Below the pieces are notes generated by a model. The model was not told the origin of the DNA and ran no database searches. It saw only the letters and a list, made by a program, of their open reading frames with translations. From IMG/VR virus record IMGVR_UViG_3300036859_000424: DNA of 64,000 bases; one strand, 5' to 3'. Shown piece by piece: positions 1-64,000 of the stretch; positions within the stretch are counted from its first letter, which is position 1, and each line of letters opens with the position of its first letter. The translations under genes were made by a program, and so were the position numbers. The DNA comes from a virus.

Positions 1-114
1 GAAGTCGAGCGCTGGGGCAACCTGGGCTGGGCGTCCTGCCGCGCGATCATCGAACAGACGATCCAGGCGAAGTACGAGGAGGCCCTGTGGGGCGAGGAGG
101 CTGCTGATGGCTGA
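1..114 (+). CDS. hypothetical protein, 3' fragment (runs off window start)
   Basis: Open frame EVERWGNLG...EEAADG* whose GAGGAG serves as RBS for the ATG at 107. Confidence 0.7.
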   Translation, partial: EVERWGNLGWASCRAIIEQTIQAKYEEALWGEEAADG

Positions 115-445
115 CGGCGTCAAGCTGCCACCGAAAGGGCCGATGCCGGTCCCGCCCTACGGGACCAGGATCACGATCGAGATGCCCGGCAACACCACGA
201 CCCTGGTCCTGGGCGGCAACCCGTCCGGGCACCCGGACTACCTGATCACCCGGTGCCGGACCGGCCAGCCGGGCGCCTGGACCGTCGGGCCTGAACTGTC
301 GTTCTCGGAGGGCTGGGAGCACACCAAGGACCGCGACCAGATCGCGGCGCTGCTGGCCCGCATGATCGGCCTCGAGCTTTTTTTCTACAGCGGGTTCTGG
401 GACCCGGAAACGGAGACGTTGCCCCGTGCATGGCCCACTGACTGA
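107..445 (+). CDS. hypothetical phage protein
   Basis: RBS GAGGAG, GC3-rich codons, overlaps neighbouring genes. Confidence 0.75.
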   Translation: MADGVKLPPKGPMPVPPYGTRITIEMPGNTTTLVLGGNPSGHPDYLITRCRTGQPGAWTVGPELSFSEGWEHTKDRDQIAALLARMIGLELFFYSGFWDPETETLPRAWPTD

Positions 446-656
446 CGCCGACCCCAACCGCGAGCCGAACAACTTCCGGGTCCAGCTTCAGTGCCGGGAC
501 TTCGACATCACCCTGGACGGCCACCTGCCGTACGGGGTCGTGATCGAGGTCCGCGACTACCGCCTGGCCCACGACGCCGAACCGGGCACCACCGTTGAGG
601 ACCCGGACGGGGAGCCGCATTTCCTGTTCGCGTTCGGCGACCGGGGCTGCGACTGA
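426..656 (+). CDS. hypothetical phage protein
   Basis: Coupled ORF with GC3-rich codons. Confidence 0.7.
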   Translation: MHGPLTDADPNREPNNFRVQLQCRDFDITLDGHLPYGVVIEVRDYRLAHDAEPGTTVEDPDGEPHFLFAFGDRGCD

Positions 657-705
657 CGCCTGGCCGGGTCCCGCTGTCGTTGTGGTCATCAGGAGGACAT
701 CTGTC

Positions 706-1089
706 ATGGCACACCCGTTCCCTGGTGACCGCTTTCCCCGCTGGGCCTGGCTGACCCTGGCGGTCGGGCCAATCCTGCTGCTGATCGTCGCCTTGATCGG
801 CATCGCGATCCGCCCGGCCCCCGTCAGGGCTGGGTCCGTGACCACTGAGTCACTGACCCGCTGCGAGGTATCGATCAGCGACTACCCATCGGTCAGTATC
901 CTGGCCGATGGGACCGACGCGGCCGGCATCTGCGCGCGGTTCCGGCGGACCAGCCGGGCGACGCACTCGCCGATCCAGGACGGCTACGTCGCCTGCACCA
1001 AAAAGTTTGAGAACACCTGGGTGACCGCGTCCAGCGCGCTGCCGCTGACGTCGGCTGAGCGGGCGCGCGTCTGTAGTAGCCTGCCCTAA
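706..1089 (+). CDS. single-pass membrane protein
   Basis: RBS AGGAGG before ATG 706; hydrophobic stretch WAWLTLAVGPILLLIVALIGIAI, then a Cys-containing soluble domain. Confidence 0.75.
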   Translation: MAHPFPGDRFPRWAWLTLAVGPILLLIVALIGIAIRPAPVRAGSVTTESLTRCEVSISDYPSVSILADGTDAAGICARFRRTSRATHSPIQDGYVACTKKFENTWVTASSALPLTSAERARVCSSLP

Positions 1090-1243
1090 TCCTGACGTCG
1101 TCACGCAGTGACGATGTTCACGGTCGGCACGACCCGGCCCCTAGCTGATCGGACATCACCCGATCATCCTGGGAGCGGGCCAACCCGCCCGCTGCGCGGC
1201 GCAAATATCGCCGCTGCGCAGCGACATCCTGAGAGGAGCCACG

Positions 1244-1852
1244 ATGGTCACATTCATCGGCGCCAACGACCGTGAGACCCTGGAGGGCGCGATCGAGGCG
1301 ATCGATCGCGAGCTACGATCCGAGAGGATCAAGGCGACCCGCGCGAAGCTGTCCAGGGACCGCTACGCCGCCCTGTACGCCGTCGCGAAGCTGTCCGGGC
1401 TGCGCGACTACTTCGAGGAGGCATCCAAGAACGGCCCGACCCCGACCCCGGCCCAAATCGCGGCGCTCCGGGTCACGATCCCGGACGACTCCCGCCGCCA
1501 ACTGCTAAAGGAGAAGCTGCACCAGTTGTGCATGGACGCCGGGGTCACCGTCTGGCTGGAAAACGACAACGCCGGCGGCGCCGAGCCGGATGCCTTCAAA
1601 TTCAAGATAAATACCGGCACCTGGTCACGGCCGTACGACACCGAAGCGGCGATGCTGGAGCAGGCGATCGATGACCTGACCCCGCCCGACCCGATGGAGG
1701 ACGGTGACGTCTATCGAGACGGGGGCTGGGAGGACCGGGACGGCTTCCCGGTCCCGACCACCACGGCGCCCGACTGTGACCGGACCTGTCTGTCCTGCCA
1801 GGGCGGCGATCACGGCGCCTGCGGGATGGGCTGTCATATCGAGGGGTTCTGA
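1244..1852 (+). CDS. hypothetical protein with Cys-rich C-terminus
   Basis: Preceded by CCTGAGAGGAG; ends CDRTCLSCQGGDHGACGMGCH. Confidence 0.8.
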   Translation: MVTFIGANDRETLEGAIEAIDRELRSERIKATRAKLSRDRYAALYAVAKLSGLRDYFEEASKNGPTPTPAQIAALRVTIPDDSRRQLLKEKLHQLCMDAGVTVWLENDNAGGAEPDAFKFKINTGTWSRPYDTEAAMLEQAIDDLTPPDPMEDGDVYRDGGWEDRDGFPVPTTTAPDCDRTCLSCQGGDHGACGMGCHIEGF

Positions 1853-2025
1853 TGGACGACCAGACCCGGCAGACCCTGCCGTGCGGCCACTGGACCCACC
1901 GCCTGCCCTTGTGGCACCTGCCGCCAGACGACTGCCTGACGAAGCGGCGACGCGATCGGGCGCAGCAGGTCGCCATCCAGGAAGCCTACGACGCCCAGCG
2001 GGGCGAACAGGAGGAGCGATCGTGA
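1852..2025 (+). CDS. small hypothetical protein (57 aa)
   Basis: TGATG coupling to upstream gene and GTGA coupling to downstream gene; not in ORF track. Confidence 0.6.
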   Translation: MDDQTRQTLPCGHWTHRLPLWHLPPDDCLTKRRRDRAQQVAIQEAYDAQRGEQEERS

Positions 2026-2225
2026 CCGGCCTGGGCAAGACCGTCGACCAGATGGATACCGACGACCTGCTGACGATCGCCCTGGCCTGGCTGGCCAACG
2101 TCCAGCGCCAGGATCGGGAGCGGTACCTGGACGCGATGCCGAACAACGTGCCGGGCCTGGGGGCGATGATCGAACGGCGCGACCAGATCCGCCGCGCCCA
2201 GGAACAAGCCGCCACCGTCACCTGA
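2022..2225 (+). CDS. small hypothetical protein
   Basis: GTG start after GAGGAG; stop lies inside CCTGAGAGGAG. Confidence 0.7.
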   Translation: MTGLGKTVDQMDTDDLLTIALAWLANVQRQDRERYLDAMPNNVPGLGAMIERRDQIRRAQEQAATVT

Positions 2226-2237
2226 GAGGAGCACCTG

Positions 2238-2537
2238 ATGGCCGACCGCTACCGCATCCACATCCTCCGGGTCGCCGACGAGACCTGGGAGATAGCCGAC
2301 GCCGGCGACGACCTGGAGTCGGCCCGCGCCCAGGTGGGCCGGATCGCTGACGACCTGCTGGACAAGGACGACGGGCTTGAAGCGCACCCGTCGGTCCCAA
2401 CGTTCATGGCCCGGCCCGGCGCCCGCCAGATCGGGATCTCTCGCGAGGACCCGCTGGCCCCGGAGATCGTGATCCGGCTGCTGGACACCACCCTCCACCA
2501 CTGCCCGACCTGCACCTGCGCCATGCTGGCGCGGTAG
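2238..2537 (+). CDS. hypothetical protein with C-terminal HHCPTCTC motif
   Basis: Preceded by CCTGAGAGGAG. Confidence 0.75.
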   Translation: MADRYRIHILRVADETWEIADAGDDLESARAQVGRIADDLLDKDDGLEAHPSVPTFMARPGARQIGISREDPLAPEIVIRLLDTTLHHCPTCTCAMLAR

Positions 2538-2613
2538 TCAGACCCGGCCCTGGCCGCCCGACATCACCGGACAGCCTGGGCCACCGGACCCCGCTGGTCG
2601 ACCTGAGAGGAGC

Positions 2614-2799
2614 ATGCCCGTGGAAGACGCTGCCGTGCGTCACCTGGAGCCGGTGGTCACCGTCCACTGCGCCCACTGCGAGGGGGCGCGCCCCCACACC
2701 CTGATTGACACCGTCGCCGGAGTCACCTTCCGTTGTACCTTCTGTGCAGTGACGACGACGCTGTACAGCCTGGAGGGGCAGCGTGGCCCGGAAAGCTAA
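2614..2799 (+). CDS. small zinc-ribbon protein
   Basis: CxxC pairs HCAHC and RCTFC; preceded by CCTGAGAGGAG. Confidence 0.7.
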   Translation: MPVEDAAVRHLEPVVTVHCAHCEGARPHTLIDTVAGVTFRCTFCAVTTTLYSLEGQRGPES

Positions 2800-3184
2800 G
2801 ACTGGCGCCGAACAGCTTGACCTGTTCGCGGCCGATCCAACCCCGATTGCGCTACGCCCGGAGGACCGGGCGCCGACCTGGGAAGAGATGCGCGAGCGTG
2901 GCCGCGTCCACCTACGGCAGATGACTGAACTGGCCCGCACCCGGGGCCAGCGGCGCCGTGAACGGATCGCGGCGGGCCTGGAGCAGCCGTGGACGCCGCC
3001 GACGTTCTGGATCAAGGACCGGCCCAAACGTCAACCGCCGAAAACCGCCGAAAATTCGCTAACGGCGATGAATCCCGGGGAAACCCGGGCAATTCCGGGC
3101 AATTCCGGGGACCCCCCACAGCCGGCCCGACTGCTCGCCGTTGACACCAAACCTGACACCCGGGTACGCTGGTGGCAGGGCTGA
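2783..3184 (+). CDS. hypothetical protein
   Basis: Overlapping ORF, plausible N-terminus MARKAKTGAEQLDLF. Confidence 0.6.
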   Translation: MARKAKTGAEQLDLFAADPTPIALRPEDRAPTWEEMRERGRVHLRQMTELARTRGQRRRERIAAGLEQPWTPPTFWIKDRPKRQPPKTAENSLTAMNPGETRAIPGNSGDPPQPARLLAVDTKPDTRVRWWQG

Positions 3185-3227
3185 CATCACCAGTTCGACC
3201 GTGAGTCGCTGAGAGGAGCAAGACACG

Positions 3228-3479
3228 ATGGCGACGACACCCCCCAGCGGGGCGCCGGTCAGTCCGGCTGCCACCCTGCACGACCACCGGACGGCGCTGA
3301 TGGCGCTGGCCGGCTTCTCCCGCAAGCTTGCCGAGAGCTTCGGGTCCCCGGTTGGCCGGGGCGATCAAGAGCGGTTCGAGATGGCGTTGCGACACGTTGC
3401 CGAGACCCGCGCCGCGTACGATGCAGCCGTCAACCTGATGATCCTGGACCAGGCCGGCAGATCTGACCGGAGCAACTGA
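3228..3479 (+). CDS. hypothetical protein
   Basis: Preceded by GCTGAGAGGAG; TGATG coupling to next gene. Confidence 0.7.
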   Translation: MATTPPSGAPVSPAATLHDHRTALMALAGFSRKLAESFGSPVGRGDQERFEMALRHVAETRAAYDAAVNLMILDQAGRSDRSN

Positions 3480-4036
3480 TGCTCGGCAACGGCGTCGGCA
3501 CGATGGGCCTGTTCCGAGACCGGCCCGACGTCGCCATCGAATACTTCAGCTACAGCGTATGGGACTGGGACGGCATCCAGTACCACTGGGACGTGACCGC
3601 CGCCCAGAAGCTGGCCAATCAGGCGATACGCGCGCAGAGCTGGGGTCGGTTCTCGGTTGAGGATACGTCGCAGTTGTACGCGATGCTGCTGGACGGGGCC
3701 GCTGAAGTCGACCCGGCGTACGCGCTGTCCCCGGAGATCAACCTGACCCTGCCGCTGATCGCGGTCCCGCTACCGTTCCCGAAGCTACCGGACGGCCGGC
3801 GCCAGCACGTCTTGATCGACGGCTGGCACCGGGTCTACCGCGCCCAGCATGAACAGATCCCGGAGCTGGTCCTGTTCCTGTTGAACGAGGCCGAGGAGCA
3901 GGCTGTGCGGCTGCGTCCGTCGACCCCCGATCTTGTCACCCAGGTGATGGGTATCCGGGCCGAACGGAAGCGCGCCGGCTGGCCCTGGCCGTACGACGCC
4001 CCACCACGGGATGGAGGTGCAGCCCAACCAACCTAG
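3479..4036 (+). CDS. stand-alone ParB/Srx-like domain protein
   Basis: PLIAVP...VLIDGWHRVYRA matches the ParB N-terminal DGxHR motif. Confidence 0.65.
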   Translation: MLGNGVGTMGLFRDRPDVAIEYFSYSVWDWDGIQYHWDVTAAQKLANQAIRAQSWGRFSVEDTSQLYAMLLDGAAEVDPAYALSPEINLTLPLIAVPLPFPKLPDGRRQHVLIDGWHRVYRAQHEQIPELVLFLLNEAEEQAVRLRPSTPDLVTQVMGIRAERKRAGWPWPYDAPPRDGGAAQPT

Positions 4037-4152
4037 GCACGCACACCTGCGCGTTTTTCCACATACCCTGAGAGGAACCCCGGCATGTGTGACAACCCCC
4101 CTGTCACCGGCGCCCGGGGCCGGGTCCTGCTGTTGACAGTAGGCCCGGTCTG

Positions 4153-4503
4153 ATGGTGCGCCCATACGACGGTAACGACACCCTCCAGGACGGCCCTTGT
4201 GGCCAGTTCGACCCCCTGGTCGACCCGGCAATTGTCGGTGTCGCCGGCCCTGATCGACCCGACCTGCGCTGCTGCTGTGGCTGGGAGTGGATGTTCCACG
4301 CCAGCGACGCGGACGGCCCGACCCCGGAACAACGGGGCGCCCTGGTGCAGGACCCGGCGACCAGTACTGCCCACGCGATGATCCTGGTCGCGCTGGCTGC
4401 CGACACCGGCCTAGACGACCTGATCGCGATGCTGGCCCAGGACAACCGGCTACTGGCGATCGGACGACACGCCGACGACGCCGCCCTGGAGGACCCTGCC
4501 TGA
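4153..4503 (+). CDS. hypothetical protein
   Basis: Coupled by TGATG to a 22-codon upstream ORF (4085-4153) and to the next gene. Confidence 0.65.
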   Translation: MVRPYDGNDTLQDGPCGQFDPLVDPAIVGVAGPDRPDLRCCCGWEWMFHASDADGPTPEQRGALVQDPATSTAHAMILVALAADTGLDDLIAMLAQDNRLLAIGRHADDAALEDPA

Positions 4504-4868
4504 TGAAAGTCATCGTCTGCGTCGGCACCCAGCCGCCCCAGATCTGCGAGATCGAACGGCTGACCCCGACCAACCGCATCCGCTGGGCCGACGGCCAGGG
4601 GCCGATCGGCAAGGTCTGGCACAGCGACAAACCCAAGCCGGTCTACACCAATCAGACCTACTTCCAGGTCTCCGACACCATCTTCCCCTACAGCGACGAC
4701 AACCTGTTGAAGCTGATTGAGCGCCAGGCGACCTGGGCGCTGGCTGAACAGGCCATGCGCGACGCCCGACTGGCGTACGAGACAACCCGGGCAGACGCCA
4801 ACAGCCGGGCCGGGGTCGGCAAGCTGGAGCTGAAGGCGATCCAGGAGGCGACGAACCGTGGGACGTGA
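4503..4868 (+). CDS. hypothetical protein
   Basis: TGATG coupling; starts MKVIVCVGTQ. Confidence 0.7.
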   Translation: MKVIVCVGTQPPQICEIERLTPTNRIRWADGQGPIGKVWHSDKPKPVYTNQTYFQVSDTIFPYSDDNLLKLIERQATWALAEQAMRDARLAYETTRADANSRAGVGKLELKAIQEATNRGT

Positions 4869-5505
4869 CGCACGCATAAAGCGCCAGCGGCGGGCGGCCC
4901 AGGACGTCCCCGGGCCGCCGGCTGACATCGTCCGGGACGTCCCGCCCCACGTCAGGCAGACACTGGCCCAGTCGATGCGCCAGTGGTTCGACCCCAGCCC
5001 GACACCACCGCCCTGGACGACTTTTGAGATTAGCGTTGAAAACCGGTACGCGGGAGGGCGGACCCGGGAGCAGGCGATCGATGAGCTGGTCGAGAAGACC
5101 GGCTTGTCGCGCGAGCACTGCGAGCAGGCGATTGCCGACCTGGCGGCCGAGACGATCTACGTCAACAGCCGGTACCAGGTCAACGTCAGGCGGCAGGACC
5201 CGGCTGAAGGGTCGGGCGCGCCGCCGCTGGTGCACCTGTCGATCAAGTGCATCTGGAACGGCAAGCGGCCCCCCGGCCCGGAGCGGTTCCGGGACTTCCA
5301 ACGGATCAAAAATGAGCTGGTCGGGCCGGAGTGCGAGGCGACTGAAGTCTACCCCGCGGAGTCTCGGCTCGTAGACACCAGTAACCAGTTCCACCTCTGG
5401 GTCTTCGATGACCCCACCTTCCGGATCCCGTGGGGCTTCGGGTCGCGGCTGGTGACCGACATCCAGATCCTGGACAGCGTCCAGCAGCCGTTTGAGGGGG
5501 GCTGA
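4858..5505 (+). CDS. conserved phage protein (HLSI...FQRIKNELVG...YP...HLW family; DUF7694-like from memory)
   Basis: Motif LVHLSIK...RDFQRIKNELVGPECEATEVYPAESRLVDTSNQFHLW. Confidence 0.65.
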   Translation: MGRDARIKRQRRAAQDVPGPPADIVRDVPPHVRQTLAQSMRQWFDPSPTPPPWTTFEISVENRYAGGRTREQAIDELVEKTGLSREHCEQAIADLAAETIYVNSRYQVNVRRQDPAEGSGAPPLVHLSIKCIWNGKRPPGPERFRDFQRIKNELVGPECEATEVYPAESRLVDTSNQFHLWVFDDPTFRIPWGFGSRLVTDIQILDSVQQPFEGG

Positions 5506-5507
5506 CC

Positions 5508-5825
5508 GTGGCGATAGTGCCCGAACTGACCGACGACGAACGGCCGGTCTTCATTGCCTGGGCGCGGTCGCGCACGCAGTTCATCCCGCGCATGGCGGAC
5601 GGTCAGGACATCGGCCGTAGGTCAATCCAGCGAGAATCGCTGGACCTGATCGGTGGAACGATCACCATCCGCCGGGTGGTCCAGTCGGTGGACGAGCTGG
5701 TCGACCGCTGGCGATCCCTGGGGCGCCCCGACGCCCCGATCCATAACCGACGGGCGCCCGGCCTGCCCATCTATCGTGGGGGCACCGGGCGGATCGGCCA
5801 GGGAAGGAGGCGACGCGAGACCTGA
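5508..5825 (+). CDS. hypothetical protein
   Basis: Coupled ORF. Confidence 0.65.
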   Translation: MAIVPELTDDERPVFIAWARSRTQFIPRMADGQDIGRRSIQRESLDLIGGTITIRRVVQSVDELVDRWRSLGRPDAPIHNRRAPGLPIYRGGTGRIGQGRRRRET

Positions 5826-6397
5826 TGACCACGAAAGCCCAGTTCAAGCGCGTCAAGGAGAGCCTGGAGCGCGAGCGGCTACGCCTGAGAGGCGAGGCGC
5901 TGACGCTGGAGAAGCGGCAGCGCGAGATGCGACAGGAGCGCGTCGACGCGATCGCCTATCTGCGGCTGCTGTGCGGCCAGTACGGCGACAACGACTGGCC
6001 CGACACCATGCCACTGGTCGAGATCCTCCAGGTCCACCTGGCCCACCGTCTCCAGGTCGACCTGTCCAGGATCAGCCGGCGGCTGGCCCAGCTTCAAGCT
6101 GAAGTCGAACGGCTCCGGCAGGCCCCGGAGCAGTCGCAGGACCCCCTGCGGGGCGCGACCATCGCAAGCGACGTCCCGGACACGGTCCGGGACGTCCCCC
6201 GCCCGACGCCGGCGTCGGGCGGTCCCGCCCCCCGCGACGTCCCGGGCCACCAGACCCTGCCGGTCGTATCTACGGGCGGGAAGTGGACCGGGACCTGTAG
6301 CTGCGGCTGGCGCCAGTTCGGCCTGCCCAACAAGGAGGCGGCCCAACTGGCCGGCGACGTCCACGCGTCCCGGATGCTGCCGCTGACCGCGACATGA
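5825..6397 (+). CDS. coiled-coil protein with C-terminal CxCGW zinc motif
   Basis: Helical charged N-half; HQT...WTGTCSCGW...H. Confidence 0.7.
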   Translation: MTTKAQFKRVKESLERERLRLRGEALTLEKRQREMRQERVDAIAYLRLLCGQYGDNDWPDTMPLVEILQVHLAHRLQVDLSRISRRLAQLQAEVERLRQAPEQSQDPLRGATIASDVPDTVRDVPRPTPASGGPAPRDVPGHQTLPVVSTGGKWTGTCSCGWRQFGLPNKEAAQLAGDVHASRMLPLTAT

Positions 6398-6906
6398 TGG
6401 ACATCCACCAGACGCTACGCCACTACCTGGAAGCGATGGTCGAGGCGATCCCGGCCCTGATGGGTCCCACGCCGCGACCCCAGCGCTACCGATCGTATGA
6501 GCACCTGGTCTACGACCTGGGGCAGCCCTGGGTGTCCGCCCCGCTGCCCCCGTTCGTGGTCCCCGGCCCGATGCGCTACTGCTATCAGAACACCCTGGAT
6601 TTGCTGCGCCAGGTGCGCGAAACGTCTGATCTGCCCCTACGCTACGTTGAGGGGTACGCGATCGCGGCGATCGGCGACTTCCAGGGTATCCCCTGCCAGC
6701 ACGCCTGGCTGATCGACCCGGCCGGCCAGATCTGGGACCGGACCTGGCCGGAGCCGGAGCGGTCGGCGTACTGGGGCATCGTGTTCGACAGGGACGAGGT
6801 CGAGCGGTTCGACTACCTGGGTCCCGACTACCTGGGCATCCTGGCCAGTGAATACCTGCTTTCGTTCCCATTGCTCCGCACAGGAAAGCTGTTCCCAGAT
6901 GGATAG
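6394..6906 (+). CDS. putative papain/transglutaminase-like Cys-His-Asp protein
   Basis: CYQNT...YVEGYA...PCQHAWLID...WDRTW. Confidence 0.6.
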   Translation: MMDIHQTLRHYLEAMVEAIPALMGPTPRPQRYRSYEHLVYDLGQPWVSAPLPPFVVPGPMRYCYQNTLDLLRQVRETSDLPLRYVEGYAIAAIGDFQGIPCQHAWLIDPAGQIWDRTWPEPERSAYWGIVFDRDEVERFDYLGPDYLGILASEYLLSFPLLRTGKLFPDG

Positions 6907-7357
6907 CCCGGCTGCTGACTGGCGATCCATGCCGTGCGAGGAGTGGGTCGGCCCGGTCTTCCAGGACACCGGCTACGGCCGGGTCCGCACGCGCCTGGGG
7001 GACCGCACCGCCCATTCCTACACGTGGGAGGAGTGCTTCGGCCCTATCGAGGACGGCCTGGTCATCGCCCACCACTGCGATAACCGCCCCTGCCGTCAGC
7101 CACTACACCTGTTCAAGACGACGAAAGCGGGCAACAACCGTGACATGGCCGCGAAGGGGCGGCATTTCAAGCAGCAGAACACCCACTGTCCCAACGACCA
7201 CCCGTTCGATACTGGGAACACTCGTACCGGCGATGGCTATCGCCGCTGTCGACAGTGCATGACCGACAAGCAGCAGCGATACCGCGCCCGGAAACGATCG
7301 CTGCTGCGGACTGGCCAGCTATTCCCACCAATCACGGAGGAGATCACGCACGCATGA
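6899..7357 (+). CDS. HNH endonuclease (HNH_3 type), putative homing endonuclease 1
   Basis: GYG...HHCDNRPCRQPLHL...NNRDM plus C-terminal THCPNDHPF...RRCRQC zinc module. Confidence 0.9.
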   Translation: MDSPAADWRSMPCEEWVGPVFQDTGYGRVRTRLGDRTAHSYTWEECFGPIEDGLVIAHHCDNRPCRQPLHLFKTTKAGNNRDMAAKGRHFKQQNTHCPNDHPFDTGNTRTGDGYRRCRQCMTDKQQRYRARKRSLLRTGQLFPPITEEITHA

Positions 7358-7689
7358 CCGACGACATGAACCGCCCGGTACAGCTTCTCATTTGAGCGTC
7401 GGGCGTCATAACCTGGCGGTCGCCGGGTCAGACCCTGATCAAAGGCTTCCCGGGCCTGCCGGTGTTCAGCGTGAACACCGAGCACCAGGCCCAGCAAGCC
7501 CAGGTCACCTTCGGCCAGTACGGCTGCGTCCAGGGGGTGTACCTGTACAAGTGGACCGAGTTTCCGACCGGCGACGTTGGCGCCCTGGGGATGGTCACCA
7601 GGACCCTGCGGGACTGGTGGGCAACGAACTACGGGCACGAACCGGACGCGCCGATCGTGTACCCGCCCCGCCGACGGCGGCGGCCCTGA
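7354..7689 (+). pseudogene. phage protein interrupted by an in-frame TGA at 7393-7395
   Basis: ATGA-coupled start with GGAGG RBS; frame reads MTDDMNRPVQLLI*ASGVITWR...LPVFSVNTE to a stop inside CCTGAGAGGAG. Confidence 0.6.
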
Positions 7690-7699
7690 GAGGAGCGAT

Positions 7700-8203
7700 G
7701 TGACCGCCCCCTACCGGAGCTTCTACACCCGCACGTCTTCTGTCACCTGTTCCCCCTGCATCCGCCGATCGCGATCGACCGGCGGCTACAAGGCCGATCT
7801 GCTGTTCTGGGTCCGGGGCCGGATCGGGATCGACGGCGGCCACCTGGTTTACCAGACCCACGTCGACCCCGATCAGACCATCCTGCTGTGCCAGGCCCGC
7901 CAGAAGGCGCTGACCGAAACGACGGCTGAGCACATGGCGGTCGGCCCGGTCGGCCACATGCTGTCCTGGAACGTGTTCCGGGAGGAGGACGGCTGCGAGA
8001 TCGACAGCGACATGAATCCGGCCGGGTCCTGGCTGGTCAACCGGTTCGAGACCGCCGACGGCCCCCGCTGGGCGATCCAGCGGCCCTGGGACACCACACT
8101 GAACACCGACGACGGGCGGGTCTACCTGACCGAGATCGAAGCGATCGCCGACGCGGTCGCCGGGATGGTCTCAAGCGCCCTGTCCGGCGACGAACAGGGC
8201 TGA
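7700..8203 (+). CDS. hypothetical protein
   Basis: GTG start 4 nt after CCTGAGAGGAG. Confidence 0.75.
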   Translation: MTAPYRSFYTRTSSVTCSPCIRRSRSTGGYKADLLFWVRGRIGIDGGHLVYQTHVDPDQTILLCQARQKALTETTAEHMAVGPVGHMLSWNVFREEDGCEIDSDMNPAGSWLVNRFETADGPRWAIQRPWDTTLNTDDGRVYLTEIEAIADAVAGMVSSALSGDEQG

Positions 8204-8230
8204 CCCCCACACCTGAGAGGAGCAGTCGAG

Positions 8231-8683
8231 ATGGCGTTCAATGATCGTGGGCATCACTTCATTCGGGTCACCAACGTGGTCTACCCACTGACACCCAGCA
8301 ACGGCTACGCAGCCGATCACACGATCCAGGTCTACGGACCGTTGGGGTACAGCGTCGATCTGAAGGCGACCGTCGTCAGCTATCACGGCGCCAGGAACGA
8401 CGCCGGCGTCATCGCCGCCGCCCTCAGCCAGTGCCCGGTCGATGAGATCGAAACCGACAACCGCTACTACTACCGCACGGATCGGCGCGCGTCGACCCCT
8501 AGTGGCGACTATGGCGTCCGGTTCACCCCATCCTGCCAGATCTCGCGCCGCCAGTACGAGGCCCTGCTGAACCATACCGCCGACCACACGGACATCTTGC
8601 TGGAGATTGAGCGAGCGCTGGCGTCTCCATCCGTGCGAATCACCACCGAGGCCATAGACGAGCAGCAGGCGCCCGCCGAGTGA
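8231..8683 (+). CDS. hypothetical protein
   Basis: Preceded by CCTGAGAGGAG. Confidence 0.75.
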   Translation: MAFNDRGHHFIRVTNVVYPLTPSNGYAADHTIQVYGPLGYSVDLKATVVSYHGARNDAGVIAAALSQCPVDEIETDNRYYYRTDRRASTPSGDYGVRFTPSCQISRRQYEALLNHTADHTDILLEIERALASPSVRITTEAIDEQQAPAE

Positions 8684-8725
8684 TCGACTTATGCACCGAG
8701 AAGACGGCCGTAACCCGGAGCAAGG

Positions 8726-9103
8726 ATGAACCGCCATCAGAACAATCTACGATCCAGCGGCAATCCGCGATGGGACTACCGGGTCTGGTGGAGCAAGTGG
8801 TGGGGGCAGCGTCGTTGCCCGTCCTGCTGGCTCTGGTTCCACGGGTCATACGAGTTTCGACCCAGGGCCGGCGGCACCGTTCACACTCCCGTAACCTGGC
8901 GGCACATCTGCCTGTGGCCGCCCCATGTTCCCTACCGCACCCGGATCAAGCCTGAGCCACCACTGAGAGTGGCAGGGCGGGCGGGACACCAGAACCGAGA
9001 CTACATCGTCATGCCGCCGGAGCATCCATTCTGGACTCGCCATAAGCGTCACAAGCGTAACGACCAGCGCCAGAAGCGCAAGGCTCGCAAGGCGTGGCGT
9101 TGA
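8726..9103 (+). CDS. Trp/Arg-rich basic hypothetical protein
   Basis: GGAG RBS; CPSC motif and very basic C-terminus; competing frame 8680-8955 exists. Confidence 0.5.
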   Translation: MNRHQNNLRSSGNPRWDYRVWWSKWWGQRRCPSCWLWFHGSYEFRPRAGGTVHTPVTWRHICLWPPHVPYRTRIKPEPPLRVAGRAGHQNRDYIVMPPEHPFWTRHKRHKRNDQRQKRKARKAWR

Positions 9104-9150
9104 GAGCCCGACCGCTGCACGCTTTCTGTCACGCACCCTGAGAGGAGCCC

Positions 9151-9351
9151 GTGATGCCACACCCTGACCACTACCGCGACATGCCGCCCACCGACGATCG
9201 GGCGCTGTACCACGAAACGCTGACCCGGGCCGAGAACGAACTGGCCGCCGCCTACGACCAGGCCCGGCGCCTGGGGCCGGCCTACGCCGGCGACGTCGCC
9301 CGTCTCCAGGAGATGATCGCGACCCTGCACCCGATGCGGAGGACCGCCTGA
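9151..9351 (+). CDS. small hypothetical protein
   Basis: Preceded by CCTGAGAGGAG; TGATG coupling. Confidence 0.7.
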   Translation: MMPHPDHYRDMPPTDDRALYHETLTRAENELAAAYDQARRLGPAYAGDVARLQEMIATLHPMRRTA

Positions 9352-9743
9352 TGCCGCGACCCGACTACCTGCCTGAAGGCTGGATCTACGCCGAACAGAC
9401 GGCCGACGATCGCGCCCACCCCTGCTGTGACTTCTGTAACGAGCCGTACCCCTGTTTCGTGTTCCCGGCCCGCGAGTTCACGATGGCGATCGTCGTGCCG
9501 GGCTTGGGCACGCGGGTCCAGGAGTTCGCCGACGACGGCTGGGCCACCTGCGCCATGTGCGCGCCGATGGTCACCGCCCACGACGTCAAGGGCCTGCTGA
9601 ACCGCTGGTCCCGCCTGCACCCGACCGACCACGGGGTGTTGCTGGGGGTCACCCGGACGATCTTCGAGAACTTCTTCCGGTACAAGACCGGGCCGGCGGT
9701 CGCCTACCTGCCCGGGACCACCCCGCCCACCGCCCGCCGATAG
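9351..9743 (+). CDS. zinc-binding hypothetical protein
   Basis: CDFC...WATCAMC motif. Confidence 0.75.
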   Translation: MPRPDYLPEGWIYAEQTADDRAHPCCDFCNEPYPCFVFPAREFTMAIVVPGLGTRVQEFADDGWATCAMCAPMVTAHDVKGLLNRWSRLHPTDHGVLLGVTRTIFENFFRYKTGPAVAYLPGTTPPTARR

Positions 9744-9872
9744 CCCGTTCAGGCCGTTATGCTGGTCGATAATTGTGAACTAGCTCACATCGCGAGCCGA
9801 AACGCGGTACTATGCGCGGAGGGTTGGAGTGATCTGCGCGTAGCGCCGACGAACGGGCACGAAGGAGCGACT

Positions 9873-10613
9873 GTGCAACAGACCAGCAGACAGAACGGTG
9901 CAGTGATGGGGCGAGACGACGATCTCGACAGAACCCCGGAGCGGGCGCTGGTCCCGAGCGACCAGCAGGCGCTGGCCCGGCTACCCGAGCGAGACCGGGC
10001 GCTGCTGACGCCCGACGTCGTCGCCCGCTGGACTGGGGGCCTGGCGCCCGACGACTACCTGGACCCAGTGGAGATCGTCCGCCTTGAGCGCGGACGGCAG
10101 CGCACCTTACAGACGATCCGCGAAGGTGCTGAGCTGACGGACCTGGAGTTCAAGCTGCTGCGCTACTTCCAGCGCAACGAACGGCGCACCCTGACCTACC
10201 AGCAGATGGCCCACCACCTGTGGGGGACGTCGGCCCGGCCGATCACGGCCTACATGCTGCGGTCCCAGATGGGGTACGCCAGCCCGTACATCCGCCACAT
10301 CTGGGTCCTGGTCAGCAGCATCCGCCAAAAGCTGGAGATCGATCCACTAAGGCCACAACATCTTGCAACAATAAGAGGAGTTGGCTACCGCTGGTACAAC
10401 GATCCCCCAAGTCTGGACGACGGCGAGAACTACCAGAAGCGCCTGGCCGAATCTGAGACCATGCGCGCCCAGGTGCGCTATGACTTCGGATACAGCGTTG
10501 AGGACGATGTGCGGGTCCTTGAACGCCCCCGATCGGGGCCGATGCTGGGTCCGAACCACCCCGCCTACGAAGCGGACGTCACGGAACGGCGATCGGTCAG
10601 ACACGATCCCTGA
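9873..10613 (+). CDS. OmpR/PhoB-type winged-helix DNA-binding protein lacking a receiver domain
   Basis: ELTDLEFKLL...LTYQQMAHHLWG...VLVSSIRQKLEIDPLRPQHLATIRGVGYRW; GTG start after GAAGGAG. Confidence 0.85.
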   Translation: MQQTSRQNGAVMGRDDDLDRTPERALVPSDQQALARLPERDRALLTPDVVARWTGGLAPDDYLDPVEIVRLERGRQRTLQTIREGAELTDLEFKLLRYFQRNERRTLTYQQMAHHLWGTSARPITAYMLRSQMGYASPYIRHIWVLVSSIRQKLEIDPLRPQHLATIRGVGYRWYNDPPSLDDGENYQKRLAESETMRAQVRYDFGYSVEDDVRVLERPRSGPMLGPNHPAYEADVTERRSVRHDP

Positions 10614-10621
10614 GAGGAGCC

Positions 10622-11065
10622 ATGCCGGAGATCACCCTGACCCTCACCGACGACGAGATGGCCCAACTAGAGCGGGTGGCTGCGTCCCGCAACCAGGACC
10701 CGATCGGCGCGATCCTGTACGTGATCCGCCGCGACATCTTCCGCGTGCCGGCCGGCCAGCGGCGATCGCTTGAACGGAGCACCCCCCAGTACAAACGGAG
10801 AGGCGCCGATCGCCTGGCCCGCCAGGTCAGCCTGGTCGCCCACATCAAACAGCACGGGCACCCAGAGAGCAAGGCCCACGCCCAGGTGCTGGCCGACAAG
10901 TTTGGGGTCTCAGCGCGGACGATCTACCGCGACCTGGAGCTGGCCCAGGAGGCGATCGACCGCGAAGCCGGGGACCCGGCCGTCCTGCCGGCCCCGGGGC
11001 CGCGCCCCAGGATGGGCCGCCCACCGAAGGTCCCCCGCTACCGCCACCAGGCGGCCACCGGGTAA
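10622..11065 (+). CDS. ribbon-helix-helix plus HTH_11-like transcription regulator
   Basis: N-terminal EITLTLTDDEMAQLERVA; C-terminal LADKFGVSARTIYRDL. Confidence 0.75.
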   Translation: MPEITLTLTDDEMAQLERVAASRNQDPIGAILYVIRRDIFRVPAGQRRSLERSTPQYKRRGADRLARQVSLVAHIKQHGHPESKAHAQVLADKFGVSARTIYRDLELAQEAIDREAGDPAVLPAPGPRPRMGRPPKVPRYRHQAATG

Positions 11066-11136
11066 CAAAATGGCTGCCCGGGACATCACCCCAGGCAGCC
11101 GTGCCGTCACCCTGCAAAACCCTGAGAGGAGTCTTC

Positions 11137-11766
11137 ATGGCTGATCAGGCAACCACAGTGTCGAGCAGCGGCGGGTCGGGCGTCAAGGCGAACCGACGGC
11201 GCTGGCCGACCGACACCCGGAGCAAGCCCCGCCGGCTGCTGTCGTATCGCCAGTCCTGGGTCCGGGGCCAGCGCAGAGACACCGGCGCCCCATTCTGGAT
11301 CGTGCCCGGCGACTCCGGGTCCCACTACACCGACCTGCTGGCCTGTAGCTGCGAGCGCTGGCAGTTCCTGCGGCGCTCGCCGGAGCAGGCGTGCACCCAC
11401 ATCATGGCGGTCCGCCTGTGGTACGCCGCCTTTAGAGACCACAAGCTGACCGACGACCCTGGCGAGCCCCACCGCAAGCTGCGGCCGGGCGACCGCGAGC
11501 ATTTTGAAGCCCAGGACCTGGTGCTGTCGGCGATCGCCGACAGCCTGCTGGCCCAGTTCGAGATCGGGACGTCCCAGCCGCTGGAGTGGGACACCCCCGG
11601 GACGACGTCGCTTGCGATGTTCGCGTCCAGCATGGACGACGACGGGCTGCGCCAGCAGTTGGCGCACGACAACGCGACCTACGCCAGGACCCGTCACCTG
11701 GCGATCGTGGACGATGATGGAACAACCCCTAGGGCCGTTCTCAACCCCCCTGATGAAAGGCCATAG
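11137..11766 (+). CDS. SWIM zinc-finger protein
   Basis: HYT...CSCERW...ACTHIMAV (CxC...CxH); preceded by CCTGAGAGGAG. Confidence 0.75.
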   Translation: MADQATTVSSSGGSGVKANRRRWPTDTRSKPRRLLSYRQSWVRGQRRDTGAPFWIVPGDSGSHYTDLLACSCERWQFLRRSPEQACTHIMAVRLWYAAFRDHKLTDDPGEPHRKLRPGDREHFEAQDLVLSAIADSLLAQFEIGTSQPLEWDTPGTTSLAMFASSMDDDGLRQQLAHDNATYARTRHLAIVDDDGTTPRAVLNPPDERP

Positions 11767-12133
11767 CATGGGAGAGTACCGCGACCTACCGGTCCCGATC
11801 CGGGAGCTCGATCCGCACCTGACCCACCTGATCGACGGCCACCGGATCATCTGCTACGGCGAGGCGAAGGCCCCGGCCGACTGGCCGGGGGATGGCCCCC
11901 GGATGCCGTTCCACCTGGCGCTGGGACCCGGTGGCACCCGGCTACTACTGCTGCGAGACGGCTACCCGCCGCAAGAGCTGGTGATCTCCGACCTGGTCTC
12001 GCGCTGGCTGATCGCGACCGGGTCACCGGCGATTCAGGTTGACGGGGATGGACCGGTCGGGCTGACCGACCGCGAGCGGGCGAAGCTGGCCGATCTTCGC
12101 CGGCAGCACGACCATCAGGCCGATGACCGGTAG
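11753..12133 (+). CDS. hypothetical protein (start 11753 or 11768)
   Basis: GC3-rich frame between coupled genes. Confidence 0.65.
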   Translation: MKGHSMGEYRDLPVPIRELDPHLTHLIDGHRIICYGEAKAPADWPGDGPRMPFHLALGPGGTRLLLLRDGYPPQELVISDLVSRWLIATGSPAIQVDGDGPVGLTDRERAKLADLRRQHDHQADDR

Positions 12134-12362
12134 GCCCGCGCGCCAGCGGGCGGTTGCCGAAGACTGGATCATCGCCCCGGGTGACCGGGTTCTGCTGGCG
12201 TACCGGCGCGGCGTCGGCATCCCGAGGCGGCTGGACCACACCTGGGCGACCGTCGTCGTCCCGAACGAACGGAGCCTGGACATCCGGTTGGACAGCGGCG
12301 ACACCCGGCGGGTCAGCCGGGGGACGGTCGTCGCCTGCATCCCGCCGAGATCGACGTCGTGA
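12123..12362 (+). CDS. small SH3/KOW-like hypothetical protein
   Basis: IAPGDRVLL...WATVV...DIRLDSG pattern. Confidence 0.55.
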   Translation: MTGRPARQRAVAEDWIIAPGDRVLLAYRRGVGIPRRLDHTWATVVVPNERSLDIRLDSGDTRRVSRGTVVACIPPRSTS

Positions 12363-12553
12363 TCACGATCAAAGAGGCTGCCGGCTTGACCGGCTACTCG
12401 ATCACCCACCTGGCCCGCCTGATCCGGACCGGCAAGCTAGCCGGTAAACGGATCGGCCCGATCTGGACGACGACCGTTGAGGCACTTGAGGTGTACCGTC
12501 GAACTGACCCGCGACCAGGTCCTGTGCCGGCGGCCGGGCGGCCCCATGACTGA
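12359..12553 (+). CDS. excisionase-like HTH (HTH_17/MerR-like) protein
   Basis: MITIKEAAGLTGYSITHLARLIRTGKLAGKRIG. Confidence 0.85.
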   Translation: MITIKEAAGLTGYSITHLARLIRTGKLAGKRIGPIWTTTVEALEVYRRTDPRPGPVPAAGRPHD

Positions 12554-13208
12554 CCGCCAGGATATCACCGTCCTGTTCCAGGGCCTGCGTCCGGAGAAGC
12601 GCCGCTTCTACCGGGCGACCCAGCCGACGGTCAGCGAGATCCGCGACGGCATCCCGGACGGCCTGATCGGGCGGCCCTCTCGGGCGGTCGGCAAGACGAT
12701 CGGCGGCATCTACACCTGCCGCGAGGACCCCAGATGGCCCGGACACAGCCCCTGGGCCTCTCATGGGCCGTACGTGCGCGAGATCGGCTCTCGGGACCCC
12801 CGGGCCGCGATCTGGCGCCTGCGGGCGCCTGGCGTCCGCCTGCTGACGATCGACAGCAGCGACGACCTGGCCGACGCCTATGACCGCTACCCGTCTGACT
12901 TCCTGGCCGGGCGCGGGGTCAGGTCGCTGCTGTCCGATCGGGCGTCCTGGTCGGTCCCGAAGATGCCGGAGATCGACCACGAAGCGGCGGCAGCCGACGG
13001 CTACGACGGCTTTGAAGTCACACCCCGGGGCCTGCGAGCCTGGGGCGACCCCCGGCACCCCCGCTGGGACGTCTACTGGCCGCTGGCGCTGGTCGGTTGG
13101 GACGTCCCAACCGTCCTGTTCTACCGCTGGGCGTTCGTGGGACGTCCCCAGCGGGTCACGCAAGAGGGTCACCATGTCGATGAATCAGAAGCTGACGAAC
13201 CTGTTTGA
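12546..13208 (+). CDS. conserved phage hypothetical protein
   Basis: GGIYT...IDSSDDL...IDHE...YDGFEVT...GWDVPT pattern. Confidence 0.7.
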   Translation: MTDRQDITVLFQGLRPEKRRFYRATQPTVSEIRDGIPDGLIGRPSRAVGKTIGGIYTCREDPRWPGHSPWASHGPYVREIGSRDPRAAIWRLRAPGVRLLTIDSSDDLADAYDRYPSDFLAGRGVRSLLSDRASWSVPKMPEIDHEAAAADGYDGFEVTPRGLRAWGDPRHPRWDVYWPLALVGWDVPTVLFYRWAFVGRPQRVTQEGHHVDESEADEPV

Positions 13209-13800
13209 CGCCTGCACCACGATGGCCCAGGGGATCGCCAAAGAGCACGAGCTGATCTACCCGTTCATGTGGACGATGGGCAAGGACGGGCGGGTTGCCG
13301 CCCACGTCCTGAACATACCGAACGTCAACGTCACGACGGCGGCGAAGCTAGTGGCGATCGCCACCAAGGCGACCCACGTGGCGCTGGCCGTTGAAGCCTG
13401 GGTCGGGCACCTGGACGCCGACGTCGAACAGGACCAGGAGATCCAGGACAAGTTCCGGCGCGGCGAGTTGCGGGCCAGCCAGCTACCGCCCAGCCAGCGG
13501 ATGGACATGCTGTGGGTGATGGCCGAATCGAACTGGGGCCAGCGCCTGGATCGCCGCTGGATCATCCACCCCGAAGCCGCGCCCGGCCTCTCCCGGACCT
13601 TGCAGGACTACGAGAACTGGGAGGAGCAGGGGGCGGTGATCCACACCGTCGACCCCAACTACAACCCCTGGCGACCGTTGATCCCCGACCCAGCCGCGGC
13701 GCGTCGGCTCCTGGGTAACCTGGGCGGCGCCGTCGGGCTGTGCCAGGTCATCCTGGCCCAGGCTGACCTGGTCGACCTGCGGACCGGACGGGTGAACTGA
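13174..13800 (+). CDS. hypothetical protein
   Basis: RBS AGAGGG; coupled to next gene. Confidence 0.75.
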   Translation: MSMNQKLTNLFDACTTMAQGIAKEHELIYPFMWTMGKDGRVAAHVLNIPNVNVTTAAKLVAIATKATHVALAVEAWVGHLDADVEQDQEIQDKFRRGELRASQLPPSQRMDMLWVMAESNWGQRLDRRWIIHPEAAPGLSRTLQDYENWEEQGAVIHTVDPNYNPWRPLIPDPAAARRLLGNLGGAVGLCQVILAQADLVDLRTGRVN

Positions 13801-14306
13801 TGGGACGATGTCGACAGCGTCGATATTCCCGCCCCGGAGGGGACAGCCCGTACTACCGCTGCGCCTGGTGCCTGCGCGAGAGTCACCATCCCGTCGACAT
13901 CATCAACCGCTACTGCCCCTGCTGCGGAACCGACGACCGGACCCTGCCGAAGACCTGCGAGCACCGGACCGGGTCGACCTTGCTGGATCTGTTCGGTGAG
14001 GGCGTCCGGTATGTCAGGCGCGACCCCTGGGCCGACGGCAACTACCTTGAGCTGTTGGACGTCGCCGGCTTCATGGGGCCGTTCGCCTGGATTCACAGCC
14101 CGCTGGAATGGGACGGGGTCGTGCCGACCGCGACCATCGCAAGCGACGTCCCCGACGACGTGGCGATGGCCGCCCGGGAAACACCACTGTGGCAGCTACC
14201 CCGGGGTGGCTGGGAAGCGTACACCGGGCCGACGGTCGATCAGCGAAGGTTCGGAACCTACATCGACCCCCGGGGCCGGGTCTGGCTGGAGAAGCCGGAG
14301 ACATGA
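13800..14306 (+). CDS. zinc-finger hypothetical protein
   Basis: YRCAWC...RYCPCC in the N-terminus. Confidence 0.7.
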   Translation: MGRCRQRRYSRPGGDSPYYRCAWCLRESHHPVDIINRYCPCCGTDDRTLPKTCEHRTGSTLLDLFGEGVRYVRRDPWADGNYLELLDVAGFMGPFAWIHSPLEWDGVVPTATIASDVPDDVAMAARETPLWQLPRGGWEAYTGPTVDQRRFGTYIDPRGRVWLEKPET

Positions 14307-14668
14307 TGCCGATGGTCGTCTACACCCTGACCGAAGAACAGCGCCAGATCATCCTGCTAGCGCTGGTCGAGCTGGCCCGGCAGCGACCGGGCTGGGGCGC
14401 CGCGATCCGCGAGATCACCGACGACATCTTCTCTGCCCGGCTGGTCCGCGAGGAGATTGAGCGGCTGCTGGGGGACCTGGCGGTCGCGTACAGCAGCGAG
14501 CACCAGCGGCGGCTGGAGACCGTGGAGCTGGGGTTGGCGAACGCCCAGCAGGCGATAGCCATCCTGGAAGCCCGCGACCGAATCGAGGCCGACCGCGCCA
14601 CTTCGCTGTGTCCGAACGCCGCCGATTCGTGTGACGTCCCGACGTCGACAGAAGGCGCCGCGTCGTGA
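14303..14668 (+). CDS. helical hypothetical protein
   Basis: ATGA coupling; coiled-coil composition. Confidence 0.7.
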   Translation: MMPMVVYTLTEEQRQIILLALVELARQRPGWGAAIREITDDIFSARLVREEIERLLGDLAVAYSSEHQRRLETVELGLANAQQAIAILEARDRIEADRATSLCPNAADSCDVPTSTEGAAS

Positions 14669-15018
14669 AGTTCACGGAAGAGGAGCGTCTGGAAGCGTTT
14701 CGGCAGTGTTACGCCTTGAGTCGGGCGATCGCCGCGCGGGCACGACAGCAGCAGGGGGAACACCCAGTGACGTACGGACCACCGATGGACCGCGACAACT
14801 GGCAGCCGCTGGACTACCTGTTTGAAGGGATCAGGCGTGGACTCGCTGAGGACGGCCTGAAGGTGACCTGGGGCGAGATCCGCGACGCCTACGAAGCGGC
14901 GGCCGCGCCGGCGGCCAATCGGGAAGGGCAGTCGAGATCCAACTGGGTCCGGGATCTCCGGGCGATGGCCCAACGGCGCCAGGGCGCTGGTGTGGGCGAT
15001 CCGGACTCTCAGGGGTAG
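14665..15018 (+). CDS. hypothetical protein
   Basis: GTGA coupling. Confidence 0.7.
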   Translation: MKFTEEERLEAFRQCYALSRAIAARARQQQGEHPVTYGPPMDRDNWQPLDYLFEGIRRGLAEDGLKVTWGEIRDAYEAAAAPAANREGQSRSNWVRDLRAMAQRRQGAGVGDPDSQG

Positions 15019-15024
15019 GGAACG

Positions 15025-15366
15025 ATGACGATCATGCAAAGCTGCGACCACCACGACGCGGGGCGATGCGTCCCAGATAACCGCTCTCGGGAGCGCATCC
15101 TCGAACAGTTCGCGCTGGCGATCGACTTCGGGGATGCCTTCCTGGAGATGGTTCGGGGGTCGGACCTGCATATCCAGGTGTTGGCGGCGGGGGCGCCAAC
15201 ACTGCAACCGACCATCACGATCTCGATGGCGAAGTTTCTGACGGCCTGGGTCCACTACGTCAGGTGGCAGGCCAATCAGCCCCGGGGCGACGACCTGGCC
15301 CCGCCAGTCCGCCCGCCTGCCGAGATCCGGGTGCCGGATCTCGAAGGCGAGCCGATCGGCGAGTAG
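15025..15366 (+). CDS. hypothetical protein
   Basis: Last rightward gene before the repressor. Confidence 0.65.
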   Translation: MTIMQSCDHHDAGRCVPDNRSRERILEQFALAIDFGDAFLEMVRGSDLHIQVLAAGAPTLQPTITISMAKFLTAWVHYVRWQANQPRGDDLAPPVRPPAEIRVPDLEGEPIGE

Positions 15367-15436
15367 CGGCGGGTCGACTGACGCTGGGGGTCATGGCAGA
15401 GGAGGCCACGGTGGTAGCAGCCGACCCAAAGACGGA

Positions 15437-16111
15437 TTAGGCACCACCGAACCGGGGTGGGGAGCTGTAGGTGCCCAGGAGAACGCCCGCCAGGCGGGCC
15501 AGGCGTGCATCAAGGTAGGTCCCGTCGCCCAGGCGGTAGCGTGACTCAACGCCGCCTGTCTCCGGGACTTCGAGATACCAGGCGACATGGGTCGAGCCCT
15601 GGTAGTCGATGACGACCGGGTCACGGTGAAGCGGGTCCCGGTCAGGATCGAAGATCGCCAGGGCGCCCACAGCCACGTACGGCGGCAGGCCGCCGCCGGT
15701 GACCAGCGTGGCCATGATGCCCTGGTGCTGCCCGTTGATCGACAGCGGCACCGGGATCAACTCCCCCGTTTCAAGGTGTCCGGCCCCGGTAGCCGTCGCG
15801 AACAGCCGGACGACCGGTACCAACAGGACTCCTTCGGCAACCAGGTCGCCGGCCGGCCCGCCCGGTAGGACGTACGGCATCAGAAAAGACCTGGGGACCT
15901 TGAAGGCCCGCGCCAACAGCTCGATGGTACGGATCTTCGGAAAGTCCACGATACCCCTGACCAGCAGGGACAGCGTGGAATGCGAGACGCCGGATTCGTC
16001 GGCCGCCTTGGACAGCGACCACCCCCGCTGCTCCATCAGCCACTTCACCCGCGCCCCAACGCTGGAATGCGTCGGTATCGACGTTGTTTCGGTCGGAACG
16101 GAAACGACCAT
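15437..16111 (-). CDS. CI-like immunity repressor: XRE HTH plus degenerate S24 (LexA-type) C-terminal domain
   Basis: VGARVKWLMEQRGWSLSKAADESGVSHSTLSLLVRG HTH; S24-like VTGGGLPP...GALAIFDP...VVIDYQGSTHVAW; divergent from a Cro-like gene. Confidence 0.85.
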   Translation of the reverse strand: MVVSVPTETTSIPTHSSVGARVKWLMEQRGWSLSKAADESGVSHSTLSLLVRGIVDFPKIRTIELLARAFKVPRSFLMPYVLPGGPAGDLVAEGVLLVPVVRLFATATGAGHLETGELIPVPLSINGQHQGIMATLVTGGGLPPYVAVGALAIFDPDRDPLHRDPVVIDYQGSTHVAWYLEVPETGGVESRYRLGDGTYLDARLARLAGVLLGTYSSPPRFGGA

Positions 16112-16201
16112 TGAGCCTCCTCACAAAGAGGAGGATACCACCCCGTAGGAGACGACACCGTGTGTAGACCTCCCCAATTTGGGTGGTTTTCGGCGACGGG
16201 T

Positions 16202-16230
16202 TTGACATGGTTCACAACCGGAGGTACATT
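16202..16230 (+). promoter_or_regulatory. sigma70/SigA-type rightward promoter (PR-like)
   Basis: TTGACA (16202-16207), 17-nt spacer, TACATT (16225-16230). Confidence 0.8.
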
Positions 16231-16289
16231 TGGAGGACGCGCGGAACCGACTGGGGGGTCACCGGACCGGGCGGCAGGAGCATCCCCAT

Positions 16290-16688
16290 ATGCGCACGTC
16301 CAGCAGCGCTGCGCTGCGGGCACCCGCCGCGCCCGACGACGGCCGCGACCTGATCTCGGCGCGTCCCCAGCACGACCTGATCGCCGGCCTGATGGCGATC
16401 GCCCTGCGCGAGGGCATCCCGCGCTACGCCCTGTGCGAGAAGATCGGGATCGATCACGCGATGCTCTCGCGGGCCAGTCGATCGGACACCCGTAAGGAGC
16501 GGCTGGGGATCGTCACCTGCGCCAAGATCGTCACGGCGTACCCGGAGCTATCGGACGCCGCCGCCAACTATCTGGCCGACGGCTTCGGCTGGCCGATCAT
16601 CCGCGCCCTGGCCGTGCTGGGCCAGGCAGCCGAAGCGGTCGAGGACGTCGGCGCAGCCGATGATGGCGCACCGCAGGTGGACCAGTGA
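16290..16688 (+). CDS. Cro-like HTH protein
   Basis: IPRYALCEKIGIDHAMLSR HTH; divergent from CI. Confidence 0.7.
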   Translation: MRTSSSAALRAPAAPDDGRDLISARPQHDLIAGLMAIALREGIPRYALCEKIGIDHAMLSRASRSDTRKERLGIVTCAKIVTAYPELSDAAANYLADGFGWPIIRALAVLGQAAEAVEDVGAADDGAPQVDQ

Positions 16689-16743
16689 TCGGGGCGCGGC
16701 TGACCCTGATCTACAGCTTCTGACGCCGCGCTTCGGCGCGGCC

Positions 16744-16770
16744 GGGCGGCGCACCGGGCGCCGCCCTTTT
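16744..16770 (+). terminator. intrinsic terminator after the Cro-like gene, preceded by a C(UUCG)G hairpin at 16725-16742
   Basis: GGGCGGCGC-ACCGG-GCGCCGCCC followed by TTTT. Confidence 0.8.
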
Positions 16771-16804
16771 GTGTCCGACCGAACCAGGTGGAAAGGGGGG
16801 TTCC

Positions 16805-17092
16805 ATGCCGAGGGGGTTTTGTAGACGGTGCGGGCGCGGTCGCGGCGCGATCCACACCTGCCCACCCCCTGACCCCACGATCGTACTGGAAGCCCGGCCG
16901 CTGGGGCCGGTCGCCCTGATCGGGCAGTACCTGCTGTGGCACGCCGTCACCGTCTGCGACGGCCGCTGCCTGGTCTGCCTGGACGCGGCCGCCTTCCTGG
17001 CTGAGAAGGACGCCCTACCGACCGATCTGGGCCGCCTGGTGGCCAGCGCCCACAGCCGCGCGAGCTTCAACGGGGAGGCTGCTGATGCGTAG
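16805..17092 (+). CDS. Cys-rich hypothetical protein
   Basis: CRRC...HTC, CDGRCLVC. Confidence 0.65.
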   Translation: MPRGFCRRCGRGRGAIHTCPPPDPTIVLEARPLGPVALIGQYLLWHAVTVCDGRCLVCLDAAAFLAEKDALPTDLGRLVASAHSRASFNGEAADA

Positions 17093-17303
17093 AAACGGAG
17101 ACCAGACGCTGCCGCCGACGCTGGTCCTGCACAGCTACAGCAGCGATCGTCACGGGCGGGCCGTCGCCGACGCACGCCTGGACGGCCTGATCCAGGGATT
17201 CTGCTGGGGCCTGGGCGCAGCGGGGCTGACCTGGTTCGTCCTGTCGGGGAACCTGGTCCGCCTGTTGATCGCCGTCGTCCGGTCGGCGCTGGCCCTGCCG
17301 TGA
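17085..17303 (+). CDS. small membrane protein
   Basis: C-terminal hydrophobic helix. Confidence 0.65.
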   Translation: MRRNGDQTLPPTLVLHSYSSDRHGRAVADARLDGLIQGFCWGLGAAGLTWFVLSGNLVRLLIAVVRSALALP

Positions 17304-18280
17304 GACTGTCGATCGACGCCATCGTGGTCGACCCGACCGTCCAGATCAGGGCGGCGAACGACCCCGACACCGTGCAGCGCTACGCCGAAGCGCTCGACGC
17401 GCTGCCACCGGTCGACGTGTTCCTGGTCGACGGCGCCTACCTGCTGGTCGACGGCTTCCACCGCGTCGAAGCGGCCGTCCTGGAAGGCCGGACCGAGATC
17501 GAGGCGGTGGTCCACCGGGGCAGTCGGCAAGACGCCATCGAATTCGCGGCGCTGGCCAACCTGGCCCACGGCAAGCCGCTGGATCGGGAAGAACGGAACG
17601 CCGCGATCCGCCGCCTGGCCGGGCTGCCGGGCGACGCCTGGTCCCACCAGCGGCTGGCCCAGCGGTTTGGGGTCTCGCGCCCGGTCATCAGTAAGTTATT
17701 CGCGGCCGACCGGGTGCGCGCGGAGGTTGTCGAACCAACGCGACTGAACGACTTCGCTACTAGTAGCGAAGCTGACGACCGCCTGACCGACAGCCACTAC
17801 GCCGAGATCAGCCGCGCGCCACGCGAGACCTGGCAGCCGCTGGTCGACGCGGCGGTCGAAGAAGACTGGGACAGTGTCGAGACCAGCGCGGCGGTCGCGA
17901 TCGTCAAGGACCCCACGGTCCCGGAGGCGGACAAGCAGGCCCTGTTGAACGGGGACGCCGACCTGTCCGAATTCGGCACGGACCGTCGCCGGATGCCGCC
18001 CGACCCGACGGCGCTGCCGGTGCCACCCCCGCCGACGTTCGGCGACGTCAAGCACGACATCGTGCGCGAGGTTGAAGCGACGGGCGCCGAAGGCCGGATG
18101 CTGCGCAACCTGCTGTATTCGATCGAGTCGGCCGGTCGCTGGCCGCTACCTGACCTGGTGCGGGGCCTGGACGCGACGGAACGCCGACAGATCCTGGATG
18201 ACCTGCCGGGTCGGATCGCCTGGCTGACGTCCCTGCGCGACGCGATCGACCGCGACTTGAAGCCCCTGGAGATGGTGTGA
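17300..18280 (+). CDS. ParB-like protein (ParB/Srx domain plus HTH)
   Basis: LPPVDV...YLLVDGFHRVEAA...ANLAHGKPL; HTH WSHQRLAQRFGVSRPVIS. Confidence 0.85.
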   Translation: MRLSIDAIVVDPTVQIRAANDPDTVQRYAEALDALPPVDVFLVDGAYLLVDGFHRVEAAVLEGRTEIEAVVHRGSRQDAIEFAALANLAHGKPLDREERNAAIRRLAGLPGDAWSHQRLAQRFGVSRPVISKLFAADRVRAEVVEPTRLNDFATSSEADDRLTDSHYAEISRAPRETWQPLVDAAVEEDWDSVETSAAVAIVKDPTVPEADKQALLNGDADLSEFGTDRRRMPPDPTALPVPPPPTFGDVKHDIVREVEATGAEGRMLRNLLYSIESAGRWPLPDLVRGLDATERRQILDDLPGRIAWLTSLRDAIDRDLKPLEMV

Positions 18281-18807
18281 TGACCGCCCCCGCGACCCCC
18301 GCGCGACCCCGACGGCGGGCACTGACGATCAAGGCGGCGACCGCCGCCGCCGTGCAGGAAGTCGAGACCTGGCCGGGCGAGTTCTCGACGGACGATGTGG
18401 TCGGGCTGACGCGCGGCTTCATGCGGGTCGGCGACGAGATCAAGTTCCAGGAGATCCTGTCGCCCGGCCACAGGCACAAGGAGCACCTGGACGTCTTCCT
18501 GCGGTTCCCGATGCGCGAATGGGTACTGGTCCGCCTGCGCAAGACCAGGGACGACCTGGGCCTGCGCAAGTTCATCTGCTACCGGATCGAAGGCCAGCGG
18601 CGACGCCACTGGCTGAAGGTCGACAACCTGACCCTGAACACCCTGGACTACCTGACCCGAGACCGCCACGTCCTGATCGAGAAGATCGGCCGACTGCTGG
18701 ACTACCTGGTGGCCGGGCGTCAGCGGATGATCGCGTTGGGGCCGGACGCCACGTTCGGCGACGTCAAAGTCGCCGTCTTCCGCGAACTGAACCAGGACTC
18801 CGCATGA
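18277..18807 (+). CDS. hypothetical protein
   Basis: Coupled ORF, GC3-rich. Confidence 0.75.
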   Translation: MMTAPATPARPRRRALTIKAATAAAVQEVETWPGEFSTDDVVGLTRGFMRVGDEIKFQEILSPGHRHKEHLDVFLRFPMREWVLVRLRKTRDDLGLRKFICYRIEGQRRRHWLKVDNLTLNTLDYLTRDRHVLIEKIGRLLDYLVAGRQRMIALGPDATFGDVKVAVFRELNQDSA

Positions 18808-18809
18808 GA

Positions 18810-19199
18810 TCAGCGCTGGCGGTCAGGGTGGTTTTCCAGCGCCCAGGTCAGACCGTTCGCCGTCGTCCGGTCGGCGCTGGCGCTGCCATGAGATCTAGGG
18901 CCGTACAGGGCGACCAGCCAGGCCGGACACCGACAACGGTTGAACGGTGGGTGAAACTGGTGGATCAATTCCGACTCAACGTCACGGCACGTCAGCGGGT
19001 CTTCAGCACGCCAGGCGATCCGTTCCGCGCCAGTCCGCGACAATCGCGCGATCAAGCTGTGGGACTGCCAGCGCTGGCGCAGGTTCAGCGACTGCCCGAT
19101 GTACAAGGGCGTCCCGTCGCCGGACAGCACGACGTAGACACCGGCGACCCGTGGCAGGTCCCGGCGCCGATTCAGTGCGACCGACGGCAGTCCGGTCAG
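18810..19199 (-). CDS. GIY-YIG nuclease family protein (start uncertain, probably CTG 19199)
   Basis: LPSVAL...DLPRVAGVYVVLSGDGTPLYIGQSLNLRQRWQSH...ESELIHQFHPPFN. Confidence 0.75.
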   Translation of the reverse strand: MTGLPSVALNRRRDLPRVAGVYVVLSGDGTPLYIGQSLNLRQRWQSHSLIARLSRTGAERIAWRAEDPLTCRDVESELIHQFHPPFNRCRCPAWLVALYGPRSHGSASADRTTANGLTWALENHPDRQR

Positions 19200-19393
19200 G
19201 ATGCCATGCGGCTGTACTGGGCCACTTCCTCCGGCTTCGGCTCGGTCTTGTCCTGGAGACGACTGGCCATCAGGTACTTCATCGCCGCGATCCTCGACGG
19301 AAAGCGGTACGTGAACCGGAAGTCGTCCACCAGGGCAAGCAGGTCTCGCTCCAGCGGCAGGTTGATGAACTGCTTGTCCTTGTCCCTGGCCAT
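19196..19393 (-). CDS. ribbon-helix-helix (Arc/CopG-like) regulator
   Basis: KQFINLPLERDLLALVDDFRFTYRFPSRIAAMKYLM; GGAGG RBS before ATG 19393. Confidence 0.8.
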   Translation of the reverse strand: MARDKDKQFINLPLERDLLALVDDFRFTYRFPSRIAAMKYLMASRLQDKTEPKPEEVAQYSRMAS

Positions 19394-19443
19394 CGGGTCC
19401 TCCCCCATCAATATATCGCATCCATCATGCCCCAGGTCTACAG

Positions 19444-19488
19444 TCGGTACCGACGATAGTACCAGATGGTGTATCCTTTCGGTACCGA
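19444..19488. promoter_or_regulatory. two TCGGTACCGA palindromes in the divergent RHH/Sak intergenic region
   Basis: Exact copies at 19444-19453 and 19479-19488. Confidence 0.65.
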
Positions 19489-19512
19489 TTATCCCAAAGG
19501 GATGGTACTGCC

Positions 19513-20310
19513 ATGCAGACCGACGACGACCAGCCATCCGAGATCTTGGACGCGACCCAGGACGACCAGACCGGCACCTGGACCGTCCAGCCGACCGACT
19601 ACCGCCAGCTTGCGCGCCCGTTCGACGTCGTGTTCCGCGACAACCGGGGCGGCGTCGAGTTCGACTACTTCACCGGCGAACAGGCGATCTCGCGCCTGAA
19701 CGAACAGGGGCCGGGCTTCTGGGACTTCGAGATCATCGAACACGGGGTCTCGTCCGACGCCGACGAATGCTGGGTCCTGGCCAAGCTGACCTGCCGGGTG
19801 ATCCAGGCCGACCCGAACCTGCCGGGCGAGCTGATGATCCAGCCCGTCGTCAAAATGCAGTTCGGGTCGCAAAAACTGAAAAGGGCGCGGTCAACCGGCA
19901 ACATCCTGGACATCGGGTTCGACCTGAAGGGCGCGGCGACCGATGCCCTGAAGAAGTGCGCCAGCCAGATCGGGGTCGGGACCTACCTGTGGCGCAAGGA
20001 GGGCGGTATCCCGGCCGCCCTGGACGACGGGGTCCCGGAGACCGCCCAGCAGGTCGGGCAGGGCGGCCGTCCGCGCCAGCTACCGCCACGGCGATCGGCG
20101 ACGGCACCGGCACCCCAGCCGGCCAGCCGCGAGTACCCGGACGACGAGACCGTCGGCAAGTACGAAGTGATCCGCGCCGAAGCCGTGACGCTGGGCTTCA
20201 AGTCGCCGTGGATCGACGAGGACCCCCGACGCTGGACGTTACCCCAGCTTGCCGGCTACCAGCGGCTACTGGAAAGCCACATCACGAAGCGTCAGGCGCT
20301 CGCCTCTTGA
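19513..20310 (+). CDS. sak: Rad52/Rad22-family single-strand annealing protein (Sak-like)
   Basis: YFTGEQAISRLNE...WDFEII...KGAATDALKKCASQIGVGTYLW. Confidence 0.9.
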   Translation: MQTDDDQPSEILDATQDDQTGTWTVQPTDYRQLARPFDVVFRDNRGGVEFDYFTGEQAISRLNEQGPGFWDFEIIEHGVSSDADECWVLAKLTCRVIQADPNLPGELMIQPVVKMQFGSQKLKRARSTGNILDIGFDLKGAATDALKKCASQIGVGTYLWRKEGGIPAALDDGVPETAQQVGQGGRPRQLPPRRSATAPAPQPASREYPDDETVGKYEVIRAEAVTLGFKSPWIDEDPRRWTLPQLAGYQRLLESHITKRQALAS

Positions 20311-20332
20311 CCCCGTCCAGTCCTGGACGCAG

Positions 20333-20360
20333 AGAGACCGGCCCTGGCAGGCCGGTCTCT
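20333..20360 (+). terminator. 11-bp hairpin after sak (probable terminator)
   Basis: AGAGACCGGCC-CTGGCA-GGCCGGTCTCT; weak U tract. Confidence 0.5.
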
Positions 20361-20368
20361 TCGCGGCT

Positions 20369-20455
20369 CGGGACGTCCCACGTGCTACACAAGCAGCACT
20401 GTGAGACATCTCACAAGCCCGACTCAGGGTCCAGTGTAGCACGTGGGACGTCCCG
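20369..20455. repeat. perfect 22-bp inverted repeat enclosing a TGTGA-N6-TCACA box
   Basis: CGGGACGTCCCACGTGCTACAC (20369-20390) and its reverse complement (20434-20455). Confidence 0.95.
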
Positions 20456-20471
20456 GCCGGAAGGGATTCCC

Positions 20472-20702
20472 GTGAAGAAGCGACACCGGAAGGCGATCGA
20501 CAAGGGCCGTCGGCACGCCAGTAATCTGGCCCCACCCGTCAGCATGGTCGTCAGGCGTCATCTGGACATGGTCGTACCCGTCGTGGGTGCGCCGTCAGCG
20601 TATCTCGGCGAGACCGTCTACCTCCCGTCCCCCGATCGCCCGGACTTGATCGTCAACGACCGTGCCAAAGACGCCGCGCTCGCCGCCCGTAGGGGGATCT
20701 GA
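20472..20702 (+). CDS. small basic hypothetical protein
   Basis: GTG start after GGAAGGG; TGATG coupling to the initiator. Confidence 0.6.
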   Translation: MKKRHRKAIDKGRRHASNLAPPVSMVVRRHLDMVVPVVGAPSAYLGETVYLPSPDRPDLIVNDRAKDAALAARRGI

Positions 20703-21739
20703 TGGTGGTCGCACATGAGCTGCCGATCGAATACACCCCCCGCGAGACCGGACAGCCGGGACTGCGCATGGTTGAGCCGTTCGTGATCCTGCGCAAGGCG
20801 ATGCTGTACGACCTGACGCTGACCCCCCAGCTCAAGATCCTGTACCTGGTCATCGCCGACCAGGCGTGGCGCGATGAGACCGGGACCTGCCGCCTGTCCC
20901 ACGGCGAGCTAGCCCAGCTAGTCGGCCGCGAGACCCGGACCGTCCGGGCGCTGGTCAAGCCCCTGGTCGACTGCGGGTTACTGGGCCAGAAGCGGACCGG
21001 TCCGACCCAGGCGAAGGCGTACTGGCCGATCGATCCGGGCGAACAGGTTGGACACCGGCCAAAAAATGACGGTGTCTCGGATCGGGACGGTGGACACCGG
21101 CCAAAAAATGACGCGACACCGTCAGAAAATGGACGGTCACACCGGCCAAAAAATGACGGTTATCTTAACCGGAGACCGGATCCGGAGACTCCGGAGATAA
21201 AAAGACCGGCGGTTGCTTCGCAACCGGCCGGTCCCGGCGGCGCGACAGAAGGTGAATTTTCTTCGCAAGAAGTTTCGACATCAAAGCCGCCGAAGCCACG
21301 GCCGTCTCCGTCGGCGATCGCCCTGTCGCCGGGTGCCCAGGCCGTCATGGACCACTACGCCGTGGAGTGGGGGGCGGCGCACCCGACCCTGAATCCGACC
21401 CAGGTCCGGCTGCTGGAGGAAGCGGTCGCCGAGATCGGCGCCGACGAGATCATGGCGTCGGTGACCTACCTGGCCGGCGACGGGGTGCGCGGGATCGACA
21501 AGGCCAGGCGCGGTGCCCTGAATCGGCTGGGCAAGAATCCGATCAGGGCTGGCCAGCTTGCCGCCGCCACCCGGGGCGACGATCGTCCGCCGTCTCGCTT
21601 CCTGGAGACCCGGGACCGTCAGGCTGGACGCGGCCGCTTCTACGGGGCCTCGCCGGTCGAACGCCCGTACGACGGCACCCGCCACGGTGGGGGGACCCGC
21701 GCCCAGAAGCAGAACATCCGCGAGAACAAGAGGTTCTAG
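20702..21739 (+). CDS. phage replication initiator (lambda O-like layout, N-terminal winged HTH)
   Basis: LKILYLVI...LSHGELAQLVGRETRTVRALVKPLVDCGLL; internal iterons; followed by a DnaC-like loader. Confidence 0.85.
   Translation: MVVAHELPIEYTPRETGQPGLRMVEPFVILRKAMLYDLTLTPQLKILYLVIADQAWRDETGTCRLSHGELAQLVGRETRTVRALVKPLVDCGLLGQKRTGPTQAKAYWPIDPGEQVGHRPKNDGVSDRDGGHRPKNDATPSENGRSHRPKNDGYLNRRPDPETPEIKRPAVASQPAGPGGATEGEFSSQEVSTSKPPKPRPSPSAIALSPGAQAVMDHYAVEWGAAHPTLNPTQVRLLEEAVAEIGADEIMASVTYLAGDGVRGIDKARRGALNRLGKNPIRAGQLAAATRGDDRPPSRFLETRDRQAGRGRFYGASPVERPYDGTRHGGGTRAQKQNIRENKRF
21052..21158 (+). repeat. iterons inside the initiator gene (probable replication origin)
   Basis: ACACCGGCCAAAAAATGACG exact at 21052, 21094 and 21139; degenerate copy at 21116. 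Confidence 0.9.
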
Positions 21740-21740
21740 G

Positions 21741-22889
21741 ATGGCCGTCGAGCGCGAGCTACGCCACATCGGGGCGCACGCGGCCGACTACACGGCCGGC
21801 GTGACGTTCGACCTGGACGCGCTGAAGGCCGGGGCATCAGACGCGGTCTCGCCGTTCGACCTGTTCTCAGCCGGCCCGCCGCTGCACTGCCAGCAGATGC
21901 TCAATCGGGTCGATCGGGCGATCGCTGGCTACGTTGACGCCGACAAGAAGCCGCCGAAAGAGCTGCTTAGAGACCGTGACGCCGCTGCTAAGAAGCTGGC
22001 GATCGCCCAGCGGGCGGCCGAGCTGGCGATGGCGCGCCAGGACGCCTGGCCGGGCTGCGTCTGCCTGGGTTTCGGTGGCCGCTGGCCGAAGGAAGGGCTC
22101 TCGTTCAGGACCCCCGACGGCCGGATCCTGGCCGACCCGACCGTCACGACGTTCCGCGACATCTGCCCCTGCCCGCTGGGCGACGACGCTCGCGCCCGGA
22201 TTGAGGCCGCCAGGACGGCCCTGCTGGCTGACGATCGCGCCCGCCGGCTGGACAAGCTGTGGCGCGACCTGAAGATGCCGGAGCTACCGGACTGGGTCAG
22301 CCTGGACAGTCACCCGGACCGGGTCAAGATCGGCCTGGTGCGGCGCTGGTGGGACGGTCAGTTCAAGCCGGGGCTGGTGATCGCCGGCGAGAATCAGGTC
22401 GGCAAGTCGGTCACGGCGTACCTGCTGGCCCGCGAGGCGATCCTTCGTCAGCGGGGTTGTATCGCGATGACGGTGCCCGACCTGCTGGACCGGCTGCGCG
22501 AGACGTTCAACCACGACCAGCGGCTGAAATCAGACCCGGAGCAGCCGGTCCAGGTCACCCACCAGACCCTGATCAAGTCGCTCCAGGAAGTCCAGTTCCT
22601 GCTGCTGGACGATCTCGGCGCCGAGAAGATGACCGAGTACGTCGAGACGGCCCTGTGGCAGATCTTGAACGGCCGCGCCGACAACGCCCGCGACCCCCAC
22701 GACGGGCGGATCAAGCTGTGGACCGTCATCACCACGAACCTGCGCAAGGAAGCGTTGCTGGGCCACTACGGGCCACGGATCTACTCGCGGATCAGCCACC
22801 TGTGCGACCGGGTCGTCTTTGAAGGCGACGCGCTGGGGCCGGCCGAACGGGGACTCCAAGATCTCGAAGACCTGGCTGAGGGTACATGA
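21741..22889 (+). CDS. DnaC/IstB-like AAA+ helicase loader
   Basis: Walker A GENQVGKS, Walker B LLLDDLGAE, TVITTNL, RIYSRI. Confidence 0.9.
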   Translation: MAVERELRHIGAHAADYTAGVTFDLDALKAGASDAVSPFDLFSAGPPLHCQQMLNRVDRAIAGYVDADKKPPKELLRDRDAAAKKLAIAQRAAELAMARQDAWPGCVCLGFGGRWPKEGLSFRTPDGRILADPTVTTFRDICPCPLGDDARARIEAARTALLADDRARRLDKLWRDLKMPELPDWVSLDSHPDRVKIGLVRRWWDGQFKPGLVIAGENQVGKSVTAYLLAREAILRQRGCIAMTVPDLLDRLRETFNHDQRLKSDPEQPVQVTHQTLIKSLQEVQFLLLDDLGAEKMTEYVETALWQILNGRADNARDPHDGRIKLWTVITTNLRKEALLGHYGPRIYSRISHLCDRVVFEGDALGPAERGLQDLEDLAEGT

Positions 22890-24187
22890 CGATCGATCGC
22901 CGGCTTCTGCTGCCCCAGGACGTTCCGACTGCTGCGTTCGCTGGGACGGACGACAACCCGACCCTGCTGGTGACCGCCGATGAGCGGTACTACGTCACCG
23001 AGACCGCGACCGGCCTGCGGTTCCGCCCTGACACCCCGCTTGCGGTCTGGGCCGGCCTGACCTCGCGGCTGATCCGCGCCCACAAGCGCCTGGAATTCGC
23101 GCTGGCCGACGCGATCAACTTCGGGCGCGACTACGGCGAGAAGTACGCCCAGTGGGTCCACGAATCCGGGCTGTCGGTCCAGACCCTGCATGACATCGCC
23201 TGGGTCGGCCGCCGGATCGAGCCCTCGCGCCGGCGCGAGGATATCTCATTTGCCCACCACCGCGAAGTCGCGGCCCTGCCGCCGGTGATGCAGGACGCGA
23301 TCCTGGACATCGCCGAAGAGAAGGGCTGGAAGCGCGAGGACGTTCGCCGGGCGGCCGGCGAGGCCCGCGCCCAGATCAAGGCGAATGAACGGGCGCAGCT
23401 TCCGCCGCCGACGATCGTCCCCAGTTGCCAGATCGCCGTCGGCGACGCCCGCCGCATGGATCTGGGCGACGACATGGTCGACCTGATCGTGACCTCGCCG
23501 CCGTACGCGCTGGGGAAGCGGTACCTGAAGGGCGACATCGCGGTCGATCAGTGGCGCGCGTTGATGCAGGACTGGTTGACCGAAGCGTACCGGTACACCA
23601 AGCCAGGCGGCCGGCTGGCGCTGAACGTGCCGCTGGACACCGCCCCGATCGCCGAAGACCCGGCCACCGGCCAGCCCTACGTGCCGGCCCGGCCGACCTA
23701 CGCCCAGGCCCTGACCGACGCCCAGCGGGCCGGCTGGACCTACCGCAACACGATCGTCTGGCACGACGACCAGTTGGGCAAGTCGACCGCCCGGGGGTCC
23801 CGAGACAGCGCGGCCAGCCCGTTCATCTACTTCCCCGGCGAAGTGATCATCCTGCTGTTCAAGGGTGACGAATGGGGGCAGACCCGGACCGACGTCTCGT
23901 CCGACCTCTCCCACGAAGGGTGGCTGATCTGGACCAACGGCTACTGGCCGGTCCGAGGCGAGACCAACGCGGTCGACGGCCACCCGGCCCCGTTCCCGAT
24001 CGAGATCCCGCGCCGGCTGATCTACCTGCTGTCGTTCCCGGGTGACCTGGTGGTGGACCCGTTCGTCGGATCGGGGACCACCGCCGAAGCGGCGGCCGTC
24101 GCCGGCCGCCGCTTCTACGGCACCGACACCGAAGAGAGCTACGTGCTGTCAGCCAGGCGGCGCGTGGCGGAAAGGATCGCTGCATGA
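22886..24187 (+). CDS. LmbU-like DNA-binding domain fused to a beta-class N4C/N6A DNA methyltransferase
   Basis: GLSVQTLHDIAWVGRR...RRREDISFAHHREVAAL; DLIVTSPPY; HPAPFP; LVVDPFVGSGTT. Confidence 0.85.
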   Translation: MTIDRRLLLPQDVPTAAFAGTDDNPTLLVTADERYYVTETATGLRFRPDTPLAVWAGLTSRLIRAHKRLEFALADAINFGRDYGEKYAQWVHESGLSVQTLHDIAWVGRRIEPSRRREDISFAHHREVAALPPVMQDAILDIAEEKGWKREDVRRAAGEARAQIKANERAQLPPPTIVPSCQIAVGDARRMDLGDDMVDLIVTSPPYALGKRYLKGDIAVDQWRALMQDWLTEAYRYTKPGGRLALNVPLDTAPIAEDPATGQPYVPARPTYAQALTDAQRAGWTYRNTIVWHDDQLGKSTARGSRDSAASPFIYFPGEVIILLFKGDEWGQTRTDVSSDLSHEGWLIWTNGYWPVRGETNAVDGHPAPFPIEIPRRLIYLLSFPGDLVVDPFVGSGTTAEAAAVAGRRFYGTDTEESYVLSARRRVAERIAA

Positions 24188-24405
24188 CCGACGTCAAGAT
24201 CCCCGACCACCTGCGCGGCGTGCTGCCGGGGCAGCATGAGCTGCGGCTGTTGCGGGCCTACCGCCAGCGGCCCCGGCAGCGGTGCAGTCTCGAAGACTAC
24301 GCCGACGGCTACCTGGCGGCGCTGAGAGACAACGGCCTGGTGACCGTCCACGCCAACCTGCCGGCCGGGGTCGACCCGGCCAGTGTGGTCCGCACCGTCC
24401 GATGA
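24184..24405 (+). CDS. hypothetical protein
   Basis: ATGA coupling. Confidence 0.7.
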   Translation: MTDVKIPDHLRGVLPGQHELRLLRAYRQRPRQRCSLEDYADGYLAALRDNGLVTVHANLPAGVDPASVVRTVR

Positions 24406-24599
24406 AGGGCCGTAAGCAGGTGAGGCGCTGCGACTTCATCATCGAATTGCCAGGTGGTGCGCTTTACCCATGCGGGCGCCACACGAAGGACCGGAGGACG
24501 TCGAAGTGTCAGCAGCACGTCGCCGACGCGGACCGTCCCCGGACAGCTACCGCGTCGGCAGACAGGCGATGGGCCAGCGGAAGGGGATCGGCGGCATGA
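24402..24599 (+). CDS. small Cys/His protein
   Basis: ATGA coupling; RC...PCGRH...KCQQH. Confidence 0.55.
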   Translation: MKGRKQVRRCDFIIELPGGALYPCGRHTKDRRTSKCQQHVADADRPRTATASADRRWASGRGSAA

Positions 24600-24751
24600 A
24601 GTTCCGCGCCCCACGGGCCACCAGCGCGTCGTACGTGGCCAAAACCATGTTCAACGACACGAAGGACAGGGCGGCGGCCCAGACGGGCACCAAGACGATC
24701 CGGGCACGTAGGAAGACGGAGCGACAGAACAAGAAGCGAGGACGGAAGTGA
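24569..24751 (+). CDS. small highly basic protein
   Basis: MGQRKGIGG...RKTERQNKKRGRK; GTGA coupling to next gene. Confidence 0.6.
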   Translation: MGQRKGIGGMKFRAPRATSASYVAKTMFNDTKDRAAAQTGTKTIRARRKTERQNKKRGRK

Positions 24752-25098
24752 CACGACGGCAACGGTTTGGCCAGGGCGACGCCTGGCTGCGCGAGTACGT
24801 CAAGGAGATCTCGGCCAGGGAGATCGATAAGCTGGTCGGGTCGGCCGTGATGGTCGGAGTCTGGGACGACAGCGACTGGGACACCGCCCGACTGATGTTC
24901 GCGACCCAGGTGGGGATCATGCTGCTGCTGGGCAAGCCGCTGGTGCTGTGCGTCGAACCGGGCGGCACGGTGCCGCCCGGCCTGGCCAGGGCCTGCGAAG
25001 CGGTCATCACCGACTACGACGGCAGCCCGCTGAAGAAAGACGAGCTGGCCGGGGTGGTGGTGGCCCTGCGGGAGAAGCTCGATGGACCGGCCCCGTAA
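24748..25098 (+). CDS. hypothetical protein
   Basis: GC3-rich coupled ORF. Confidence 0.75.
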   Translation: MTRRQRFGQGDAWLREYVKEISAREIDKLVGSAVMVGVWDDSDWDTARLMFATQVGIMLLLGKPLVLCVEPGGTVPPGLARACEAVITDYDGSPLKKDELAGVVVALREKLDGPAP

Positions 25099-25221
25099 GC
25101 GCGCCTGGCAGCGCGACCCGCCGAAGCGACCCCATAAGCCCAGCAGCCAGGTGCGGGGTGCGCGGACGCTGAATCGTCAGCACTGGCGCAAGGCCGCCAG
25201 TCTCGACAGAAAGTAGGGCCT

Positions 25222-25497
25222 TTGACCGAACGGACCGACCCCCGCAACCGGCGCGACTATCGCTGCCGGGGCTGCGGGGTAGAAGCGCCAGCCGAAGTCC
25301 AGGGCAGCAGTGTGTCGATGCCGGTCGGCTGGTACAGCGTGATGCGCCAGGTGGGGATCGGCTACCGGGGCCAGCGGGTGGGGATCTACTGCTCGCCAGC
25401 CTGCGTCGGACGGGCGATGCCGGAAGTCTCCGAGACGGCGGCCCAGATGGGGGATAGCTGGCTTGAGTTCGCGCGATCGGAAAGTGCCTGGCGATGA
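25222..25497 (+). CDS. zinc-binding hypothetical protein
   Basis: TTG start; YRCRGC...YCSPAC. Confidence 0.65.
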   Translation: MTERTDPRNRRDYRCRGCGVEAPAEVQGSSVSMPVGWYSVMRQVGIGYRGQRVGIYCSPACVGRAMPEVSETAAQMGDSWLEFARSESAWR

Positions 25498-25922
25498 CGG
25501 TACCACTGGAGAACCGACCGGTGCTGCCGGTCCCGCACAGCGACCTGCGCCTGGCCGACGGGCGCCGGCTGAAGCTGTGGGGGCCAGGCGATCCGCGCCG
25601 CTTCCGGATGCGCGGCAACCCGTTGGCCCCGTTCGCCGACTTCGAGGGCTGGGACGGCCCCCAGCAGTTGATCGTGCTGTGCACCCTGGACCTGACCCAC
25701 CTGGGGCCGTTGCTGCACGCGTCGGTCAGCTACCAGAAGCGAGACCCAACCTGGGCCGACCTGAAGGCGGTCCGGTACGCGATCTTCCCGCGCGATATCG
25801 ACGTGATGTGTGTTCTCCCCCGGGATGAGCTGTACGTGTCGGGGGTAGAGGGCGCACCGGGCGGGATGGACAGCCACGTCTTCCACCTGTCCCAGACCCC
25901 CCAACGATGGGAGATGCTGTAG
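25494..25922 (+). CDS. conserved phage protein, same family as 4858-5505
   Basis: LLHASVS...PTWADLKAVR...LP...HVFHL. Confidence 0.65.
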   Translation: MTVPLENRPVLPVPHSDLRLADGRRLKLWGPGDPRRFRMRGNPLAPFADFEGWDGPQQLIVLCTLDLTHLGPLLHASVSYQKRDPTWADLKAVRYAIFPRDIDVMCVLPRDELYVSGVEGAPGGMDSHVFHLSQTPQRWEML

Positions 25923-26570
25923 ATGGCCAGTATTGACAGAACGTTTGCCCGCCTACGCCAACAGGCGCTGCGACGCCCGGTCACCCGGGCCAACACCCGG
26001 CCGGATCCGGTGGAGCTGGGGGGTGGCGTCACGGTGGCGCTGTCGGTCAACAAATGATCGGACGCAATGAAGGGCCGACCGGTCTGGTTGGCGAGCATCG
26101 GGCGCCGGAGCCCGTTGGTGCGGGGCAAGTCGCTCTCGACCCAGGTCTGGACGCCCCGGACCCTGGCCGAGGCGGAAGCGACGCTGCTGCGGGTTTTGGC
26201 TGGGGCCGGCGATACCCGCTACGAACGGCTGTTCAGGATGCAGATCACTTTGTGCCTGCACCGGGCGCTGACCGCCGACGAGATCAGCATCCTGCCCAGC
26301 TACTTTCATACCGATCCGGCCGTCGACCTGGCCGGGGGACCGGTGGAGATCCTGCGCGAGACCGAACCGGGCTGGGAGACCACGAAGCCCTGCCACCAGC
26401 CGGTCCGGCACAGCCTGGACCCCAGAGACCCTTTGCTGTGGTTCCCGCTGGACTGCGGCGACTGTCCGCCCTGCCTGGCCCGGCAGGCGCTGGACGACCA
26501 GCACGACCGGAAGGTCGGGGCGGCGAAGCTGTACCTGGCCGACCAGTTCCGCGAGGTTGGCGTCTCCTGA
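25923..26570 (+). pseudogene. phage protein with an in-frame TGA at 26055-26057 (or two genes, 25923-26057 and 26067-26570)
   Basis: Both ORFs are in the same frame: ...VALSVNK*SDAMKGRPVWLAS... Confidence 0.5.
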
Positions 26571-26722
26571 TGCGCCGGCCCGACGAGATCCGCCTGTACT
26601 GGGAGTGGCGCGACGGGTGGTTCGGCTACTTCTTCGATCCCCAGCCCGAACGGACGCGGCTGTACGTCTGCGTTATCCCGTACCTGCCGATCCGCTTCAC
26701 CTGGGAGAAAGGGGGCACATGA
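26570..26722 (+). CDS. small aromatic-rich protein
   Basis: TGATG and ATGA coupling. Confidence 0.6.
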   Translation: MRRPDEIRLYWEWRDGWFGYFFDPQPERTRLYVCVIPYLPIRFTWEKGGT

Positions 26723-26997
26723 CGACCCAGGACGCCGTCCGGGTAGGGGACATCGTCCAGCACGACGGCCACAGTTGGGACGTCGTCGGCGAAGACCTGA
26801 TGCTGCCCCGCGAGCGGGACGGCTACCAGCCGGTTCGCCTGCATCTCCAGCGGGTCAAGCGGGAAGAAGGGAAGCGCAAGCAGGTGACGAAAGCCCAGAT
26901 CGACAGTCGCCAGGTCAGCCTGATCGGCCGCCAGGTCGCGATGCCGGGCCTCCCGTTGACGGTAGCTGAAGGGCCACACGATGACCACCGAAGCTAG
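26719..26997 (+). CDS. hypothetical protein
   Basis: ATGA-coupled start. Confidence 0.7.
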   Translation: MTTQDAVRVGDIVQHDGHSWDVVGEDLMLPRERDGYQPVRLHLQRVKREEGKRKQVTKAQIDSRQVSLIGRQVAMPGLPLTVAEGPHDDHRS

Positions 26998-27220
26998 CCG
27001 GGTCACCTGGGTCCTGGTCCGGAAGCCGGCCTGGGGCAAGACGGCCTGGGACGCCGGCGCTTCCTGCCCCCACGGGACCGCCAGCTACATCGTGTTCGGG
27101 ACACCCGACGTCGTCAAGCAAAACGCCCGCGACCTGTCGCTGCCGCACACGCTGCGCCACGGCTGCGACTGCACGATCGGCAGCGTCACCCTGAACGGAG
27201 AGGAGGAGAAACTGGGATAG
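26981..27220 (+). CDS. small Cys/His protein
   Basis: SCPHG...HGCDC. Confidence 0.65.
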   Translation: MTTEASRVTWVLVRKPAWGKTAWDAGASCPHGTASYIVFGTPDVVKQNARDLSLPHTLRHGCDCTIGSVTLNGEEEKLG

Positions 27221-27221
27221 C

Positions 27222-27599
27222 ATGGCCGCGACGAACTGGGCGACCCCCGACGATCTCGCGAAGCTGAAGGGGACCGCTCAGCCCCGGCGTCGGCGGCAGC
27301 AGCCCGAACGCCACCTGACCGACCGGATCAAACGGTACGCCCGCCGGGGCGGCTGGCTGCCGTTCCACCCGTACCGGTCCGAGAAGTCCGACCCCGGCTT
27401 TCTGGACCTGACCCTGATCCGGGTCCCACGCCTGGTGGTCGCTGAACTGAAGGTCGGCGACAACACGCTGACCGACTGGCAGAACGTCTGGAGGGTGAAT
27501 TGGGAGATCCTGTCGATGCTCGCCGGCCCGCACCTCTCGATCGAAGTGTACGAATGGCGCCCGGAGGATTGGCCGGAGATCGAGAGAATCCTCAAGTAG
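27222..27599 (+). CDS. VRR-NUC (PD-(D/E)XK) nuclease / resolvase-like protein
   Basis: ERHL...GFLDLTLIR...VVAELKV...LTDWQ. Confidence 0.85.
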   Translation: MAATNWATPDDLAKLKGTAQPRRRRQQPERHLTDRIKRYARRGGWLPFHPYRSEKSDPGFLDLTLIRVPRLVVAELKVGDNTLTDWQNVWRVNWEILSMLAGPHLSIEVYEWRPEDWPEIERILK

Positions 27600-27616
27600 T
27601 CGCTGCCGAGAAGGTG

Positions 27617-27826
27617 ATGCGGCTCATGAAGATCGCCCGGCGTTGGCTGATGGTCACCCGGTACGCGGCGGCCGTGGCCATGCTGCTGGGCGCCTTCGGG
27701 TCGTTCGCCAACGCCGCGTGGGCGCCGTACCTGATCGGGGTCGCCGCCCTGGCAATCCTGGTCGTGCTGCTGCTCGACCGCACGCTGGACCGGACCGCCA
27801 GCCAGGCTCGCTGGGGGCGCCCATGA
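27617..27826 (+). CDS. two-helix membrane protein
   Basis: Two hydrophobic segments. Confidence 0.7.
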   Translation: MRLMKIARRWLMVTRYAAAVAMLLGAFGSFANAAWAPYLIGVAALAILVVLLLDRTLDRTASQARWGRP

Positions 27827-28404
27827 TGCTGTCGAACCGGACGCTGCTCTCGCGGCTGCACGACGCCGACATCTGGGAGCCGTGGCAGCGGATCGAAGTC
27901 GACCCGGTCGACCCGGCCGCGATCCAGCCGCACAGTATCGACGTCCACCTGGGCGACACGATCCTGCTCTACACCGGCGCCGTCACCGACACCCAACGTG
28001 ACAACAGCCCCTGGTGGAAAAAGCTCGAGCCCGAAGCCCACCCCGACGGTCCCGATGGGCCACGGCTGTGGGTGCTCCAGCCCGATCGGCTGTACCTGTC
28101 GGTGCTGAAGGAACGGATCGTCGTCCCGGAGGACTGCTGCGCCCAGTTGGGTGGGGTCTCGTCGCGTGCCCGAGACGGGGTGATGATCCACCAGCAGGCC
28201 GGCCTGCTGGACGCCGGCTGGGAAGGACGGGCGACCCTGGAGATCAGCGTGAAGAATCCGCATACCGTGATCTACACCGGCCAGCGGATCGGCCAGGTGA
28301 CGTTCACCCTGCTGGACGCTCGCGCCGACCCGCCGTACCGGGGCCGCTACCAGCACGACAGTGAGCCCCAGCCAGCCCGGATGCTGCTGGGGGTGGCCGC
28401 CTGA
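27823..28404 (+). CDS. dcd: dCTP deaminase
   Basis: IQPHSIDVHLG...GVSSRARDG...AGLLDAGWEGRATLEI...GQRIGQVTF...YRGRYQ. Confidence 0.9.
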   Translation: MMLSNRTLLSRLHDADIWEPWQRIEVDPVDPAAIQPHSIDVHLGDTILLYTGAVTDTQRDNSPWWKKLEPEAHPDGPDGPRLWVLQPDRLYLSVLKERIVVPEDCCAQLGGVSSRARDGVMIHQQAGLLDAGWEGRATLEISVKNPHTVIYTGQRIGQVTFTLLDARADPPYRGRYQHDSEPQPARMLLGVAA

Positions 28405-28487
28405 TGGACGTCTGCCTCGCGATCATCTCACTGGCCGCCCTGCTGGCCGCCCTGGCCTGGCTGGTGACATCCACCGTAGCCCAATGA
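28404..28487 (+). CDS. 27-aa single-helix membrane peptide
   Basis: TGATG and ATGA coupled; MDVCLAIISLAALLAALAWLVTSTVAQ. Confidence 0.55.
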   Translation: MDVCLAIISLAALLAALAWLVTSTVAQ

Positions 28488-28876
28488 CCGACCAGCACGC
28501 CTCCGAGATCAACGGGCGGTCGACGGAATACCAGCAGTTCCTGGAGACCTGGGCGCGCCACTGCGGGGCGCCGTTCAGCGTGTTCCAGGGCCACCTGAAC
28601 TGCCTGATCTACGCCGAATTGCAGATGGCGGCCCAGGACGTCATCGACCACGTCCAGGATCTCCAGAAGCGGACCCACCCGAACCGCAAGGCGCTGGACC
28701 GGCTGCTGACCGACCTGCTGAACCATCTCGAAGGACACGACTGTTTTGAAGAAGGGTGCCTGGCGCTGATGGGCGTCGATGACCTGATCTGTGCCGGCAA
28801 GGCCAGCCTGGCCGGCCGGATCCGGCAGGCCCGCCGGGTCCTGGAATTTGACGCCGTTCCACCTGCATCGACCTGA
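28484..28876 (+). CDS. hypothetical protein
   Basis: Stop lies inside CCTGAGAGGAG. Confidence 0.7.
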   Translation: MTDQHASEINGRSTEYQQFLETWARHCGAPFSVFQGHLNCLIYAELQMAAQDVIDHVQDLQKRTHPNRKALDRLLTDLLNHLEGHDCFEEGCLALMGVDDLICAGKASLAGRIRQARRVLEFDAVPPAST

Positions 28877-28887
28877 GAGGAGAGCCG

Positions 28888-29295
28888 ATGGTGGCCCGCG
28901 TGCCGCTGCGCCCGGTCCAGACCGATGGTGTCGCCTTCGGGCCGATGCTGCGGCGGCTGCGGACCAGGTCCGGGCTGTCCCAGAACCAACTGGCGAGGCG
29001 GTCAGGGGTCGATCCGGCCTACGTCAATCGCCTGGAACGGGCGGTGGCCGCGACCGGGCAGGCGTCGGTCTCGCTGCCCAGCCGGAAGGTCGTGACGGCG
29101 CTGTGGGAAGCACTGGAGGCGGCTGTGGAAGATCGTGAACGGCTGCTGGTGGCGGCCGGCCACTGCCCGGAGACGATCCTGCTGGCCGGCGGCTGGGACG
29201 CCTACATCGGATCGGTCAGGCGCCAGGTCGTGGCCGCCCTGGACGCCCTGGACGTCGCGCTGACGGTCCCGCCCGACACCACCTGGGAGAGATGA
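28888..29295 (+). CDS. XRE-family HTH regulator
   Basis: FGPMLRRLRTRSGLSQNQLARRSGVDPAYVNRLERA. Confidence 0.9.
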   Translation: MVARVPLRPVQTDGVAFGPMLRRLRTRSGLSQNQLARRSGVDPAYVNRLERAVAATGQASVSLPSRKVVTALWEALEAAVEDRERLLVAAGHCPETILLAGGWDAYIGSVRRQVVAALDALDVALTVPPDTTWER

Positions 29296-29296
29296 C

Positions 29297-29686
29297 GTGA
29301 CCCCAGCAGAACGACTGCGACATGAGCTGACGCGCCAGCAGGCGGCGAACGACGACCTGGCGGCCCGCCTCGCGATCATGACCGACAACAACCGGCGACT
29401 GGGGACCCTGATCGCCAAGCTGGTGTTGTCGGACGGGGCCGAAGATCGGGCGCTGCGGCTGTCCGGGCCGCATGACCTGCCGATCTTCCACCTGACCACG
29501 GAGCATTTCTGCGGCCCGACCCGGGACGACCCCTGCGACGACGTCGTCCAGTACCACCGGGGGAACGCCGACGACTGCGCGCCCTGCCGCGAGGCGATCG
29601 AGAGCCGCCAGCAGCAGGCGGTCCAGCGCCACAACCACCTGCTGCCCGGCCGGCCGTACGGGATGGCTGCGGAGGATCGGAACTGA
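29297..29686 (+). CDS. coiled-coil protein with C-terminal Cys/His motif
   Basis: YHRG...DCAPCREA. Confidence 0.7.
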   Translation: MTPAERLRHELTRQQAANDDLAARLAIMTDNNRRLGTLIAKLVLSDGAEDRALRLSGPHDLPIFHLTTEHFCGPTRDDPCDDVVQYHRGNADDCAPCREAIESRQQQAVQRHNHLLPGRPYGMAAEDRN

Positions 29687-29961
29687 TGCTGAACACCGGG
29701 ACCCATCGCGTCACGATCAAGCGGGCCAACGGTGGCAGAGACACCAACGGGCTGCACCTGTGCGACAACTGCGTCACGATCGTCCTCCGGGCGTTCCCGT
29801 CGCCCGACCATCTGGTCGTGATCTCGCCGACGCCCTGGGGCGGGCCGTGCGACCTGGACCGCTACACCCAGGCCCTGTCGGCGCTGCTGGGGGTCGACCC
29901 GACACTTTTGAACGTCGACCAGGAACCGGCGATCCCCCAGGACCCGGGCATCATCCCCTGA
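29686..29961 (+). CDS. hypothetical protein
   Basis: TGATG coupling on both sides; HLCDNC. Confidence 0.7.
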   Translation: MLNTGTHRVTIKRANGGRDTNGLHLCDNCVTIVLRAFPSPDHLVVISPTPWGGPCDLDRYTQALSALLGVDPTLLNVDQEPAIPQDPGIIP

Positions 29962-30146
29962 TGACCGCCGAGATCGACGCGCTGATCGTCAGCCTGAACG
30001 TGATCACGCTGCACCCGGGCGACCGGTACGAGGTTGTGCTGCGCCTGCGGGCGGACGCCCCGGAGGCGATCCAGGCGCTGCTGGCGGCGTACCGATCGGG
30101 GCTACCGGTCCACCTGGTGGCCGTGACTGTGGAGGAAGAGACCTGA
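29961..30146 (+). CDS. small hypothetical protein
   Basis: TGATG coupling on both sides. Confidence 0.7.
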   Translation: MTAEIDALIVSLNVITLHPGDRYEVVLRLRADAPEAIQALLAAYRSGLPVHLVAVTVEEET

Positions 30147-30484
30147 TGGCAAAGAAGTCTCGACAGAAGGTGGTCGCGGAGACCGACGGGGCCACCGGGC
30201 CACCCAGGATGATCGTGGCCAGGGGTCTGGTCATGTTCCAGATCATGCTGGGCGACGAGACGATGGGGGCGGCGATCGAAGTCCACACCAACCCGGCCGG
30301 CAAGTTCAAGGGTCGGGAGAAAGAGCTGACGGTGGCGCTGCACCCGGAGATGGTCGCGGTCCTGGAGAAGCTGAAGACCCTGACCGGCTGCACCTACGAC
30401 GTCGCATCACTGACCCAGACCCTGATCGATCGGCCGGCCAGGCCGCCGATCGTCGCCAGCCCGGGTCGGCCCGGCCATGCCTGA
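30146..30484 (+). CDS. hypothetical protein
   Basis: Coupled ORF. Confidence 0.7.
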   Translation: MAKKSRQKVVAETDGATGPPRMIVARGLVMFQIMLGDETMGAAIEVHTNPAGKFKGREKELTVALHPEMVAVLEKLKTLTGCTYDVASLTQTLIDRPARPPIVASPGRPGHA

Positions 30485-30803
30485 CCACGTCGCCCGCTGC
30501 ACGACGTGCTACCCGGAGATCGCCCCCAGTGGCGGACGGACCGGACCCCACCACGTCGGCATCCGATTCAACCCCCTGACCGAAGGGATCAGATGGCAGT
30601 TCCTGTTGGACGGGAACGAAGTCAAGCACGTACTGGAAGCAGTCGCCGGTCCGAAGGGCTGGATCTACCACCACCAGGACCGGCCGGGCGGGGGCGGCAT
30701 GCACCCCTGCGAGAACTGCGGCAAGGCTGTTTGCGCCAGGCTGCTGTTCGGCCGGGTCCAGATCTTCCGCGACGACGTCGAGATCATAGCCCCGCACGCC
30801 TGA
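30477..30803 (+). CDS. Cys-containing hypothetical protein
   Basis: RCTTC, HPCENC; stop inside CCTGAGAGGGA. Confidence 0.7.
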   Translation: MPDHVARCTTCYPEIAPSGGRTGPHHVGIRFNPLTEGIRWQFLLDGNEVKHVLEAVAGPKGWIYHHQDRPGGGGMHPCENCGKAVCARLLFGRVQIFRDDVEIIAPHA

Positions 30804-30815
30804 GAGGGAAGGACG

Positions 30816-31616
30816 ATGCACGCCGTCCCCCGAACCAAGACCTACAGCTACCCCTGCCTGGCACCAGGCTGCGAGACGATCGTCACATTGGCCTGGGACG
30901 ATCGTCATCTCTGTAAGGCGTGCTACCAGCGGGTCAAGGACGCAATGGCGGGCGCCAGAGACAGTCTGATGGCGCTAATGCCAGCGGCTCATGATGAAGT
31001 CGCGCGCTGGCTGAACACGCCCTGGGTGCCGCCGTCGCGCTACGCCATCATTGATGAAGAGTTCTCCGTCCTGGACCCGAAGGACGTTGCCCGCGAGATG
31101 GCCGACGATCTGGCCGATGAACACCGGGCGACCGGCCTGGCGTTCAAGCTGGATCGCCCGCCGATGTTCAAGGGCGAGTCGGAGCGCGCGCCGTGGCGGT
31201 TCGCTGACGGACCGGCTCTGTCGGCCTGGCGCGACCACCTGGCGTCGCACCTGGCTCCGGCGCTGCGGACGGCCCTGGAGACGTTCGACGGCGGCCACGT
31301 CGGGGATGAGATCAAAGCGGCACTGCTGGGCGGCCAGGGGTACACCCGCCATGACACCTACGAAGCGCTGGACGACACCGACGCACTGTCGGGGCTCTCG
31401 CCCGACGCGCTGATGTACATCGACATCCGGTTCGCGCCAACCAGCATCTACCTGGACCACGACAACGGCGAGCGGGTCAAGCCGCACTGGTGGCAGTACC
31501 CGGTGCTGCCGGCGGAGATCATGGCGATCCTGGATGCCGTCCAAGCGCACGTTACGGGGCGAGAACGCGCCGAAGAAGCCAGGGCGGCGCAGCAGCGCGA
31601 AACCGACGACACGTGA
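30816..31616 (+). CDS. hypothetical protein with N-terminal zinc finger
   Basis: YPCLAPGC...HLCKAC. Confidence 0.8.
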   Translation: MHAVPRTKTYSYPCLAPGCETIVTLAWDDRHLCKACYQRVKDAMAGARDSLMALMPAAHDEVARWLNTPWVPPSRYAIIDEEFSVLDPKDVAREMADDLADEHRATGLAFKLDRPPMFKGESERAPWRFADGPALSAWRDHLASHLAPALRTALETFDGGHVGDEIKAALLGGQGYTRHDTYEALDDTDALSGLSPDALMYIDIRFAPTSIYLDHDNGERVKPHWWQYPVLPAEIMAILDAVQAHVTGRERAEEARAAQQRETDDT

Positions 31617-31629
31617 CCAGGTATAGATG

Positions 31630-31681
31630 CTGGTCGTGCTAATACTGATTAGCACGACCAGTCGAACTAAGACGCTTAGTT
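31630..31681. promoter_or_regulatory. AT-rich double palindrome upstream of an RHH gene
   Basis: CTGGTCGTGCTAAT-ACTG-ATTAGCACGACCAG (14 bp perfect), then AACTAAG-ACG-CTTAGTT. Confidence 0.75.
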
Positions 31682-31699
31682 GGTAAGAAGATCCCGACC

Positions 31700-31888
31700 G
31701 TGCCAGCAGGGCACCTGGAAGGAAAGACCGTGGAGATCACTGTCACCCTGCCTGACGAGATCATTGAACGCCTGAACGCCGTGACGGCGATCAACGACAT
31801 CAGCGTCGATGCTGCCGTCACCGACGCGCTGCTGCCCTGGTTAGAGGACCAGGAGGAGCGCCGGGTTGGCCCGGTCAACCTGGGCTAA
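31700..31888 (+). CDS. ribbon-helix-helix (CopG-like) protein
   Basis: VEITVTLPDEIIERLNAVTAINDISVDAAVTDALLPWL. Confidence 0.7.
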   Translation: MPAGHLEGKTVEITVTLPDEIIERLNAVTAINDISVDAAVTDALLPWLEDQEERRVGPVNLG

Positions 31889-31900
31889 GGGGAGAGACCG

Positions 31901-32143
31901 ATGCCAGTCCTACACATTCACGTCGAGGGCGAGGGCGTCTGGCCCGACCTGGCGGACAAGCCGCCGGAGTCCGCCGTCAAGCTGTCGATCGCCGCGCTGC
32001 CAGCCGGCATGCTGTCCGGTGCGCCCAGCGTCATGATCCGGATGGATCTCGGTGATGGGCGGGTCGTCGTGGGCGAGACCAGCTTGAAGCTGTTGTTGAC
32101 GGCCGCCGACGCCTTCCGCGCCCGCCACGGTGACCCCCGATGA
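31901..32143 (+). CDS. hypothetical protein
   Basis: RBS GGGAG; ATGA coupling. Confidence 0.75.
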   Translation: MPVLHIHVEGEGVWPDLADKPPESAVKLSIAALPAGMLSGAPSVMIRMDLGDGRVVVGETSLKLLLTAADAFRARHGDPR

Positions 32144-32484
32144 CGAACGCGATCCCGGTCCCCGACCCCGACCGCCTGGACCCTTCCGACGAAGCCGAAC
32201 TGCGCGGCTACCTGGAAGCCGGTGAACACGACCCGTCCGGGCTTAGCTGCGACTTCCGGCTGGCTGCCGCCCTGGCCGAGATCGACGCCCTGCGCGCCGA
32301 CGTGCGACGTGCCGATGAGCGGGCCGAGGCGGCCGACGCGATGGCGATGGAGACGATCACGTTCGCGTCGACCGCCGTCGACCGCCTGCACACCCGGTTC
32401 CTGCGACTACTAGACCGAACGCTCGCCGAACGCGACGACGCCCGCCGTTGGGCGATGCGGCTGTTTGAACGGGCGGTCCCGTGA
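32140..32484 (+). CDS. coiled-coil hypothetical protein
   Basis: RLAAALAEIDALRA... Confidence 0.75.
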   Translation: MTNAIPVPDPDRLDPSDEAELRGYLEAGEHDPSGLSCDFRLAAALAEIDALRADVRRADERAEAADAMAMETITFASTAVDRLHTRFLRLLDRTLAERDDARRWAMRLFERAVP

Positions 32485-32738
32485 TCGTCCACCTGCGTTC
32501 AGAGATGCACGGGGTCCCGATCCCGCCGGGCCTGCCGCCCCAGGTCAGCATCATCGGCAACACCCCGGCGGAATTCGAGAGCTTCATGGCGATGGCGCTG
32601 GCCTACCTGCGCAGCAAGTACCGGAGCCTGACGTTCATCCGGGTCGAGACCGGCCTGCGCATCCAAAGCCAGATCCAGCCAGACCAGTACTGCCTGATCC
32701 ACATCACCTGGACCACTGACGACCCCCAGACGGGCTAG
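32481..32738 (+). CDS. hypothetical protein, last gene of the rightward arm
   Basis: GTGA coupling; stop overlaps the stop of the convergent gene. Confidence 0.7.
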   Translation: MIVHLRSEMHGVPIPPGLPPQVSIIGNTPAEFESFMAMALAYLRSKYRSLTFIRVETGLRIQSQIQPDQYCLIHITWTTDDPQTG

Positions 32739-33463
32739 CCGGTCGACCCCCGATGTCCGGACAGTACTGCCAGAAGTCGTCGCCAGAACGACGGACGTTG
32801 CAATTCTATTTCAAGCGCAGACACCCGATTCTCGGCGCGTCCACGCGCCTCCCGTTCGACTGCCAGTAGCTGGCGTAGCTCCTCCGTAAGCTGCTCCTGC
32901 GACGCTAGCGCCACCCGAAGTGACCCCACTTCCGCGTCCTTCACGCCCAGCAGCCGTTCACCCATCTCGACCTGGACGCGCAGCCCGCCGACCTGCTCGC
33001 GCAGCGCCCCGATCAGCTCCATCCGGGCGCTGGCCTGGCGGTCGACGTCGGCCAGCCGCCCCACCAGCGGCGCGATCAGGGCGTCGCGAATCTCCGGAAT
33101 CGTCAGCCGGGGCTCGCTGGACGGGCCTTCGTCCACTGCGACGTGCCGGACCGGCTCCGGTGCGTCCTGGACGGCCTCCGGGACGGCCTCCGGGACGTCC
33201 CCCGTGGGGGTATCGGCGCCCGGGGACGTCCCGGGCTGGGCGGTCGGCCTCGTCAGAAGGGGGTCGTCGGCCGGCAGGTAGAACACGTAGACCTCGCCCT
33301 GCGGCCGCTGTTCCGTGTCCCAGGTCCAGCCCGGCGGCAGGACCCACTGACCGGTCGCGTCGTTGAATCTTCGCTTGACAGTCGACCGCGATATCCCCAA
33401 CAGCCGGGCGAGCTCGGGGGTCGAAAGCTTGACAAGTGGTCTCGGATCATCCATGACCACCAT
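32735..33463 (-). CDS. HTH plus coiled-coil protein with C-terminal amphipathic helix
   Basis: LSTPELARLLGISRSTVKRR; long heptads; ends RPSFWRRLLAVL. Confidence 0.8.
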   Translation of the reverse strand: MVVMDDPRPLVKLSTPELARLLGISRSTVKRRFNDATGQWVLPPGWTWDTEQRPQGEVYVFYLPADDPLLTRPTAQPGTSPGADTPTGDVPEAVPEAVQDAPEPVRHVAVDEGPSSEPRLTIPEIRDALIAPLVGRLADVDRQASARMELIGALREQVGGLRVQVEMGERLLGVKDAEVGSLRVALASQEQLTEELRQLLAVEREARGRAENRVSALEIELQRPSFWRRLLAVLSGHRGSTG

Positions 33464-33467
33464 TTTA

Positions 33468-33526
33468 TGTGAGCTACCTCACAACGGGACGACCCGTGAC
33501 GTCACAAACGGGTCGTGGGACGTCCC
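33468..33526. promoter_or_regulatory. operator cluster: TGTGA-N6-TCACA, ACGACCCGT inverted repeat around GTGACGTCAC, and GGGACGTCCC
   Basis: Elements at 33468-33483, 33489-33516 and 33517-33526, directly upstream of ATG 33463. Confidence 0.75.
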
Positions 33527-33579
33527 CGACCACCCGATCCCCGGCGTAACGGGCGCCCATCACCCGGCGTGGGAGGATT

Positions 33580-34150
33580 GACGGGGTCCGATGCGACGTT
33601 ACGTCGAGAACCAGGCTGTCCGGTCGCGGGGGAGATCCTGACGCTGGCCAGGCGTCAAGGCGACGCACCGAACGCGGTACCCACTTGTGAAGGGGATCAC
33701 AGAGAAGGTGCGCCTAGGATACCCAGGATCGCAACCCAAAATCCACCCGGTACCACCGATCGGCGCTGTCGTCGGCCCGTAGGATGCGATAGCATCCACC
33801 GGCATTGGCTGGTGGCCGACCGGGGGGGGTCCGGATCGGCCACCAGTCACGCCACCCCCAGGTCCGGGGTCGTTCGCGGTCCCGGGCCTGGCCACCTCGC
33901 GGCGGTGCAGTGCGCGAGGTTCCGCACGTGGGGTAGCCCGGCCGGCCCACCCCTTTTGGCTCCGAGATGCAGTCACGAGCCGAGACACCAGGGGGCTGGA
34001 GAGGAATATAGCACCGGCACCCTGACGAAAAGCCCCGCCGAACCGCTACGACGCGGTTACTGACATTTCGGTCAGTATGCCGGCGCTCCCCCCGAGTCGA
34101 TAGGCTACACCAACCCCCCCAGATAGGACCCCACGGAAAACCGTAGGCCC
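33580..34150 (+). ncRNA. candidate long structured non-coding RNA (boundaries approximate)
   Basis: At least 9 adjacent stems with G-U pairs on the plus strand and a UUCG loop; no credible ORF. Confidence 0.35.
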
Positions 34151-34221
34151 ACCCTTCCTACAGGACGGCGCCTGACCGTTGCGAAATGTCGGAAAACATC
34201 TATACAACTTTGATAGATTCA

Positions 34222-34527
34222 TCAGGCCGGTTGACCCGGTCGCGACAGCAGCGCCCGGGTCAACTCATCGACTTTGGCGTGACTGCGGTCGATCTCGGCC
34301 TCCTGCCGCTCAATCAGATGGACGATGTTGCCCATCATCCGCTCACGCTCAGCGGCCCACATCGCTTCCCTGGCTGTGGCCAGCTCGTCACGGTACTCGA
34401 TCCGGGCGTCGTACAGGCTGAACACCTTGGCCAGTATCACCCCCATGAACCGCCACAGGACGATCACACCGGCCCCGAGAAACGCGACCGGCAGCCCGAC
34501 CCGCTCGGCCACGTCCAGCCACTCCAT
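34222..34527 (-). CDS. holin-like membrane protein
   Basis: N-terminal TM helix VGLPVAFLGAGVIVLWRFMGVIL plus coiled coil; directly after the endolysin. Confidence 0.65.
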   Translation of the reverse strand: MEWLDVAERVGLPVAFLGAGVIVLWRFMGVILAKVFSLYDARIEYRDELATAREAMWAAERERMMGNIVHLIERQEAEIDRSHAKVDELTRALLSRPGQPA

Positions 34528-34532
34528 CGCGA

Positions 34533-35882
34533 TCAGCCGCCAGGGTTCGGGTTGTTCGCGGCCAGGAAGTTGATGACGTTCTGGATCTCCTGGCGCATCG
34601 ACTCAACGTCGGTCTGGGCCTTCGCGCCTTCCAGGCCCAGTCGGACCGACCCGTCAGCGTTGTAGGCGACGCCGCACAAGGTCTGAAGGCTTTCGTAGCT
34701 CGGTGCTGTGTCAGTCACAGGTCCGCTCCCTTCGTAGCCGAACTCGGCAACGATCGTCTCGATGTCGACCAGCGCGTTGTTGTGGTCGCAGTCACCCCCC
34801 ACTCCCGGCACGCTCGCCGTTGCGCTGTCCTGCCAGATCTGGATGGTCGACCAGGGCGCCGGTGCCGATGGTGGCGGCGGTTCACGGTAGTTGGCGATCC
34901 AGAGCCCGAGACTGCCCAGGCTCAGATCGTTCGCCAGACCGTGCTCAGTAGCGAACGGACCGCCGGTGTAGATCATCGGCAACAGTCCGGTCAGAAGCTG
35001 CACCCGGTCAGCGAACGCCCTGGACCAGGCGGACAGATCACCATTCCCCCGCTCCAGATCCAGCACCAGCAGGTCGCCCGCGACCAGTGGCCCCTGTGCC
35101 AGCACTTGCTGACAGAAGTAGCTGGCTTCGGCGTCCGCCCCATCGGTCAGGTCCGGCCGGGCGAAGTGGTAGGCCCCCCGCTTCATCCCGACCCGGGGGA
35201 TCTCGGCCCAGTCACGGGCAAACTCCGGGTTCAGGTAGTCGATCGATTCGGTCGCCTTGACGATCGCGAACCGGTGGCCGGCGGCTGCGACCTGATCCCA
35301 GTCGACGTCCGGTTGGTGGCTGCTGACGTCGATCCCGGTCTGCCAGGTCGTCTGGGGCGGCGCCGCGTGATCCCAGCGAAGCGTGACCGCGCTCCACGGT
35401 CCTAGTGCGCCGAACTGGGATCGAGACAGCGTCTGGTAGACCCCCATGTAGCCGTTGGCGGAGTTGTGCAGCACCAGTGCGTCGGTCGGGGGATCGTAGG
35501 CCCGGATCCCGACCCAGTGGTAGAAGTTTCGGCCGCCGGCGCAGACCCCCTGGTCGGCCGACCCGACCTTGTCGATCAAGTCGTTGAACGTCACGCTCGG
35601 GAAGTTCTCGGAGAACAGCCCGTCCATGCCGTAATACTCGTTGTTCCAGGCCGCCATGCCGGCCCCGCTGGCGTCCATCAGGCCGTACTGGGGCGTCATC
35701 ACCCCCTCATCGATCCAGCTCCGGGTCATCCAGGCATCGCTGGGCGTGCGACCCCAGCCGCGCAGCATGTACTCGTCGGACTCCTGGCTACAGTCGTAGT
35801 CAGCGTCCTGCTGTTGCAGTGGTACCCACGGGTTGTAGGTCACGCTTGCCACGGTCGGGGCTGGTGCTACCGCGACGGACAT
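34533..35882 (-). CDS. endolysin: C39-like peptidase domain plus GH25 muramidase
   Basis: QQDADYDCSQ...FYHWVGI...HNS; GIDVSSHQ...FAIVKATES...GAYHFARP...LVLDLE...LWIANY...IWQ. Confidence 0.9.
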   Translation of the reverse strand: MSVAVAPAPTVASVTYNPWVPLQQQDADYDCSQESDEYMLRGWGRTPSDAWMTRSWIDEGVMTPQYGLMDASGAGMAAWNNEYYGMDGLFSENFPSVTFNDLIDKVGSADQGVCAGGRNFYHWVGIRAYDPPTDALVLHNSANGYMGVYQTLSRSQFGALGPWSAVTLRWDHAAPPQTTWQTGIDVSSHQPDVDWDQVAAAGHRFAIVKATESIDYLNPEFARDWAEIPRVGMKRGAYHFARPDLTDGADAEASYFCQQVLAQGPLVAGDLLVLDLERGNGDLSAWSRAFADRVQLLTGLLPMIYTGGPFATEHGLANDLSLGSLGLWIANYREPPPPSAPAPWSTIQIWQDSATASVPGVGGDCDHNNALVDIETIVAEFGYEGSGPVTDTAPSYESLQTLCGVAYNADGSVRLGLEGAKAQTDVESMRQEIQNVINFLAANNPNPGG

Positions 35883-35992
35883 GGCTGGCTCCCGTCGTAG
35901 TTCGTGAAGCAGAAGTAGGTGTCGTCCTCGCCGGCGGCCGCCAGCGCCGCCAGGGGCGCCGCCAGGCCCTGGGTGATTAGCTGGGGGTCCAC
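35867..35992 (-). CDS. 41-aa acidic peptide (DDTYFCFTNYDG)
   Basis: GTG-start ORF; paralogous tail to the ORF at 35977-36204. Confidence 0.45.
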   Translation of the reverse strand: MDPQLITQGLAAPLAALAAAGEDDTYFCFTNYDGSQPCPSR

Positions 35993-36204
35993 GGTGACCC
36001 CCCGTCGTAGTTCGTGAAGTAGAAGTAGGTGTCGTCATCGCCGTCGTCGGCGGCCGCGTCAGCGGCGTCGATCCGGTCAAGCGTGGGCCAGAAGATCTCC
36101 GGCTTGATGTCGATCAGCACCTGTTCCCATTCCCCGAAGGCGGGGCACCGCGCCGGCATCGGGGCGATCCGGGAGCCAGAGTCGTGGGGGGTGGACGGCA
36201 TCAC
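35977..36204 (-). CDS. small acidic protein (DDTYFYFTNYDG)
   Basis: About 45-bp direct repeat shared with the next ORF; overlaps the C39 gene tail. Confidence 0.45.
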   Translation of the reverse strand: MMPSTPHDSGSRIAPMPARCPAFGEWEQVLIDIKPEIFWPTLDRIDAADAAADDGDDDTYFYFTNYDGGSPWTPS

Positions 36205-36676
36205 CCAGTCCTTTCGGGAGGACGCGCACCATCACCAGGGGACGGAGTGCGTCAAAGCGTGCCCGTGTCAGGACCCGGGCGACCCCCAGCCAGGGAGACC
36301 GCAGGGGGTTCGCCAGAATCAGCGCGCGTAGCTCCGGGCTGTAGGCCCGGACCGCAGCATAATGCTGCCATCCCAAGCCGCCCAGCACCAGGGGCCAGCG
36401 GCCGGCTTCCAGCGCGACCTCGTCAAAGCTGACGCCGTCGACGTAGCTGGCTGAGATGTCAAGCTCCTGGCTGGCGAAGTGGGCCAACTCGGCCCCGGTC
36501 TTGTCGACCAGGTTGCCGTGCGGCGAGATGATCTGCTGGCGTAGCACCAGCCGTTCAGCCGCCCGCCGCCCGACCGGCTGGCCCAGCGACGCCGCGCACC
36601 AGCGCAGGCTGGTGACGAAACATGACCAGCCGTTCACCTGGCGGATCGCCGGCAGCCGCGCGTCGAACTCAATCAC
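36077..36676 (-). CDS. stand-alone C39-like peptidase, paralogue of the endolysin N-domain
   Basis: IRQVNGWSCF...WQHYAAVRAY...LANP; C-terminal about 40 aa look like read-through. Confidence 0.75.
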   Translation of the reverse strand: MIEFDARLPAIRQVNGWSCFVTSLRWCAASLGQPVGRRAAERLVLRQQIISPHGNLVDKTGAELAHFASQELDISASYVDGVSFDEVALEAGRWPLVLGGLGWQHYAAVRAYSPELRALILANPLRSPWLGVARVLTRARFDALRPLVMVRVLPKGLGDAVHPPRLWLPDRPDAGAVPRLRGMGTGADRHQAGDLLAHA

Positions 36677-36682
36677 GATCGG

Positions 36683-37294
36683 TCACGACATGCTGGGGGC
36701 CGCCCGCCCCGCCGACGTCATCTCCTGGATATCCGCGAAGATCCCGACCGACTCCGGAAACAGGACCAGGCCCCAGGTCGCCCCGTTGTTGCTGGACCGC
36801 CAGATGCCGGTCTGAAAGAGATCTTCGGCCCCCGGCCCGACCCACCAGATCCCGCTGCCCAGGCCGAAGTAGGCGATCTGGATACTGCCGTGCTTGCCGG
36901 AGATGTCGGTCGGCCATTCATGCACCTTCTCGAAGGTCGCGCCGCCGTCGATCGACCGCCAGATCTGGGCGACGTCGCTGTCGACCGGGCCGCTGTTCTC
37001 GATACAGACCACGATGACGGTCAGCCCCTTGCTTGCCGACCCGCTGTAGGTCAGGTACGGCCCGACCTCGCCGGGCTCCGGGGTCCCTTCAACGAACGAC
37101 TCCGGCAGTGACGCGACGTCAGTCGGGCTGCCGCCGACGATCTTGACGACCGGCGCCGGCGTGATCAGCGTCCCGTTCGATGCCGTTGAATCGACCGCCA
37201 GGACCCCGTCCGAACACGGCCCGATCAACTGCCCGAACTCCAACACCCTGGTGCCGACGCCGCCGGCGATCGGCGCCACCCACACTCCGGTCAC
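36683..37294 (-). CDS. minor tail protein with Asp-box (BNR) repeats
   Basis: WRSIDGGATF and WRSSNNGATW. Confidence 0.75.
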   Translation of the reverse strand: MTGVWVAPIAGGVGTRVLEFGQLIGPCSDGVLAVDSTASNGTLITPAPVVKIVGGSPTDVASLPESFVEGTPEPGEVGPYLTYSGSASKGLTVIVVCIENSGPVDSDVAQIWRSIDGGATFEKVHEWPTDISGKHGSIQIAYFGLGSGIWWVGPGAEDLFQTGIWRSSNNGATWGLVLFPESVGIFADIQEMTSAGRAAPSMS

Positions 37295-37298
37295 AGGC

Positions 37299-37820
37299 TC
37301 ACTCCTCCAGTGGAATCGTCACAAAGTAGATCTCGGTCGGGGTGACCAGGAAGGTGTCGATCGCCTGCGGCCCGGGGTCGCCGGGTGGCGGGTCCGGCGG
37401 GGCCGCCACCCGTTCGACGTACTCGCCGAAGTTGATCGCTTCAAAGATCGCGGTGTCTGACGCGGCCCAGTGGCGGCCGGCACCGGTCTGGATCTGCACC
37501 CCAAGCGCGCTGAACTGGTTGTCGGTCTCGCCGAACGCCAGCCCGCCATCGTCGCTCCGGTAGTGGAAGTGCAGGTAGGGCTCGCCGCCTTCGGCCACGA
37601 TCTCGACCCGCCCCTGTTCTTCCAGGCTGGACAGGAACGTGTAGCCGCCGTCGGTCGGGATCGGCGGCAGCGTCGCCTCGATCTGTTTGATCTCGCCGGT
37701 CCCGTTGCCGGCGATGCCCTTGTACAGCCCGTCGCCGATGAACATATAGACTTCAGCGTCGATATCCGGCCAGGCCGGGACGGCCCATTCGGCGTGCCGC
37801 ACACCCAGGAAGCCGGCCAT
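37299..37820 (-). CDS. minor tail protein
   Basis: TGATG coupling at 37820; YRSDDGG Asp-box-like motif. Confidence 0.7.
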   Translation of the reverse strand: MAGFLGVRHAEWAVPAWPDIDAEVYMFIGDGLYKGIAGNGTGEIKQIEATLPPIPTDGGYTFLSSLEEQGRVEIVAEGGEPYLHFHYRSDDGGLAFGETDNQFSALGVQIQTGAGRHWAASDTAIFEAINFGEYVERVAAPPDPPPGDPGPQAIDTFLVTPTEIYFVTIPLEE

Positions 37821-40015
37821 CAGGTGTTGCTCCAGGAGACCAGGCTGAACTGCCCGCCGCCGGTAGAGAGGCCCCGGGCGTACGGCCCGACTTCGGTCGC
37901 GGCTGTCAGGATGCCGGACAGGTCGTGGATCGACAGCGACTGCCAGACCCGGCCGTCCATGCTCCACCAGACCTGGAAGTTGACGTTGTCGGTCGTCCGG
38001 AGCCGGAACCAGATCGGGTGCAGGCTGAACAGATCCTGGCTGAACAGCGTGGTTGGCAGGGTCACGGTGCCGGTCGAGGAGACGACCCTGGCTTCAAAAT
38101 GATCGGTGTCGTAGGCGATCTCGACGCCGGCGTAGCCGCCGCCAGATCCGGTCAGCATGACGCCGACCGCCGCGTCGGTGTCAGGCGAGAGCGTCGGCAC
38201 GATGAACGCCGCGATGTCCCAGGTCGGGCTCGGAACGTTGCGTCGCCAGCCGACCATCTCGGTGCCAGTGCCGCCCTTCTGGGCGGTGAAGGCGCCGAAG
38301 TTCGCGGCGTTCCAGCCACCGGTGCTGCCAAAGGTGAACCAGCCGGATGTGCCGACCGGCGAGACGATCGGGCGGGTGTAGCCCGGCACCAGGGTCAGCA
38401 TCTCGATCGCGCCGCCGCTGCCGACCCCAAGGACGGTGCCGGCCCCGCCGTCGGTCACCGAGAACCGCTCCGGCGCGCCGCTGGCCCCGCCGACGATGAT
38501 GTCGCCGGCGTCGGTCATCGGGTTGGCAAAGCCACCCCCGGACCCCGGCGCGCCCCAGAACGGCCGCCCGCTGCCGTCAAGCTGAAGCACGTCGCTCTCA
38601 GTGAAACTGCTGGGGAGACGGACTGGGGCGCCGGCGGCCGCGCCGTCGTACAGGTAAAACTCTGTGATCCGCCAGCCGTTGGCGCCGCCGCTAACCCCCA
38701 GCAGCCGCCAGCGCTGGGCCGTGGCCGGGGTGTCCAGGATGACCAGGCCGGTCCCGAACGACGACCCCTGACCGGTCTGGGTGTTGGCCACCTGCCAGGT
38801 GGCCCCGTCCCAATACTCCAGGTCGTACTCGTCAGCCCGGAAGCCGGCCCCGGTCTCGTTGGTCACCACCTCAAAGGCGACGATCTCGATCGGGGACCCC
38901 AGATCGATCTCGACCCAGCCGCCGTCCGCCGGGCCGGCACCCTGGTCCCAGAAGGTGTCGAAATCGGCGTCATGAACGTTGTCGGGGCTGGACCCGGCTT
39001 CGGTCGATGACGCGGTCGCCGTCGCTGGGTCCAGGTGTGAGACGGCGCTGTACGGCTCGCCAGGCACAGCGCCGTAGATCATGTCGAACGGGGCGATCAT
39101 CGGGTTGGTCAGGCCACCGCCGCTGCCACCTTCACCGGGTGGGCCAGCGGGTCCGGTCGGTCCGGCCGGGCCGGTAGCTCCGACAGCTCCGGTGTCACCC
39201 TTCGCCGCCAGCAGGCCCCAGTAGAGAGCTGCGGGCGGTTCCTGGTTGACGTGGGCCAGGATGCACAGGTAGCTGGACCCTTCGTGGCTGACGGCGTCGA
39301 ACAGGGCGTAGGTCTGGGCGCTGTTCCAGTCCCCCTGCCAGACGATGCTGCCGCCGCTGCCACCGCCACCGGTCGCGGCCGTCCACAGCTCGATCGTGTT
39401 CACGACCCAGAAGTGGCCGACGTCGGCGCCGGCGAGTCCGTACAGGCGCCAGTAGCGGGCGGTGACGGCGACCGGCAGGGCGACCTTGCCGGTGTCGGTG
39501 AACGGTCCGGTGATCGTGACCTGGTCGGTCCAGATGACGTCATCGGTGCTGCTTTGCAGCTTCGCCGACGTCGCCCGGTTGGCGATCGACTCCGGGCTGT
39601 TCAAGACCCGGTATTCGGCGATCGTCTCGGCCGTCCCGAGATCGATCCTGACCCATTCGTCGGACGCGTCGTTGGGGAAGGCGCCAGCCCAGCTTGTCCC
39701 GTCGTCACCGTCGATCGTCAAGCCGGGGACGCGCTCCGGGCCACTAGCATTCTGTGAACTGGCCGTGGCGACAGCGCCGGCGGTCGCCAGGGCGACGTTC
39801 TCGCCGGGCGTGCCCCCGCCGCCGCCGCCGCCGATGCTGACCGGCCCGACCGGCAGCCATTCGTCGTCGCTCTCCGATCGGACCTTCAGTCGGTACGGCA
39901 CGCCGCCCGACGTGTCGACCCAGAAGATCTTCGCCCGGACGTCCTCGTCGGTCGGTTCTTCGGACTGGACGAACGCGGCCAGGTGGATGTCGTTCAGCTC
40001 AGCGTGATCGGCCAT
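37820..40015 (-). CDS. receptor-binding protein: two F5/8 type C (discoidin) domains, short collagen, WxGxW module, beta-sandwich tip
   Basis: NVALAT...ATASSQ...IDGDDGTSW...WVRIDLG...ARYWRL and a second copy. Confidence 0.85.
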   Translation of the reverse strand: MADHAELNDIHLAAFVQSEEPTDEDVRAKIFWVDTSGGVPYRLKVRSESDDEWLPVGPVSIGGGGGGGTPGENVALATAGAVATASSQNASGPERVPGLTIDGDDGTSWAGAFPNDASDEWVRIDLGTAETIAEYRVLNSPESIANRATSAKLQSSTDDVIWTDQVTITGPFTDTGKVALPVAVTARYWRLYGLAGADVGHFWVVNTIELWTAATGGGGSGGSIVWQGDWNSAQTYALFDAVSHEGSSYLCILAHVNQEPPAALYWGLLAAKGDTGAVGATGPAGPTGPAGPPGEGGSGGGLTNPMIAPFDMIYGAVPGEPYSAVSHLDPATATASSTEAGSSPDNVHDADFDTFWDQGAGPADGGWVEIDLGSPIEIVAFEVVTNETGAGFRADEYDLEYWDGATWQVANTQTGQGSSFGTGLVILDTPATAQRWRLLGVSGGANGWRITEFYLYDGAAAGAPVRLPSSFTESDVLQLDGSGRPFWGAPGSGGGFANPMTDAGDIIVGGASGAPERFSVTDGGAGTVLGVGSGGAIEMLTLVPGYTRPIVSPVGTSGWFTFGSTGGWNAANFGAFTAQKGGTGTEMVGWRRNVPSPTWDIAAFIVPTLSPDTDAAVGVMLTGSGGGYAGVEIAYDTDHFEARVVSSTGTVTLPTTLFSQDLFSLHPIWFRLRTTDNVNFQVWWSMDGRVWQSLSIHDLSGILTAATEVGPYARGLSTGGGQFSLVSWSNT

Positions 40016-40071
40016 CTCAGGACGCCGGACCTGTGCTGTGACCGGCCATTGCCGAGAACAGGCTGTTGACG

Positions 40072-40626
40072 TCAGCGGGTGTGTGGGCAGTACCCGTAGC
40101 GCCCGAGGGCGAAGTTACAGTTGGCGCAGAGCACCCGGTAGCCCTCCGGAAAACCGTTCCGCCGGAGCCAGTAAAAGACGCCGGTCGACCCGCGAGACCC
40201 AGACTGGGCGCGCTGAACTCCTCCACCGCCGTTGACGTGGTCAAGCTGCAAGAACTCGTCGGCGGTCTCGTCACAGCAGGCGCAGTGGGGCTCGCCGCCG
40301 GCGTAGTGGGATAGGACGAGTCGGCGGATTGCGATGGCGGCTGCGCGCGTCTCACGGTTCCGTTGATCTCGCCAGTCGGGATCGCTGGCGTACCGGCGCC
40401 GGTTGCGGGCTGCGTTGTCGGTGTAGACGGCGTCCTTGTTCGCCTCGACATAGGCGCGTCGGGCGGCCAGTTTCTGCTCGCGGTTGGCGGCATAGTAGCG
40501 TTTGGATCGCGCACTGTCACACTGCTTGCAGACGGCAGCAACGCCGAAGCGCCCGCCCGGCTTCCTGGGGAAGTCGTTGTCGGTATCTTTCGGTTTCTCG
40601 CAGGCACGACAGACCTTGATCGGCAT
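40072..40626 (-). CDS. HNH-type endonuclease, putative homing endonuclease 2
   Basis: CRAC...CKQC zinc finger; HCACC...LQLDHVNG...VLCANCN. Confidence 0.85.
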   Translation of the reverse strand: MPIKVCRACEKPKDTDNDFPRKPGGRFGVAAVCKQCDSARSKRYYAANREQKLAARRAYVEANKDAVYTDNAARNRRRYASDPDWRDQRNRETRAAAIAIRRLVLSHYAGGEPHCACCDETADEFLQLDHVNGGGGVQRAQSGSRGSTGVFYWLRRNGFPEGYRVLCANCNFALGRYGYCPHTR

Positions 40627-40669
40627 GCGGCCAGTGTACTAGGCATGTTGTGCTCCTCGCACTGTATGT

Positions 40670-40972
40670 TCACGACGTTGGGCCTGTGCTGTGACCCGCC
40701 ATCGCACTGAAGAGGCTGTTGACGGTGAACTCTAGATCGCCATCGACGCTCTCGGCCGTGATGGCCGGGTTGCCGGCGACCGCCATCGCCATCGGGCCGG
40801 AGGCGCTGGCCGGGTTGTTCAGCGCGTAGGTCGCGTAGGTCGCGCGCAAGTCGTGCCCGTCGACATTCTGGACTTCGGCCATCACGGCCGTTGACGCCTT
40901 GATCAGCGCCATCTCGACCCGGGCGCGGAAGGCCGGGTCGACCCCAAGTGCGTACTGGTCAGCGAACGCCAT
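40670..40972 (-). CDS. virion-associated hypothetical protein
   Basis: Coupled in the tail operon; its 3' end is duplicated at 40017-40070. Confidence 0.8.
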   Translation of the reverse strand: MAFADQYALGVDPAFRARVEMALIKASTAVMAEVQNVDGHDLRATYATYALNNPASASGPMAMAVAGNPAITAESVDGDLEFTVNSLFSAMAGHSTGPTS

Positions 40973-41316
40973 CAGATCTCTCCCAGGGTCAGCTTTGCGA
41001 GCGCGGCGTAGGCCGGGTCGGTCGCCGCCCGCTGTTGCACGACCGTCAGCAGTTCTTCCCGATCGCGATCAGGGTAGGTCTGGGCCGGCGTCAGGGCCGG
41101 GCTGTGGGCACCGATCACGGCCTGGACGGCTGCCAGCAGCGCCGGGTCGTCGTCCGGCAGGTGGATGTAGGTCTCGCCGAGATCAGGATTCCAGGACAGC
41201 GAGACCAGGCTGGACGCCCGGCCATCCGGCGCTGGCGGTCCGACCGCTTCGGGCAGCGCCTGGAGATCGGTCAGCAGTCGGTCACGGTTGACCGGGTCGG
41301 TGATGGTGATCTGCAT
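40972..41316 (-). CDS. tail-fibre chaperone-like protein
   Basis: Follows a fibre gene; LLAAVQAVIGAHSP pattern. Confidence 0.6.
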   Translation of the reverse strand: MQITITDPVNRDRLLTDLQALPEAVGPPAPDGRASSLVSLSWNPDLGETYIHLPDDDPALLAAVQAVIGAHSPALTPAQTYPDRDREELLTVVQQRAATDPAYAALAKLTLGEI

Positions 41317-41317
41317 C

Positions 41318-42553
41318 TCAGTCTCCCAGCCGATCGGCTTTCAAGTAGGTGCCGTTGTAGTGGATGCCGATAGCGGTGGCCGGGCCTTGCGTGAGGTAGG
41401 CGTTCATGACGATCGTCTCGCCGCCGGCGAAGTAGGCGGTCTCAGAAAACTGGGGCACCACATAGGCGCCGTTGTTCTGGTAGCTACCAACCCCCGGCTC
41501 GCCATTGGCCCCGTTGATCAGGAAGCCGCCGCTGATCGAGAAGTAGGCGGTAAAGTTGCCGACCCCGCCGGTCGTTTGATGGCTGTAAATCTGCCCGGTG
41601 ACCCGGTAGCGGCCCGGGGTCTGGATCAACAGACCGTTGCCGCTGGCCATGTTGTCGTTGTCGACCATCACCTGCGAGAGCGGCAGGGCCGCTGGCGTGC
41701 TGCTGATCGTCATGAAGTTGGTGCCCGCCCACTTCACGCATCTCGGCGCCCGCTGAACGCTCGTCGAACTGGCGCCACTGAACATCGGCGGGATTGCCGG
41801 CGGCAGGATCTTCGGGACGAACGAGCCTTCAACCAGCGCCGCGTTGTCGACAAACACGTTCACGCCGCTGGCGTTCACGAACAGCTCAACCCCAACCGCG
41901 ATGACGCCGCCGGGTGGGCCGCTGCACTGCTGGATCAGGGTCTCCCACTGGTTGGTCAGGGTGTTCGATGGCCCGTAGGTCGTCGTGACACCGTTCCAGT
42001 AGAACGGCCGGGCCGCGCTGGGGACGGCCGCGTTGACCCGGAACCGGGTCGCAAACGCCTTGTTGCGCAGATGCTTGACCAGGCGCGGTGGCAGCCACTG
42101 GGCCAGTTGCTGCACGCCGTTCATGCCGACTTTGGACAGACGCAGCGCGGTCTCGCCGCCGTACGCCGTGTCGACGGTGGTGCCCTGCAACAGGACGTTG
42201 GCGGCGTCCGACGCATGGCCCTTCAGCGCCAGCCAGCCGGGCACGGCCGGCGTGTAGGCGGTGGTCGTCAGCGCCAGCACACCGGTCGTGCCCCCATCCT
42301 CAAACGACGGGTTCGCCAGGTAGTTCGCCACTGGTGCGCCCTGATACAGCGAGAACTCATCCGGCGCCCCTGGTGGCGTCAGCGAGATCGTCGTGTTGTC
42401 GACCTCAAGGGTCTTCAGCCCGTCAAGCCGCAGCTCCGGCAGCTTCGCGTCTGGCAGTGTCACGATGCTGGCGCCGGCCGGGGCCGTGGCCAGCGGCTGA
42501 CCGTAGGCCAGGATGCGGCGGTCCGACGTGCGGACCTGGACGTCGACGCTCAT
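41318..42553 (-). CDS. tail fibre / carbohydrate-binding minor tail protein
   Basis: NYLANPSFEDG CBM-like start; LIQTPGRYRVTGQI C1q-like tip. Confidence 0.75.
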   Translation of the reverse strand: MSVDVQVRTSDRRILAYGQPLATAPAGASIVTLPDAKLPELRLDGLKTLEVDNTTISLTPPGAPDEFSLYQGAPVANYLANPSFEDGGTTGVLALTTTAYTPAVPGWLALKGHASDAANVLLQGTTVDTAYGGETALRLSKVGMNGVQQLAQWLPPRLVKHLRNKAFATRFRVNAAVPSAARPFYWNGVTTTYGPSNTLTNQWETLIQQCSGPPGGVIAVGVELFVNASGVNVFVDNAALVEGSFVPKILPPAIPPMFSGASSTSVQRAPRCVKWAGTNFMTISSTPAALPLSQVMVDNDNMASGNGLLIQTPGRYRVTGQIYSHQTTGGVGNFTAYFSISGGFLINGANGEPGVGSYQNNGAYVVPQFSETAYFAGGETIVMNAYLTQGPATAIGIHYNGTYLKADRLGD

Positions 42554-42831
42554 GACGCTGGTCCGTACAACAGGGTCGCAAGCTCCGGGTCGGACCGGCG
42601 CACCCGGGCGATCGTCTCCTCCTGCTCACGCTCGCCGATCGTCGGGACCAGCACGACCGGGATGACCGTGACCTCGCCATTCTCGGCGATGTACTTGACC
42701 CCTGGTGCTGCCAGCGCCGCTTCCTGCGCCGGCGTCAGGGTGACCAGCACCAGATCGGGATCGACGGGGTCGGCACTCCATTCCCCCAGCGCGACGACCT
42801 GCCGGTCGGAGAGTCTGACCAGGGCTTGCAT
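42550..42831 (-). CDS. tail-fibre chaperone-like protein
   Basis: Paralogous to the N-terminus of 41318-42553 (VRLSDRQVVALG vs VRTSDRRILAYG). Confidence 0.65.
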   Translation of the reverse strand: MQALVRLSDRQVVALGEWSADPVDPDLVLVTLTPAQEAALAAPGVKYIAENGEVTVIPVVLVPTIGEREQEETIARVRRSDPELATLLYGPAS

Positions 42832-42839
42832 CTCGCCTC

Positions 42840-45800
42840 CTAGCTCGACTTGTGCTCAACGACGTACAGCCGGCAGAACTCGGAGACGACCGACACCGCC
42901 CGGAGGTAAATCGTCGGGGTCCCGCTCATGATGAAGACGCGCAGCCGGACGACATGGGCACCGACACTCAGGCCGCTCAGGTAGATCGTCCCACTGCCGG
43001 AGAACGGGTTGCCGTTGCTGCCGGCCGTCTGGATGTAATCGGCGCCGACCTGCACGGCGATGGCGTTGTCGACCAGCAGTTGAACCATCGCACCGTGATT
43101 GACCGACCCCTGGACGACCATCGCGCCAGTGACGGCGAATCCGATGACGCTGCTAGCCGACTCAACCGTGAACGCCTGATCGGCCATGATGTTGTAGAAA
43201 CTGCCGGTGGTGGTGACCGTACCGCTGAAGACGTCGGTCAGCAGTTGGAAGCCCAGCCGTGACTGCACGACAGCATTCGGCGCGATCTCGGCCCGTTCGA
43301 CCTGGTGGTAGCCCAGCACGCCGGCGCTGTTGACCCCGAAGGCCCGCGAATTGGCCCCCTTCGCCAGCCGGCCCGGCGCCCCGGCCACGCCACCGACGAT
43401 GATGTCGTCGGGCGTCGTCATCGGGTTGGTCATGTCGCCCGGATCGCCCTTTGACGCGACCACCTGCCAGTAGGCGATCTGGGTGGCTGGATTCTGATTG
43501 GTGCCGTTCTGTAGGGCCAGGTAGGTCGACCCATCGTAGGTGACGGTGTCGTTCGTGACGTAGGCGGTCGCGGCCGACCAGGCCCCGCGCCAGGTCCAGG
43601 TCGAGACCGACGTCTGGTACTCGATCACGTCGAGACGGAGATACTCGGTCGCAATCGTGGTCGGCCGGAGGTAGATCGTGTTGCTGCCGACGGTGAAGTA
43701 GACCTGGACCCGAACGGTGTGGGTACCGGCGGCGAGACCACTGACCCAGACGTCGCCGGCGGCTGACAGGTTGATCGTCTGCATATTTGTCGACGTGTAG
43801 GCCGCTTCGATCGGGTGCCGCGACGTTCCATCGAGCAGCAGGTTGACAGCGGCCCCCTGAAGCGCCCCCGTGTTCGCCCACTGCATCCCGGTCGCCACCG
43901 CGAGCTTGACGAGACTTTGTGGACCACTAACGGTAAAGTTGAAGTCAGATGTGATGTTCTGGGGGCCAGACCCGAACGGGGTCCCGTTATGGAGATCGGT
44001 GGGCTGGTTGTAGGCCAACCGCTGGACCGGCGCCCCCGGCGATCCCCTGGCCGCCACCTGCTGCCAGTAGGACGGGCTGGACGCCGGCGGCTGGTTGGTC
44101 CCCGCTAGCAGCGCAAGCCAGGTTGACCCGTCGTCGGTGACGGCATCGTTGGCGTTGTAGGCCGTCCCCGACCCCCAGGCGCCGCGCCAGGTCCAGTCCG
44201 ACGCTGACGTCAGGAACTCCGTGATCTGGATGCGCAGGAACTCTTCGCCTGGGCGGGTGCCGGGGCGGAAGTACATCGCCGTGCTGCCGTGGGCGACGGC
44301 CCGGACCAGCACCGTGTGGGTACCGGCTGAGAGCCCGCTGATGCGCAGCGGGCCGACCCCGGCGAACGGGTTGCCGTACTGGTTGGTGGCATTGTTGGCG
44401 TCCTGACCCAGGTTGTAGACCGTGCTGTCGATCAAAATATGGATCGTGGCGCCGGTCCCGGCATTGACCCCGCCGACCAGCATCGATCCCGAGATGGCGA
44501 TCTCGACGATGTTGGCCGGGCCGGCCACCGTGAAATTCTGCTGACCGTGCAGGGCGTAGGCGACCCCATCAGCGGCGCCGCCGCCCAGCGCATCACTGGT
44601 GGCCTGGTAGTTCAGTCGCATGATCGGGGCACCCGGCGTCCCTGGATCGCCCTGGGTGCCGCCACCAGACAGCCGGGTCACCTGGACCGACAGGAATTCG
44701 GTCGCGTTGGCCCGGCAGTAGGCTGTCGCCGCTTCGTCGGCGTACAACTGGACCTTGACGGTGTGGCTGCCTTCGTCCAGGTGGTACAGCTTGATCGGGC
44801 CGGCCCCGGCCAGCGGGTTGGCCTGCATGCCAGCGACCTGAAGGACGTCGCCGCCTAGCCGGTAGGTCTCAGTGCTGTCGATCATGACCCGGGCTGCCAT
44901 CGACAGCACATCGACGGCCGAGCCGACCTTGACGGCGCCCCGGACGGCGATCTCGGTGCACTGGTCGGCGACGTCGACCGTGAACGTCTGGGCCGGGCAG
45001 AGATCGGTCCAGGTCGAATCGGCCATTGCGAGGCCGTCCTCGGCCACCCCATCCGGGTTGTAGTCCAGCAGCGGGATCGGCTGGCCCGGCTCGCCGATCG
45101 GTCCCTGCGGCCCTTCCGGACCCTCCGGACCGGCCGGGCCGGGATCGCCCTGGATGCCCGGCACACCCTGGATACCTTGCGGTCCCGGGTCACCCTGGGG
45201 GCCGGGATCGCCCTGCGGCCCGACAGCTCCAGTGGCACCGGTCGCACCAGTGCTGCCCCGGAGTGCGAACGGCAGCCAGAAGTCGGGGTTGGCTTCCGGC
45301 TCTTGATTGGTGTTGTTGGCGACCGCGATGTAGGTCGACCCTTCAAACTCGGCCAGGTCGTCAATCAGGTAGGCGGTGCTGTCAAACCAGGCGCCCCGCC
45401 AGCGCGGGCCGTCCTCGCCGTCAGCCCCGGCCGGCCCCGGATCGCCCTCCGGCCCCTGGGCGCCAGCAGCGCCAGTTGGCCCCTGGGGACCAGCGTCGCC
45501 CTGCGCCGCCAACAGATCCCAGAACAGTGGCCCCAGCTCCGGATCGACCCCAGTGCTGGACCCGGTCGCGATATAGCTGGACCCGTTCCGCTCAACGGCG
45601 TCGTCAACCAGGTATTCGGTCGCGATGTCCCAGGCGCCGCGCCAGACCAGCCCGGTCCCAGATCCGCCGCCGCCATCGACGCCCTTGCGGGCCAGCACCT
45701 GCCAGTGGATCTCGCCGTCGGTGGCCGGGTTGTCGCCGGTCGTCGGCTGGATCGCCACGTAGCTCGATCCCTGGTATTCGACAACGTCGTTCGGGATGTA

Positions 45801-47270
45801 GCTGGTCCCAACACCCCAGACGCCGCGCCAGACCAGCCCAGGCGGCCCCTGCGGGCCGATCGGACCTGGTACCGTGCTGTCGGCGCCTGGCGGCCCGGTC
45901 TCGCCGTTGGCGCCAACCGGACCCTGGGGACCGGTCGGTCCGATCGGGCCGGTGTCACCCTGGGGTCCCTGGGGGCCGGCTGGGCCGATCGGCCCCTGTG
46001 GCCCGGTTACCCCGGTCGCGCCGGCCGGCCCGGTTGGGCCGGTCGCACCCTGGGGACCCTCCGGCCCAACCGGCCCCTGCGGCCCAACCGGCCCCTGCGG
46101 CCCGGTATCACCTTCGGGACCGGCGACCCCCTGGGGGCCTTGCGGGCCGGCCGGGCCTGCGCTACCCTGGGCACCGGGTGCCCCCGCCGGGCCTGCTGGG
46201 CCTTGCGGACCTGCTGGGCCAGGGTCCCCCTGGGGACCGGCCGGGCCAGTGGCTCCGGCCGGTCCTGTCGCCCCAGGGGCGCCCTGGGGACCCTCCGGTC
46301 CCATTGCGCCCGTTGCGCCCGTTGCACCGGTCGCGCCAGCCGGTCCGGTCGGTCCCGCTGGTCCTGGCACGGTGCTGTCCGCCCCAGGGGCACCCTGGGG
46401 ACCGGCCGGACCGACCGGACCGGCCGGCCCGGCTACCCCCTGCGGCCCCTGGTCCCCCTGCTCGCCCTGGACACCCTGTAGCCCCTGGGGGCCGACAGCG
46501 CCAGTCGCGCCAGTCGCGCCAGTCGCCCCGGTTGCCCCGGTCGGGCCGGGGTCGCCCTGGACACCTTGTGGCCCCTGAACGCCGATCGGGCCGGCCGGGC
46601 CTTGCTCGCCCTGGGGGCCGGCGGGACCGGCCGGACCGGCGGGACCGACCGGTCCCTGGGGACCAGGGACCGTGCTGTCCGCGCCGGCCGGCCCGGCTGA
46701 CCCCAGGGGGCCGGTATCGCCGGTATCACCCTTCGGACCCTGGGCACCCTGGAGACCGGCGGGACCCTGGGGACCGGGCTCACCTTCGGCGCCCTGGGGG
46801 CCGGTCGCACCCGTAGCACCCGTGGCGCCGGTGGCCCCGGGGGCACCCTGGGGACCCTGGGGACCGGCTGGCCCGGCCGGTCCCTGGGGACCCGTGGCAC
46901 CAGGTGCGCCGTCGGCACCGGCCGGGCCAGCCGCCCCCTGCGGCCCCGGTTCACCTTCCGGACCCATCGGCCCCTGCGGACCTTGCGGCCCCGGCGCGCC
47001 CTGGGGACCTGGCGGACCTGGTACCGTCGACGGTAGGCCGGGCTCGCCTTGCGGCCCGATCTCGCCCTGGGGGCCTTCGGGACCGGGTATGCCCTGGGGG
47101 CCAGGGGGTCCGACCGACCCGGGCGGCCCCATCACCCCGAACTGGGCGACGGTGACCGGGCCTTCGTTGACGACCTCGACGCTGACCGTGCTGCCGTCCG
47201 GTTCGGTCACGACGACCTGGGTGATGATCGGCGGCGAGATGATAACGATCGTGTCGGTCTCAGGGCTCAT
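42840..47270 (-). CDS. collagen-like long tail fibre (1476 aa)
   Basis: About 434-aa Gly-X-Y tract, repeated WRGxW...Y...D.V...GS.Y modules, four paralogous beta-rich domains. Confidence 0.95.
45837..47138 (-). repeat. 9-bp-period Gly-X-Y collagen repeat tract
   Basis: [12 protein letters not shown] triplets with a few STVP interruptions. Confidence 0.95.
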
Positions 47271-47617
47271 TTCGTCGCCTCCGGGCCGATCTCAGCCGTG
47301 CCTTGCAGCAGCCGGATGACCCTGCCGTCAGGTGCGACAAGCTCCAGGTCGTAGACCCCGGCACCGAAGTCGATCAGCGCCGTCTGGGCGGCCGTCATGG
47401 TGATGTCCAGCAGGTTCGGGGCGGTGATGACGATCCCGCCGCCAGGGTCGCTGTCCAGCGAGACGATCGGTTCGTCCGATCGGTACCGCTCGCGGATCAT
47501 CATCCGGGCGCTGTACCCGACGATGTTGATCGGATCGCCGTTCTCCTGGGTCCAGGCGACCTGACGCTGCCAGGTCGCCCCCTGCTCGACGTAGATGTTC
47601 AGCACCCCGGCGGCCAT
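47267..47617 (-). CDS. baseplate/fibre-attachment Ig-like protein
   Basis: [10 protein letters not shown]...GYSARMMIR...GVYDLEL...RLLQG. Confidence 0.75.
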
Positions 47618-48033
47618 CAGATCGGCACCTCAGTCATCACGATGTCGCCATTTGAGAAGACGATCTGTTCATTGCCCGGCCCACCGGTGACGACCGGTTC
47701 CCAGCGGGTCGACGTCGCCCCCCGCTTCGGCTGCCACTGCTGATCGGCCGCGTCCCAGGTGTAGACGTCGCCGTGGGTCGGCACGGCTTCCGACAGCGGG
47801 CGGCCCCGAAACCCGGCGACGATCGTCTCGATGATCCGCCCGGTGACGTCGCCCAGCAGCGGCGGGACGCTGTGGACCCGGATCGCGCCGCCAGGGGTCG
47901 CGATGTCGCTTTGGACACGCAGCGCCATCGCTTCGGCGACCTCGCGGTTTTTGGCCAGCATCCGCCCGAACATCTGGGTCAGCCGACGTCTCGACGCCGG
48001 GGAGATCCGCGTGCGCACTGGCGGAACGGTCAT
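47617..48033 (-). CDS. minor tail protein
   Basis: GFRGRPL...P..GDVYTWD...WQP fibre-type motif. Confidence 0.7.
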   Translation of the reverse strand: MTVPPVRTRISPASRRRLTQMFGRMLAKNREVAEAMALRVQSDIATPGGAIRVHSVPPLLGDVTGRIIETIVAGFRGRPLSEAVPTHGDVYTWDAADQQWQPKRGATSTRWEPVVTGGPGNEQIVFSNGDIVMTEVPI

Positions 48034-50432
48034 GGCGTCAGCCTCCCAACCTCGCGCAGCCGGAGATACCCCTGCTCAGTCCGGAAGCCATCAACGGTCT
48101 TGAACAGGCCAGCTTCCTGCGCGGCGAAATACACCAGGTCGACCATCTGACCGTCGCGGTAGGCGCCGGCCGTGTAGGGGAAGCCGGCCGGGATGTCGAC
48201 CCCCTGGACCAGCGTGAAGCTGCCGGAGACGGGCGTGTACCAGGTCGTGCCGTCTTCGGCGATCGCGTAGAACTTGTCTTCCCGGATATGGGCGGTGGCG
48301 GCGGCGATCGGCGCGCTGTTGCCAGTGAACGGGGTGCCGGTCTCGCCCTGCTGAAGCTGGCCACCGGCTGCGATCACGATGTTGCGGCTGTGGCTCAGCT
48401 CCAGGTAGTCGAAATTCCCAGCCCTGACGGTCTCCCAGGTCAGCCCCTGGTCCTGGGACTTGCGCCACCCCTCCGGGGTCACCACGTGGATCTCGCGCTG
48501 GTCATGAATCGAGATGATGATGAAGTTGACCCGCGACCCTGGCGACGGCTTGATCGTCCAGACCGCACCGCCGTCGGTGGTGACCGCGACCGTGCCGGAC
48601 GATCCGCCGACCGCGACCACGCGCAGGTTGGTCTCGTGGACCCAGATCGCCGTCACGTCCTCGCCCGGCGGTAGGACGGCCGATTCGGTCGGTGGCGTCA
48701 GCAGGTCGTCGGCCGAATAGGCGACGACGTTGCTGCTGCCCCACCAGGGGCCGTTACCCACCACCTGGCAGGGGCGGCTGGGATCGTAGGTGCGCCAGAC
48801 GTTGCCGTCGAACGCTTCGTAGCTCGCATCGGTGACCGCGTACAGCTTGCGGGATCTCACAGGCACAGCTCCCGTCGATGCTTGCTGGGTGATCGCAGCC
48901 GTGAAGCCGTGGTTGTCGGTGACGGTCAGGGTAATGAGAGAGAGCGGGGTCAGGTCGGTAAAGAACGTCGTGAACGTCATCCCTTCCTGGGGGCCGACCA
49001 CGGTGCAGCCGGGGCCGGAGGCTTGCCAGACGCGGGACACGATCTGACCCTGCAAGCTGGTCGACTGGTCGGTCGCCAGGACGCAGAAGATCGCCTGGCC
49101 CCGGTTCGTCAGGTCGATCGCGGGGGCGGCCTTCTCGACGTCGATCGCCTGGATCGACATCCGGGGCCGGATCTGGTCCGCTGCCGGCGGCAGGTCGGGC
49201 ACAGCCGGTGGGACCGGCAGCGTCGTGCCTGGTGGGACGGGATCTGGCGGCTCTACCGGCGGCACCTGGACCCGTCGGTTGTACGGCCCCAGTTCAGAGA
49301 CCGCCGTGATCGTCTGGGTGAACTGGCCGTTGGCGTCGATCTGGGTCTGGCAGGACTGGACCCAGAACTTCTGGTTGATGTCCATCCTGGGCGACTGGAC
49401 GTGGATCACTTCAGCGCCTTCGATCAGCAGATCCAGGTGGGTGCTGAAGGTCACCTTCAGGATGTTCTTGTTCAGTTGCGACAGGATGTATTCGGCAACC
49501 AGGGTCGGATTCAGCAACCCCGCGCCGCCGGCGGTCCCCTGCAACATCATGAAGCGGACCCAGTAGCTATTCCGCCGCCAGTAGAAGGGGTCCATGTCTT
49601 CGGGCATCTCGGCGCCGTATTCGACCCCATCCCAGCCTGAGACCGTGATCTCGTTCTTCGGGTCGATCTGTTCGGTCGACATCGACCCGTCCAGGATGTC
49701 GACGCCCTCGCGGAAGCTGTGGACTTCGGTGACCGTGTTCGGGTTGGTCGGGATCTGCTCGCGGACGATCAACCCGCCGACGGTGGCGTAGGTCCGGAAG
49801 CCCAGGGAGACGCTGTCGATGTCTTTGACCTTCTCCAGCGCGGTCTGCCCCAACTCCCAGAACAGGTTGGCGTCCGGCATGTCGCCGATCACTTCGTGCA
49901 GGCCGTCGATCCGGAGCAGCGACAACTGGTAGCCGACGCCGCCCAGGTTGTCGCCTTCGCCCGGCCCCAGGATCCGGACGATCGCCTGGACGTCGGTGTC
50001 CCCCCGGATGTCCATCTCTTCGGGGGTGTAGGTCCAGGCCGCTAAGGCCAGGACGTCCAGGCAGTTGATCGTGACGGTGCCGGGCCACAGCCCGTTCGTG
50101 AACGTCATCACGTACCCCGTGAACCGCTCAATCAGCCCGCTATACGGCAGGGCCGGGTTGGGGTCGGTCGCCGTCATCAGGATGCTGACCCGCGCCCACT
50201 TCGGAATCCAGGCCGGCAGCGGATAGGGGTAGGTGATCTGGGCCGTCGCCAGGTCCAGATCCAGGCCCCGGGTGACGGTGATGTCCAGGCAGTGGGGCAT
50301 CAGCATCCCGTTGACGTAGACCTGGAAGCGGGGCCGCCTGACGATCGTCCCCGACGCCGGCGTCGGCTGGGGGATCGGCAGCGGGGCCGGCGGGTTGATG
50401 AACGGGGTCTGCGGAAAGGTCGGAATCGACAT
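48030..50432 (-). CDS. tail tip/hub (Tal-like) protein with PKD-like and beta-propeller domains
   Basis: Follows Dit; RFTGYV...TINCLD hub pattern; TTDGGAVW Asp-boxes. Confidence 0.8.
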   Translation of the reverse strand: MSIPTFPQTPFINPPAPLPIPQPTPASGTIVRRPRFQVYVNGMLMPHCLDITVTRGLDLDLATAQITYPYPLPAWIPKWARVSILMTATDPNPALPYSGLIERFTGYVMTFTNGLWPGTVTINCLDVLALAAWTYTPEEMDIRGDTDVQAIVRILGPGEGDNLGGVGYQLSLLRIDGLHEVIGDMPDANLFWELGQTALEKVKDIDSVSLGFRTYATVGGLIVREQIPTNPNTVTEVHSFREGVDILDGSMSTEQIDPKNEITVSGWDGVEYGAEMPEDMDPFYWRRNSYWVRFMMLQGTAGGAGLLNPTLVAEYILSQLNKNILKVTFSTHLDLLIEGAEVIHVQSPRMDINQKFWVQSCQTQIDANGQFTQTITAVSELGPYNRRVQVPPVEPPDPVPPGTTLPVPPAVPDLPPAADQIRPRMSIQAIDVEKAAPAIDLTNRGQAIFCVLATDQSTSLQGQIVSRVWQASGPGCTVVGPQEGMTFTTFFTDLTPLSLITLTVTDNHGFTAAITQQASTGAVPVRSRKLYAVTDASYEAFDGNVWRTYDPSRPCQVVGNGPWWGSSNVVAYSADDLLTPPTESAVLPPGEDVTAIWVHETNLRVVAVGGSSGTVAVTTDGGAVWTIKPSPGSRVNFIIISIHDQREIHVVTPEGWRKSQDQGLTWETVRAGNFDYLELSHSRNIVIAAGGQLQQGETGTPFTGNSAPIAAATAHIREDKFYAIAEDGTTWYTPVSGSFTLVQGVDIPAGFPYTAGAYRDGQMVDLVYFAAQEAGLFKTVDGFRTEQGYLRLREVGRLTP

Positions 50433-50800
50433 CAGACCGGCCCCGGATCGCCGTCGGACAGCAGTGCCCATTCGGCCTGGAACATATGAAACTCGCGGCG
50501 GGGCGTCATGGTGTGACCGGTCAGGCCCAGCAGGACGGCGGTCTCGTAGGTGGTGCCGTCGATGACCAGGGCCGACGTCTGACCCAGCGACGCCATGAAC
50601 CGGCCGGCGTACTGGGGCAGCAGCAGGATCGCCGCCCGGTATCTCGGGGTCGTCGTCCCGCCCAGGTCGATGACGTTGAAGGTGCTGTAGGGGACGTGTC
50701 GCTCGCCCTGGAGAAGCTCGCCAGGGTCTGGCATCGACACACTGTCCTGGACTGCCGGACCAAACGGGACCCCGCCCCAGAAGTAGTCATGCAGGGCCAT
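50432..50800 (-). CDS. distal tail protein (Dit-like)
   Basis: Position directly after the tape measure gene. Confidence 0.65.
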   Translation of the reverse strand: MALHDYFWGGVPFGPAVQDSVSMPDPGELLQGERHVPYSTFNVIDLGGTTTPRYRAAILLLPQYAGRFMASLGQTSALVIDGTTYETAVLLGLTGHTMTPRREFHMFQAEWALLSDGDPGPV

Positions 50801-53800
50801 CTACAGGGCTCCCGGTAGGATGCGTGTGACGGGTGACAGCGACGTCTGCTGGGTGACGTCCAGGATGTTCACGATCGCGTCGACCGTCTGGTCGGTGACC
50901 ATCTGGGCGAACGCCTGGGGGTCGGTGATCCCGTCGGCCGAGATCCGCTGTTCGATGTGGATGTTGACCGGACCTCTCGACTGGGCAGCCTGGGGATCTG
51001 AAGGTCGCGGACTCGCCGCTCGTGCCACGGCGTCCTGCATGGCCGCTGCTGGTAGGACCGCCCCGGCCTGGGCCTGGGGTATCCAGTCGCCGCCGCCAAA
51101 CGCGATCGGCGGGGTCGGGGAGAACGGCATGCACTGGCCGAACGCCGTCGACCAGCGGGTGCCCGGCGGACACTGCGGGGTCGGCTGGGGGGTCGGGGTC
51201 GGGGCAGGCCCGGTCCCGCCCGGGTCCGGCCCTTCCCGACGACGACCGCCGCCTTCACCACCGCCGCCTGGCGCCGTGGCCTGCGGGATCGGCGGGGTCC
51301 AGCCGTTCATCGCCGCAACCCAGCCGTTCTGCCAGTTGATGGCCGCGTTGCTGCCCAGGGTCGTGAAGCCCGGGTCGTACTCAGCCAGCCGCGCCTGAAC
51401 GCTGAACATCGTGGCGTCGATCGCCGCGATGATCGCCGCCTGGCCGCTGGACCAGCCGTTGGCCCAGGCAGCAGCGGCGGCCTGCCCACTCCCTTCAAAA
51501 TGGGCAGGCAGGCCCGGCAGCCAGGTGTCGATCATCTCTTCAAACGGCCGCCGCTGGACCGCGTACAGGTCGGCCGCGTCGTAGGCGGTCGTGAACGCGG
51601 CCGCGCTGTCAGACGCGGCCGTCCGGTACTGGTCCGCCAGGCCCGGCAGCCAGCCGATCATCTCTTCGTACGGGAACCTCAGTACCCCGTACAGGTCGGC
51701 CGCTTCGTAGGCGGCCCGGAAGGCGCCGGTACTGTCGGTGGCGGCCTGGGTGTAGAAGGCCGGGGTGCCGGGCAGCCAGGTGTACAGGAACTCTTCAAAC
51801 GGCGCCCGGAGGATCGCCCCCAGGTCGACGCTGCTGTAGCCGGCCTGCCACTGGGCGGCCGCTTCCGCGCCGGTCGCGGCGTAGAACGGCGGGACACCCG
51901 GCAGCCAGGTGTACAGAAACTCTTCAAACGGCGCGCGCAGGGTGGCCGACAGGTCCGGCGGACTGAACGCCTCTTCCATCGCCGCCCGGATGAACGGCCC
52001 CTGGTACTGGATCTGGAGAATGAAGCCCTGGGCGACGTCGTAGGCCAGCGCTTCGGTCCGGCGGGACGGCGAGTCGGTCTGCCAGACGTCCTTCTCGACG
52101 TAGACCGCGCCCCGCTCGCCCCAGTCCCGGATCGCCTCCGGGCCGGTGTTCTCGGTACGCCAGAAATTATTCCAGCCGTCGCGGATGGCGGCCGTCAGGT
52201 CGGTCAGCCACTGCACCCAGCCGCCGTCGCCCGATGGTAGCTGGAACGGCGACCTGGTGCCCTCCGGCACCGGGGTCTCGTCGGGGCCGGGCCGGCTCCG
52301 GATCTGAAGCTCGCGCTGGATGCGCTCGATCTCTCGGGTGATCGCGTCGATCCGGGCCTGGGATTCCGACAGCTCCAGGTCAAGCTGAATCCGCCGCGCT
52401 TCGATCGGCGCCATCCTGGTCGCCGCCAGCGCTTCAAGCTCGGCGATCTCCTGACGCAGGGGCAGCGCCCGGATCTGCTGGGTCAGTTGATCGATCTTCT
52501 GGGCGTTCTCCAGAATCGCCAGGACGTAGTCGGCGATGACCCGGTCACGGGCCGCCGTGGCGGCGGCGGTGCGGTCCTGGAGATCCAGGGTCCGCTGGCG
52601 CAGCTCCAGCGCCCGGATCTCCAGTGTGCGGGCTTCCCGAAGTCGTTCTAGCTGGCGGTTGTTCTGCTCCTCTTCCTCGCGGCGCTGACGTTCGCGTTCT
52701 TCCTTCTGGCGCTGCTGGTAGGCCCGTTCTTCGGCGCGCAGTTGGGCGTCTTCGGCCCGCTGGGCGGCTTTTGCTGCCGCTTCTTCGTCGCGGAGACGGC
52801 GGTCTTCCTCGCGTTGAAGCCGGCGGTCTTCGGTTTCGGCGGCCCGGACGCGGGCCTCTTCCTCACGGGTGAGACGGCGGTCTTCGGCTTCGGCGGCCCG
52901 GAGCCGGGCCTGGTCGGCCTGTTCTGCGGCGCGGGCGGCCTGTTCAGCGTCCCGGATGGTCCGTTCTTCTTCGCGCTCAGCGGCGCGGGCGGCCTGTTCT
53001 TCCTGCCGGAGCCGTTCCTGATCGGCACGATCAGCAGCAGCAGCGGACCGTTCGGCCTCGCGGATGGCGCGTTCTTCTTCGCGCTGTAGCTCGCGCTCGC
53101 GTTTCTCTTGCTCGCGGATCTGGGCCTGTTCTTGCTTGGTGGCTTCCCGGTCGGCCCGTTCAAGCTCGCGGACCTGGCGGTCCTCTTCGCGCTGGCGCTC
53201 GCGTTCGGCCCGGTCTTCGGCCCGGTTGGCGTCTTCAAGGGCTTGCCTGGCCTGCTGGTGGGCAAGCTCTTGCCGGTCGCGCTGCTCGCGGTAGGCGCGG
53301 TCTTCGGCGGCCGCCCGTCGCTCAAGCTCGGCGATCTCTTCCTGGCGCTGGAACGACCGTTCCTCACGGGCGTTCCTTTCCTCTTCGATCCGCTGTTGAA
53401 GGGCTTCGCGTTGGCGTTCATAGGCTTGCTGTTCCTGGACGACGGCCAGCCGGCGGCGGGCGTCGCGCCATTCTCTCGACGTCCTGGCTTCGGCGACCGC
53501 AAGCTGCGCGTCTTCCAGGGTCCTGGCCCGCTGACGCTCGCGGTTGACCCGTTCCAGGGCCTCCAGCTCCCGTTCAGCCGCCGACGGCCCGCGCTCTCGG
53601 TTCCGTTCCTGGCGGTCGGCTTCCCGAAGCTGGTCGATCCGGTCCCGGTACTCTTGCTGCCTGGCCTGGTGGGCGCGGTCGGCCGCGTCGCGCTCGCGCC
53701 GGTACTGGCGTTCGGCTTCGTCGGCTAGCTCGCGGGCGGCTTCCCTGGCCAGGTCGTACGCTTCCCGCCTGGCCCGGATCTGATCGTTCAGGTTTTCGAT

Positions 53801-56575
53801 CGCCGCGCGGCGTTCTTCCTGGTGGGCCTGGATGATCTCGCGAGCCGCTTCCAGCGCGATCTGGCGGGCTTCCTGACGCGCCCGGATCTCTTCACGCAGG
53901 CCGTCCAGCGACGCCTGGCGGGCGGCCTGGTTGGCCCGGATCTCTTCGCGGATCGCGTCCAGCCGCTGCTGCCTGGCTTCCTGGCTGGCCCGGACTTCCT
54001 CTCTCAGCGCTTCCAGGCGGGCCTGCCGGCTCGCCTGGGCGGCCTGGATCTCTTCGCGGATCGCTTCGATCCGGGTCTGGCGGACTTCCTGGGCGGCCCG
54101 GACTTCCTCTCTCAGCGCTTCCAGGCGCTGCTGGCGCACCTCCTGGGCGGCCTGGATCTCGGCCCGGAGCGCTTCGATCCGTTCCTGGCGGGCCGTCTGG
54201 ATCTGTTCGATCTCTTCGCGCCTGGCGCGGATGCGTTCCTGTTCGTTGTCCAGTTCGGCCTGGCGGACCCGGCGGCCGTTCTCCTGCTCGCGCTGGGCGA
54301 TCTCTTCGTTGATCTCGGCCCGGCGGTGGCGGATCGCCAGCGCTTCCTCTTCAAAGTCCAGCAGGGCCTGGGCTTCGGCGATGTCGGCCCGCTGGCTGAC
54401 CGGCCCCTGGGCTTGCTGGGCGCGATCGGCGATCCGGGCCTGCTCGCGCTGGGCCTCCAGGATCGCGGCCGCGCGGGCGTTCATCGCCTGGGTCGGTGCT
54501 TCGATCGCCGCGATCTGGGCCTTCAGGACGACGATCTGGGCTTCGTACTCACTGGTGACCCGCTTAGCGGCGGCCTGGTTTTCGTTGATCTGGCGCCCGA
54601 TCTCGGCGTGGGCGGCCTTGACCTGGCCCAGCGCGCCCTGCTGGGCGGCCAGATCGATCTGCAACTGGCGCTGTTCTTCCTGGCGCTGGGCGCGGGCCGC
54701 CCGGATCTGCTGTTCCTGCTCCGGGGTGTACGCCGTCGTCGGGGCGAACGGGATCGGCGGGCGGGTCGGGGCCGCTTCCTCGCGGGCCTGGCGCTGCTCG
54801 CGACGGGTTTGGGCTAGGCCCTGAAGGCCGCCACCAGTCAGCCCCAGCAGGTCGCGCAGCCCCGCCAGGCTACTGGCCAACCCGGACGTGATGGCCAGGA
54901 ACTTCTGGCCTTCAACGACGGCGGTCCCGATCCCTTCCGCCAGCAGCTCCCATCCCTGGCGGTTGGCGGACAGGACGGTGTTCGCTTCCTGAAGGCCGCC
55001 CAGCAGCGCTTCAAAGAAGCCGCGCCCCAGGGCGCCCTGGATGCCGGCAGCGGTCGACTGAAGCTGGGCAAGCTGGGCGTCGAAACCCTGGGCCGACTTG
55101 ACCAGCAGCTCGGTCGACCCGCCGGCCGCTTCGACCGCCTTGCGGTAGAGCTCCATCCCACTGAAGCCCTGCTGGGCAAGCTGACGGACCGTCCCGATCG
55201 CGATGTTGGTGCGGTCTTCAAAGGCCCGGAAGTCGCCGGAGATGAGCTGTTGAATGGCGGCCTGCATCGCCTCGAAGCCCAGCTCCGGGTGCGCGGAGGC
55301 CAGGGCGACCGTTAGCTGGGTCAGCTCCTTCATCCGCTCGACGTCGCCGCCGCTGACCCGCAGGAAGGTGGCGCCGGCCGCGATCTCCTGTTCGTCGCCA
55401 AACGGCGAGATCGCGGCCTGCTGGCGTAGCTCTTGGATCGCCTTCTGCCCGGCCGAGACCGATCCGGTGTAGTGCTCAAAGGTGCGGGTCTGCTGTTCCA
55501 GCACCGCGTTGTAGCGGATGCTGGCGGCGATCCCGTCGATCGTCGCCCGGGTGACCGCCTGAATGGCGATCGCCGCCGCCGTCGCCGCCAATTGGGCGCC
55601 GGCCAGCCCGCCACCGATCAGCAGGCCGCCGCCGAGACCAGACCCGGAGATCGCGCCCCGGAGCCCACCGGACAGGGCGGCCCGGGGGACCGACTCGCGT
55701 TCTTCGGCGCGCCGACGCTGTTCCTCGCGGCGGGCTTCCTGTTCGATCTCGCGCTGCTCGCGGCGGCGCTGCTGTTCTCTTCGGACCGCCGCCCGGATCT
55801 CTTCGTCGTGCTGGCGCTGGTTGTGGCGCAGGATCTCTTCGGTCGATCGCCGACGGTCCCTAGCGGCTTCGGCTTCGGCCCGCTGGCTGGCCCGGATCCC
55901 GGCCTGTTCTTCGGCGTACAGCCGCCGGTTGGCGGCCATGACCTCTTCGACCTGGCGCCGCCGATCCTGTGCCCTGGACGCTTCCTCGCGGGCCGCTTCG
56001 GCCCTGGCGCGCGCGACCGCCCGTTCACCTTCGGCGATGATCCGGTTGGTCGCCGCCGCTTCCTGGCGGATCTGCTGCTGGGCGCGTTGGGCGTTGCGGA
56101 ATTCTTCGGTCTCGACCCCAATCCCGCCGCGTTCGGCCCGCCGGTACTCCCGTTCCGCCGCGTCGCTGCCCGGGGCGTTCCGGCGAGAGGCGCGCAGTTC
56201 GGCGGCGGCCGCCTGTTCGATCCGGCGCAGCCGGCGGGCGGCGATCCGCTCCTCTTCGATCTCGACGGCCCTGGCCAGCCGCAGCGCCGCCGTGTACGCC
56301 GCTTCATCCGCCCGGATCTTCGCGGCCGCCGCCCGTTCAGCAGCGGCCGCCTGGCGGGCGGTCTGGGTCTCGATCGCCGTGGTCGCGGCCTGGGCCTGCC
56401 CGGCCAGCCCACCGCCGGCGGCACCCCCCAGGTTCGGCCCCCGGATCCGGTCGAACGACTGCTGGACCTGGGCGGTGGCCGCGACGACCCGGGCGACGAA
56501 CGCCTGAAGGGCAGCATCGGCCTGGGTCGTATCGAACCCGACACTGAACCCGAAGCCGCCCAACGGAATCGACAC
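50801..56575 (-). CDS. tape measure protein (1924 aa)
   Basis: Longest gene, follows the chaperones; AALEQQTRTFEHYTGS...SPF TMP motif; charged helical repeats. Confidence 0.95.
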   Translation of the reverse strand: MSIPLGGFGFSVGFDTTQADAALQAFVARVVAATAQVQQSFDRIRGPNLGGAAGGGLAGQAQAATTAIETQTARQAAAAERAAAAKIRADEAAYTAALRLARAVEIEEERIAARRLRRIEQAAAAELRASRRNAPGSDAAEREYRRAERGGIGVETEEFRNAQRAQQQIRQEAAATNRIIAEGERAVARARAEAAREEASRAQDRRRQVEEVMAANRRLYAEEQAGIRASQRAEAEAARDRRRSTEEILRHNQRQHDEEIRAAVRREQQRRREQREIEQEARREEQRRRAEERESVPRAALSGGLRGAISGSGLGGGLLIGGGLAGAQLAATAAAIAIQAVTRATIDGIAASIRYNAVLEQQTRTFEHYTGSVSAGQKAIQELRQQAAISPFGDEQEIAAGATFLRVSGGDVERMKELTQLTVALASAHPELGFEAMQAAIQQLISGDFRAFEDRTNIAIGTVRQLAQQGFSGMELYRKAVEAAGGSTELLVKSAQGFDAQLAQLQSTAAGIQGALGRGFFEALLGGLQEANTVLSANRQGWELLAEGIGTAVVEGQKFLAITSGLASSLAGLRDLLGLTGGGLQGLAQTRREQRQAREEAAPTRPPIPFAPTTAYTPEQEQQIRAARAQRQEEQRQLQIDLAAQQGALGQVKAAHAEIGRQINENQAAAKRVTSEYEAQIVVLKAQIAAIEAPTQAMNARAAAILEAQREQARIADRAQQAQGPVSQRADIAEAQALLDFEEEALAIRHRRAEINEEIAQREQENGRRVRQAELDNEQERIRARREEIEQIQTARQERIEALRAEIQAAQEVRQQRLEALREEVRAAQEVRQTRIEAIREEIQAAQASRQARLEALREEVRASQEARQQRLDAIREEIRANQAARQASLDGLREEIRARQEARQIALEAAREIIQAHQEERRAAIENLNDQIRARREAYDLAREAARELADEAERQYRRERDAADRAHQARQQEYRDRIDQLREADRQERNRERGPSAAERELEALERVNRERQRARTLEDAQLAVAEARTSREWRDARRRLAVVQEQQAYERQREALQQRIEEERNAREERSFQRQEEIAELERRAAAEDRAYREQRDRQELAHQQARQALEDANRAEDRAERERQREEDRQVRELERADREATKQEQAQIREQEKRERELQREEERAIREAERSAAAADRADQERLRQEEQAARAAEREEERTIRDAEQAARAAEQADQARLRAAEAEDRRLTREEEARVRAAETEDRRLQREEDRRLRDEEAAAKAAQRAEDAQLRAEERAYQQRQKEERERQRREEEEQNNRQLERLREARTLEIRALELRQRTLDLQDRTAAATAARDRVIADYVLAILENAQKIDQLTQQIRALPLRQEIAELEALAATRMAPIEARRIQLDLELSESQARIDAITREIERIQRELQIRSRPGPDETPVPEGTRSPFQLPSGDGGWVQWLTDLTAAIRDGWNNFWRTENTGPEAIRDWGERGAVYVEKDVWQTDSPSRRTEALAYDVAQGFILQIQYQGPFIRAAMEEAFSPPDLSATLRAPFEEFLYTWLPGVPPFYAATGAEAAAQWQAGYSSVDLGAILRAPFEEFLYTWLPGTPAFYTQAATDSTGAFRAAYEAADLYGVLRFPYEEMIGWLPGLADQYRTAASDSAAAFTTAYDAADLYAVQRRPFEEMIDTWLPGLPAHFEGSGQAAAAAWANGWSSGQAAIIAAIDATMFSVQARLAEYDPGFTTLGSNAAINWQNGWVAAMNGWTPPIPQATAPGGGGEGGGRRREGPDPGGTGPAPTPTPQPTPQCPPGTRWSTAFGQCMPFSPTPPIAFGGGDWIPQAQAGAVLPAAAMQDAVARAASPRPSDPQAAQSRGPVNIHIEQRISADGITDPQAFAQMVTDQTVDAIVNILDVTQQTSLSPVTRILPGAL
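53780..54200 (-). repeat. 54-bp (18-aa) tandem repeats in the tape measure gene
   Basis: About 8 units of L/I-E-A-L-R-E-E-I-R-A-x-Q-x-x-R-Q-x-R; an identical stretch of over 30 bp recurs 108 bp apart. Confidence 0.85.
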
Positions 56576-56967
56576 TATCTCGCCCTCGCCCGGTGCTGAT
56601 CAGCCATCCGACACATCTCGACCCAGCGGTCCCACCCGTCTTCCACGGCGTTCTGGCCCGGCCGCTTCGGCAGGTCGACCAGGTTGTCCGGCCGATCCGC
56701 CACCTGGACGGTCGGATCGAAGAACCGGGGGACGGCCAGGCTGGGGAAGAAGTCGGCCGGGCCGAAGGGCAGGCCGTTCGACTTCTTGGCACCGCCCAAT
56801 GACGCCACCAGGGTCGCTAGCTCGCCGAAGCGCAGGTCTTCGGCCCGTTCCAGCTCAAGCCGACGATCCGCGAGCGCGCGGAACTCCCGTGGGGTCAGGT
56901 CCCAGAACCGGGCTTCAGAAAGGCCCAGGTCCACGATCCCGACCGTCCACAGGTCGATCCACCGCAC
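56575..56967 (-). CDS. tail assembly chaperone C-terminal extension (gpGT-like, reached by -1 frameshift)
   Basis: FWDLTPREF motif; joined to the upstream ORF via C CCA AAC. Confidence 0.85.
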   Translation of the reverse strand: MRWIDLWTVGIVDLGLSEARFWDLTPREFRALADRRLELERAEDLRFGELATLVASLGGAKKSNGLPFGPADFFPSLAVPRFFDPTVQVADRPDNLVDLPKRPGQNAVEDGWDRWVEMCRMADQHRARAR

Positions 56968-57473
56968 TACGCGGCGCTGGCGTTTGGGCCGCCACCTCCG
57001 GTCGCGGAAGCTGTGGCCGGGTCGGCCGGCGGCTGGTTACGGCCCCAGCACAGGTCCAGGCAGTGCAGGATGTAGTAGATGTTCCCGAACTCCAGCCCAG
57101 GCATCCGCTCGACCTGATCCAGCGTCAGCGTGTCGTCTTCGTCCAGCAGGGCGACCCACAGCAGGGTCGTGATCACGGCCAGCTTGGGTGGCCAGTCGAA
57201 GATGATCTTCTCATCCCAGGCGTTGATCCCGGTCCGCTCCTCGAACATCTTCAGCGCCCAGAACGGCAGCCGCAGGTGGCGGGTCTTGTCAAGCTCGATC
57301 GGCACCGGCTCGATCAGCCTGGGCTTGCGGTGGTTCAGCGGTTCGGCGACCAGGGCCGGTTTCGGCGCCACCGGGGTCGCGGCCGCCGCAGCGGCCGCCG
57401 CCTGCTCCTCGACCTTGATGCTCTCGATCGCCTGCGTGATCGGACTGGCGTTGTCGCGGGTGGTCTCTTCCAT
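56967..57473 (-). CDS. tail assembly chaperone (gpG-like)
   Basis: IELDKTRHLRLPFWALKMFEERTG; lies between major tail and TMP genes. Confidence 0.85.
   Translation of the reverse strand: MEETTRDNASPITQAIESIKVEEQAAAAAAAATPVAPKPALVAEPLNHRKPRLIEPVPIELDKTRHLRLPFWALKMFEERTGINAWDEKIIFDWPPKLAVITTLLWVALLDEDDTLTLDQVERMPGLEFGNIYYILHCLDLCWGRNQPPADPATASATGGGGPNASAA
56982..56988 (-). other. programmed -1 ribosomal frameshift heptamer CCCAAAC
   Basis: X XXY YYZ phasing is correct; the -1 frame reads PKRQRRVVRWID into the next ORF. Confidence 0.8.
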
Positions 57474-57547
57474 CGTGGCTGGGCCGGCGGGACGGCCGCC
57501 GGCCGCTCCTTGAGACGTCGTGCCCGGAGATCGATCGGGATCGGCTG

Positions 57548-57583
57548 CCTGAATGTCAGGCTTACCCTGAATGTCAGGCTTAC
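57548..57583. repeat. perfect 18-bp tandem duplication, each unit palindromic
   Basis: CCTGAATGTCAGGCTTAC x2 (CCTGA-ATG-TCAGG), overlapping the major tail stop codon. Confidence 0.9.
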
Positions 57584-58026
57584 GACGACCCGTAGGTCGG
57601 CGCCGACGTCGGCTGTAGCTGCACCGCCGCCTGGTAGACGTTGTCGACCGGGGCGGTCGGGCGGAAGCTGGACACCGTCGCCGAGAAGTGGACCACCACC
57701 GGTGGGACGACCGCGCTGTTGTAGTGGACCTGGAAATTCGTCCGTTCGCCGGTCAACTGCCGTTGCAGCAGGCCGGTCACGTGGTTGTGGGTCGGGTGGT
57801 TCGGCAGGTAGTTGATGTCGAACCCGACGGCCGGCAGGTCGTTCAGGTTGTTGACGTACGACCGGAAGAAGGCCGGGTTGTCGTGGGTCGACGTGTCGAT
57901 CCGGGGCGACTCGATCTGGGGGACCGGGATCGATCGAAGCTCAGCGACGTTCGTGAAGACCTCCGGGTCTTCGCCGTCCCCCATCTTCAGCAGCGTCCCA
58001 AATGCGTGGATAGCCAGGTCGGTCAC
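57580..58026 (-). CDS. major tail tube protein
   Basis: GTLLKMGDGEDPEVFTNVAEL...IDTSTHD...FDINYLP...HFSATVSSF. Confidence 0.9.
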   Translation of the reverse strand: MTDLAIHAFGTLLKMGDGEDPEVFTNVAELRSIPVPQIESPRIDTSTHDNPAFFRSYVNNLNDLPAVGFDINYLPNHPTHNHVTGLLQRQLTGERTNFQVHYNSAVVPPVVVHFSATVSSFRPTAPVDNVYQAAVQLQPTSAPTYGSS

Positions 58027-58034
58027 GGTTCAGC

Positions 58035-58241
58035 CTAACTGTCGGCGTGCCCGCGCGAGGCAACGTGCTGCCTCACGATCTCTTCATTGACGTGATCGAA
58101 GGGACAGCTCTCGCACTGGTAGACGGTCACCTGGTGCGGTGGCTTGCCCCACGGCTTCTCGTAATAGCCGTCGTGCCGCCGGCTCGCCCGGGGCTGGGCG
58201 GCGGTCGGCTTCGGGGTTGGGGTTGGGGTCTCATCAGCCAT
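58035..58241 (-). CDS. small C2H2 zinc-finger-like protein
   Basis: YQCESCPFDHVNEEIVRQHVASRGH. Confidence 0.65.
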   Translation of the reverse strand: MADETPTPTPKPTAAQPRASRRHDGYYEKPWGKPPHQVTVYQCESCPFDHVNEEIVRQHVASRGHADS

Positions 58242-59457
58242 CGGTACCTCCGACCGTGGTGGGAATGCCGGCCTGACGGGCCGTGTAGTCGGCCACCAGG
58301 TGGGACCAGGCGGCCGGCCAGCGGTGGGCGTTGGCCTGCAAGCTGTGAAGGCTTTCGACCTTCTGCAACAGGCGGTCGGCGAAGTGGCGGCGCCGTGCGC
58401 GATCCTCGATCAGCCATGACAGGGAAGCCTCCCAGTCGTCGGCGTTCGTACAGATCAGCCCATCTTCGCCATGATCGATCAGGTGCCGGTAGACGGTCGG
58501 GGACGCCAGCACGGCCGACCCGGCTGCCGCCCCTTCCAGCGCCTTGATCGGCGACTTGCTGGCGTTGAACGTGTTCGCTTCCAGGGGGCAGCACAGGATG
58601 TCGATCTCGGCCATCAGCCCCGGGTACCGTTCGATCGTCTCTTTCGGCCGCAGGGTCAGGCGATCGGCGTCGACCGACCGCAGCAGGACCCCCAGCGGGT
58701 AGCCGCCGACCAGGAAGCGGACGTCGGGGTAGCGGTTGGCGATCCGGGTCCAGGCGACCGCCAGATGACGGGCGTCTTCGTCCGGGCGGTTACCGCCGGC
58801 CCAGCCGATCGTCAGCGGACGATCCGGGTCCAGGGCGCCCCGCTTCGGGCCGTACTTCTCGACCCCAGCCCGGAACCGGGGCAGGTCGATCGCGTTCGGG
58901 ACGACGATGACCGGCTTGTCGGTGAACCGACTGACGACCTCAGCCAGCCTGGGGGTCGCCACGGTCACCCCGTCCGAGAGCGCCAGTGGCAGAATCCTGG
59001 CCTGCCGCTCGCGCTCCATCAACTCCTGGGGCTTATTCGCCTGGGCCGGGTCGCCGGTCACCCGGATCCGGTCGATGCTCTCCTCGCTGTACAGGTCGTC
59101 GTCGGTCTCGTAGATGACGGTCGTACCCAGGCCGTGCATCAGCGCAACCCAGCGATCCGCGACCCAGTCCTGCTCCGGCGCCCATTCCAGGCGCGCCATC
59201 ACCACGGCGTCGGCGTCTCGAAGCCAGTCGGCCGATCGGGCGTCGCCGACGGCGCACCAGCCGACCGGGTAGCCCCGCCGGTGCAGCTCAGAGAACGGCT
59301 GTGCGATCCGCCAGGCGGTACATCCCGCCATCATCTCAGGGTGGACCAGCGCCAGGACGCGCGGGCTCGTCGTGCCGACCGCTAGATCCCCGATCCTCTC
59401 GGCTGCGCCCCGCTGCGCGGCGCGAATATCGACTGCTTCGACATCTCTCCAGGTCAT
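58234..59457 (-). CDS. GT4-family (GT-B) glycosyltransferase
   Basis: IYETDDDL...VTVATPRL...VVPNAID...IGWAGG...SKSPIKALEGAAAG..VLASP. Confidence 0.9.
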   Translation of the reverse strand: MTWRDVEAVDIRAAQRGAAERIGDLAVGTTSPRVLALVHPEMMAGCTAWRIAQPFSELHRRGYPVGWCAVGDARSADWLRDADAVVMARLEWAPEQDWVADRWVALMHGLGTTVIYETDDDLYSEESIDRIRVTGDPAQANKPQELMERERQARILPLALSDGVTVATPRLAEVVSRFTDKPVIVVPNAIDLPRFRAGVEKYGPKRGALDPDRPLTIGWAGGNRPDEDARHLAVAWTRIANRYPDVRFLVGGYPLGVLLRSVDADRLTLRPKETIERYPGLMAEIDILCCPLEANTFNASKSPIKALEGAAAGSAVLASPTVYRHLIDHGEDGLICTNADDWEASLSWLIEDRARRRHFADRLLQKVESLHSLQANAHRWPAAWSHLVADYTARQAGIPTTVGGTDG

Positions 59458-59960
59458 CACGTCCCCCCGCCCGGCTTCGTCGCCCACAGGTACAGGTCGC
59501 CCCGCTGCTTGTGGGTCTCCAGGCGCTGGATGGCCATCCCGTCGACCCAGTCGTGAAGCTCGCCGGGGCGGACGTTCAGGTACCACTCGCTGGGCCGGAG
59601 CCGGTTGCCGTCGATCCCGGAGTGCGGGGGCCGGGGCGGCATCGCGCAGGTCACGATCAGGTGGCCGCCCGGGGCCAGCATCGCGATCATGTTCTCGACC
59701 AGCAGGGCGGCTGCCCGCGCGTGCTCGAGCACTTCGCAGCAGACGACCAGGTCGACCCGGGCCAGCGGCCGCCAGGTGGAAGCGTCAGCGACGACGTTGA
59801 CCCCCGGGCCAGGGATAAGGTCCAGGCCGGTGTAGGCGGTCCCCGGGAATAGCTCGCGGACCGACCCGTTGATGTCGCGGCTGCCGATCTCGACAGCAGT
59901 CTTGACCCCGACCAGCACCGTAGCGACGCTGGCGACGAACGCGTACGCTTCCGCGTGCAC
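59457..59960 (-). CDS. class I SAM-dependent methyltransferase
   Basis: VEIGSRDING...YTGLD...VVADA...DLVVCCEVLEH...LAPGGHLIVT. Confidence 0.9.
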   Translation of the reverse strand: MHAEAYAFVASVATVLVGVKTAVEIGSRDINGSVRELFPGTAYTGLDLIPGPGVNVVADASTWRPLARVDLVVCCEVLEHARAAALLVENMIAMLAPGGHLIVTCAMPPRPPHSGIDGNRLRPSEWYLNVRPGELHDWVDGMAIQRLETHKQRGDLYLWATKPGGGT

Positions 59961-60352
59961 TAGTCGACCCCCATCCAGCATTCGTAGTTGCAGCCGACCA
60001 AGCTCCGGCCGCTGGAATCACCGGTCATCGCGAACGGCTCAGACATCGCGTAGATCGCCTTGTAGGTCCGGCCGTTGACGCTGGCGATCGCACCACCCCG
60101 GATCGCTACCAGCAGGTCGCGGATGTCTCTGGCGCGGGTCCGGGCGGCCTGGGGGTCCCGGTCTCGGACGATGACCTGGACATGCGGGTAGCGCCGCTCG
60201 CCGCCGTTGTGGACCCAGGCGGCCGGGCGGCCGGCGGTGTCGGCGATCGCCGCGCAGACGTCCGGCTGCTCCGGCAGCCGGCCCATCACCAGGGTCGTGC
60301 CCAGGGTGCCCAGGCCGGCCGTGACCAGCAGGTCCGCGATGTCTTCCGGCAT
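59960..60352 (-). CDS. tail terminator / minor capsid 3-like neck protein
   Basis: DIADLL...GLGTLG...GRLPEQPD...PHVQVIVR. Confidence 0.8.
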   Translation of the reverse strand: MPEDIADLLVTAGLGTLGTTLVMGRLPEQPDVCAAIADTAGRPAAWVHNGGERRYPHVQVIVRDRDPQAARTRARDIRDLLVAIRGGAIASVNGRTYKAIYAMSEPFAMTGDSSGRSLVGCNYECWMGVD

Positions 60353-60378
60353 CACAGCCTCCCTGCTAGAGTTGCGGC

Positions 60379-61008
60379 GTGAAGCGCTGTTCGCGGTGCG
60401 GGGCCGACCCGACCGCCGAAAACTCGTACCCGACCGGCCAGGTCTGCCGGCCCTGTAAGGTCGCGAGCGCGATGGCCTGGAACAAGGCCAACCTCGAACG
60501 ACGCCGTCAAATCAGTGCTGCGTCGGCGCGGCGGGCATACCACGCCGATATCGACGCCACGCGGGCCAGGAAACGCGCCTGGCGGGCCGAGAACGCCGAT
60601 CGGGAGAACACCCGCACCCAGCGCTGGCGTGATGCCAACCCCGGCGCGGTCCGCGCCCAGAACGTCCGTTACTACCACGCCAACCCTGACGCCAGTCGGG
60701 CGCGCTGGCTGACCCACTACCTGGCAGACCCGGAGCCGACCCGTCAGCGCAACCGTCGGCGTCAGGCGCTGGTGCGCGGGGCAACCGTCTACCCGTTCAC
60801 GGTGGCCGACTGGCAGGCCCAGGTCGACGGCTTCAACCGGCGCTGCGCCTACTGCCTGCGACCGCTGATCCGGGTGACGATGGATCACATGACCCCGGTC
60901 TCGCGGGGCGGGGATCACGCGATCGAAAACCTGGTCCCCTGCTGCCAATCGTGCAACAGCCGAAAGAAGGACCGAACACTGCTGGAATACCTGCCGCTTC
61001 TTGGGTGA
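60379..61008 (+). CDS. HNH endonuclease (antisense to the late operon), putative homing endonuclease 3
   Basis: RCAYC...TMDHMTPVSRGG...NLVPCCQSCNSRK. Confidence 0.9.
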   Translation: MKRCSRCGADPTAENSYPTGQVCRPCKVASAMAWNKANLERRRQISAASARRAYHADIDATRARKRAWRAENADRENTRTQRWRDANPGAVRAQNVRYYHANPDASRARWLTHYLADPEPTRQRNRRRQALVRGATVYPFTVADWQAQVDGFNRRCAYCLRPLIRVTMDHMTPVSRGGDHAIENLVPCCQSCNSRKKDRTLLEYLPLLG

Positions 61009-61010
61009 CA

Positions 61011-61418
61011 TCACAGCCCCCAACTTCGCAACAGAACACCAGCGACACCACGCATCAGGTTTTCAGGTCCATCCCTGGTCCATTCTAGTAATGGACGCTC
61101 AAGGAACTTCGCCTGTTTTCCTTGCGCATGTTTGTAGTCCAATCTTTCGTGTTGGATCAGCGCGTAGGGGACGTCGTTGTCGCCGCCGTAGCTGATGTAG
61201 ACGTTGACGATCCCGCCACCGATCTCCGGGTCATCGACCCGACCGGAGTTGACCAGGCGCTTCGTGTCGACGGGGCACAGCCGCTGCGAGACCTCCAGCA
61301 CACCGACCATCTCGCGCTTCAGCCCTACCGCGCCGACCGCTTCGACCTGGGGCACCAGCGACAGCACCCGTCGTCGGAAAGCGTCCAATCCGACCACCTG
61401 GCACGTCGTGTCGATCAT
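61011..61418 (-). CDS. HK97 gp10-like neck / tail-completion protein
   Basis: SQRLCPVDTKRLVNSG...PYALIQHE...AKFLERP. Confidence 0.85.
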   Translation of the reverse strand: MIDTTCQVVGLDAFRRRVLSLVPQVEAVGAVGLKREMVGVLEVSQRLCPVDTKRLVNSGRVDDPEIGGGIVNVYISYGGDNDVPYALIQHERLDYKHAQGKQAKFLERPLLEWTRDGPENLMRGVAGVLLRSWGL

Positions 61419-61561
61419 CCGCGTCCCCCATCGCCATCGGCGGTTTTCGGGGCGCTGCCTACCATCGACGGTAGGCTTGACTGGGGGGCGGGTGGCGTCG
61501 GGTCGAACGGCCTGCCCAGCCCCCGGATTCGCGTGTGGAGATGACTGATCTGCCCGTTCAT
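61415..61561 (-). CDS. 48-aa hypothetical peptide
   Basis: TGATG and ATGA coupled; N-terminus resembles the C-terminus of the upstream gene. Confidence 0.45.
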   Translation of the reverse strand: MNGQISHLHTRIRGLGRPFDPTPPAPQSSLPSMVGSAPKTADGDGGRG

Positions 61562-62202
61562 CAGGCGGTGCCTTCTTCCCCCGGTGGCGCCATCGGCAGG
61601 TCGTCAGCGCCGCCCAGGCTCCGGACCAGCCGCTGGAGATGGTGGACCTGGCCGGCCGCCAGGGTGTGCCGTTCCAGGATCATCCGCAGGTCGGCGGCCT
61701 GCTCCGGGGTCAGGTTGTCGGCGCGCAGCAGCAGTTCGATCGCTGACGCGGAGATCGCCAGGTCGTTCACCAGCGTGTGCAGCATCGGCCGGCCGATCCG
61801 GGCCGTCTCGGTCATCCGTTCGCTATCGGTCGGATTCAGTGGCTGGGCGCCGACGACCTCTTCAAAGTGCGTCCAGCGGTGAACCTGCTGAAGTGCCAGG
61901 CCCAGCAGCAGCAGCAGGGTCACCAGCGGCGAGAGGTTGGCGCCCAGGGCGCCGGGCGTCAACACCAGCGGGTCCGGGGTCGCCGCCGCGATCGTGGTCT
62001 GGAAGCCCAGGACCAGGTTGATCGCCAGGAAGGCGATCATCTCGGTCCGGCGATCAGCGATCATGCGGTCGCGGATAACTGACGCGAAGGCGAACTTGCC
62101 GTCGCCGGCCCGCAGCAGGCCCCAGAGACTAACGGCGACCCCGCAGCAGGCGACGAACAGGCGCAGCGCTTCCAGACCGCTGGTGTTATCGAGCGTGGCC
62201 AC
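61561..62202 (-). CDS. multi-TM protein with a HisKA-like C-terminal helical hairpin
   Basis: Three hydrophobic segments, then MLHTLVNDLAISASAIELL...LRMILERHTLAAGQVHHL. Confidence 0.65.
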   Translation of the reverse strand: MATLDNTSGLEALRLFVACCGVAVSLWGLLRAGDGKFAFASVIRDRMIADRRTEMIAFLAINLVLGFQTTIAAATPDPLVLTPGALGANLSPLVTLLLLLGLALQQVHRWTHFEEVVGAQPLNPTDSERMTETARIGRPMLHTLVNDLAISASAIELLLRADNLTPEQAADLRMILERHTLAAGQVHHLQRLVRSLGGADDLPMAPPGEEGTA

Positions 62203-62596
62203 GCATGCCCCCCCGGCGACCGCCCTGCTCTTGCTCACGGCCCAGCAGGCGATCCAGCCGGATCTCATCCAGCAGGTCGAGAATCGCCAGGCCCATCAGG
62301 ATGGCGACGATCAGCACCGCGCCCCAGCCGGTCACGACGGTCAGCAGCCAGTCGCGGTTGTGGGTCACCAGCGCCCACAGCCCGACCAGGACGCCGATCG
62401 CGTGGCACAGCAGGCGGCCGACGTCGTTGCGGATGTACCGATCGGCCGACAAGATGCTCGGCCCACCGACCTGGTGGCCCGCAGCTAGCGACGCGGCTCG
62501 CTTCCGCCACGCCACCACGATCAGTCGGACATTACCCAGGATGCCCAGGGTATTCACGACGGTCCAGATCAGCTCAACCCACTCCCAGGTGATCAT
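62186..62596 (-). CDS. multi-TM membrane protein
   Basis: Three hydrophobic segments. Confidence 0.75.
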   Translation of the reverse strand: MITWEWVELIWTVVNTLGILGNVRLIVVAWRKRAASLAAGHQVGGPSILSADRYIRNDVGRLLCHAIGVLVGLWALVTHNRDWLLTVVTGWGAVLIVAILMGLAILDLLDEIRLDRLLGREQEQGGRRGGMRGHAR

Positions 62597-62823
62597 CGGA
62601 TCGATCGCTCCAGGTCGACGTCGATGTCCAGGGCGCGGGCGCGTCGGACGATCAGCTCGGTCTCGCGGCGCGCCCAGCGCAGCTCATCCTCGGCCGGCGG
62701 CGGCGGCCCGATCTCGTGACGCACCGAAGCGATCGGCGGCCCCTCCGGGTCCGGGCCACCGGGTGGCGGTGGCGGGGGTGGCTGGGGGCTCAGCCACTGC
62801 CTGATCATGGCGACCACGTCCAC
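62593..62823 (-). CDS. Pro-rich small protein
   Basis: PQPPPPPPPGGP; coupled. Confidence 0.65.
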   Translation of the reverse strand: MDVVAMIRQWLSPQPPPPPPPGGPDPEGPPIASVRHEIGPPPPAEDELRWARRETELIVRRARALDIDVDLERSIR

Positions 62824-62824
62824 G

Positions 62825-63157
62825 TCAGCCCCTTTCGTGGTAGGTCGGGCGCTCCCGGTCGAGACGATCGACGACCGCCCCGGCGACGCCGATCATCGGC
62901 CGGAGCAGCGACCACAGCTCGTTCGTCCGATCGCGCTCGGCCAGCAGCGCGGCGGCTGCATCCTCGCGCTCGCGCTTGATCGCGTCGGCGGCGGTCGTCT
63001 GCTCGCGGATGATCTGGTCGTCCTTCGCCTTCAGCAGCGCTTCGTGGTTTTTCTTGGTGACGACGTCGCCCCGGAGCAGCGCCAGCACGCCGACAGCCGC
63101 CAGGGCGAACGCCAGCCCGCCGACTTCGACCAGCTTCAGGAAGATCCCGTCCACCAC
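62825..63157 (-). CDS. single-TM coiled-coil membrane protein (holin-like topology)
   Basis: VGGLAFALAAVGVLALLRGDVV, then a coiled coil. Confidence 0.7.
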   Translation of the reverse strand: MVDGIFLKLVEVGGLAFALAAVGVLALLRGDVVTKKNHEALLKAKDDQIIREQTTAADAIKREREDAAAALLAERDRTNELWSLLRPMIGVAGAVVDRLDRERPTYHERG

Positions 63158-63169
63158 CCATCCTCTCGA

Positions 63170-63613
63170 TCACTCCGGCGCCGCCTCTTCGTCCGGTCCG
63201 CGCAGTACGGCGATCCGCTGGGTGGTCGGGCCGAAGCCGGCGTGGGCCAGCACCGCGACCACCACGGCCGGGCCAGCGAGCAACAGGGTGCCATCCTGGT
63301 CGCGGATCTCAGAGACCAGGTCGTCCTCCTTCAGTGGATCGTCCCAGTCGATCATCAGCGTCTCCCGCAGGACGACCGACCCCCGCAGCAGCGGCTTGCT
63401 CCGGATGGCGAAGCCGCCGTCGTTGACGTCGACACTGGCCCGGTCGGCGTAGCTGCACGCGACACCGGTCACTGGGGTGCCGTCAGACTGGGGCGTGGTC
63501 GCCCAGGCGTCGCGGGGGCCGGCGGTCCGGGGGGTCCGGGTGTAGGTGTGGGCCAGTGCCATCCCGAAGATCTCGCGGATGCCCTGGGCCAGGCCCTTAT
63601 CAACGTACGTCAT
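63170..63613 (-). CDS. head closure / head-tail adaptor
   Basis: Position in the neck module; PVTGVACSY...LKEDDLVSEI. Confidence 0.65.
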   Translation of the reverse strand: MTYVDKGLAQGIREIFGMALAHTYTRTPRTAGPRDAWATTPQSDGTPVTGVACSYADRASVDVNDGGFAIRSKPLLRGSVVLRETLMIDWDDPLKEDDLVSEIRDQDGTLLLAGPAVVVAVLAHAGFGPTTQRIAVLRGPDEEAAPE

Positions 63614-64000
63614 GTCGATCGCGGGTCCCGTCCGACGTACGGCGTGCCGGCGTACCTGGGATCGTTGGCGTCCGGCGGGGACGACGGGACGACCGGGGCT
63701 TGATTCCGCAGCTTGCCGATCCGGTAGCCACCGGCCCGCCCGGCCGACGCGGCGGCCGCTTCGGTCCGATTGATCGCGGCCTGGACCCGGGCCAGCTTCC
63801 GCTCATACATCCCGGTGACCTGGGACGCCTTGATGTCCAGGCCACTGGCGCTGTTCGCCGCGTCAATCCGGCGCGGCCCCAGGACCGCGATGATCAGCTC
63901 CAGGCCGTCGCGTTCGACGTACAACGCGCGCAGACCGCCGACGATCAGATCCTTCGCCGCCCACTGGTCCCACAGCAGGTCCAGGTTGCGGTAGACAATG
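63610..64000 (-). CDS. head-tail connector-like protein (5' end beyond the window)
   Basis: Frame open from 63999; ATGA overlap with the next gene. Confidence 0.6.
   Translation of the reverse strand, partial: IVYRNLDLLWDQWAAKDLIVGGLRALYVERDGLELIIAVLGPRRIDAANSASGLDIKASQVTGMYERKLARVQAAINRTEAAAASAGRAGGYRIGKLRNQAPVVPSSPPDANDPRYAGTPYVGRDPRST

Follow-up and report, generated by a model that had tools for sequence, protein, structure and literature searches.

Which protein recognizes the TGTGA-N6-TCACA palindromes that mark the control regions of this phage? The 64,000-nucleotide stretch analysed here (the window) is part of a complete 86,416-bp soil-metagenome phage genome with terminal repeats. 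A sequence-only reading of the window had offered two answers: either the host cAMP-CRP protein acts directly on the phage switch, or the phage CI protein has converged on a CRP-like operator.

The palindromes themselves are real and non-random, as that reading had claimed. Perfect copies lie at positions 9774, 20400, 33468 and 33686, against a shuffle expectation of 0.02 (0 of 100 shuffles reach four), and the complete 86,416-bp genome holds no perfect copy beyond these, TGTGA/N6 being its second most over-represented 5+5 palindrome. The single one-mismatch site of the window is 16201 (TTTGA..TCACA). Three further sites had been called near-perfect, a description that stands for 16201 and was overstated for 16110 and 1107, each of which carries two mismatches, a class that is not enriched in the genome (13 observed versus 18.7 expected). 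Site 16110 is nevertheless accepted as a box because relatives carry a perfect or one-mismatch box at the same position, while 1107 was dropped as a degenerate copy of a different repeat family of about 30 nt (GCGACCATCGCAAGCGACGTC). The boxes, designated a to f in Table 1, are all intergenic or at a gene start, as had been stated; this includes 9774 after reassignment of the start of the gene that follows it. Of the 24 half-sites that match exactly, 13 have G, 7 T and 3 A at position +6, and 12 have C and 8 T at position −1; the flank-extended half-site in this phage set reads (C/T)TGTGA(G/T).

Table 1. Boxes, promoter elements and neighbouring genes in the window.
Feature	Position	Strand	Details
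Box a, perfect (TGTGAACTAGCTCACA)	9774..9789	.	before winged-helix (Trans_reg_C) regulator operon
Conserved −10-like hexamer TACTAT (TACCAT in relatives)	9808..9813	+	18-19 nt downstream of box a; predicted promoter
Winged-helix regulator gene, Trans_reg_C	9873..10613	+	Pfam PF00486, E 4.9e-13; inferred start GTG 9873
CI-like XRE-family HTH protein, 224 aa	15437..16111	-	HTH_31/HTH_3; PHROG repressor families; candidate binder
Box d, 2 mismatches (reverse complement TGTGAGGAGGCTCAAT)	16110..16125	.	over Shine-Dalgarno and start codon of CI-like gene
Box c, 1 mismatch (TTTGACATGGTTCACA)	16201..16216	.	embeds −35 TTGACA of Cro-side promoter
First gene of rightward operon, 132 aa, Cro-position, HTH-like	16290..16688	+	no Pfam match; possible second binder
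Inverted arms with GGGACGTCCC (20370-20379, 20445-20454)	20370..20454	.	enclose box b
Box b, perfect (TGTGAGACATCTCACA)	20400..20415	.	between terminator hairpin of Rad52-like gene and replication operon
76-aa ORF	20472-20702	+	downstream of box b
HTH_36 replication-initiator-like gene	20702-21739	+	downstream of box b
HTH/coiled-coil protein gene, 242 aa	32735..33463	-	promoter carries box e and GGGACGTCCC-type sites (33486, 33517)
Box e, perfect (TGTGAGCTACCTCACA)	33468..33483	.	abuts −10 TAAAAT (33462-33467, minus strand) of HTH/coiled-coil gene
Box f, perfect (TGTGAAGGGGATCACA)	33686..33701	.	in 0.75-kb non-coding block

No relatives were found among INPHARED phages (megablast, blastn and tblastn), IMG/VR, GTDB genomes or JGI metagenome contigs, and syntenic relative contigs were obtained only via exact-protein look-ups in a large protein collection. 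The four syntenic relatives encode CI-like proteins that are 55-64% identical, and identity across their intergenic DNA is only 59-65%; searching with a profile built from the CI alignment yielded no further CI homologues. Positional conservation in related phages had been set beforehand as one of the findings without which the proposal would fall, and the alignments with these soil phages place four sites, boxes a to d, at orthologous positions, with invariant half-site columns and a free N6. The motif is unchanged over four phage clades, and sites with at most one mismatch are enriched in every relative too; the boxes at 33468 and 33686 occur in this phage only. Gordonia phage VanLee, similar in genome size and GC content, was considered as a possible relative and set aside; it has an integrase cassette, and its announcement gives no link to the present phage. 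The C39_2+GH25 architecture of the endolysin occurs mostly in virus-derived clusters and points to no host taxon, and Rfam gave zero matches in the 64-kb window.

By PDB profile search, the HTH of the CI-like protein is of SinR type, and the AlphaFold model is confident for this domain and has a pLDDT below 50 for the C-terminal domain; an S24 domain is undetectable in the protein. Since no integrase was found in the phage, its role as a lysogenic repressor is putative. Its recognition helix, GVSHS[AT]LSLL[VT]RG, is near-invariant, with two variable positions, in five homologues at 55-64% identity. The gene in the Cro position likewise encodes an HTH-like motif, IG[VI]DHAxLxR, conserved in four clades. 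Both dyads between these genes fall where the sequence-only reading had put them. Box c overlaps TTGACA-17-TACATT (16202-16230; −10 TACATT at 16225-16230), the one consensus-grade promoter found there, and its TTTGACA..wTCACA arrangement is present in all four clades. Box d lies 3-4 nt past a −10 that is conserved (TATCCT in this phage, TATGCT in the relatives), extends over about −4 to +12 of the predicted CI promoter and does cover the start of the gene; its orthologues are perfect in L012 (9981), one mismatch away in L015 (9982) and of the same two-mismatch form in L010 (9987). Between the CI-like and Cro-side genes of the window, L010, L012 and L015 there is no conserved dyad other than boxes c and d, and these two overlap both promoters; the remaining elements of the spacer are found nowhere else in these four phages.

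Further boxes lie on distant units. The likeliest start of the winged-helix regulator ORF is GTG 9873, preceded by GAAGGAG, rather than ATG 9759; this places box a upstream of the gene, as had been proposed, and not within it. Perfect orthologues of this box in L010 (15312) and L012 (15656) have invariant half-sites and varying N6 and flanks (alignment A6), and box a and its orthologues all lie about 85-93 nt before the regulator gene, of which L010 and L012 carry orthologues and which is absent from this site in L015. Given the predicted −10 placed 18-19 nt downstream in the same alignment, box a would span about −46 to −31. Co-transcribed behind it is the gene of an HTH_11 protein (10622-11065), whose recognition helix LGVSxRT[IL]YRD is conserved in four clades; the box precedes the HTH_11-encoding operon in three clades, and L015 has the HTH_11 gene without a box before it. 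Box b was correctly assigned to the replication operon and has a perfect orthologue in L012 (7644), a one-mismatch orthologue in L010 (7695) and a degenerate one in L015. Of the arms around it, only the right one (TAGCAyGyGGG), which holds a conserved −10-like TAGCAC (20437-20442), is conserved in all four clades. Box e lies at the promoter of the HTH/coiled-coil gene, which is probably leaderless from ATG 33454. The sequence AACGCGGTAC (33671-33680), a 10-mer that also makes up the −10 region at box a, precedes box f by 6 nt, and a plus-strand promoter may be present at box f.

Measured from the box centre to the start of the −10, the distances at four predicted promoters are 8.5, 16.5, 26.5 and 29.5 nt, and in the L010 orthologue of box b the distance is 2 nt shorter. 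The boxes do not occupy the usual activator positions (about −41.5 or −61.5) at these inferred promoters, only box b fitting class II. From such variation we infer repression by occlusion rather than the single class I/II geometry of a CRP-type activator.

As to the protein that occupies them, two regulators encoded beside boxes were discarded. The HTH/coiled-coil protein is suggested by box e on its own promoter and is an unlikely binder, because the recognition helix of its L001 orthologue differs although both phages share TGTGA boxes (L001/L010 has the same ones); the promoters of its homologues carry GGGACGTCC repeats instead, and no box with at most two mismatches occurs upstream of them in L001, L008 or L009. 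As for the winged-helix regulator, L015 retains both switch boxes but does not have this gene at the corresponding site. For the CI-like protein, a shared operator is expected from the invariant recognition helix of the five known homologues. Specificity often differs between phage repressors that are 55-64% identical, and an unchanged operator among CI proteins this far apart is somewhat unexpected. Helix and box are both invariant across the relatives, which include no divergent CI-box pair; all known CI homologues having the same helix and the same box, conservation of the box fits a host factor equally well.

The boxes are probably a dispersed operator set of the phage's own CI/Cro pair, a reading favoured, on sequence grounds, because boxes lie over both divergent CI/cro promoters, are the only conserved dyads there and accompany an invariant CI helix. 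The main candidate binder would be the CI-like repressor, presumably acting as a dimer, and the divergently encoded Cro-position protein would probably bind the same sites. At the switch, both boxes are weaker: box c would cover the −35 and spacer of the early promoter that reads rightward, and box d the point where transcription of the CI-like gene starts together with its ribosome-binding site, allowing negative autoregulation. The perfect, presumably stronger boxes would lie on the promoters of the winged-helix regulator operon, the replication operon and the HTH/coiled-coil gene, with another at the possible promoter in the non-coding block. Occupied boxes would block RNA polymerase, and all these early units would be shut together. 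Of the two answers initially offered, the evidence thus favours phage CI over host cAMP-CRP; the agreement with the CRP/Rex consensus is most likely a coincidence and need not reflect convergence.

Binding by a host global regulator, whether of the CRP/FNR family with cAMP or another ligand or the NADH/NAD+-sensing Rex, is rather unlikely; it would tie early promoters, replication and switch to the energy state of the host and leave the CI-like protein to bind something else. For Crp of E. coli and mycobacteria, exactly this core has been reported as the consensus (PMC4218801), and it is also the core of Streptomyces Rex operators, which lie over the −35/spacer or just past the start site, as here (PMC5355995). 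A host protein of this kind, if there is one, would bind perfect 10/10 sites in vitro, and persistence of one motif in four phage clades with diverged regulators is what a conserved host binder would produce. However, the extended Rex consensus TTGTGAA-N4-TTCACAA is not followed (A at +6 in 3 and T at −1 in 8 of the 24 half-sites), the spacing to the −10 varies and for the most part does not resemble that of class I/II CRP activation, and natural CRP/Rex regulons rarely have four perfect sites and almost no intermediate-quality ones. A host factor on both dyads of the CI/cro spacer would, moreover, leave the CI-like repressor no conserved or repeated site there. The phage itself encodes no candidate of this type: the earlier statement that the window lacks a CRP gene extends to the whole genome, from which a cNMP-binding domain is absent and in which HTH_Crp_2 gives only sub-threshold, generic HTH matches. 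There is also a slim chance that host sensor and phage repressor share the sites, the CI/Cro operators being kept identical to the host CRP- or Rex-type consensus so that the two compete or cooperate.

Another phage protein, either the HTH_11 protein through autoregulation or the Cro-position protein alone, is an improbable binder; the CI-like protein would then recognize a non-dyad or poorly conserved site. The recognition helices of both are conserved in all four clades and box a precedes the HTH_11 operon in three, but nothing specific ties either protein to the boxes, L015 lacks a box before its HTH_11 gene, and the presence of dyads on both of the divergently oriented CI and cro promoters, a classical arrangement, implicates the pair encoded there. 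It is very improbable indeed that no dedicated protein binds the boxes and that they are parts of promoters or palindromes arisen by chance. One half-site can also serve as a weak −35, as with CTCACA at box a (18 nt ahead of TACTAT) and the TTGACA of box c, yet both half-sites are conserved as a dyad, different halves would have to serve as −35 at different sites, and box e adjoining a −10 and box d lying past one are a poor fit to such a role. Chance is excluded by the shuffle statistics, the enrichment of sites with at most one mismatch in relatives and the positional conservation.

The CI/Cro reading supplies a regulatory map (operators, promoters and candidate binders) for a high-GC soil-phage clade without cultured or database relatives, and it illustrates that control by host CRP does not necessarily follow from a textbook 'CRP box' in phage DNA. 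If the host has a CRP or Rex protein of this specificity, cross-talk with its physiology could hardly be avoided at the perfect sites, and if the operators are truly shared, the cAMP or redox state of the host would feed directly into the early/replication switch of the whole uncultured clade.

The switch is of an already known kind, in an unstudied phage clade. Like the lambdoid CI/Cro operators (OR/OL), it has an HTH repressor gene that diverges from an early operon, and dyads over both promoters; as in dispersed phage repressor regulons, further copies lie on distant early promoters, and as in both types of system the sites are graded, here weaker in the switch and perfect elsewhere. Unlike OR/OL, the switch has only two sites, about 90 bp apart, rather than three adjacent ones, and unlike either system its half-site equals the CRP/Rex core and neither an S24 self-cleavage domain nor an integrase is detectable. 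The sites of the cluster A mycobacteriophage repressor are spread across the genome (PMC9283540, PMC6550527); these stoperators are asymmetric and bound by a monomer, whereas the present boxes include perfect dyads. Sites of the CRP/FNR family (E. coli CRP, mycobacterial Crp) share the 5+6+5 consensus TGTGA-N6-TCACA (PMC4218801), but the phage has no CRP-family gene, its boxes lack a fixed class I/II geometry and they cover its own switch promoters. Streptomyces Rex operators (ROP, TTGTGAANNNNTTCACAA) have the TGTGA/TCACA core in common with the boxes and, by footprinting, the same repressor-type location, either over the −35/spacer or immediately past the start site (PMC5355995); they differ in their extended positions and in their link to respiratory genes, which the phage boxes do not share.

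The palindrome TGTGA-N6-TCACA occurs in four perfect copies in the window (boxes a, b, e and f; table), compared with 0.02 copies expected in dinucleotide shuffles, and nowhere else in the genome. This confirms all four perfect boxes of a sequence-only reading, which had proposed them as sites for host CRP or phage CI. Among 5+5 palindromes with spacers of 0–12 nt, it is the second most over-represented, GGGACGTCCC ranking first. Box c is the window's only one-mismatch site and encloses the −35 of TTGACA-17-TACATT, the only consensus-grade promoter in that region, as had been described for the Cro-side promoter. The two-mismatch class shows no enrichment (13 observed versus 18.7 expected), and its two members previously listed as near-perfect boxes part company: box d is retained as a real box on the strength of orthologous boxes in relatives, whereas the site at 1107 is rejected, as its alignment places it in another repeat family, GCGACCATCGCAAGCGACGTC (6150, 11600 and 14120). 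The winged-helix regulator ORF most likely begins at GTG 9873 behind GAAGGAG, so that box a truly lies upstream of this gene, in support of its earlier placement.

Searches of cultured-phage records, IMG/VR and GTDB genomes and scans of JGI contigs returned no similar DNA or protein, and contigs of relatives were reached via homologues of two proteins found in large protein collections. Homologues of the HTH/coiled-coil protein led to loci L001, L008 and L009, and those of the CI-like protein (64, 60 and 55% identity) to L010, L015/16 and L012–14, L010 and L001 being the same 57-kb contig. The early region is syntenic in all of these relatives, with the shared order winged-helix regulator, HTH_11 gene, CI-like, Cro-side, Rad52-like, initiator, loader and methylase.

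A lack of positional conservation in related phages had been named as grounds for refuting the boxes; position is in fact conserved at four sites, a–d. In the window, L010 and L012, the box at site a is perfect, lies 85–93 nt ahead of the regulator start and precedes a conserved TACyAT by 18–19 nt; none of its ten half-site columns varies, in contrast to the N6 and flanks (alignment A6). Site b has the terminator of the Rad52-like gene on one side and the replication operon on the other; the window and L012 carry a perfect box there, the L010 copy has a single mismatch, and the L015 copy is degenerate (alignment A5). At site c, TTTGACAnnnnwTCACA covers the Cro-side −35 in 4/4 clades. The box at site d covers the Shine-Dalgarno and start of the CI-like gene, as previously claimed, 3 nt past a conserved TATGCT (TATCCT in the window); it is kept in the relatives, being perfect in L012, one mismatch away in L015 and of the identical two-mismatch form in L010 and the window (alignment A4). 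Boxes e and f have no counterparts in L001, L008 or L009. The boxes are a real, conserved regulatory motif.

Features in the window, with box positions relative to the −10 elements of promoters inferred from sequence (rc, reverse complement)
Feature	Window coordinates	Direction	Position relative to −10
Box a	9774–9789		about −46 to −31
Box b	20400–20415		centre about −41.5
Box c	16201–16216		−36 to −21
Box d	16110–16125		about −4 to +12
Box e	33468–33483		−29 to −14
Box f	33686–33701		
CI-like HTH gene	15437–16111	leftward	
HTH/coiled-coil gene	32735–33463	leftward	
GGGACGTCCC copies	4934, 6189, 11566, 13099, 13139, 20370, 20445, 33192, 33223, 33517; plus 4 outside window		
GCGACCATCGCAAGCGACGTC(CC) repeat copies	6150–6180, 14120–14152, 11600–11635 (rc), 1105–1140 (rc)		
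AACGCGGTAC copies	9801–9810, 33671–33680		
Predicted hairpin	16116–16134		
tRNA-Ala(GGC) call	38737–38834	minus strand	

The spread of box positions does not fit a single activator geometry; it would fit a repressor that occludes promoters when bound to the boxes. The predicted −10 elements are placed at 9808, 16225, 20437, 33467 (minus strand) and ~33678. Box and GGGACGTCCC-type sites are combined at two promoters, with 20370/20445 around box b and 33486/33517 upstream of box e, an arrangement of sites suggesting that a second regulator acts at both. Genome-wide, GGGACGTCCC is present in 14 copies where 0.37 would be expected, and it is enriched in all relatives too. It is probably the operator of a second regulator, for which the HTH/coiled-coil protein itself is a possible candidate. 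In every relative it adjoins the −10 of the gene for that protein, and a conserved pair lies within the gene, 31 nt apart (33192/33223; 10211/10242 in L001, one mismatch each). ATG 33454 is probably a leaderless start for this gene and agrees with the N-termini of homologues.

The HTH/coiled-coil protein is a member of a small family that lacks annotation and has only about eight representatives among 1.8 billion; the protein comprises an N-terminal HTH, a conserved LPPGW..RxQGE..VPxDDPRL module, a coiled coil and a WWRR tail; its gene always lies where the late and early arms meet, following a long non-coding block. The ~30-nt repeat GCGACCATCGCAAGCGACGTC(CC) is present in four copies on both strands, mostly within predicted genes, the supposed box at 1107 being a degenerate copy. 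Exactly two copies of the 10-mer AACGCGGTAC occur, each adjoining a box: the first belongs to a conserved −10 region, and the second would put box f over the start of a putative plus-strand transcript into the non-coding block. In this phage only, the CI-like Shine-Dalgarno GAGGAGG can pair with an upstream CCTCCTC (CCTCCTCACAAAGAGGAGG) in a predicted 7-bp hairpin that could mask the ribosome-binding site.

The window corresponds to bases 14731–78730, reverse strand, of a virus record that is complete at 86,416 bp, carries direct terminal repeats and was assembled from soil metagenomes (~68% G+C). Genes run rightward from 1 to ~32.7 kb apart from the two leftward HTH genes; a 0.75-kb non-coding block follows the HTH/coiled-coil gene, and the minus strand beyond it carries lysis and structural genes. 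ARAGORN calls a 98-nt tRNA-Ala(GGC) within a 731-aa tail-fibre-like ORF, probably a false positive. No integrase, large serine recombinase, resolvase, S24 peptidase or ParA is detectable in the whole genome, which encodes a single ParB_N protein (genome 4656–4904); a temperate lifestyle therefore cannot be taken as given, and the CI/Cro-like switch is present in a phage without a detectable integration module.

As to what binds the boxes, their core is identical to the Crp consensus (PMC4218801) and to the core of Streptomyces Rex operators, likewise found at repressor positions (PMC5355995). The phage encodes no CRP-like protein, as the sequence-only reading had noted for the window. That the motif stays the same in diverged phages is as compatible with a host protein as with a conserved CI helix. 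The half-sites do not match the extended Rex consensus: they read (C/T)TGTGA(G/T), and only 3 of 24 have an A at position +6. We consider a host CRP/Rex-type binder unlikely.

Among phage proteins, the HTH/coiled-coil protein is attractive because box e abuts its gene's −10, but the recognition helix is not the same in L001 (RSTVKRRF versus RKTTHRMC), even though that contig (L001/L010) has the same boxes; promoters of its homologues carry GGGACGTCC repeats instead of boxes. The winged-helix regulator is likewise rejected, being missing at its site in L015, where the switch boxes persist. The HTH_11 protein, encoded at 10622–11065, also has a conserved helix and is a minor candidate. The CI-like protein has a recognition helix that is near-invariant across 5/5 homologues, two boxes are the sole conserved dyads of the CI-like/Cro-side spacer, and no other spacer element recurs elsewhere in any of four phages. 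Between the two binders originally offered, host CRP and phage CI, we thus lean towards the phage side: the boxes are somewhat more probably than otherwise a dispersed operator set of the CI/Cro-type pair, as putative binders, and it is probably incidental that they look like CRP/Rex boxes. Elimination of the other proteins and the analogy with lambdoid switches make the CI-like protein the best candidate binder, probably sharing the boxes with the Cro-position HTH protein encoded at 16290–16688; the switch would be of an already known kind, in a previously unstudied phage clade.

What the first reader, a model, noticed from the sequence alone, without database searches (positions are those of the whole stretch)
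6841..7357. HNH insertion 1: the upstream gene's end is duplicated and recoded, and the old end is now the HNH tail
SEEN: gene 6394-6906 ends LLRTGKLFP (6871-6897, in an A/T-ending codon patch). The HNH gene ends LLRTGQLFP...EEITHA (7301-7357), which carries the GGAGG RBS of the next gene. The two copies share 8/9 residues, but 7 of 9 codons differ. INFERENCE: the nuclease inserted into the last codons of its target gene and brought a synonymous replacement end that restores the protein and resists re-cleavage. The same logic recurs at two more HNH genes in this window, suggesting a class of self-repairing, intron-less homing cassettes.
Basis: partly seen in the sequence, partly recalled or inferred. 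Interest (0 to 1): 0.7.

Follow-up and report, generated by a model that had tools for sequence, protein, structure and literature searches.

The report
HNH homing gene with replacement gene end
A selfish DNA-cutting (HNH) gene sits inside the last codons of a soil phage gene, which still works because a second, differently spelled copy of its end lies in front of the insert; this layout is already known from yeast, fungal mitochondria and T4-like phages, so this is a clear new example, not a new principle.

Summary
Gene A (6394-6906) ends LLRTGKLFPDG*. The HNH_3 gene (6899-7357) ends LLRTGQLFPPITEEITHA*. The copies share 8/9 residues and 20/27 bases; six of seven differing codons are synonymous.

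Three HNH-less relatives of gene A (about 55% identity) all run on past LFP. One reads LLRTGQLFPPDTE, 12/13 identical to the HNH tail. None ends LFPDG*. The nearest HNH relatives stop about where the tail begins.

So an HNH gene entered the last codons of gene A. The native end was pushed 430 nt downstream and fused in frame to the nuclease. A diverged, shortened end now closes gene A.

A second HNH (40072-40626, minus strand) shows the same layout with a 55-nt duplicated end. A third (60379-61008) shows only a 14-nt repeated junction.

That the end came in with the nuclease, and that it resists cleavage, is inferred, not shown.

The architecture matches yeast WHO elements, fungal mitochondrial mORFs and, in part, the T4 MobA element. 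This scan has noted it before on other DNA (phages and DPANN archaea). I rate it a new member of a known kind, of moderate interest.

The parts
6394..6906 (+). Gene A, the target gene (170 aa). It belongs to an uncharacterised family with invariant C63, H103 and D115. It ends PLLRTGKLFPDG*.
   Evidence: ORF. No Pfam or PHROG family. Homologues. AlphaFold model has pLDDT 90.5, with residues 159-163 forming a short helix. Structural matches are only to uncharacterised AFDB clusters, and PDB hits to papain-like or transglutaminase-like hydrolases are weak, E above 0.06.
6847..6906 (+). Replacement (new) end of gene A. It is an A/T-ending codon patch and contains copy 1 of the duplicated segment at 6871-6897. 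Its last 8 nt overlap the HNH start.
   Evidence: 9 of 21 codons end in A/T against 10% in the gene body; control across genes. The protein matches relatives through LFP and then stops after DG.
6899..7300 (+). HNH_3 endonuclease core (residues 1-134) with the catalytic HNH motif intact. There is no intron or intein context.
   Evidence: PF13392 at E 4e-8 on residues 38-81. phrog_826 at E 3e-28 on residues 10-138. Motif columns are invariant in A3. No Rfam family in 6700-7800.
7301..7357 (+). Displaced native end of gene A, read in frame as the HNH C-terminus (LLRTGQLFPPITEEITHA*). Copy 2 is 7301-7327. GGAGG at 7336-7340 is the ribosome-binding site of the next gene. The native stop overlaps the next ATG at 7354-7357.
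   Evidence: 12/13 residues identical to the end of the HNH-less homologue in L008. Alignments. HNH relatives end before this segment. Homology of the downstream module to L002 starts at GGAGG.
7354..7689 (+). Downstream gene Y, coupled to the old stop by ATGA. It carries a conserved in-frame TGA at 7393-7395.
   Evidence: Alignment with L002 positions 4706-4990.
40017..40724 (-). Second case on the minus strand. The new end of the 100-aa gene is 40724-40670 (...VNSLFSAMAGHSTGPTS*). The HNH/EndoVII-like ORF is 40626-40072. The displaced old end is 40071-40017 (VNSLFSAMAGHSTGPAS*) and keeps its TGAgATG junction to the tail-fibre gene.
   Evidence: 55-nt repeat with 45/55 identical bases. Seven synonymous codon differences, including Ser AGT versus TCG, and one non-synonymous. 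phrog_2255 HNH at E 3e-12.
60350..61148 (.). Third case. An antisense HNH (60379-61008, plus strand) lies between a neck gene and the tail-terminator gene. A 10-14-nt repeated stop/start junction sits at 60350-60359 and 61009-61018. The end of the neck gene (61148-61011) is rich in A/T-ending codons. No old end is retained.
   Evidence: PF01844 at E 2e-12. Repeat. 24 of the last 45 codons end in A/T against 11 of the first 90.

Best explanation
A free-standing HNH_3 homing-endonuclease gene entered the last codons of phage gene A by repair of a double-strand break.

Shown:
- The element lies between a working end of gene A (6847-6906, ending LLRTGKLFPDG*) and the displaced native end (7301-7357, LLRTGQLFPPITEEITHA*).
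- The native end now reads in frame as the nuclease's C-terminus. It still supplies the native stop and the ribosome-binding site/ATGA coupling to the next gene.
- Removing exactly the 430 nt between the repeats would restore an uninterrupted gene A of the type found in HNH-less relatives.

Inferred:
- The working end was copied from a diverged donor allele together with the nuclease gene. The left side would be homologous invasion inside gene A, with the conversion tract starting near 6847.
- The right side would be joined illegitimately, at or near shared Arg-Thr codons, to the broken recipient end. This leaves the recipient's own end as a stub.
- The cut site of the HNH-less allele is therefore predicted near codons 158-160 of gene A.
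- The diverged end, and the split of the site by the insert, would make the carrier immune.
- The 8-nt overlap with gene A would express the nuclease by translational coupling.

Three unrelated HNH genes in this genome show the pattern in graded form. This points to a generic outcome of homing into partly homologous genomes, not to one cassette family.
For: - Coordinates, frames and repeats.
- HNH identity and intact motif.
- Relatives of gene A lack any HNH in 1.4-10.6 kb of context, and their genes run past LFP. tblastn of the HNH protein against those loci hits only with tail residues 135-147, on the ends of the gene A homologues (L008 12/13).
- Nearest HNH relatives (51% identity) end ...RKTDETRTA*, about where LLRTG begins. 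Cultured-phage relatives also end right after the CxxC/basic stretch.
- The two copies are as different from each other (20/27 nt) as from orthologues at 55% protein identity (19-21/27).
- Pooled over cases 1 and 2, 13 codon differences are synonymous and 2 are not. P is 8e-4 if one copy had decayed neutrally after an in situ duplication.
- Ser AGT versus TCG in case 2.
- The old end is contiguous with the native downstream module (ribosome-binding site conserved with L002).
- No intron.
- The same three-part model has been published. For WHO elements the unit is the resistant 3' end plus the nuclease plus the displaced fragment (PMC7282813). For mitochondrial mORFs see PMC3630166. The T4-type MobA element carries a diverged homologous replacement region (bioRxiv 10.1101/2022.08.31.505936).
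- HEG ORFs overlapping the upstream gene are common in T4 (PMC2988022).
Against: - No donor, no close HNH-less sister (above 60% identity) and no second carrier were found, so the direction and mode of acquisition are inferred from 27 nt plus 51 nt only.
- DNA comparison cannot tell which copy is native (19-21/27 to all relatives).
- The A/T-ending patch is not specific: 5 of 76 ORFs have equally A/T-rich ends. It is also more A/T-rich (43%) than the HNH gene itself (20%), which a common donor does not explain.
- Gene order differs from the best relative: Y lies upstream of gene A in L002. The ancestral A-Y junction is therefore inferred.
- The HNH lacks the ~50-aa N-terminal CxxC extension of its nearest relatives, so its activity is uncertain.
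- Four cultured-phage relatives of the HNH show no such duplication.
- Cleavage and immunity are untested.
Confidence: 0.68

Rival explanations
1. In situ origin. The HNH gene was inserted by microhomology-mediated or illegitimate recombination that duplicated 27 nt of the resident gene end. The copies then diverged within this lineage. Synonymous changes in the upstream copy would have been favoured because they stabilise the insert against repeat-mediated deletion, create HNH translation signals (ACA GGA AAG), or block self-cleavage.
For: - Only the 9-codon core is duplicated, with no similarity on either side.
- The K codon and the A-ending codons form a purine-rich AGGAAAG 13 nt before the HNH ATG.
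- Case 3 has only a 14-nt repeat, like a microhomology joint.
- Adaptive recoding would also give a synonymous excess.
Against: - The copies are already as diverged as orthologues at 55% protein identity.
- The untranslated old copy in case 2 shows almost no non-synonymous change (1 of 8 differing codons). It also carries a three-base Ser codon switch.
- The A/T-ending patch extends 8 codons upstream of the duplicated core, as expected for a conversion tract.
Confidence: 0.2
2. Passive mosaic joint. Two phage lineages recombined illegitimately inside the end of gene A. The HNH gene is a passenger at the module boundary and no site-specific cleavage by this enzyme was involved. It may be inactive.
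For: - Gene order around gene A differs between the window and L002.
- Nuclease genes are known to sit at boundaries of genetic exchange between phages (PMC10448857).
- The HNH is shorter at its N-terminus than its nearest relatives.
Against: - The same layout recurs at a second, unrelated HNH gene, and in weaker form at a third, in one genome. In each case it lies exactly at a gene end.
- The catalytic motif is intact.
- Both flanks keep the translational coupling signals.
Confidence: 0.1
3. Chance or functional mimicry. The nine-residue match is coincidental, or the HNH tail copies the C-terminal motif of gene A for a function of its own.
For: The match is short (9 residues).
Against: - None of 300 shuffles exceeded 6/9 identities.
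- The tail continues to match an orthologue's end beyond the nine residues, 12/13 in all.
- The tail uses the native stop and the native downstream junction.
- HNH relatives lack the tail.
Confidence: 0.02

Closest known systems
WHO elements at the yeast FBA1 gene (Coughlan et al. 2020, eLife, PMC7282813)
   Same: The unit is a resistance-conferring replacement 3' end of the target gene, then the nuclease gene, then the displaced old 3' fragment downstream. The fragment serves as the right homology arm. The 3' part of the target gene is far more diverged than its 5' part.
   Different: The WHO nuclease is an intein-like LAGLIDADG/zinc-finger protein in a eukaryotic nucleus, and its fragments are hundreds of bp long and form arrays. 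Here the nuclease is an HNH_3 enzyme in a dsDNA phage. The duplicated core is 27 nt (57 nt of old end), and the old end is fused in frame to the nuclease. Allele-specific cleavage was shown for WHO6 but is untested here.
Mobile endonuclease ORFs (mORFs) of fungal mitochondria that create gene hybrids: Allomyces macrogynus atp6; Glomus atp6, atp9, cox2 and nad3 (Beaudet et al. 2013, PMC3630166). C-terminal duplications of cob and atp6 next to free-standing HEGs (PMC6279837).
   Same: There is a carboxy-terminal duplication: an inserted C-terminus carried with the endonuclease ORF, with the native C-terminus left downstream. The inserted copy is diverged at DNA level but conserved at protein level. 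Some ORFs are in phase with the host gene.
   Different: The enzymes are LAGLIDADG or GIY-YIG, in organelle genomes. There the mORF is usually fused to the upstream gene, whereas here the nuclease is fused to the downstream native end. In fungi, close sister species identify the native copy. Here the relatives are too distant to do that at DNA level.
MobA element of T4-like phages (Bonocora et al. 2011 PNAS, as described in bioRxiv 10.1101/2022.08.31.505936)
   Same: It is a phage HNH-family free-standing homing element that enters a coding region. It carries its own diverged homologous replacement (homR) of the target segment containing the nick site, and it protects the carrier from further nicking.
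   Different: MobA splits the target gene in two and deletes 55-75 nt of it. Protection comes from the 50-nt bypass insert, not from the polymorphisms. No displaced native copy remains.
Intronless homing of T4 seg and mob endonucleases, such as SegF/gene 56 and MobE/nrdB (review PMC2988022)
   Same: These are free-standing, promoter-less HEGs between or overlapping genes. They are expressed by overlap with the upstream ORF, they target a neighbouring gene, and they spread with co-conversion of flanking markers.
   Different: Their cleavage sites lie hundreds to thousands of bp from the insertion site. No duplicated target end is described for them in that review (0 occurrences of 'duplicat').

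Membership tests
HNH_3 (PF13392) free-standing homing endonuclease | HNH catalytic motif present and intact | tested here: met
   PF13392 at E 4e-8, 33.2 bits against a cut-off of 24.8. phrog_826 at E 3e-28. H58, D61, N62, H70 and N79 are invariant with relatives.
HNH_3 (PF13392) free-standing homing endonuclease | Presence/absence polymorphism at the locus among related genomes | tested here: met
   Three lineages of gene A homologues (L002-L007, L008, L009) have no HNH in the fetched context. These relatives are distant, at about 55% identity.
HNH_3 (PF13392) free-standing homing endonuclease | Site-specific cleavage or nicking of the HEG-less allele, and biased inheritance | not testable with these tools
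   This needs enzyme assays or mixed infections.
3'-end-replacing homing elements (WHO / mORF type) | Nuclease gene directly downstream of a full-length target gene, followed by a displaced fragment of that gene's 3' end | tested here: met
   The order is gene A (6394-6906), HNH (6899-7300), old end (7301-7357). Case 2 has the same order.
3'-end-replacing homing elements (WHO / mORF type) | The displaced fragment is the native one: it is closer to element-free relatives than the working end is | tested here: inconclusive
   Protein level supports it: Q not K, and PP-TE continues as in L008, 12/13 residues. DNA level does not resolve it: 19-21 of 27 for both copies.
3'-end-replacing homing elements (WHO / mORF type) | Working end diverged at synonymous sites but conserved in protein (imported or resistant allele) | tested here: met
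   6 synonymous and 1 non-synonymous difference in case 1; 7 and 1 in case 2. P is 8e-4 against neutral decay of one copy.
3'-end-replacing homing elements (WHO / mORF type) | Allele-specific cleavage: old-type allele sensitive, carrier resistant | not testable with these tools
   No assay was possible.
Group I/II intron-borne or intein-borne homing endonuclease | Ribozyme fold around the ORF, or an in-frame intein with splice junctions | tested here: not met
   No Rfam family at E up to 1 in 6700-7800. Gene A ends at a TAG (6904-6906), and the HNH is in another frame.
Transposon-type insertion with target-site duplication | Identical short direct repeats made at insertion, and a transposase | tested here: not met
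   The repeats are 27 and 55 nt long and only 74-82% identical. The only ORF between them is an HNH.

The most novel reading that the evidence does not exclude
In phages, free-standing homing endonuclease genes commonly spread as three-part units: a diverged replacement gene end, the nuclease, and the displaced native end. The left edge of the displaced end would mark the cleavage site, so nuclease targets could be read from sequence alone. Running a reading frame into the old stop codon (the HNH itself here; an overlapping +1 frame in case 2) would be selected because it preserves stop/start coupling to the downstream gene.
Probability: 0.3. Interest if true: 0.6.

Novelty: new member of a known kind. 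Interest (0 to 1): 0.45.

Why it matters
The finding shows, within one 86-kb soil phage, how intron-less homing genes can enter coding regions without destroying them. It predicts a concrete target site, near codons 158-160 of gene A, for an HNH enzyme whose specificity would otherwise be unknown.

If general, duplicated gene ends next to nuclease genes have three uses. They give a sequence-only way to map homing sites. They help date invasions. They explain small 'orphan' ORF tails and odd codon patches at gene ends in phage annotation.

The principle itself is already established for yeast WHO elements, fungal mitochondrial mORFs and, in part, the T4 MobA element.

Tried and rejected
- Megablast of 5800-8300 against 50,697 phage records found no match.
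- tblastn of gene A against phages gave one weak hit at 32% identity.
- Exact searches for the old-end and new-end sequences in IMG/VR found no other contig.
- Scans of viral and metagenome contigs for gene A relatives found only 26-46% identity relatives. These are too distant to help beyond showing that the family usually runs 12-35 residues past the PLL motif.
- A viral-contig scan for HNH relatives found two distant loci only.
- The 100-aa target gene of case 2 has no relatives in the word-indexed protein search, so case 2 could not be checked against element-free genomes.
- I laid the contigs of two soil runs on 6000-8200. Only the identical full-length form appeared, with no joint skipping the HNH. 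Contigs cannot show rare HNH-less variants, so this says nothing about their existence.
- Four cultured actinophage HNH_3 loci (Tucker, Bibwit, REQ3, Angelicage) and two metagenomic HNH loci (L012, L013) were tested for a duplicated upstream gene end. None was found.
- A promoter/terminator scan of 6300-7800 found nothing useful.
- I first read the A/T-ending patch as strong evidence of foreign origin. I downgraded it after the across-gene control.
- A first tblastx synteny run was uninformative noise until filtered by score.

Full report
**Context.** The window is part of an 86,416-bp IMG/VR virus record with direct terminal repeats. Its GC content is 68%. Early genes lie on the plus strand up to about 33 kb, and structural genes lie on the minus strand. 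No close relative exists among 50,697 deposited phage genomes. Identical contigs occur in two soil metagenome runs at 44x and 53x.

**Observation.** Gene A (6394-6906, 170 aa) ends ...SEYLLSFPLLRTGKLFPDG*. An ORF with its ATG at 6899 overlaps it by 8 nt (ATGGATAG) and runs to 7357. It is an HNH_3 endonuclease: PF13392 at E 4e-8 and phrog_826 at E 3e-28 over residues 10-138. It ends ...RKRSLLRTGQLFPPITEEITHA*. The two LLRTGxLFP segments (6871-6897 and 7301-7327) share 8/9 residues and 20/27 bases. Seven codons differ, six of them synonymously. GGAGG at 7336-7340 and the ATGA overlap at 7354-7357 form the start region of the next gene. In 300 shuffles of the HNH protein, no 9-mer matched gene A in more than 6 positions.

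Gene A has three homologous lineages in public assemblies at 53-55% identity: P0002 (six contigs, the longest 57 kb), P0003 and P0004.
- Their loci carry no HNH next to the gene.
- tblastn with all three HNH proteins of the window against these loci gives no nuclease hit.
- The only hits are from residues 135-147 of HNH 1, that is its tail, onto the ends of the gene A homologues. In L008 the match is 12/13: LLRTGQLFPPDTE against LLRTGQLFPPITE.
- All three homologues continue 13-78 residues past LFP, and have Q or R where gene A now has K.
- More distant family members also run 12-35 residues past the PLL motif.
- No relative ends LFPDG*.

On the nuclease side, the closest HNH relatives (51% identity) end ...RKTDETRTA*, about where LLRTG starts in the window's protein. 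Cultured-phage relatives also end soon after the CxxC/basic stretch. The tail is therefore foreign to the nuclease family and native to the gene A family.

**Anatomy.**
- The distance between the copies is 430 nt (3 x 143 + 1). The old end is out of frame with gene A but in frame with the HNH, which has no stop of its own and ends at the old stop.
- Deleting exactly the inter-repeat distance would restore an uninterrupted gene A ending ...LLRTGQLFPPITEEITHA*.
- The last ~20 nt of the old end, together with gene Y, are homologous to a module that in relative L002 lies upstream of the gene A homologue. Homology starts at GGAGG. The old end is therefore contiguous with its native downstream neighbour.
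- There is no intron signature, and gene A ends at a real TAG, so this is neither intron nor intein.
- Gene A gives a confident model (pLDDT 90.5). Residues 159-163 (PLLRT) form a short helix, and C63, H103 and D115 are invariant. It matches only uncharacterised AFDB clusters, and weakly papain-like or transglutaminase-like hydrolases.
- The new end keeps the conserved motif but drops the variable extension: it is 7 codons shorter than the old end.

**Was the end imported or did it arise in place?**
- The two copies differ from each other as much (20/27) as either differs from orthologues at 55% protein identity (19-21/27).
- Pooled with case 2, 13 differing codons are synonymous and 2 are not. 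If one copy had decayed neutrally after an in situ duplication, about 56% of differences should be non-synonymous (P 8e-4). If both had decayed neutrally, P is 4e-6.
- Case 2 includes a Ser AGT/TCG switch.
- This argues that both copies spent most of their divergence as ends of working genes. That fits a donor allele and a recipient allele brought together by recombination.
- Selected synonymous recoding in place would give the same signal, and I cannot exclude it.
- The A/T-ending patch (9/21 against 10% in the body, P 1e-4) starts 8 codons upstream of the duplicated core, as a conversion tract would.
- Two cautions apply. First, 5 of 76 ORFs in the window have equally A/T-rich ends. Second, the patch is more A/T-rich than the HNH gene itself (43% against 20%), which a common donor does not explain.

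**Other HNH genes in the window.**
- Case 2 (minus strand). A 100-aa gene ends ...VNSLFSAMAGHSTGPTS* at 40670. An HNH/EndoVII-like ORF (40626-40072; phrog_2255 at E 3e-12) follows. Directly after its stop lies a 55-nt copy of the upstream gene's last 17 codons plus stop (40071-40017, 45/55 identical). This copy still abuts the start of the tail-fibre gene through TGAgATG. Here the old end is not fused to the HNH. However, a +1 frame from ATG 40646 stays open to the old stop. That has a probability of about 0.01 from the window's own +1-frame stop rate.
- Case 3. A PF01844 HNH (60379-61008) lies antisense between a neck gene and the tail terminator. It is flanked by a 10-14-nt repeat of the stop/start junction GGCTGTGATG. 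The last 45 codons of the neck gene are 53% A/T-ending, against 12% before (P 3e-11). No old end is retained.
- The three nucleases belong to different HNH families. The shared layout is therefore best read as a generic product of the invasion mechanism, not as one cassette lineage.

**Mechanism proposed.**
- Shown: the insertion position, the displaced native end, the diverged working end and the preserved coupling signals.
- Inferred, step 1: the nuclease cuts the HNH-less allele near codons 158-160.
- Inferred, step 2: the left end invades a diverged donor allele and copies its end plus the HNH.
- Inferred, step 3: the right end is joined illegitimately near shared Arg-Thr codons.
- Inferred, step 4: the carrier becomes immune because the site is both respelled and split.
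- Inferred, step 5: the HNH is translated by coupling to gene A, as for several T4 seg and mob genes (PMC2988022).

**Comparison with the known.**
- The layout is that of yeast WHO elements. Their authors define the unit as the nuclease gene plus the resistance-conferring 3' end upstream, with the displaced fragment as homology arm (PMC7282813).
- It is also that of fungal mitochondrial mORFs, with an inserted C-terminus and a native C-terminus (PMC3630166; PMC6279837).
- In phages, the T4-type MobA element carries a diverged homologous replacement of its target segment, but it deletes the native copy (bioRxiv 10.1101/2022.08.31.505936).
- My full-text searches found no paper describing retained duplicated gene ends beside phage HEGs. 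The searched library is incomplete.
- Earlier notes of this scan report the same layout in other phages and in DPANN archaea. They also report cases 2 and 3 of this genome. I verified cases 2 and 3 myself.

**Verdict.** Import of the end and resistance to cleavage remain inferred. This is a new member of a known kind, of moderate interest.

Noticed in passing
window 7354-7689 (+); L002 4706-4990: The gene after the HNH has an in-frame TGA at 7393-7395 that is conserved in the ~60%-identical relative L002. Conservation on both sides is of the coding type (synonymous and conservative changes). In L002 there is no canonical in-frame start after the TGA, and a gene caller left that stretch empty. 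It is a candidate for stop-codon readthrough or another recoding event. There is no Rfam hit, and the only tRNA prediction in the window is a doubtful tRNA-Ala.
   Followed up: partly
window 17268-17304 and 18856-18892; minus-strand ORF 19421-18810: A 37-nt direct repeat (35/37 identical) comprises the end of a 72-aa gene plus the stop/start overlap of a ParB-like gene. The second copy lies 1.6 kb downstream, inside the 3' end of a minus-strand GIY-YIG ORF (PF01541 at E 7e-5). This may be another homing-endonuclease-associated duplication with a different geometry.
   Followed up: partly
window 35891-35941 and 36001-36051; gene 36676-36077 (-): A 51-nt repeat (90% identical, 110 nt apart) lies near the start of the GH25 lysin gene (36080-34533). 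It encodes DDTYF(Y/C)FTNYDG twice. The upstream gene, 36676-36077, has the most A/T-rich end in the window: 14 of its last 21 codons.
   Followed up: no
window 6899-6930; L013 1022-1612; P0006: The nearest relatives of the HNH carry a ~50-aa N-terminal CxxC...CxxC extension that is absent here. The window's start Met corresponds to an internal Met of those proteins (LMDLSSAPDWRTMPCEEW). The left junction with gene A may therefore also be a truncating joint.
   Followed up: partly
window 40646-40017 (-): In case 2 a +1 frame starts at an ATG preceded by GAGGAG and stays open for 209 codons through the HNH gene to the old stop codon of the displaced end. The window's own +1-frame stop rate gives P of about 0.01. 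The predicted product looks like a non-coding-frame translation.
   Followed up: partly
window 5825-8203 versus L002 3696-6778: Gene order differs from the closest relative. Module Y lies downstream of gene A plus HNH in the window, but directly upstream of the gene A homologue in L002. L002 also has extra small genes on both sides.
   Followed up: partly
window 38737-38834 (-): ARAGORN calls a 98-nt tRNA-Ala (GGC) inside the 731-aa tail-fibre ORF. It is probably a false positive.
   Followed up: no
L008 402-1034: The relative contig that carries the HNH-less gene A homologue P0003 has a GIY-YIG/NUMOD3 endonuclease gene 2 kb upstream. This gene neighbourhood attracts homing genes in other lineages too.
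   Followed up: no

What the first reader, a model, noticed from the sequence alone, without database searches (positions are those of the whole stretch)
40017..40740. HNH insertion 2: 54-bp duplicated gene end plus its own leaderless promoter
SEEN: gene 40670-40972 ends VNSLFSAMAGHSTGPTS* (40670-40723), and an orphan copy VNSLFSAMAGHSTGPAS* lies at 40017-40070, 1 nt after the HNH stop. The copies share 44/54 nt and 16/17 aa, and the differences are almost all synonymous. Upstream of the HNH ATG is TACACT-N6-ATG with no RBS. KNOWN: TANNNT 5-7 nt before a start is the leaderless-mRNA signature of Actinobacteria and Deinococcus. INFERENCE: the clearest case here of a self-contained cassette [recoded gene end + promoter + HNH] inserted into a structural gene's tail without damaging it.
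Basis: partly seen in the sequence, partly recalled or inferred. Interest (0 to 1): 0.75.

Follow-up and report, generated by a model that had tools for sequence, protein, structure and literature searches.

The report
HNH homing cassette with replacement gene end
A selfish HNH nuclease gene sits inside the last 17 codons of a small phage tail-module gene and keeps that gene intact by carrying its own rewritten copy of the gene end; this layout is known from yeast and fungal mitochondria, and here it also carries a promoter-like motif and an overlapping reading frame that runs to the old stop codon.

Summary
40670-40723 and 40017-40070 (minus strand) share 44/54 nt and 16/17 aa, and 7 of 8 differing codons are synonymous. 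TACACT-N6-ATG precedes the HNH start.

- The two nearest HNH homologues (59% and 53% identical), from other soil phages, lie directly after a homologue of the same 100-aa gene. Each is followed, after stop + 1 nt, by an orphan copy of that gene's end.
- A fourth lineage has the same layout up to its contig end.
- All four keep TANNNT-N6-ATG.
- Eight of ten close relatives of one lineage lack the HNH. They have a single, native-codon end and no second copy.
- In that lineage the in-gene end is recoded (GC3 0.33) and the orphan is native (0.92).
- In the window itself, codon usage does not say which copy is older.

New here: the orphan's frame (HNH +1) stays open across the whole HNH in all five loci with this layout. 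It starts at or near the host gene's stop, and in the window it ends 1 nt before the tail-fibre ATG. In another relative a DNA methylase ORF reads through the HNH gene in this same frame.

The closest known systems are yeast WHO elements and fungal mitochondrial mORFs. This scan has found similar phage cassettes before on other DNA. Cleavage, immunity and the transcription start are untested.

The parts
40724..40972 (-). Body of gene A, a 100-aa tail-module protein of unknown function, up to the conserved ...DLEFT motif.
   Evidence: 351 homologues of about 95-100 aa. Alignment A1 gives the consensus D.DIEFTVNS.WNA.AGV. Family members match only PHROGs of unknown function.
40670..40723 (-). 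In-gene (functional) end of gene A, VNSLFSAMAGHSTGPTS plus TGA. It is inferred to be the cassette-borne replacement end.
   Evidence: These 17 codons have the poorest codon adaptation in the gene (-20.6, against -10 to -15 elsewhere).
40627..40669 (-). 43-nt spacer holding GAGGAG (40658-40653), a +1-frame ATG (40646-40644), TACACT (40638-40633) and N6 (40632-40627).
   Evidence: The order SD-like element, +1-frame ATG, TANNNT, N6, HNH ATG recurs in L041 and L054, and partly in L034.
40633..40638 (-). -10-like hexamer TACACT, 6 nt before the HNH ATG. Candidate promoter of a leaderless HNH mRNA.
   Evidence: Conserved as TACACT, TACATT or TATGCT at N6 in four lineages. Background frequency 0.4% of ATGs. 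The motif and its spacing follow PMC3898074.
40072..40626 (-). HNH endonuclease gene (184 aa).
   Evidence: PHROG 2255 'HNH endonuclease', E = 3.4e-12. tblastn matches to annotated phage HNH genes. Invariant DH...N and four Cys. AF2 pLDDT 95, with weak matches to HNH domains.
40017..40070 (-). Displaced ('orphan') copy of the gene A end, VNSLFSAMAGHSTGPAS plus TGA. It lies 1 nt after the HNH stop and 1 nt before the next gene's ATG.
   Evidence: Orphans at the same position in L041 and L034.
40017..40673 (-). Overlapping +1-frame 'bridge' ORF. It starts at a GTG overlapping the gene A stop (GTGA), or at the SD-led ATG at 40646. It runs through the whole HNH gene and ends at the orphan's TGA.
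   Evidence: The same frame is open in L041, L034, L054 and L110, and in L084 it carries a methylase ORF through the HNH gene.
37820..40015 (-). Gene B, a 731-aa tail-fibre-like protein with F5/8 type C domains. Its ATG is 1 nt after the orphan's stop, and I see no SD-like motif in the bases before it.
   Evidence: sequence.

Best explanation
This is a mobile HNH homing-endonuclease cassette of the 'end-replacing' type. The cassette is [replacement copy of the last 17 codons of gene A + 43-nt spacer + HNH gene]. It is inserted exactly at the T|V codon boundary of the conserved FTVNS motif of a small tail-module gene. Gene A therefore stays full length, and its native end is pushed 653 nt downstream, where it still abuts the tail-fibre gene.

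Inferred mechanism: in a mixed infection the HNH cuts or nicks the uninterrupted allele near this site. Repair copies the cassette, using the gene A body as the left homology arm and the orphan end plus gene B as the right arm. The synonymously rewritten in-gene end makes the carrier allele a poor substrate.

HNH is probably expressed from its own -10-only promoter as a leaderless mRNA starting at 40626.

Shown: the anatomy, the conserved junction, the patchy distribution and the recoding pattern. Inferred: cleavage, immunity, homing and the promoter.
For: 1. The repeat and its synonymous bias are real.
2. The nearest HNH homologues, P0152 and P0153, sit directly after gene A homologues. Stop + 1 nt after each lies an orphan gene A end beginning (G/A)TCAAC. 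L054 shows the same layout up to its contig end.
3. Of 10 relatives with gene A 76-84% identical to L034's, 8 lack the HNH and 1 carries an HNH (L054); L048 was not tabulated separately because its gene-A end is identical to L047's in the 120 nt shown. The HNH-less ones have one end that runs straight into the next gene. None of 32 HNH-less loci with enough downstream sequence has a second copy.
4. In L034 the in-gene end has GC3 0.33, against 0.92 for the orphan, 0.93 for the gene body and 0.67-1.00 for the HNH-less alleles. Six of 8 HNH-less ends are closer to the orphan.
5. The L034 and L054 HNHs are 56% identical while their gene A proteins are 76% identical, so nuclease and host gene have different histories.
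6. L110 is an independent case at an unrelated 314-aa gene (in-gene end GC3 0.33, orphan 0.80).
7. Pooled over the four cases, pS is 0.82 and pN 0.11 (Fisher p = 1.5e-18).
8. TANNNT-N6-ATG is kept in four lineages. Two have the extended TGN form, which goes with strong mycobacterial promoters (PMC3898074).
9. The same logic was shown experimentally for yeast WHO elements (PMC7282813).
Against: - There is no close relative of this phage, so the HNH-less allele of this particular gene A has not been seen.
- In the window both copies have GC3 0.76. Codon preference favours the orphan only slightly (-18.8 against -20.6), with three changes in each direction.
- There is no biochemical evidence for cleavage or resistance.
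- No RNA run holds the region.
- A sigma-70-type scan finds no two-hexamer promoter at the HNH start.
- Pfam does not reach its threshold for any HNH family, and the fold matches to HNH domains are weak (Z 3-4.5).
- The HNHs of the three main lineages are about as diverged as their gene A proteins. Old vertical co-inheritance could therefore explain those three; only the L034/L054 pair is clearly incongruent.
Confidence: 0.75

Rival explanations
1. A single ancient insertion is now fixed and immobile. The HNH is retained for another role, such as interference with competing phages, or is simply not yet decayed. The duplicated end is a historical scar with no present immunity function.
For: HNH identities among the window, L041 and L034 (54-59%) are of the same order as, or higher than, their gene A identities (36-46%), which fits co-divergence. 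The junction is identical in all three, as expected from one founding event.
Against: Within one tight gene A clade, 8 of 10 members lack the HNH and the two carriers have HNHs only 56% identical. The orphans are still intact at the protein level in every lineage, although synonymous divergence from the in-gene end is near saturation. That is hard to reconcile with long neutral decay. The HNH catalytic and zinc residues are invariant.
Confidence: 0.13
2. The rewritten in-gene end is shaped mainly by expression signals rather than by nuclease immunity. Its A/T-rich codons would provide the upstream part of the HNH promoter and the Shine-Dalgarno for the overlapping ORF.
For: In L034 the recoded codons GGA GTT create a GGAG 8 nt before the +1-frame ATG, whereas the orphan has GGG GTG there. 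The recoded ends lie roughly 40-95 nt upstream of the putative transcription start.
Against: In the window the recoding is not A/T-biased. In L110 every codon from the first one on is changed, far beyond any one signal. Resistance through a replaced 3' end was shown experimentally for the analogous WHO elements (PMC7282813).
Confidence: 0.08
3. The repeat is a chance or slippage duplication unrelated to the HNH gene, which merely landed between the two copies.
For: None beyond the bare existence of a repeat.
Against: The same layout, with the same junction, recurs in diverged lineages and at a second host gene. HNH-less relatives never have two copies. The differences are overwhelmingly synonymous.
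Confidence: 0.02

Closest known systems
WHO elements at the yeast FBA1 gene (Coughlan et al. 2020, PMC7282813)
   Same: The endonuclease gene lies between a full-length host gene and a fragment of that gene's 3' end. The fragments start at one position near the cleavage site. The in-gene 3' end is a diverged, resistance-conferring replacement. The fragment serves as the second homology arm. The functional unit is the nuclease gene plus the upstream 3' end. The nuclease is transcribed independently of the host gene.
   Different: WHO nucleases are intein-derived LAGLIDADG-zinc-finger proteins in a eukaryotic nucleus, the duplicated piece is about 400 bp, and the elements build clusters. Here the nuclease is an HNH in a phage, the duplicated piece is 54 bp, there is one copy, and there is an overlapping ORF through the nuclease gene. 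Resistance was shown experimentally for WHO6 and is untested here.
Mobile endonuclease ORFs (mORFs) that make hybrid genes in fungal mitochondria (Allomyces atp6; Glomus atp6, atp9, cox2, nad3; PMC3630166)
   Same: There is a carboxy-terminal duplication flanking an endonuclease ORF. The inserted end is highly diverged in DNA but nearly identical in protein. The native end lies downstream and resembles the endonuclease-less relatives.
   Different: The nucleases are LAGLIDADG or GIY-YIG and the genomes are organellar. The mORF is often in phase with the host gene. No separate promoter is reported.
Free-standing homing endonuclease genes of T4-like phages, and insertions inside genes (mobE in Aeh1 nrdA, mobA at T4 gene 39/60; review PMC2988022)
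   Same: These are phage HNH or GIY-YIG genes that spread by intronless homing. Some are inserted within essential coding regions, with special devices that keep the host gene working, and with tight control of nuclease expression.
   Different: In those cases the host gene is split into two polypeptides or bypassed by the ribosome, and no replacement copy of the gene end is carried. I found no phage report of the end-replacing layout; the search was not exhaustive.

Membership tests
HNH (beta-beta-alpha-Me) endonuclease superfamily | Catalytic D-H at the end of strand 1, a conserved Asn, and a terminal Asn/His on the helix | tested here: met
   D129-H130 are invariant and N169 nearly invariant across 40 homologues.
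HNH (beta-beta-alpha-Me) endonuclease superfamily | Two Cys pairs that bind structural zinc around the motif | tested here: met
   C115, C118, C167 and C170 are invariant; C117 and C180 are nearly invariant.
HNH (beta-beta-alpha-Me) endonuclease superfamily | Significant match to a curated family profile | tested here: inconclusive
   PHROG 2255 'HNH endonuclease' matches at E = 3.4e-12 and PHROG 1035 'endonuclease VII' at 5e-10. Pfam HNH_5 gives only 14 bits against a cut-off of 27.5. There is no PDB sequence match.
HNH (beta-beta-alpha-Me) endonuclease superfamily | HNH fold | tested here: inconclusive
   The AF2 model has pLDDT 94.9. Residues 100-184 align to Gme HNH, Cas9 HNH, T5 SciA, GVE2 HNH and T4 endo VII, but only at Z 2.7-4.4.
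Free-standing homing endonuclease gene (intronless homing) | Present in some and absent from other closely related genomes, at the same site | tested here: met
   8 of 10 relatives with gene A 76-84% identical to L034's lack the HNH. All carriers have it at the same codon boundary.
Free-standing homing endonuclease gene (intronless homing) | Nuclease history differs from host-gene history | tested here: met
   L034 against L054: gene A 76% identical, HNH 56% identical. This is a single clear pair only.
Free-standing homing endonuclease gene (intronless homing) | Site-specific cleavage of the nuclease-less allele and preferential inheritance in mixed infection | not testable with these tools
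   This needs protein and phage or plasmid crosses.
End-replacing homing elements (WHO / mORF type) | Nuclease gene flanked by the full-length host gene and a fragment of its 3' end that starts at a fixed position | tested here: met
   The window, L041 and L034 all read HNH stop + 1 nt + (G/A)TCAAC. L110 shows the layout at another gene.
End-replacing homing elements (WHO / mORF type) | The in-gene end is the foreign or recoded copy, and the fragment is the native type seen in nuclease-less relatives | tested here: inconclusive
   Met in the L034 clade (GC3 0.33 against 0.92; HNH-less alleles 0.67-1.00) and in L110 (0.33 against 0.80). Not decidable in the window itself (both 0.76), and no close relative is available.
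End-replacing homing elements (WHO / mORF type) | The replacement end confers resistance to the element's own nuclease | not testable with these tools
   Inference only. It was shown for WHO6 (PMC7282813).
End-replacing homing elements (WHO / mORF type) | Nuclease of the LAGLIDADG, GIY-YIG or intein-derived kind, as in the described members | tested here: not met
   The nuclease here is an HNH. The window element is therefore an analogue, not a homologue, of WHO elements and mORFs.
Leaderless actinobacterial transcription unit | TANNNT -10 element ending about 6-7 nt before the start codon, with no Shine-Dalgarno at working distance | tested here: met
   TACACT-N6-ATG in the window; the same spacing in L034, L041 and L054. 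The only SD-like element lies 26 nt upstream and serves another frame.
Leaderless actinobacterial transcription unit | Transcript 5' end at the A of the ATG | not testable with these tools
   Only two DNA soil-metagenome runs hold the region, and no RNA run does.

The most novel reading that the evidence does not exclude
The 'orphan' end is not a fossil. It is the terminus of a maintained +1-frame ORF overprinted on the whole HNH gene. This ORF starts at the host gene's stop (GTGA) or at an SD-led ATG in the spacer, and it ends at the native stop 1 nt before the tail-fibre ATG.

On the long late mRNA this ORF would carry ribosomes across the 0.65-kb insert. That would preserve stop-start coupling to the tail-fibre gene and prevent polarity. 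The SD-less HNH frame would be read only from its own leaderless transcript. The cassette would thus be translationally transparent to its host operon.

In a low-GC relative (L084) a DNA methyltransferase ORF reads straight through the HNH gene in this same frame. This HNH subfamily may therefore live inside genes as a translated, overprinted insert, without intron, intein, gene split or bypass.
Probability: 0.45. Interest if true: 0.8.

Novelty: new variant of a known kind. Interest (0 to 1): 0.62.

Why it matters
- **A third class of homing element in phages.** The end-replacing class was described for yeast nuclear and fungal mitochondrial genomes. This finding shows it also operates in phages of high-GC soil bacteria, with an unrelated (HNH) nuclease aimed at a conserved motif of a widespread small tail-module gene.
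- **Practical consequences for phage genomics.** Short orphan gene ends and patches of odd codon usage at gene ends are footprints of such cassettes. They mark recombination boundaries in tail modules, and they explain why the two ends of one gene can have different histories.
- **Resemblance to engineered gene drives.** The design, a nuclease plus a recoded rescue copy of its target, is the natural counterpart of home-and-rescue gene drives (comparison from my own knowledge; no paper checked here).
- **A possible new way to limit host cost.** If the overlapping read-through frame is functional, it is a further, previously undescribed way for a selfish gene to sit in an operon or inside a gene at low cost to its host.

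Tried and rejected
- **Close relatives of this phage:** none found. megablast and tblastn against 50,697 phage records, viral contigs with gene A and with the 411-aa neighbour, and the 5.8-billion-protein word search all gave nothing closer than 51%.
- **Codon usage as a way to polarise the two window copies:** uninformative.
- **+1 frameshifting at the HNH stop (UGA C, as in prfB), which would append the orphan peptide to HNH:** rejected. There is no slippery P-site codon and no upstream SD-like stimulator, and L041 has UGA G.
- **E. coli-type two-hexamer promoter at the HNH start:** none found. This is not expected for -10-only actinobacterial promoters.
- **RNA evidence for a transcription start:** no RNA run holds the region.
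- **Mapping a co-conversion tract by comparing L033 with L034:** uninformative. The 100% identity runs from 75 nt before gene A to the end of the locus.
- **Foldseek and PDB sequence search for the HNH:** only weak matches.
- **L135 as a fifth case:** a possible weak orphan end (8/13 aa), but the +1 frame there has 4 stops, so I did not count it.
- **L113:** HNH flanked by two similar Dam-methylase N-termini. Not resolved.
- **Resampling of synonymous codons:** taken locus by locus, this does not make the open +1 frame significant (P = 0.05-0.39 each). Only the joint result and L084 do.

Full report
**Context.** The window is the reverse strand of an 86.4-kb viral record with direct terminal repeats, recovered from soil metagenomes. 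The late genes lie on the window's minus strand. In order they are: a collagen-like fibre gene, a 93-aa ORF (42550-42831), a 411-aa gene, a 114-aa gene, gene A (100 aa, 40670-40972), a 184-aa ORF (40072-40626), and a 731-aa tail-fibre-like gene with F5/8 type C domains (37820-40015).

**Observation.**
- The repeat is real. 40017-40071 and 40670-40724 match at 45/55 nt.
- Read on the minus strand, both copies encode VNSLFSAMAGHSTGP(A/T)S followed by a stop. Eight codons differ. Seven of these are synonymous, including a TCG/AGT serine switch that needs three base changes.
- Similarity ends abruptly on both sides.
- The orphan begins 1 nt after the HNH stop, and its own stop lies 1 nt before the ATG of the 731-aa gene.
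- TACACT lies 6 nt before the HNH ATG. An in-frame TAG 15 nt upstream excludes an earlier start.
- For the window alone, pS is 0.52 against pN 0.09, with p = 0.0065.

**What the genes are.**
- The 184-aa ORF matches PHROG families annotated as HNH endonuclease and endonuclease VII (E = 3e-12 and 5e-10). By tblastn it matches annotated HNH genes of Arthrobacter, Streptomyces and Gordonia phages.
- Across 40 homologues the D-H, the Asn and four Cys are invariant or nearly so.
- Pfam stays below its threshold. An AF2 model (pLDDT 95) aligns only weakly to solved HNH domains, at Z 3-4.5.
- Gene A belongs to a widespread family of proteins of about 95-100 aa and unknown function (351 hits). Their most conserved stretch is D.DIEFTVNS.WNA.AGV at the C-terminus. 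The duplication starts exactly at the V of FTVNS.

**Comparative evidence.** No close relative of this phage exists in the collections searched. The HNH's own nearest homologues are decisive instead.
- *Same layout in other lineages.* P0152 (59% identical) and P0153 (53% identical, found on more than 40 contigs) both lie immediately after a gene A homologue in other soil-phage contigs. In both, the HNH stop is followed by 1 nt and then an orphan copy of that lineage's own gene A end. L041 has INSMWDALAGVITAP against LNSMWNALAGVITTPTP in the gene. L034 has INSLVDAWAGVP against INSLVDAWAGVA. In all three lineages the junction reads TGA, one base, (G/A)TCAAC. A fourth lineage, L054, has the same layout up to its contig end.
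- *HNH-less relatives.* A metagenome scan with L034's gene A returned ten relatives at 76-84% identity. Eight lack the HNH, have one end only, and run straight into the next gene. None of 32 HNH-less loci with enough downstream sequence has a second copy of the end within 1.5 kb.
- *Recoding in the sister lineage.* In L034 the in-gene end has GC3 0.33. The orphan has 0.92, the gene body 0.93, the HNH 0.79 and the HNH-less alleles 0.67-1.00. Six of eight HNH-less ends are closer to the orphan. In that lineage, then, the orphan is the native end and the in-gene end is a rewritten replacement.
- *Different histories.* The L034 and L054 HNHs are only 56% identical although their gene A proteins are 76% identical. 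Nuclease and host gene therefore have different histories.
- *A second host gene.* A screen of 80 further loci of the HNH family found the same layout at an unrelated 314-aa gene (L110). There the in-gene end has GC3 0.33 and uses AGA, AAA and TTT, while the orphan has GC3 0.80.
- *Pooled test.* Over the four cases pS is 0.82 and pN 0.11 (Fisher p = 1.5e-18).
- *Limit for the window.* In the window itself both copies have GC3 0.76, and codon preference does not polarise them. The assignment of 40017-40070 as the native end rests on its position against the tail-fibre ATG. That junction is the same stop-start type seen in the HNH-less relatives. It also rests on analogy with the sister lineage.

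**Expression signals.** The four gene-A-linked lineages all keep TANNNT exactly 6 nt before the HNH ATG: TACACT, TACACT, TACATT and TATGCT. The rest of the spacer has diverged. Two of the four have the extended TGN form. Only 0.4% of ATGs in the window have such a hexamer at that spacing. In Mycobacterium tuberculosis, TANNNT centred 7-12 bp upstream is the dominant promoter element, no -35 consensus is found, and TGN-TANNNT promoters are the strongest (PMC3898074). A leaderless HNH transcript starting at 40626 is therefore a reasonable inference. It is untested, because no RNA run holds the region.

**An overlapping frame.**
- *The pattern.* The orphan is in the +1 frame of the HNH gene. In the window this frame is open from before the gene A stop, through the whole HNH gene, to the orphan's TGA. 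Possible starts are a GTG overlapping the gene A stop (GTGA) and an ATG at 40646 that lies 6 nt after GAGGAG. The same frame is open across the whole HNH in L041, L034 and L110, and across all the available part of L054.
- *Where it starts elsewhere.* In L034 the start is TAGATG and in L110 it is TAATG. In L041 and L054 it is an ATG 6 and 7 nt after GAGG.
- *Statistics.* Given each protein sequence and the neighbours' codon usage, the chance of an open +1 frame is 0.35, 0.39, 0.09, 0.05 and 0.24. The joint chance is 1.3e-4. In this phage's own genes only 7.6% of 185-codon windows are open in that frame. The HNH proteins of the window and of L041 are among the poorest of 64 family members in dipeptides that could create +1 stops. 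Among 79 other loci of the family, only two are open in that frame.
- *L084.* One of those two, L084, has 39% GC. There a 642-aa DNA methyltransferase ORF, with Pfam N6_N4_Mtase matched on both sides, reads straight through the HNH gene in this same frame. The chance of this is 5e-5.
- *Caution.* I noticed this pattern after the fact, and the gene A lineages are not fully independent. Even so, the property appears to be maintained.
- *Proposed function.* The frame would carry ribosomes of the late polycistronic mRNA across the insert to the native stop, 1 nt before the tail-fibre ATG. I see no Shine-Dalgarno-like motif in the bases before that ATG. This would preserve coupling and avoid polarity. 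The SD-less HNH frame would then be read only from its own transcript. This is inference. In L110 and L041 the next gene has its own signals, so coupling cannot be the only role.

**Comparison with known systems.**
- *Yeast WHO elements.* The anatomy and the inferred mechanism match WHO elements almost point for point: a nuclease gene between a full-length FBA1 and a fragment of its 3' end, a replaced and resistant 3' end, and the fragment acting as second homology arm (PMC7282813).
- *Fungal mitochondrial mORFs.* They also match the hybrid genes made by mORFs (PMC3630166).
- *Differences.* The nuclease families differ, so this is an analogue, not a relative.
- *Phage precedents.* In phages the described solutions for homing genes inside coding regions are gene splitting and ribosomal bypass (PMC2988022). 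I found no published phage case of end replacement. That search was limited to the held library.
- *Earlier findings of this scan.* Notes describe similar cassettes in other phages, mostly at gene starts. For one of them I confirmed the duplicated peptide: LLRTGKLFP in the gene and LLRTGQLFP in the HNH tail.

**Verdict.** The cassette interpretation is supported, with high confidence for the anatomy and its insertional origin. Confidence is moderate for active homing, immunity through the rewritten end, and the leaderless promoter. The element is a new variant of a known kind. The overprinted read-through frame is the part that would be new.

Noticed in passing
L084:1162-3090 (HNH gene at 1758-2273): In a 39%-GC viral contig, a 642-aa DNA methyltransferase ORF runs straight through a homologous HNH gene in the HNH +1 frame. 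Pfam N6_N4_Mtase matches on both sides. The chance of this frame being open is 5e-5. An LKP..EP segment is duplicated on either side of the insert.
   Followed up: partly
L110:2259-2882: Independent end-replacing HNH cassette at an unrelated 314-aa gene upstream of a 453-aa ORF that looks like a DnaB-type helicase by eye (not checked by a family search). The in-gene end KPLKPPRARVFAVVR uses AGA, AAA and TTT (GC3 0.33). The orphan KPLKPPRAKVFAVVR has GC3 0.80. A +1-frame ORF starts at TAATG.
   Followed up: partly
window 6394-7357 (+): Another HNH-type insertion in this phage. Gene 6394-6906 ends ...LLRTGKLFPDG, and the overlapping 169-aa ORF 6848-7357 ends ...LLRTGQLFPPITEEITHA. Here the old gene end is in frame with the nuclease ORF itself. 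blastp finds no similarity to the 40072-40626 HNH.
   Followed up: partly
window 60379-61008 (+): A third HNH gene (209 aa, canonical C-terminal HNH motif) lies antisense in the late operon. blastp finds no similarity to the other two.
   Followed up: no
L033:3653-3988 versus L034:2566-2856: Two contigs are 100% identical from 75 nt before gene A onward, except for a 1-nt indel inside the recoded gene A end. In L033 this indel shifts the frame and lengthens gene A to 111 aa. It is either a real inactivating mutation or an assembly error. Upstream of this tract the contigs diverge sharply, which marks a mosaic boundary.
   Followed up: partly
L045:1154-1189: An HNH-less relative whose single gene A end shares several unusual codons (GAT, GCT GGA) with L034's recoded end and has GC3 of only 0.67. 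It may be the footprint of a lost cassette, produced by deletion between the two repeats.
   Followed up: no
L113, flanks of the HNH gene at about 2501-3121: An HNH homologue flanked on both sides by similar Dam-methylase-like N-terminal segments (about 45 aa, score 148). This could be a start-replacing cassette or two paralogous genes.
   Followed up: no
L135:1912-3060: A possible weak orphan end right after an HNH homologue: MVFTDALDERRGG against the upstream gene end VIYLDALDPRRE. There is no open +1 frame here.
   Followed up: partly
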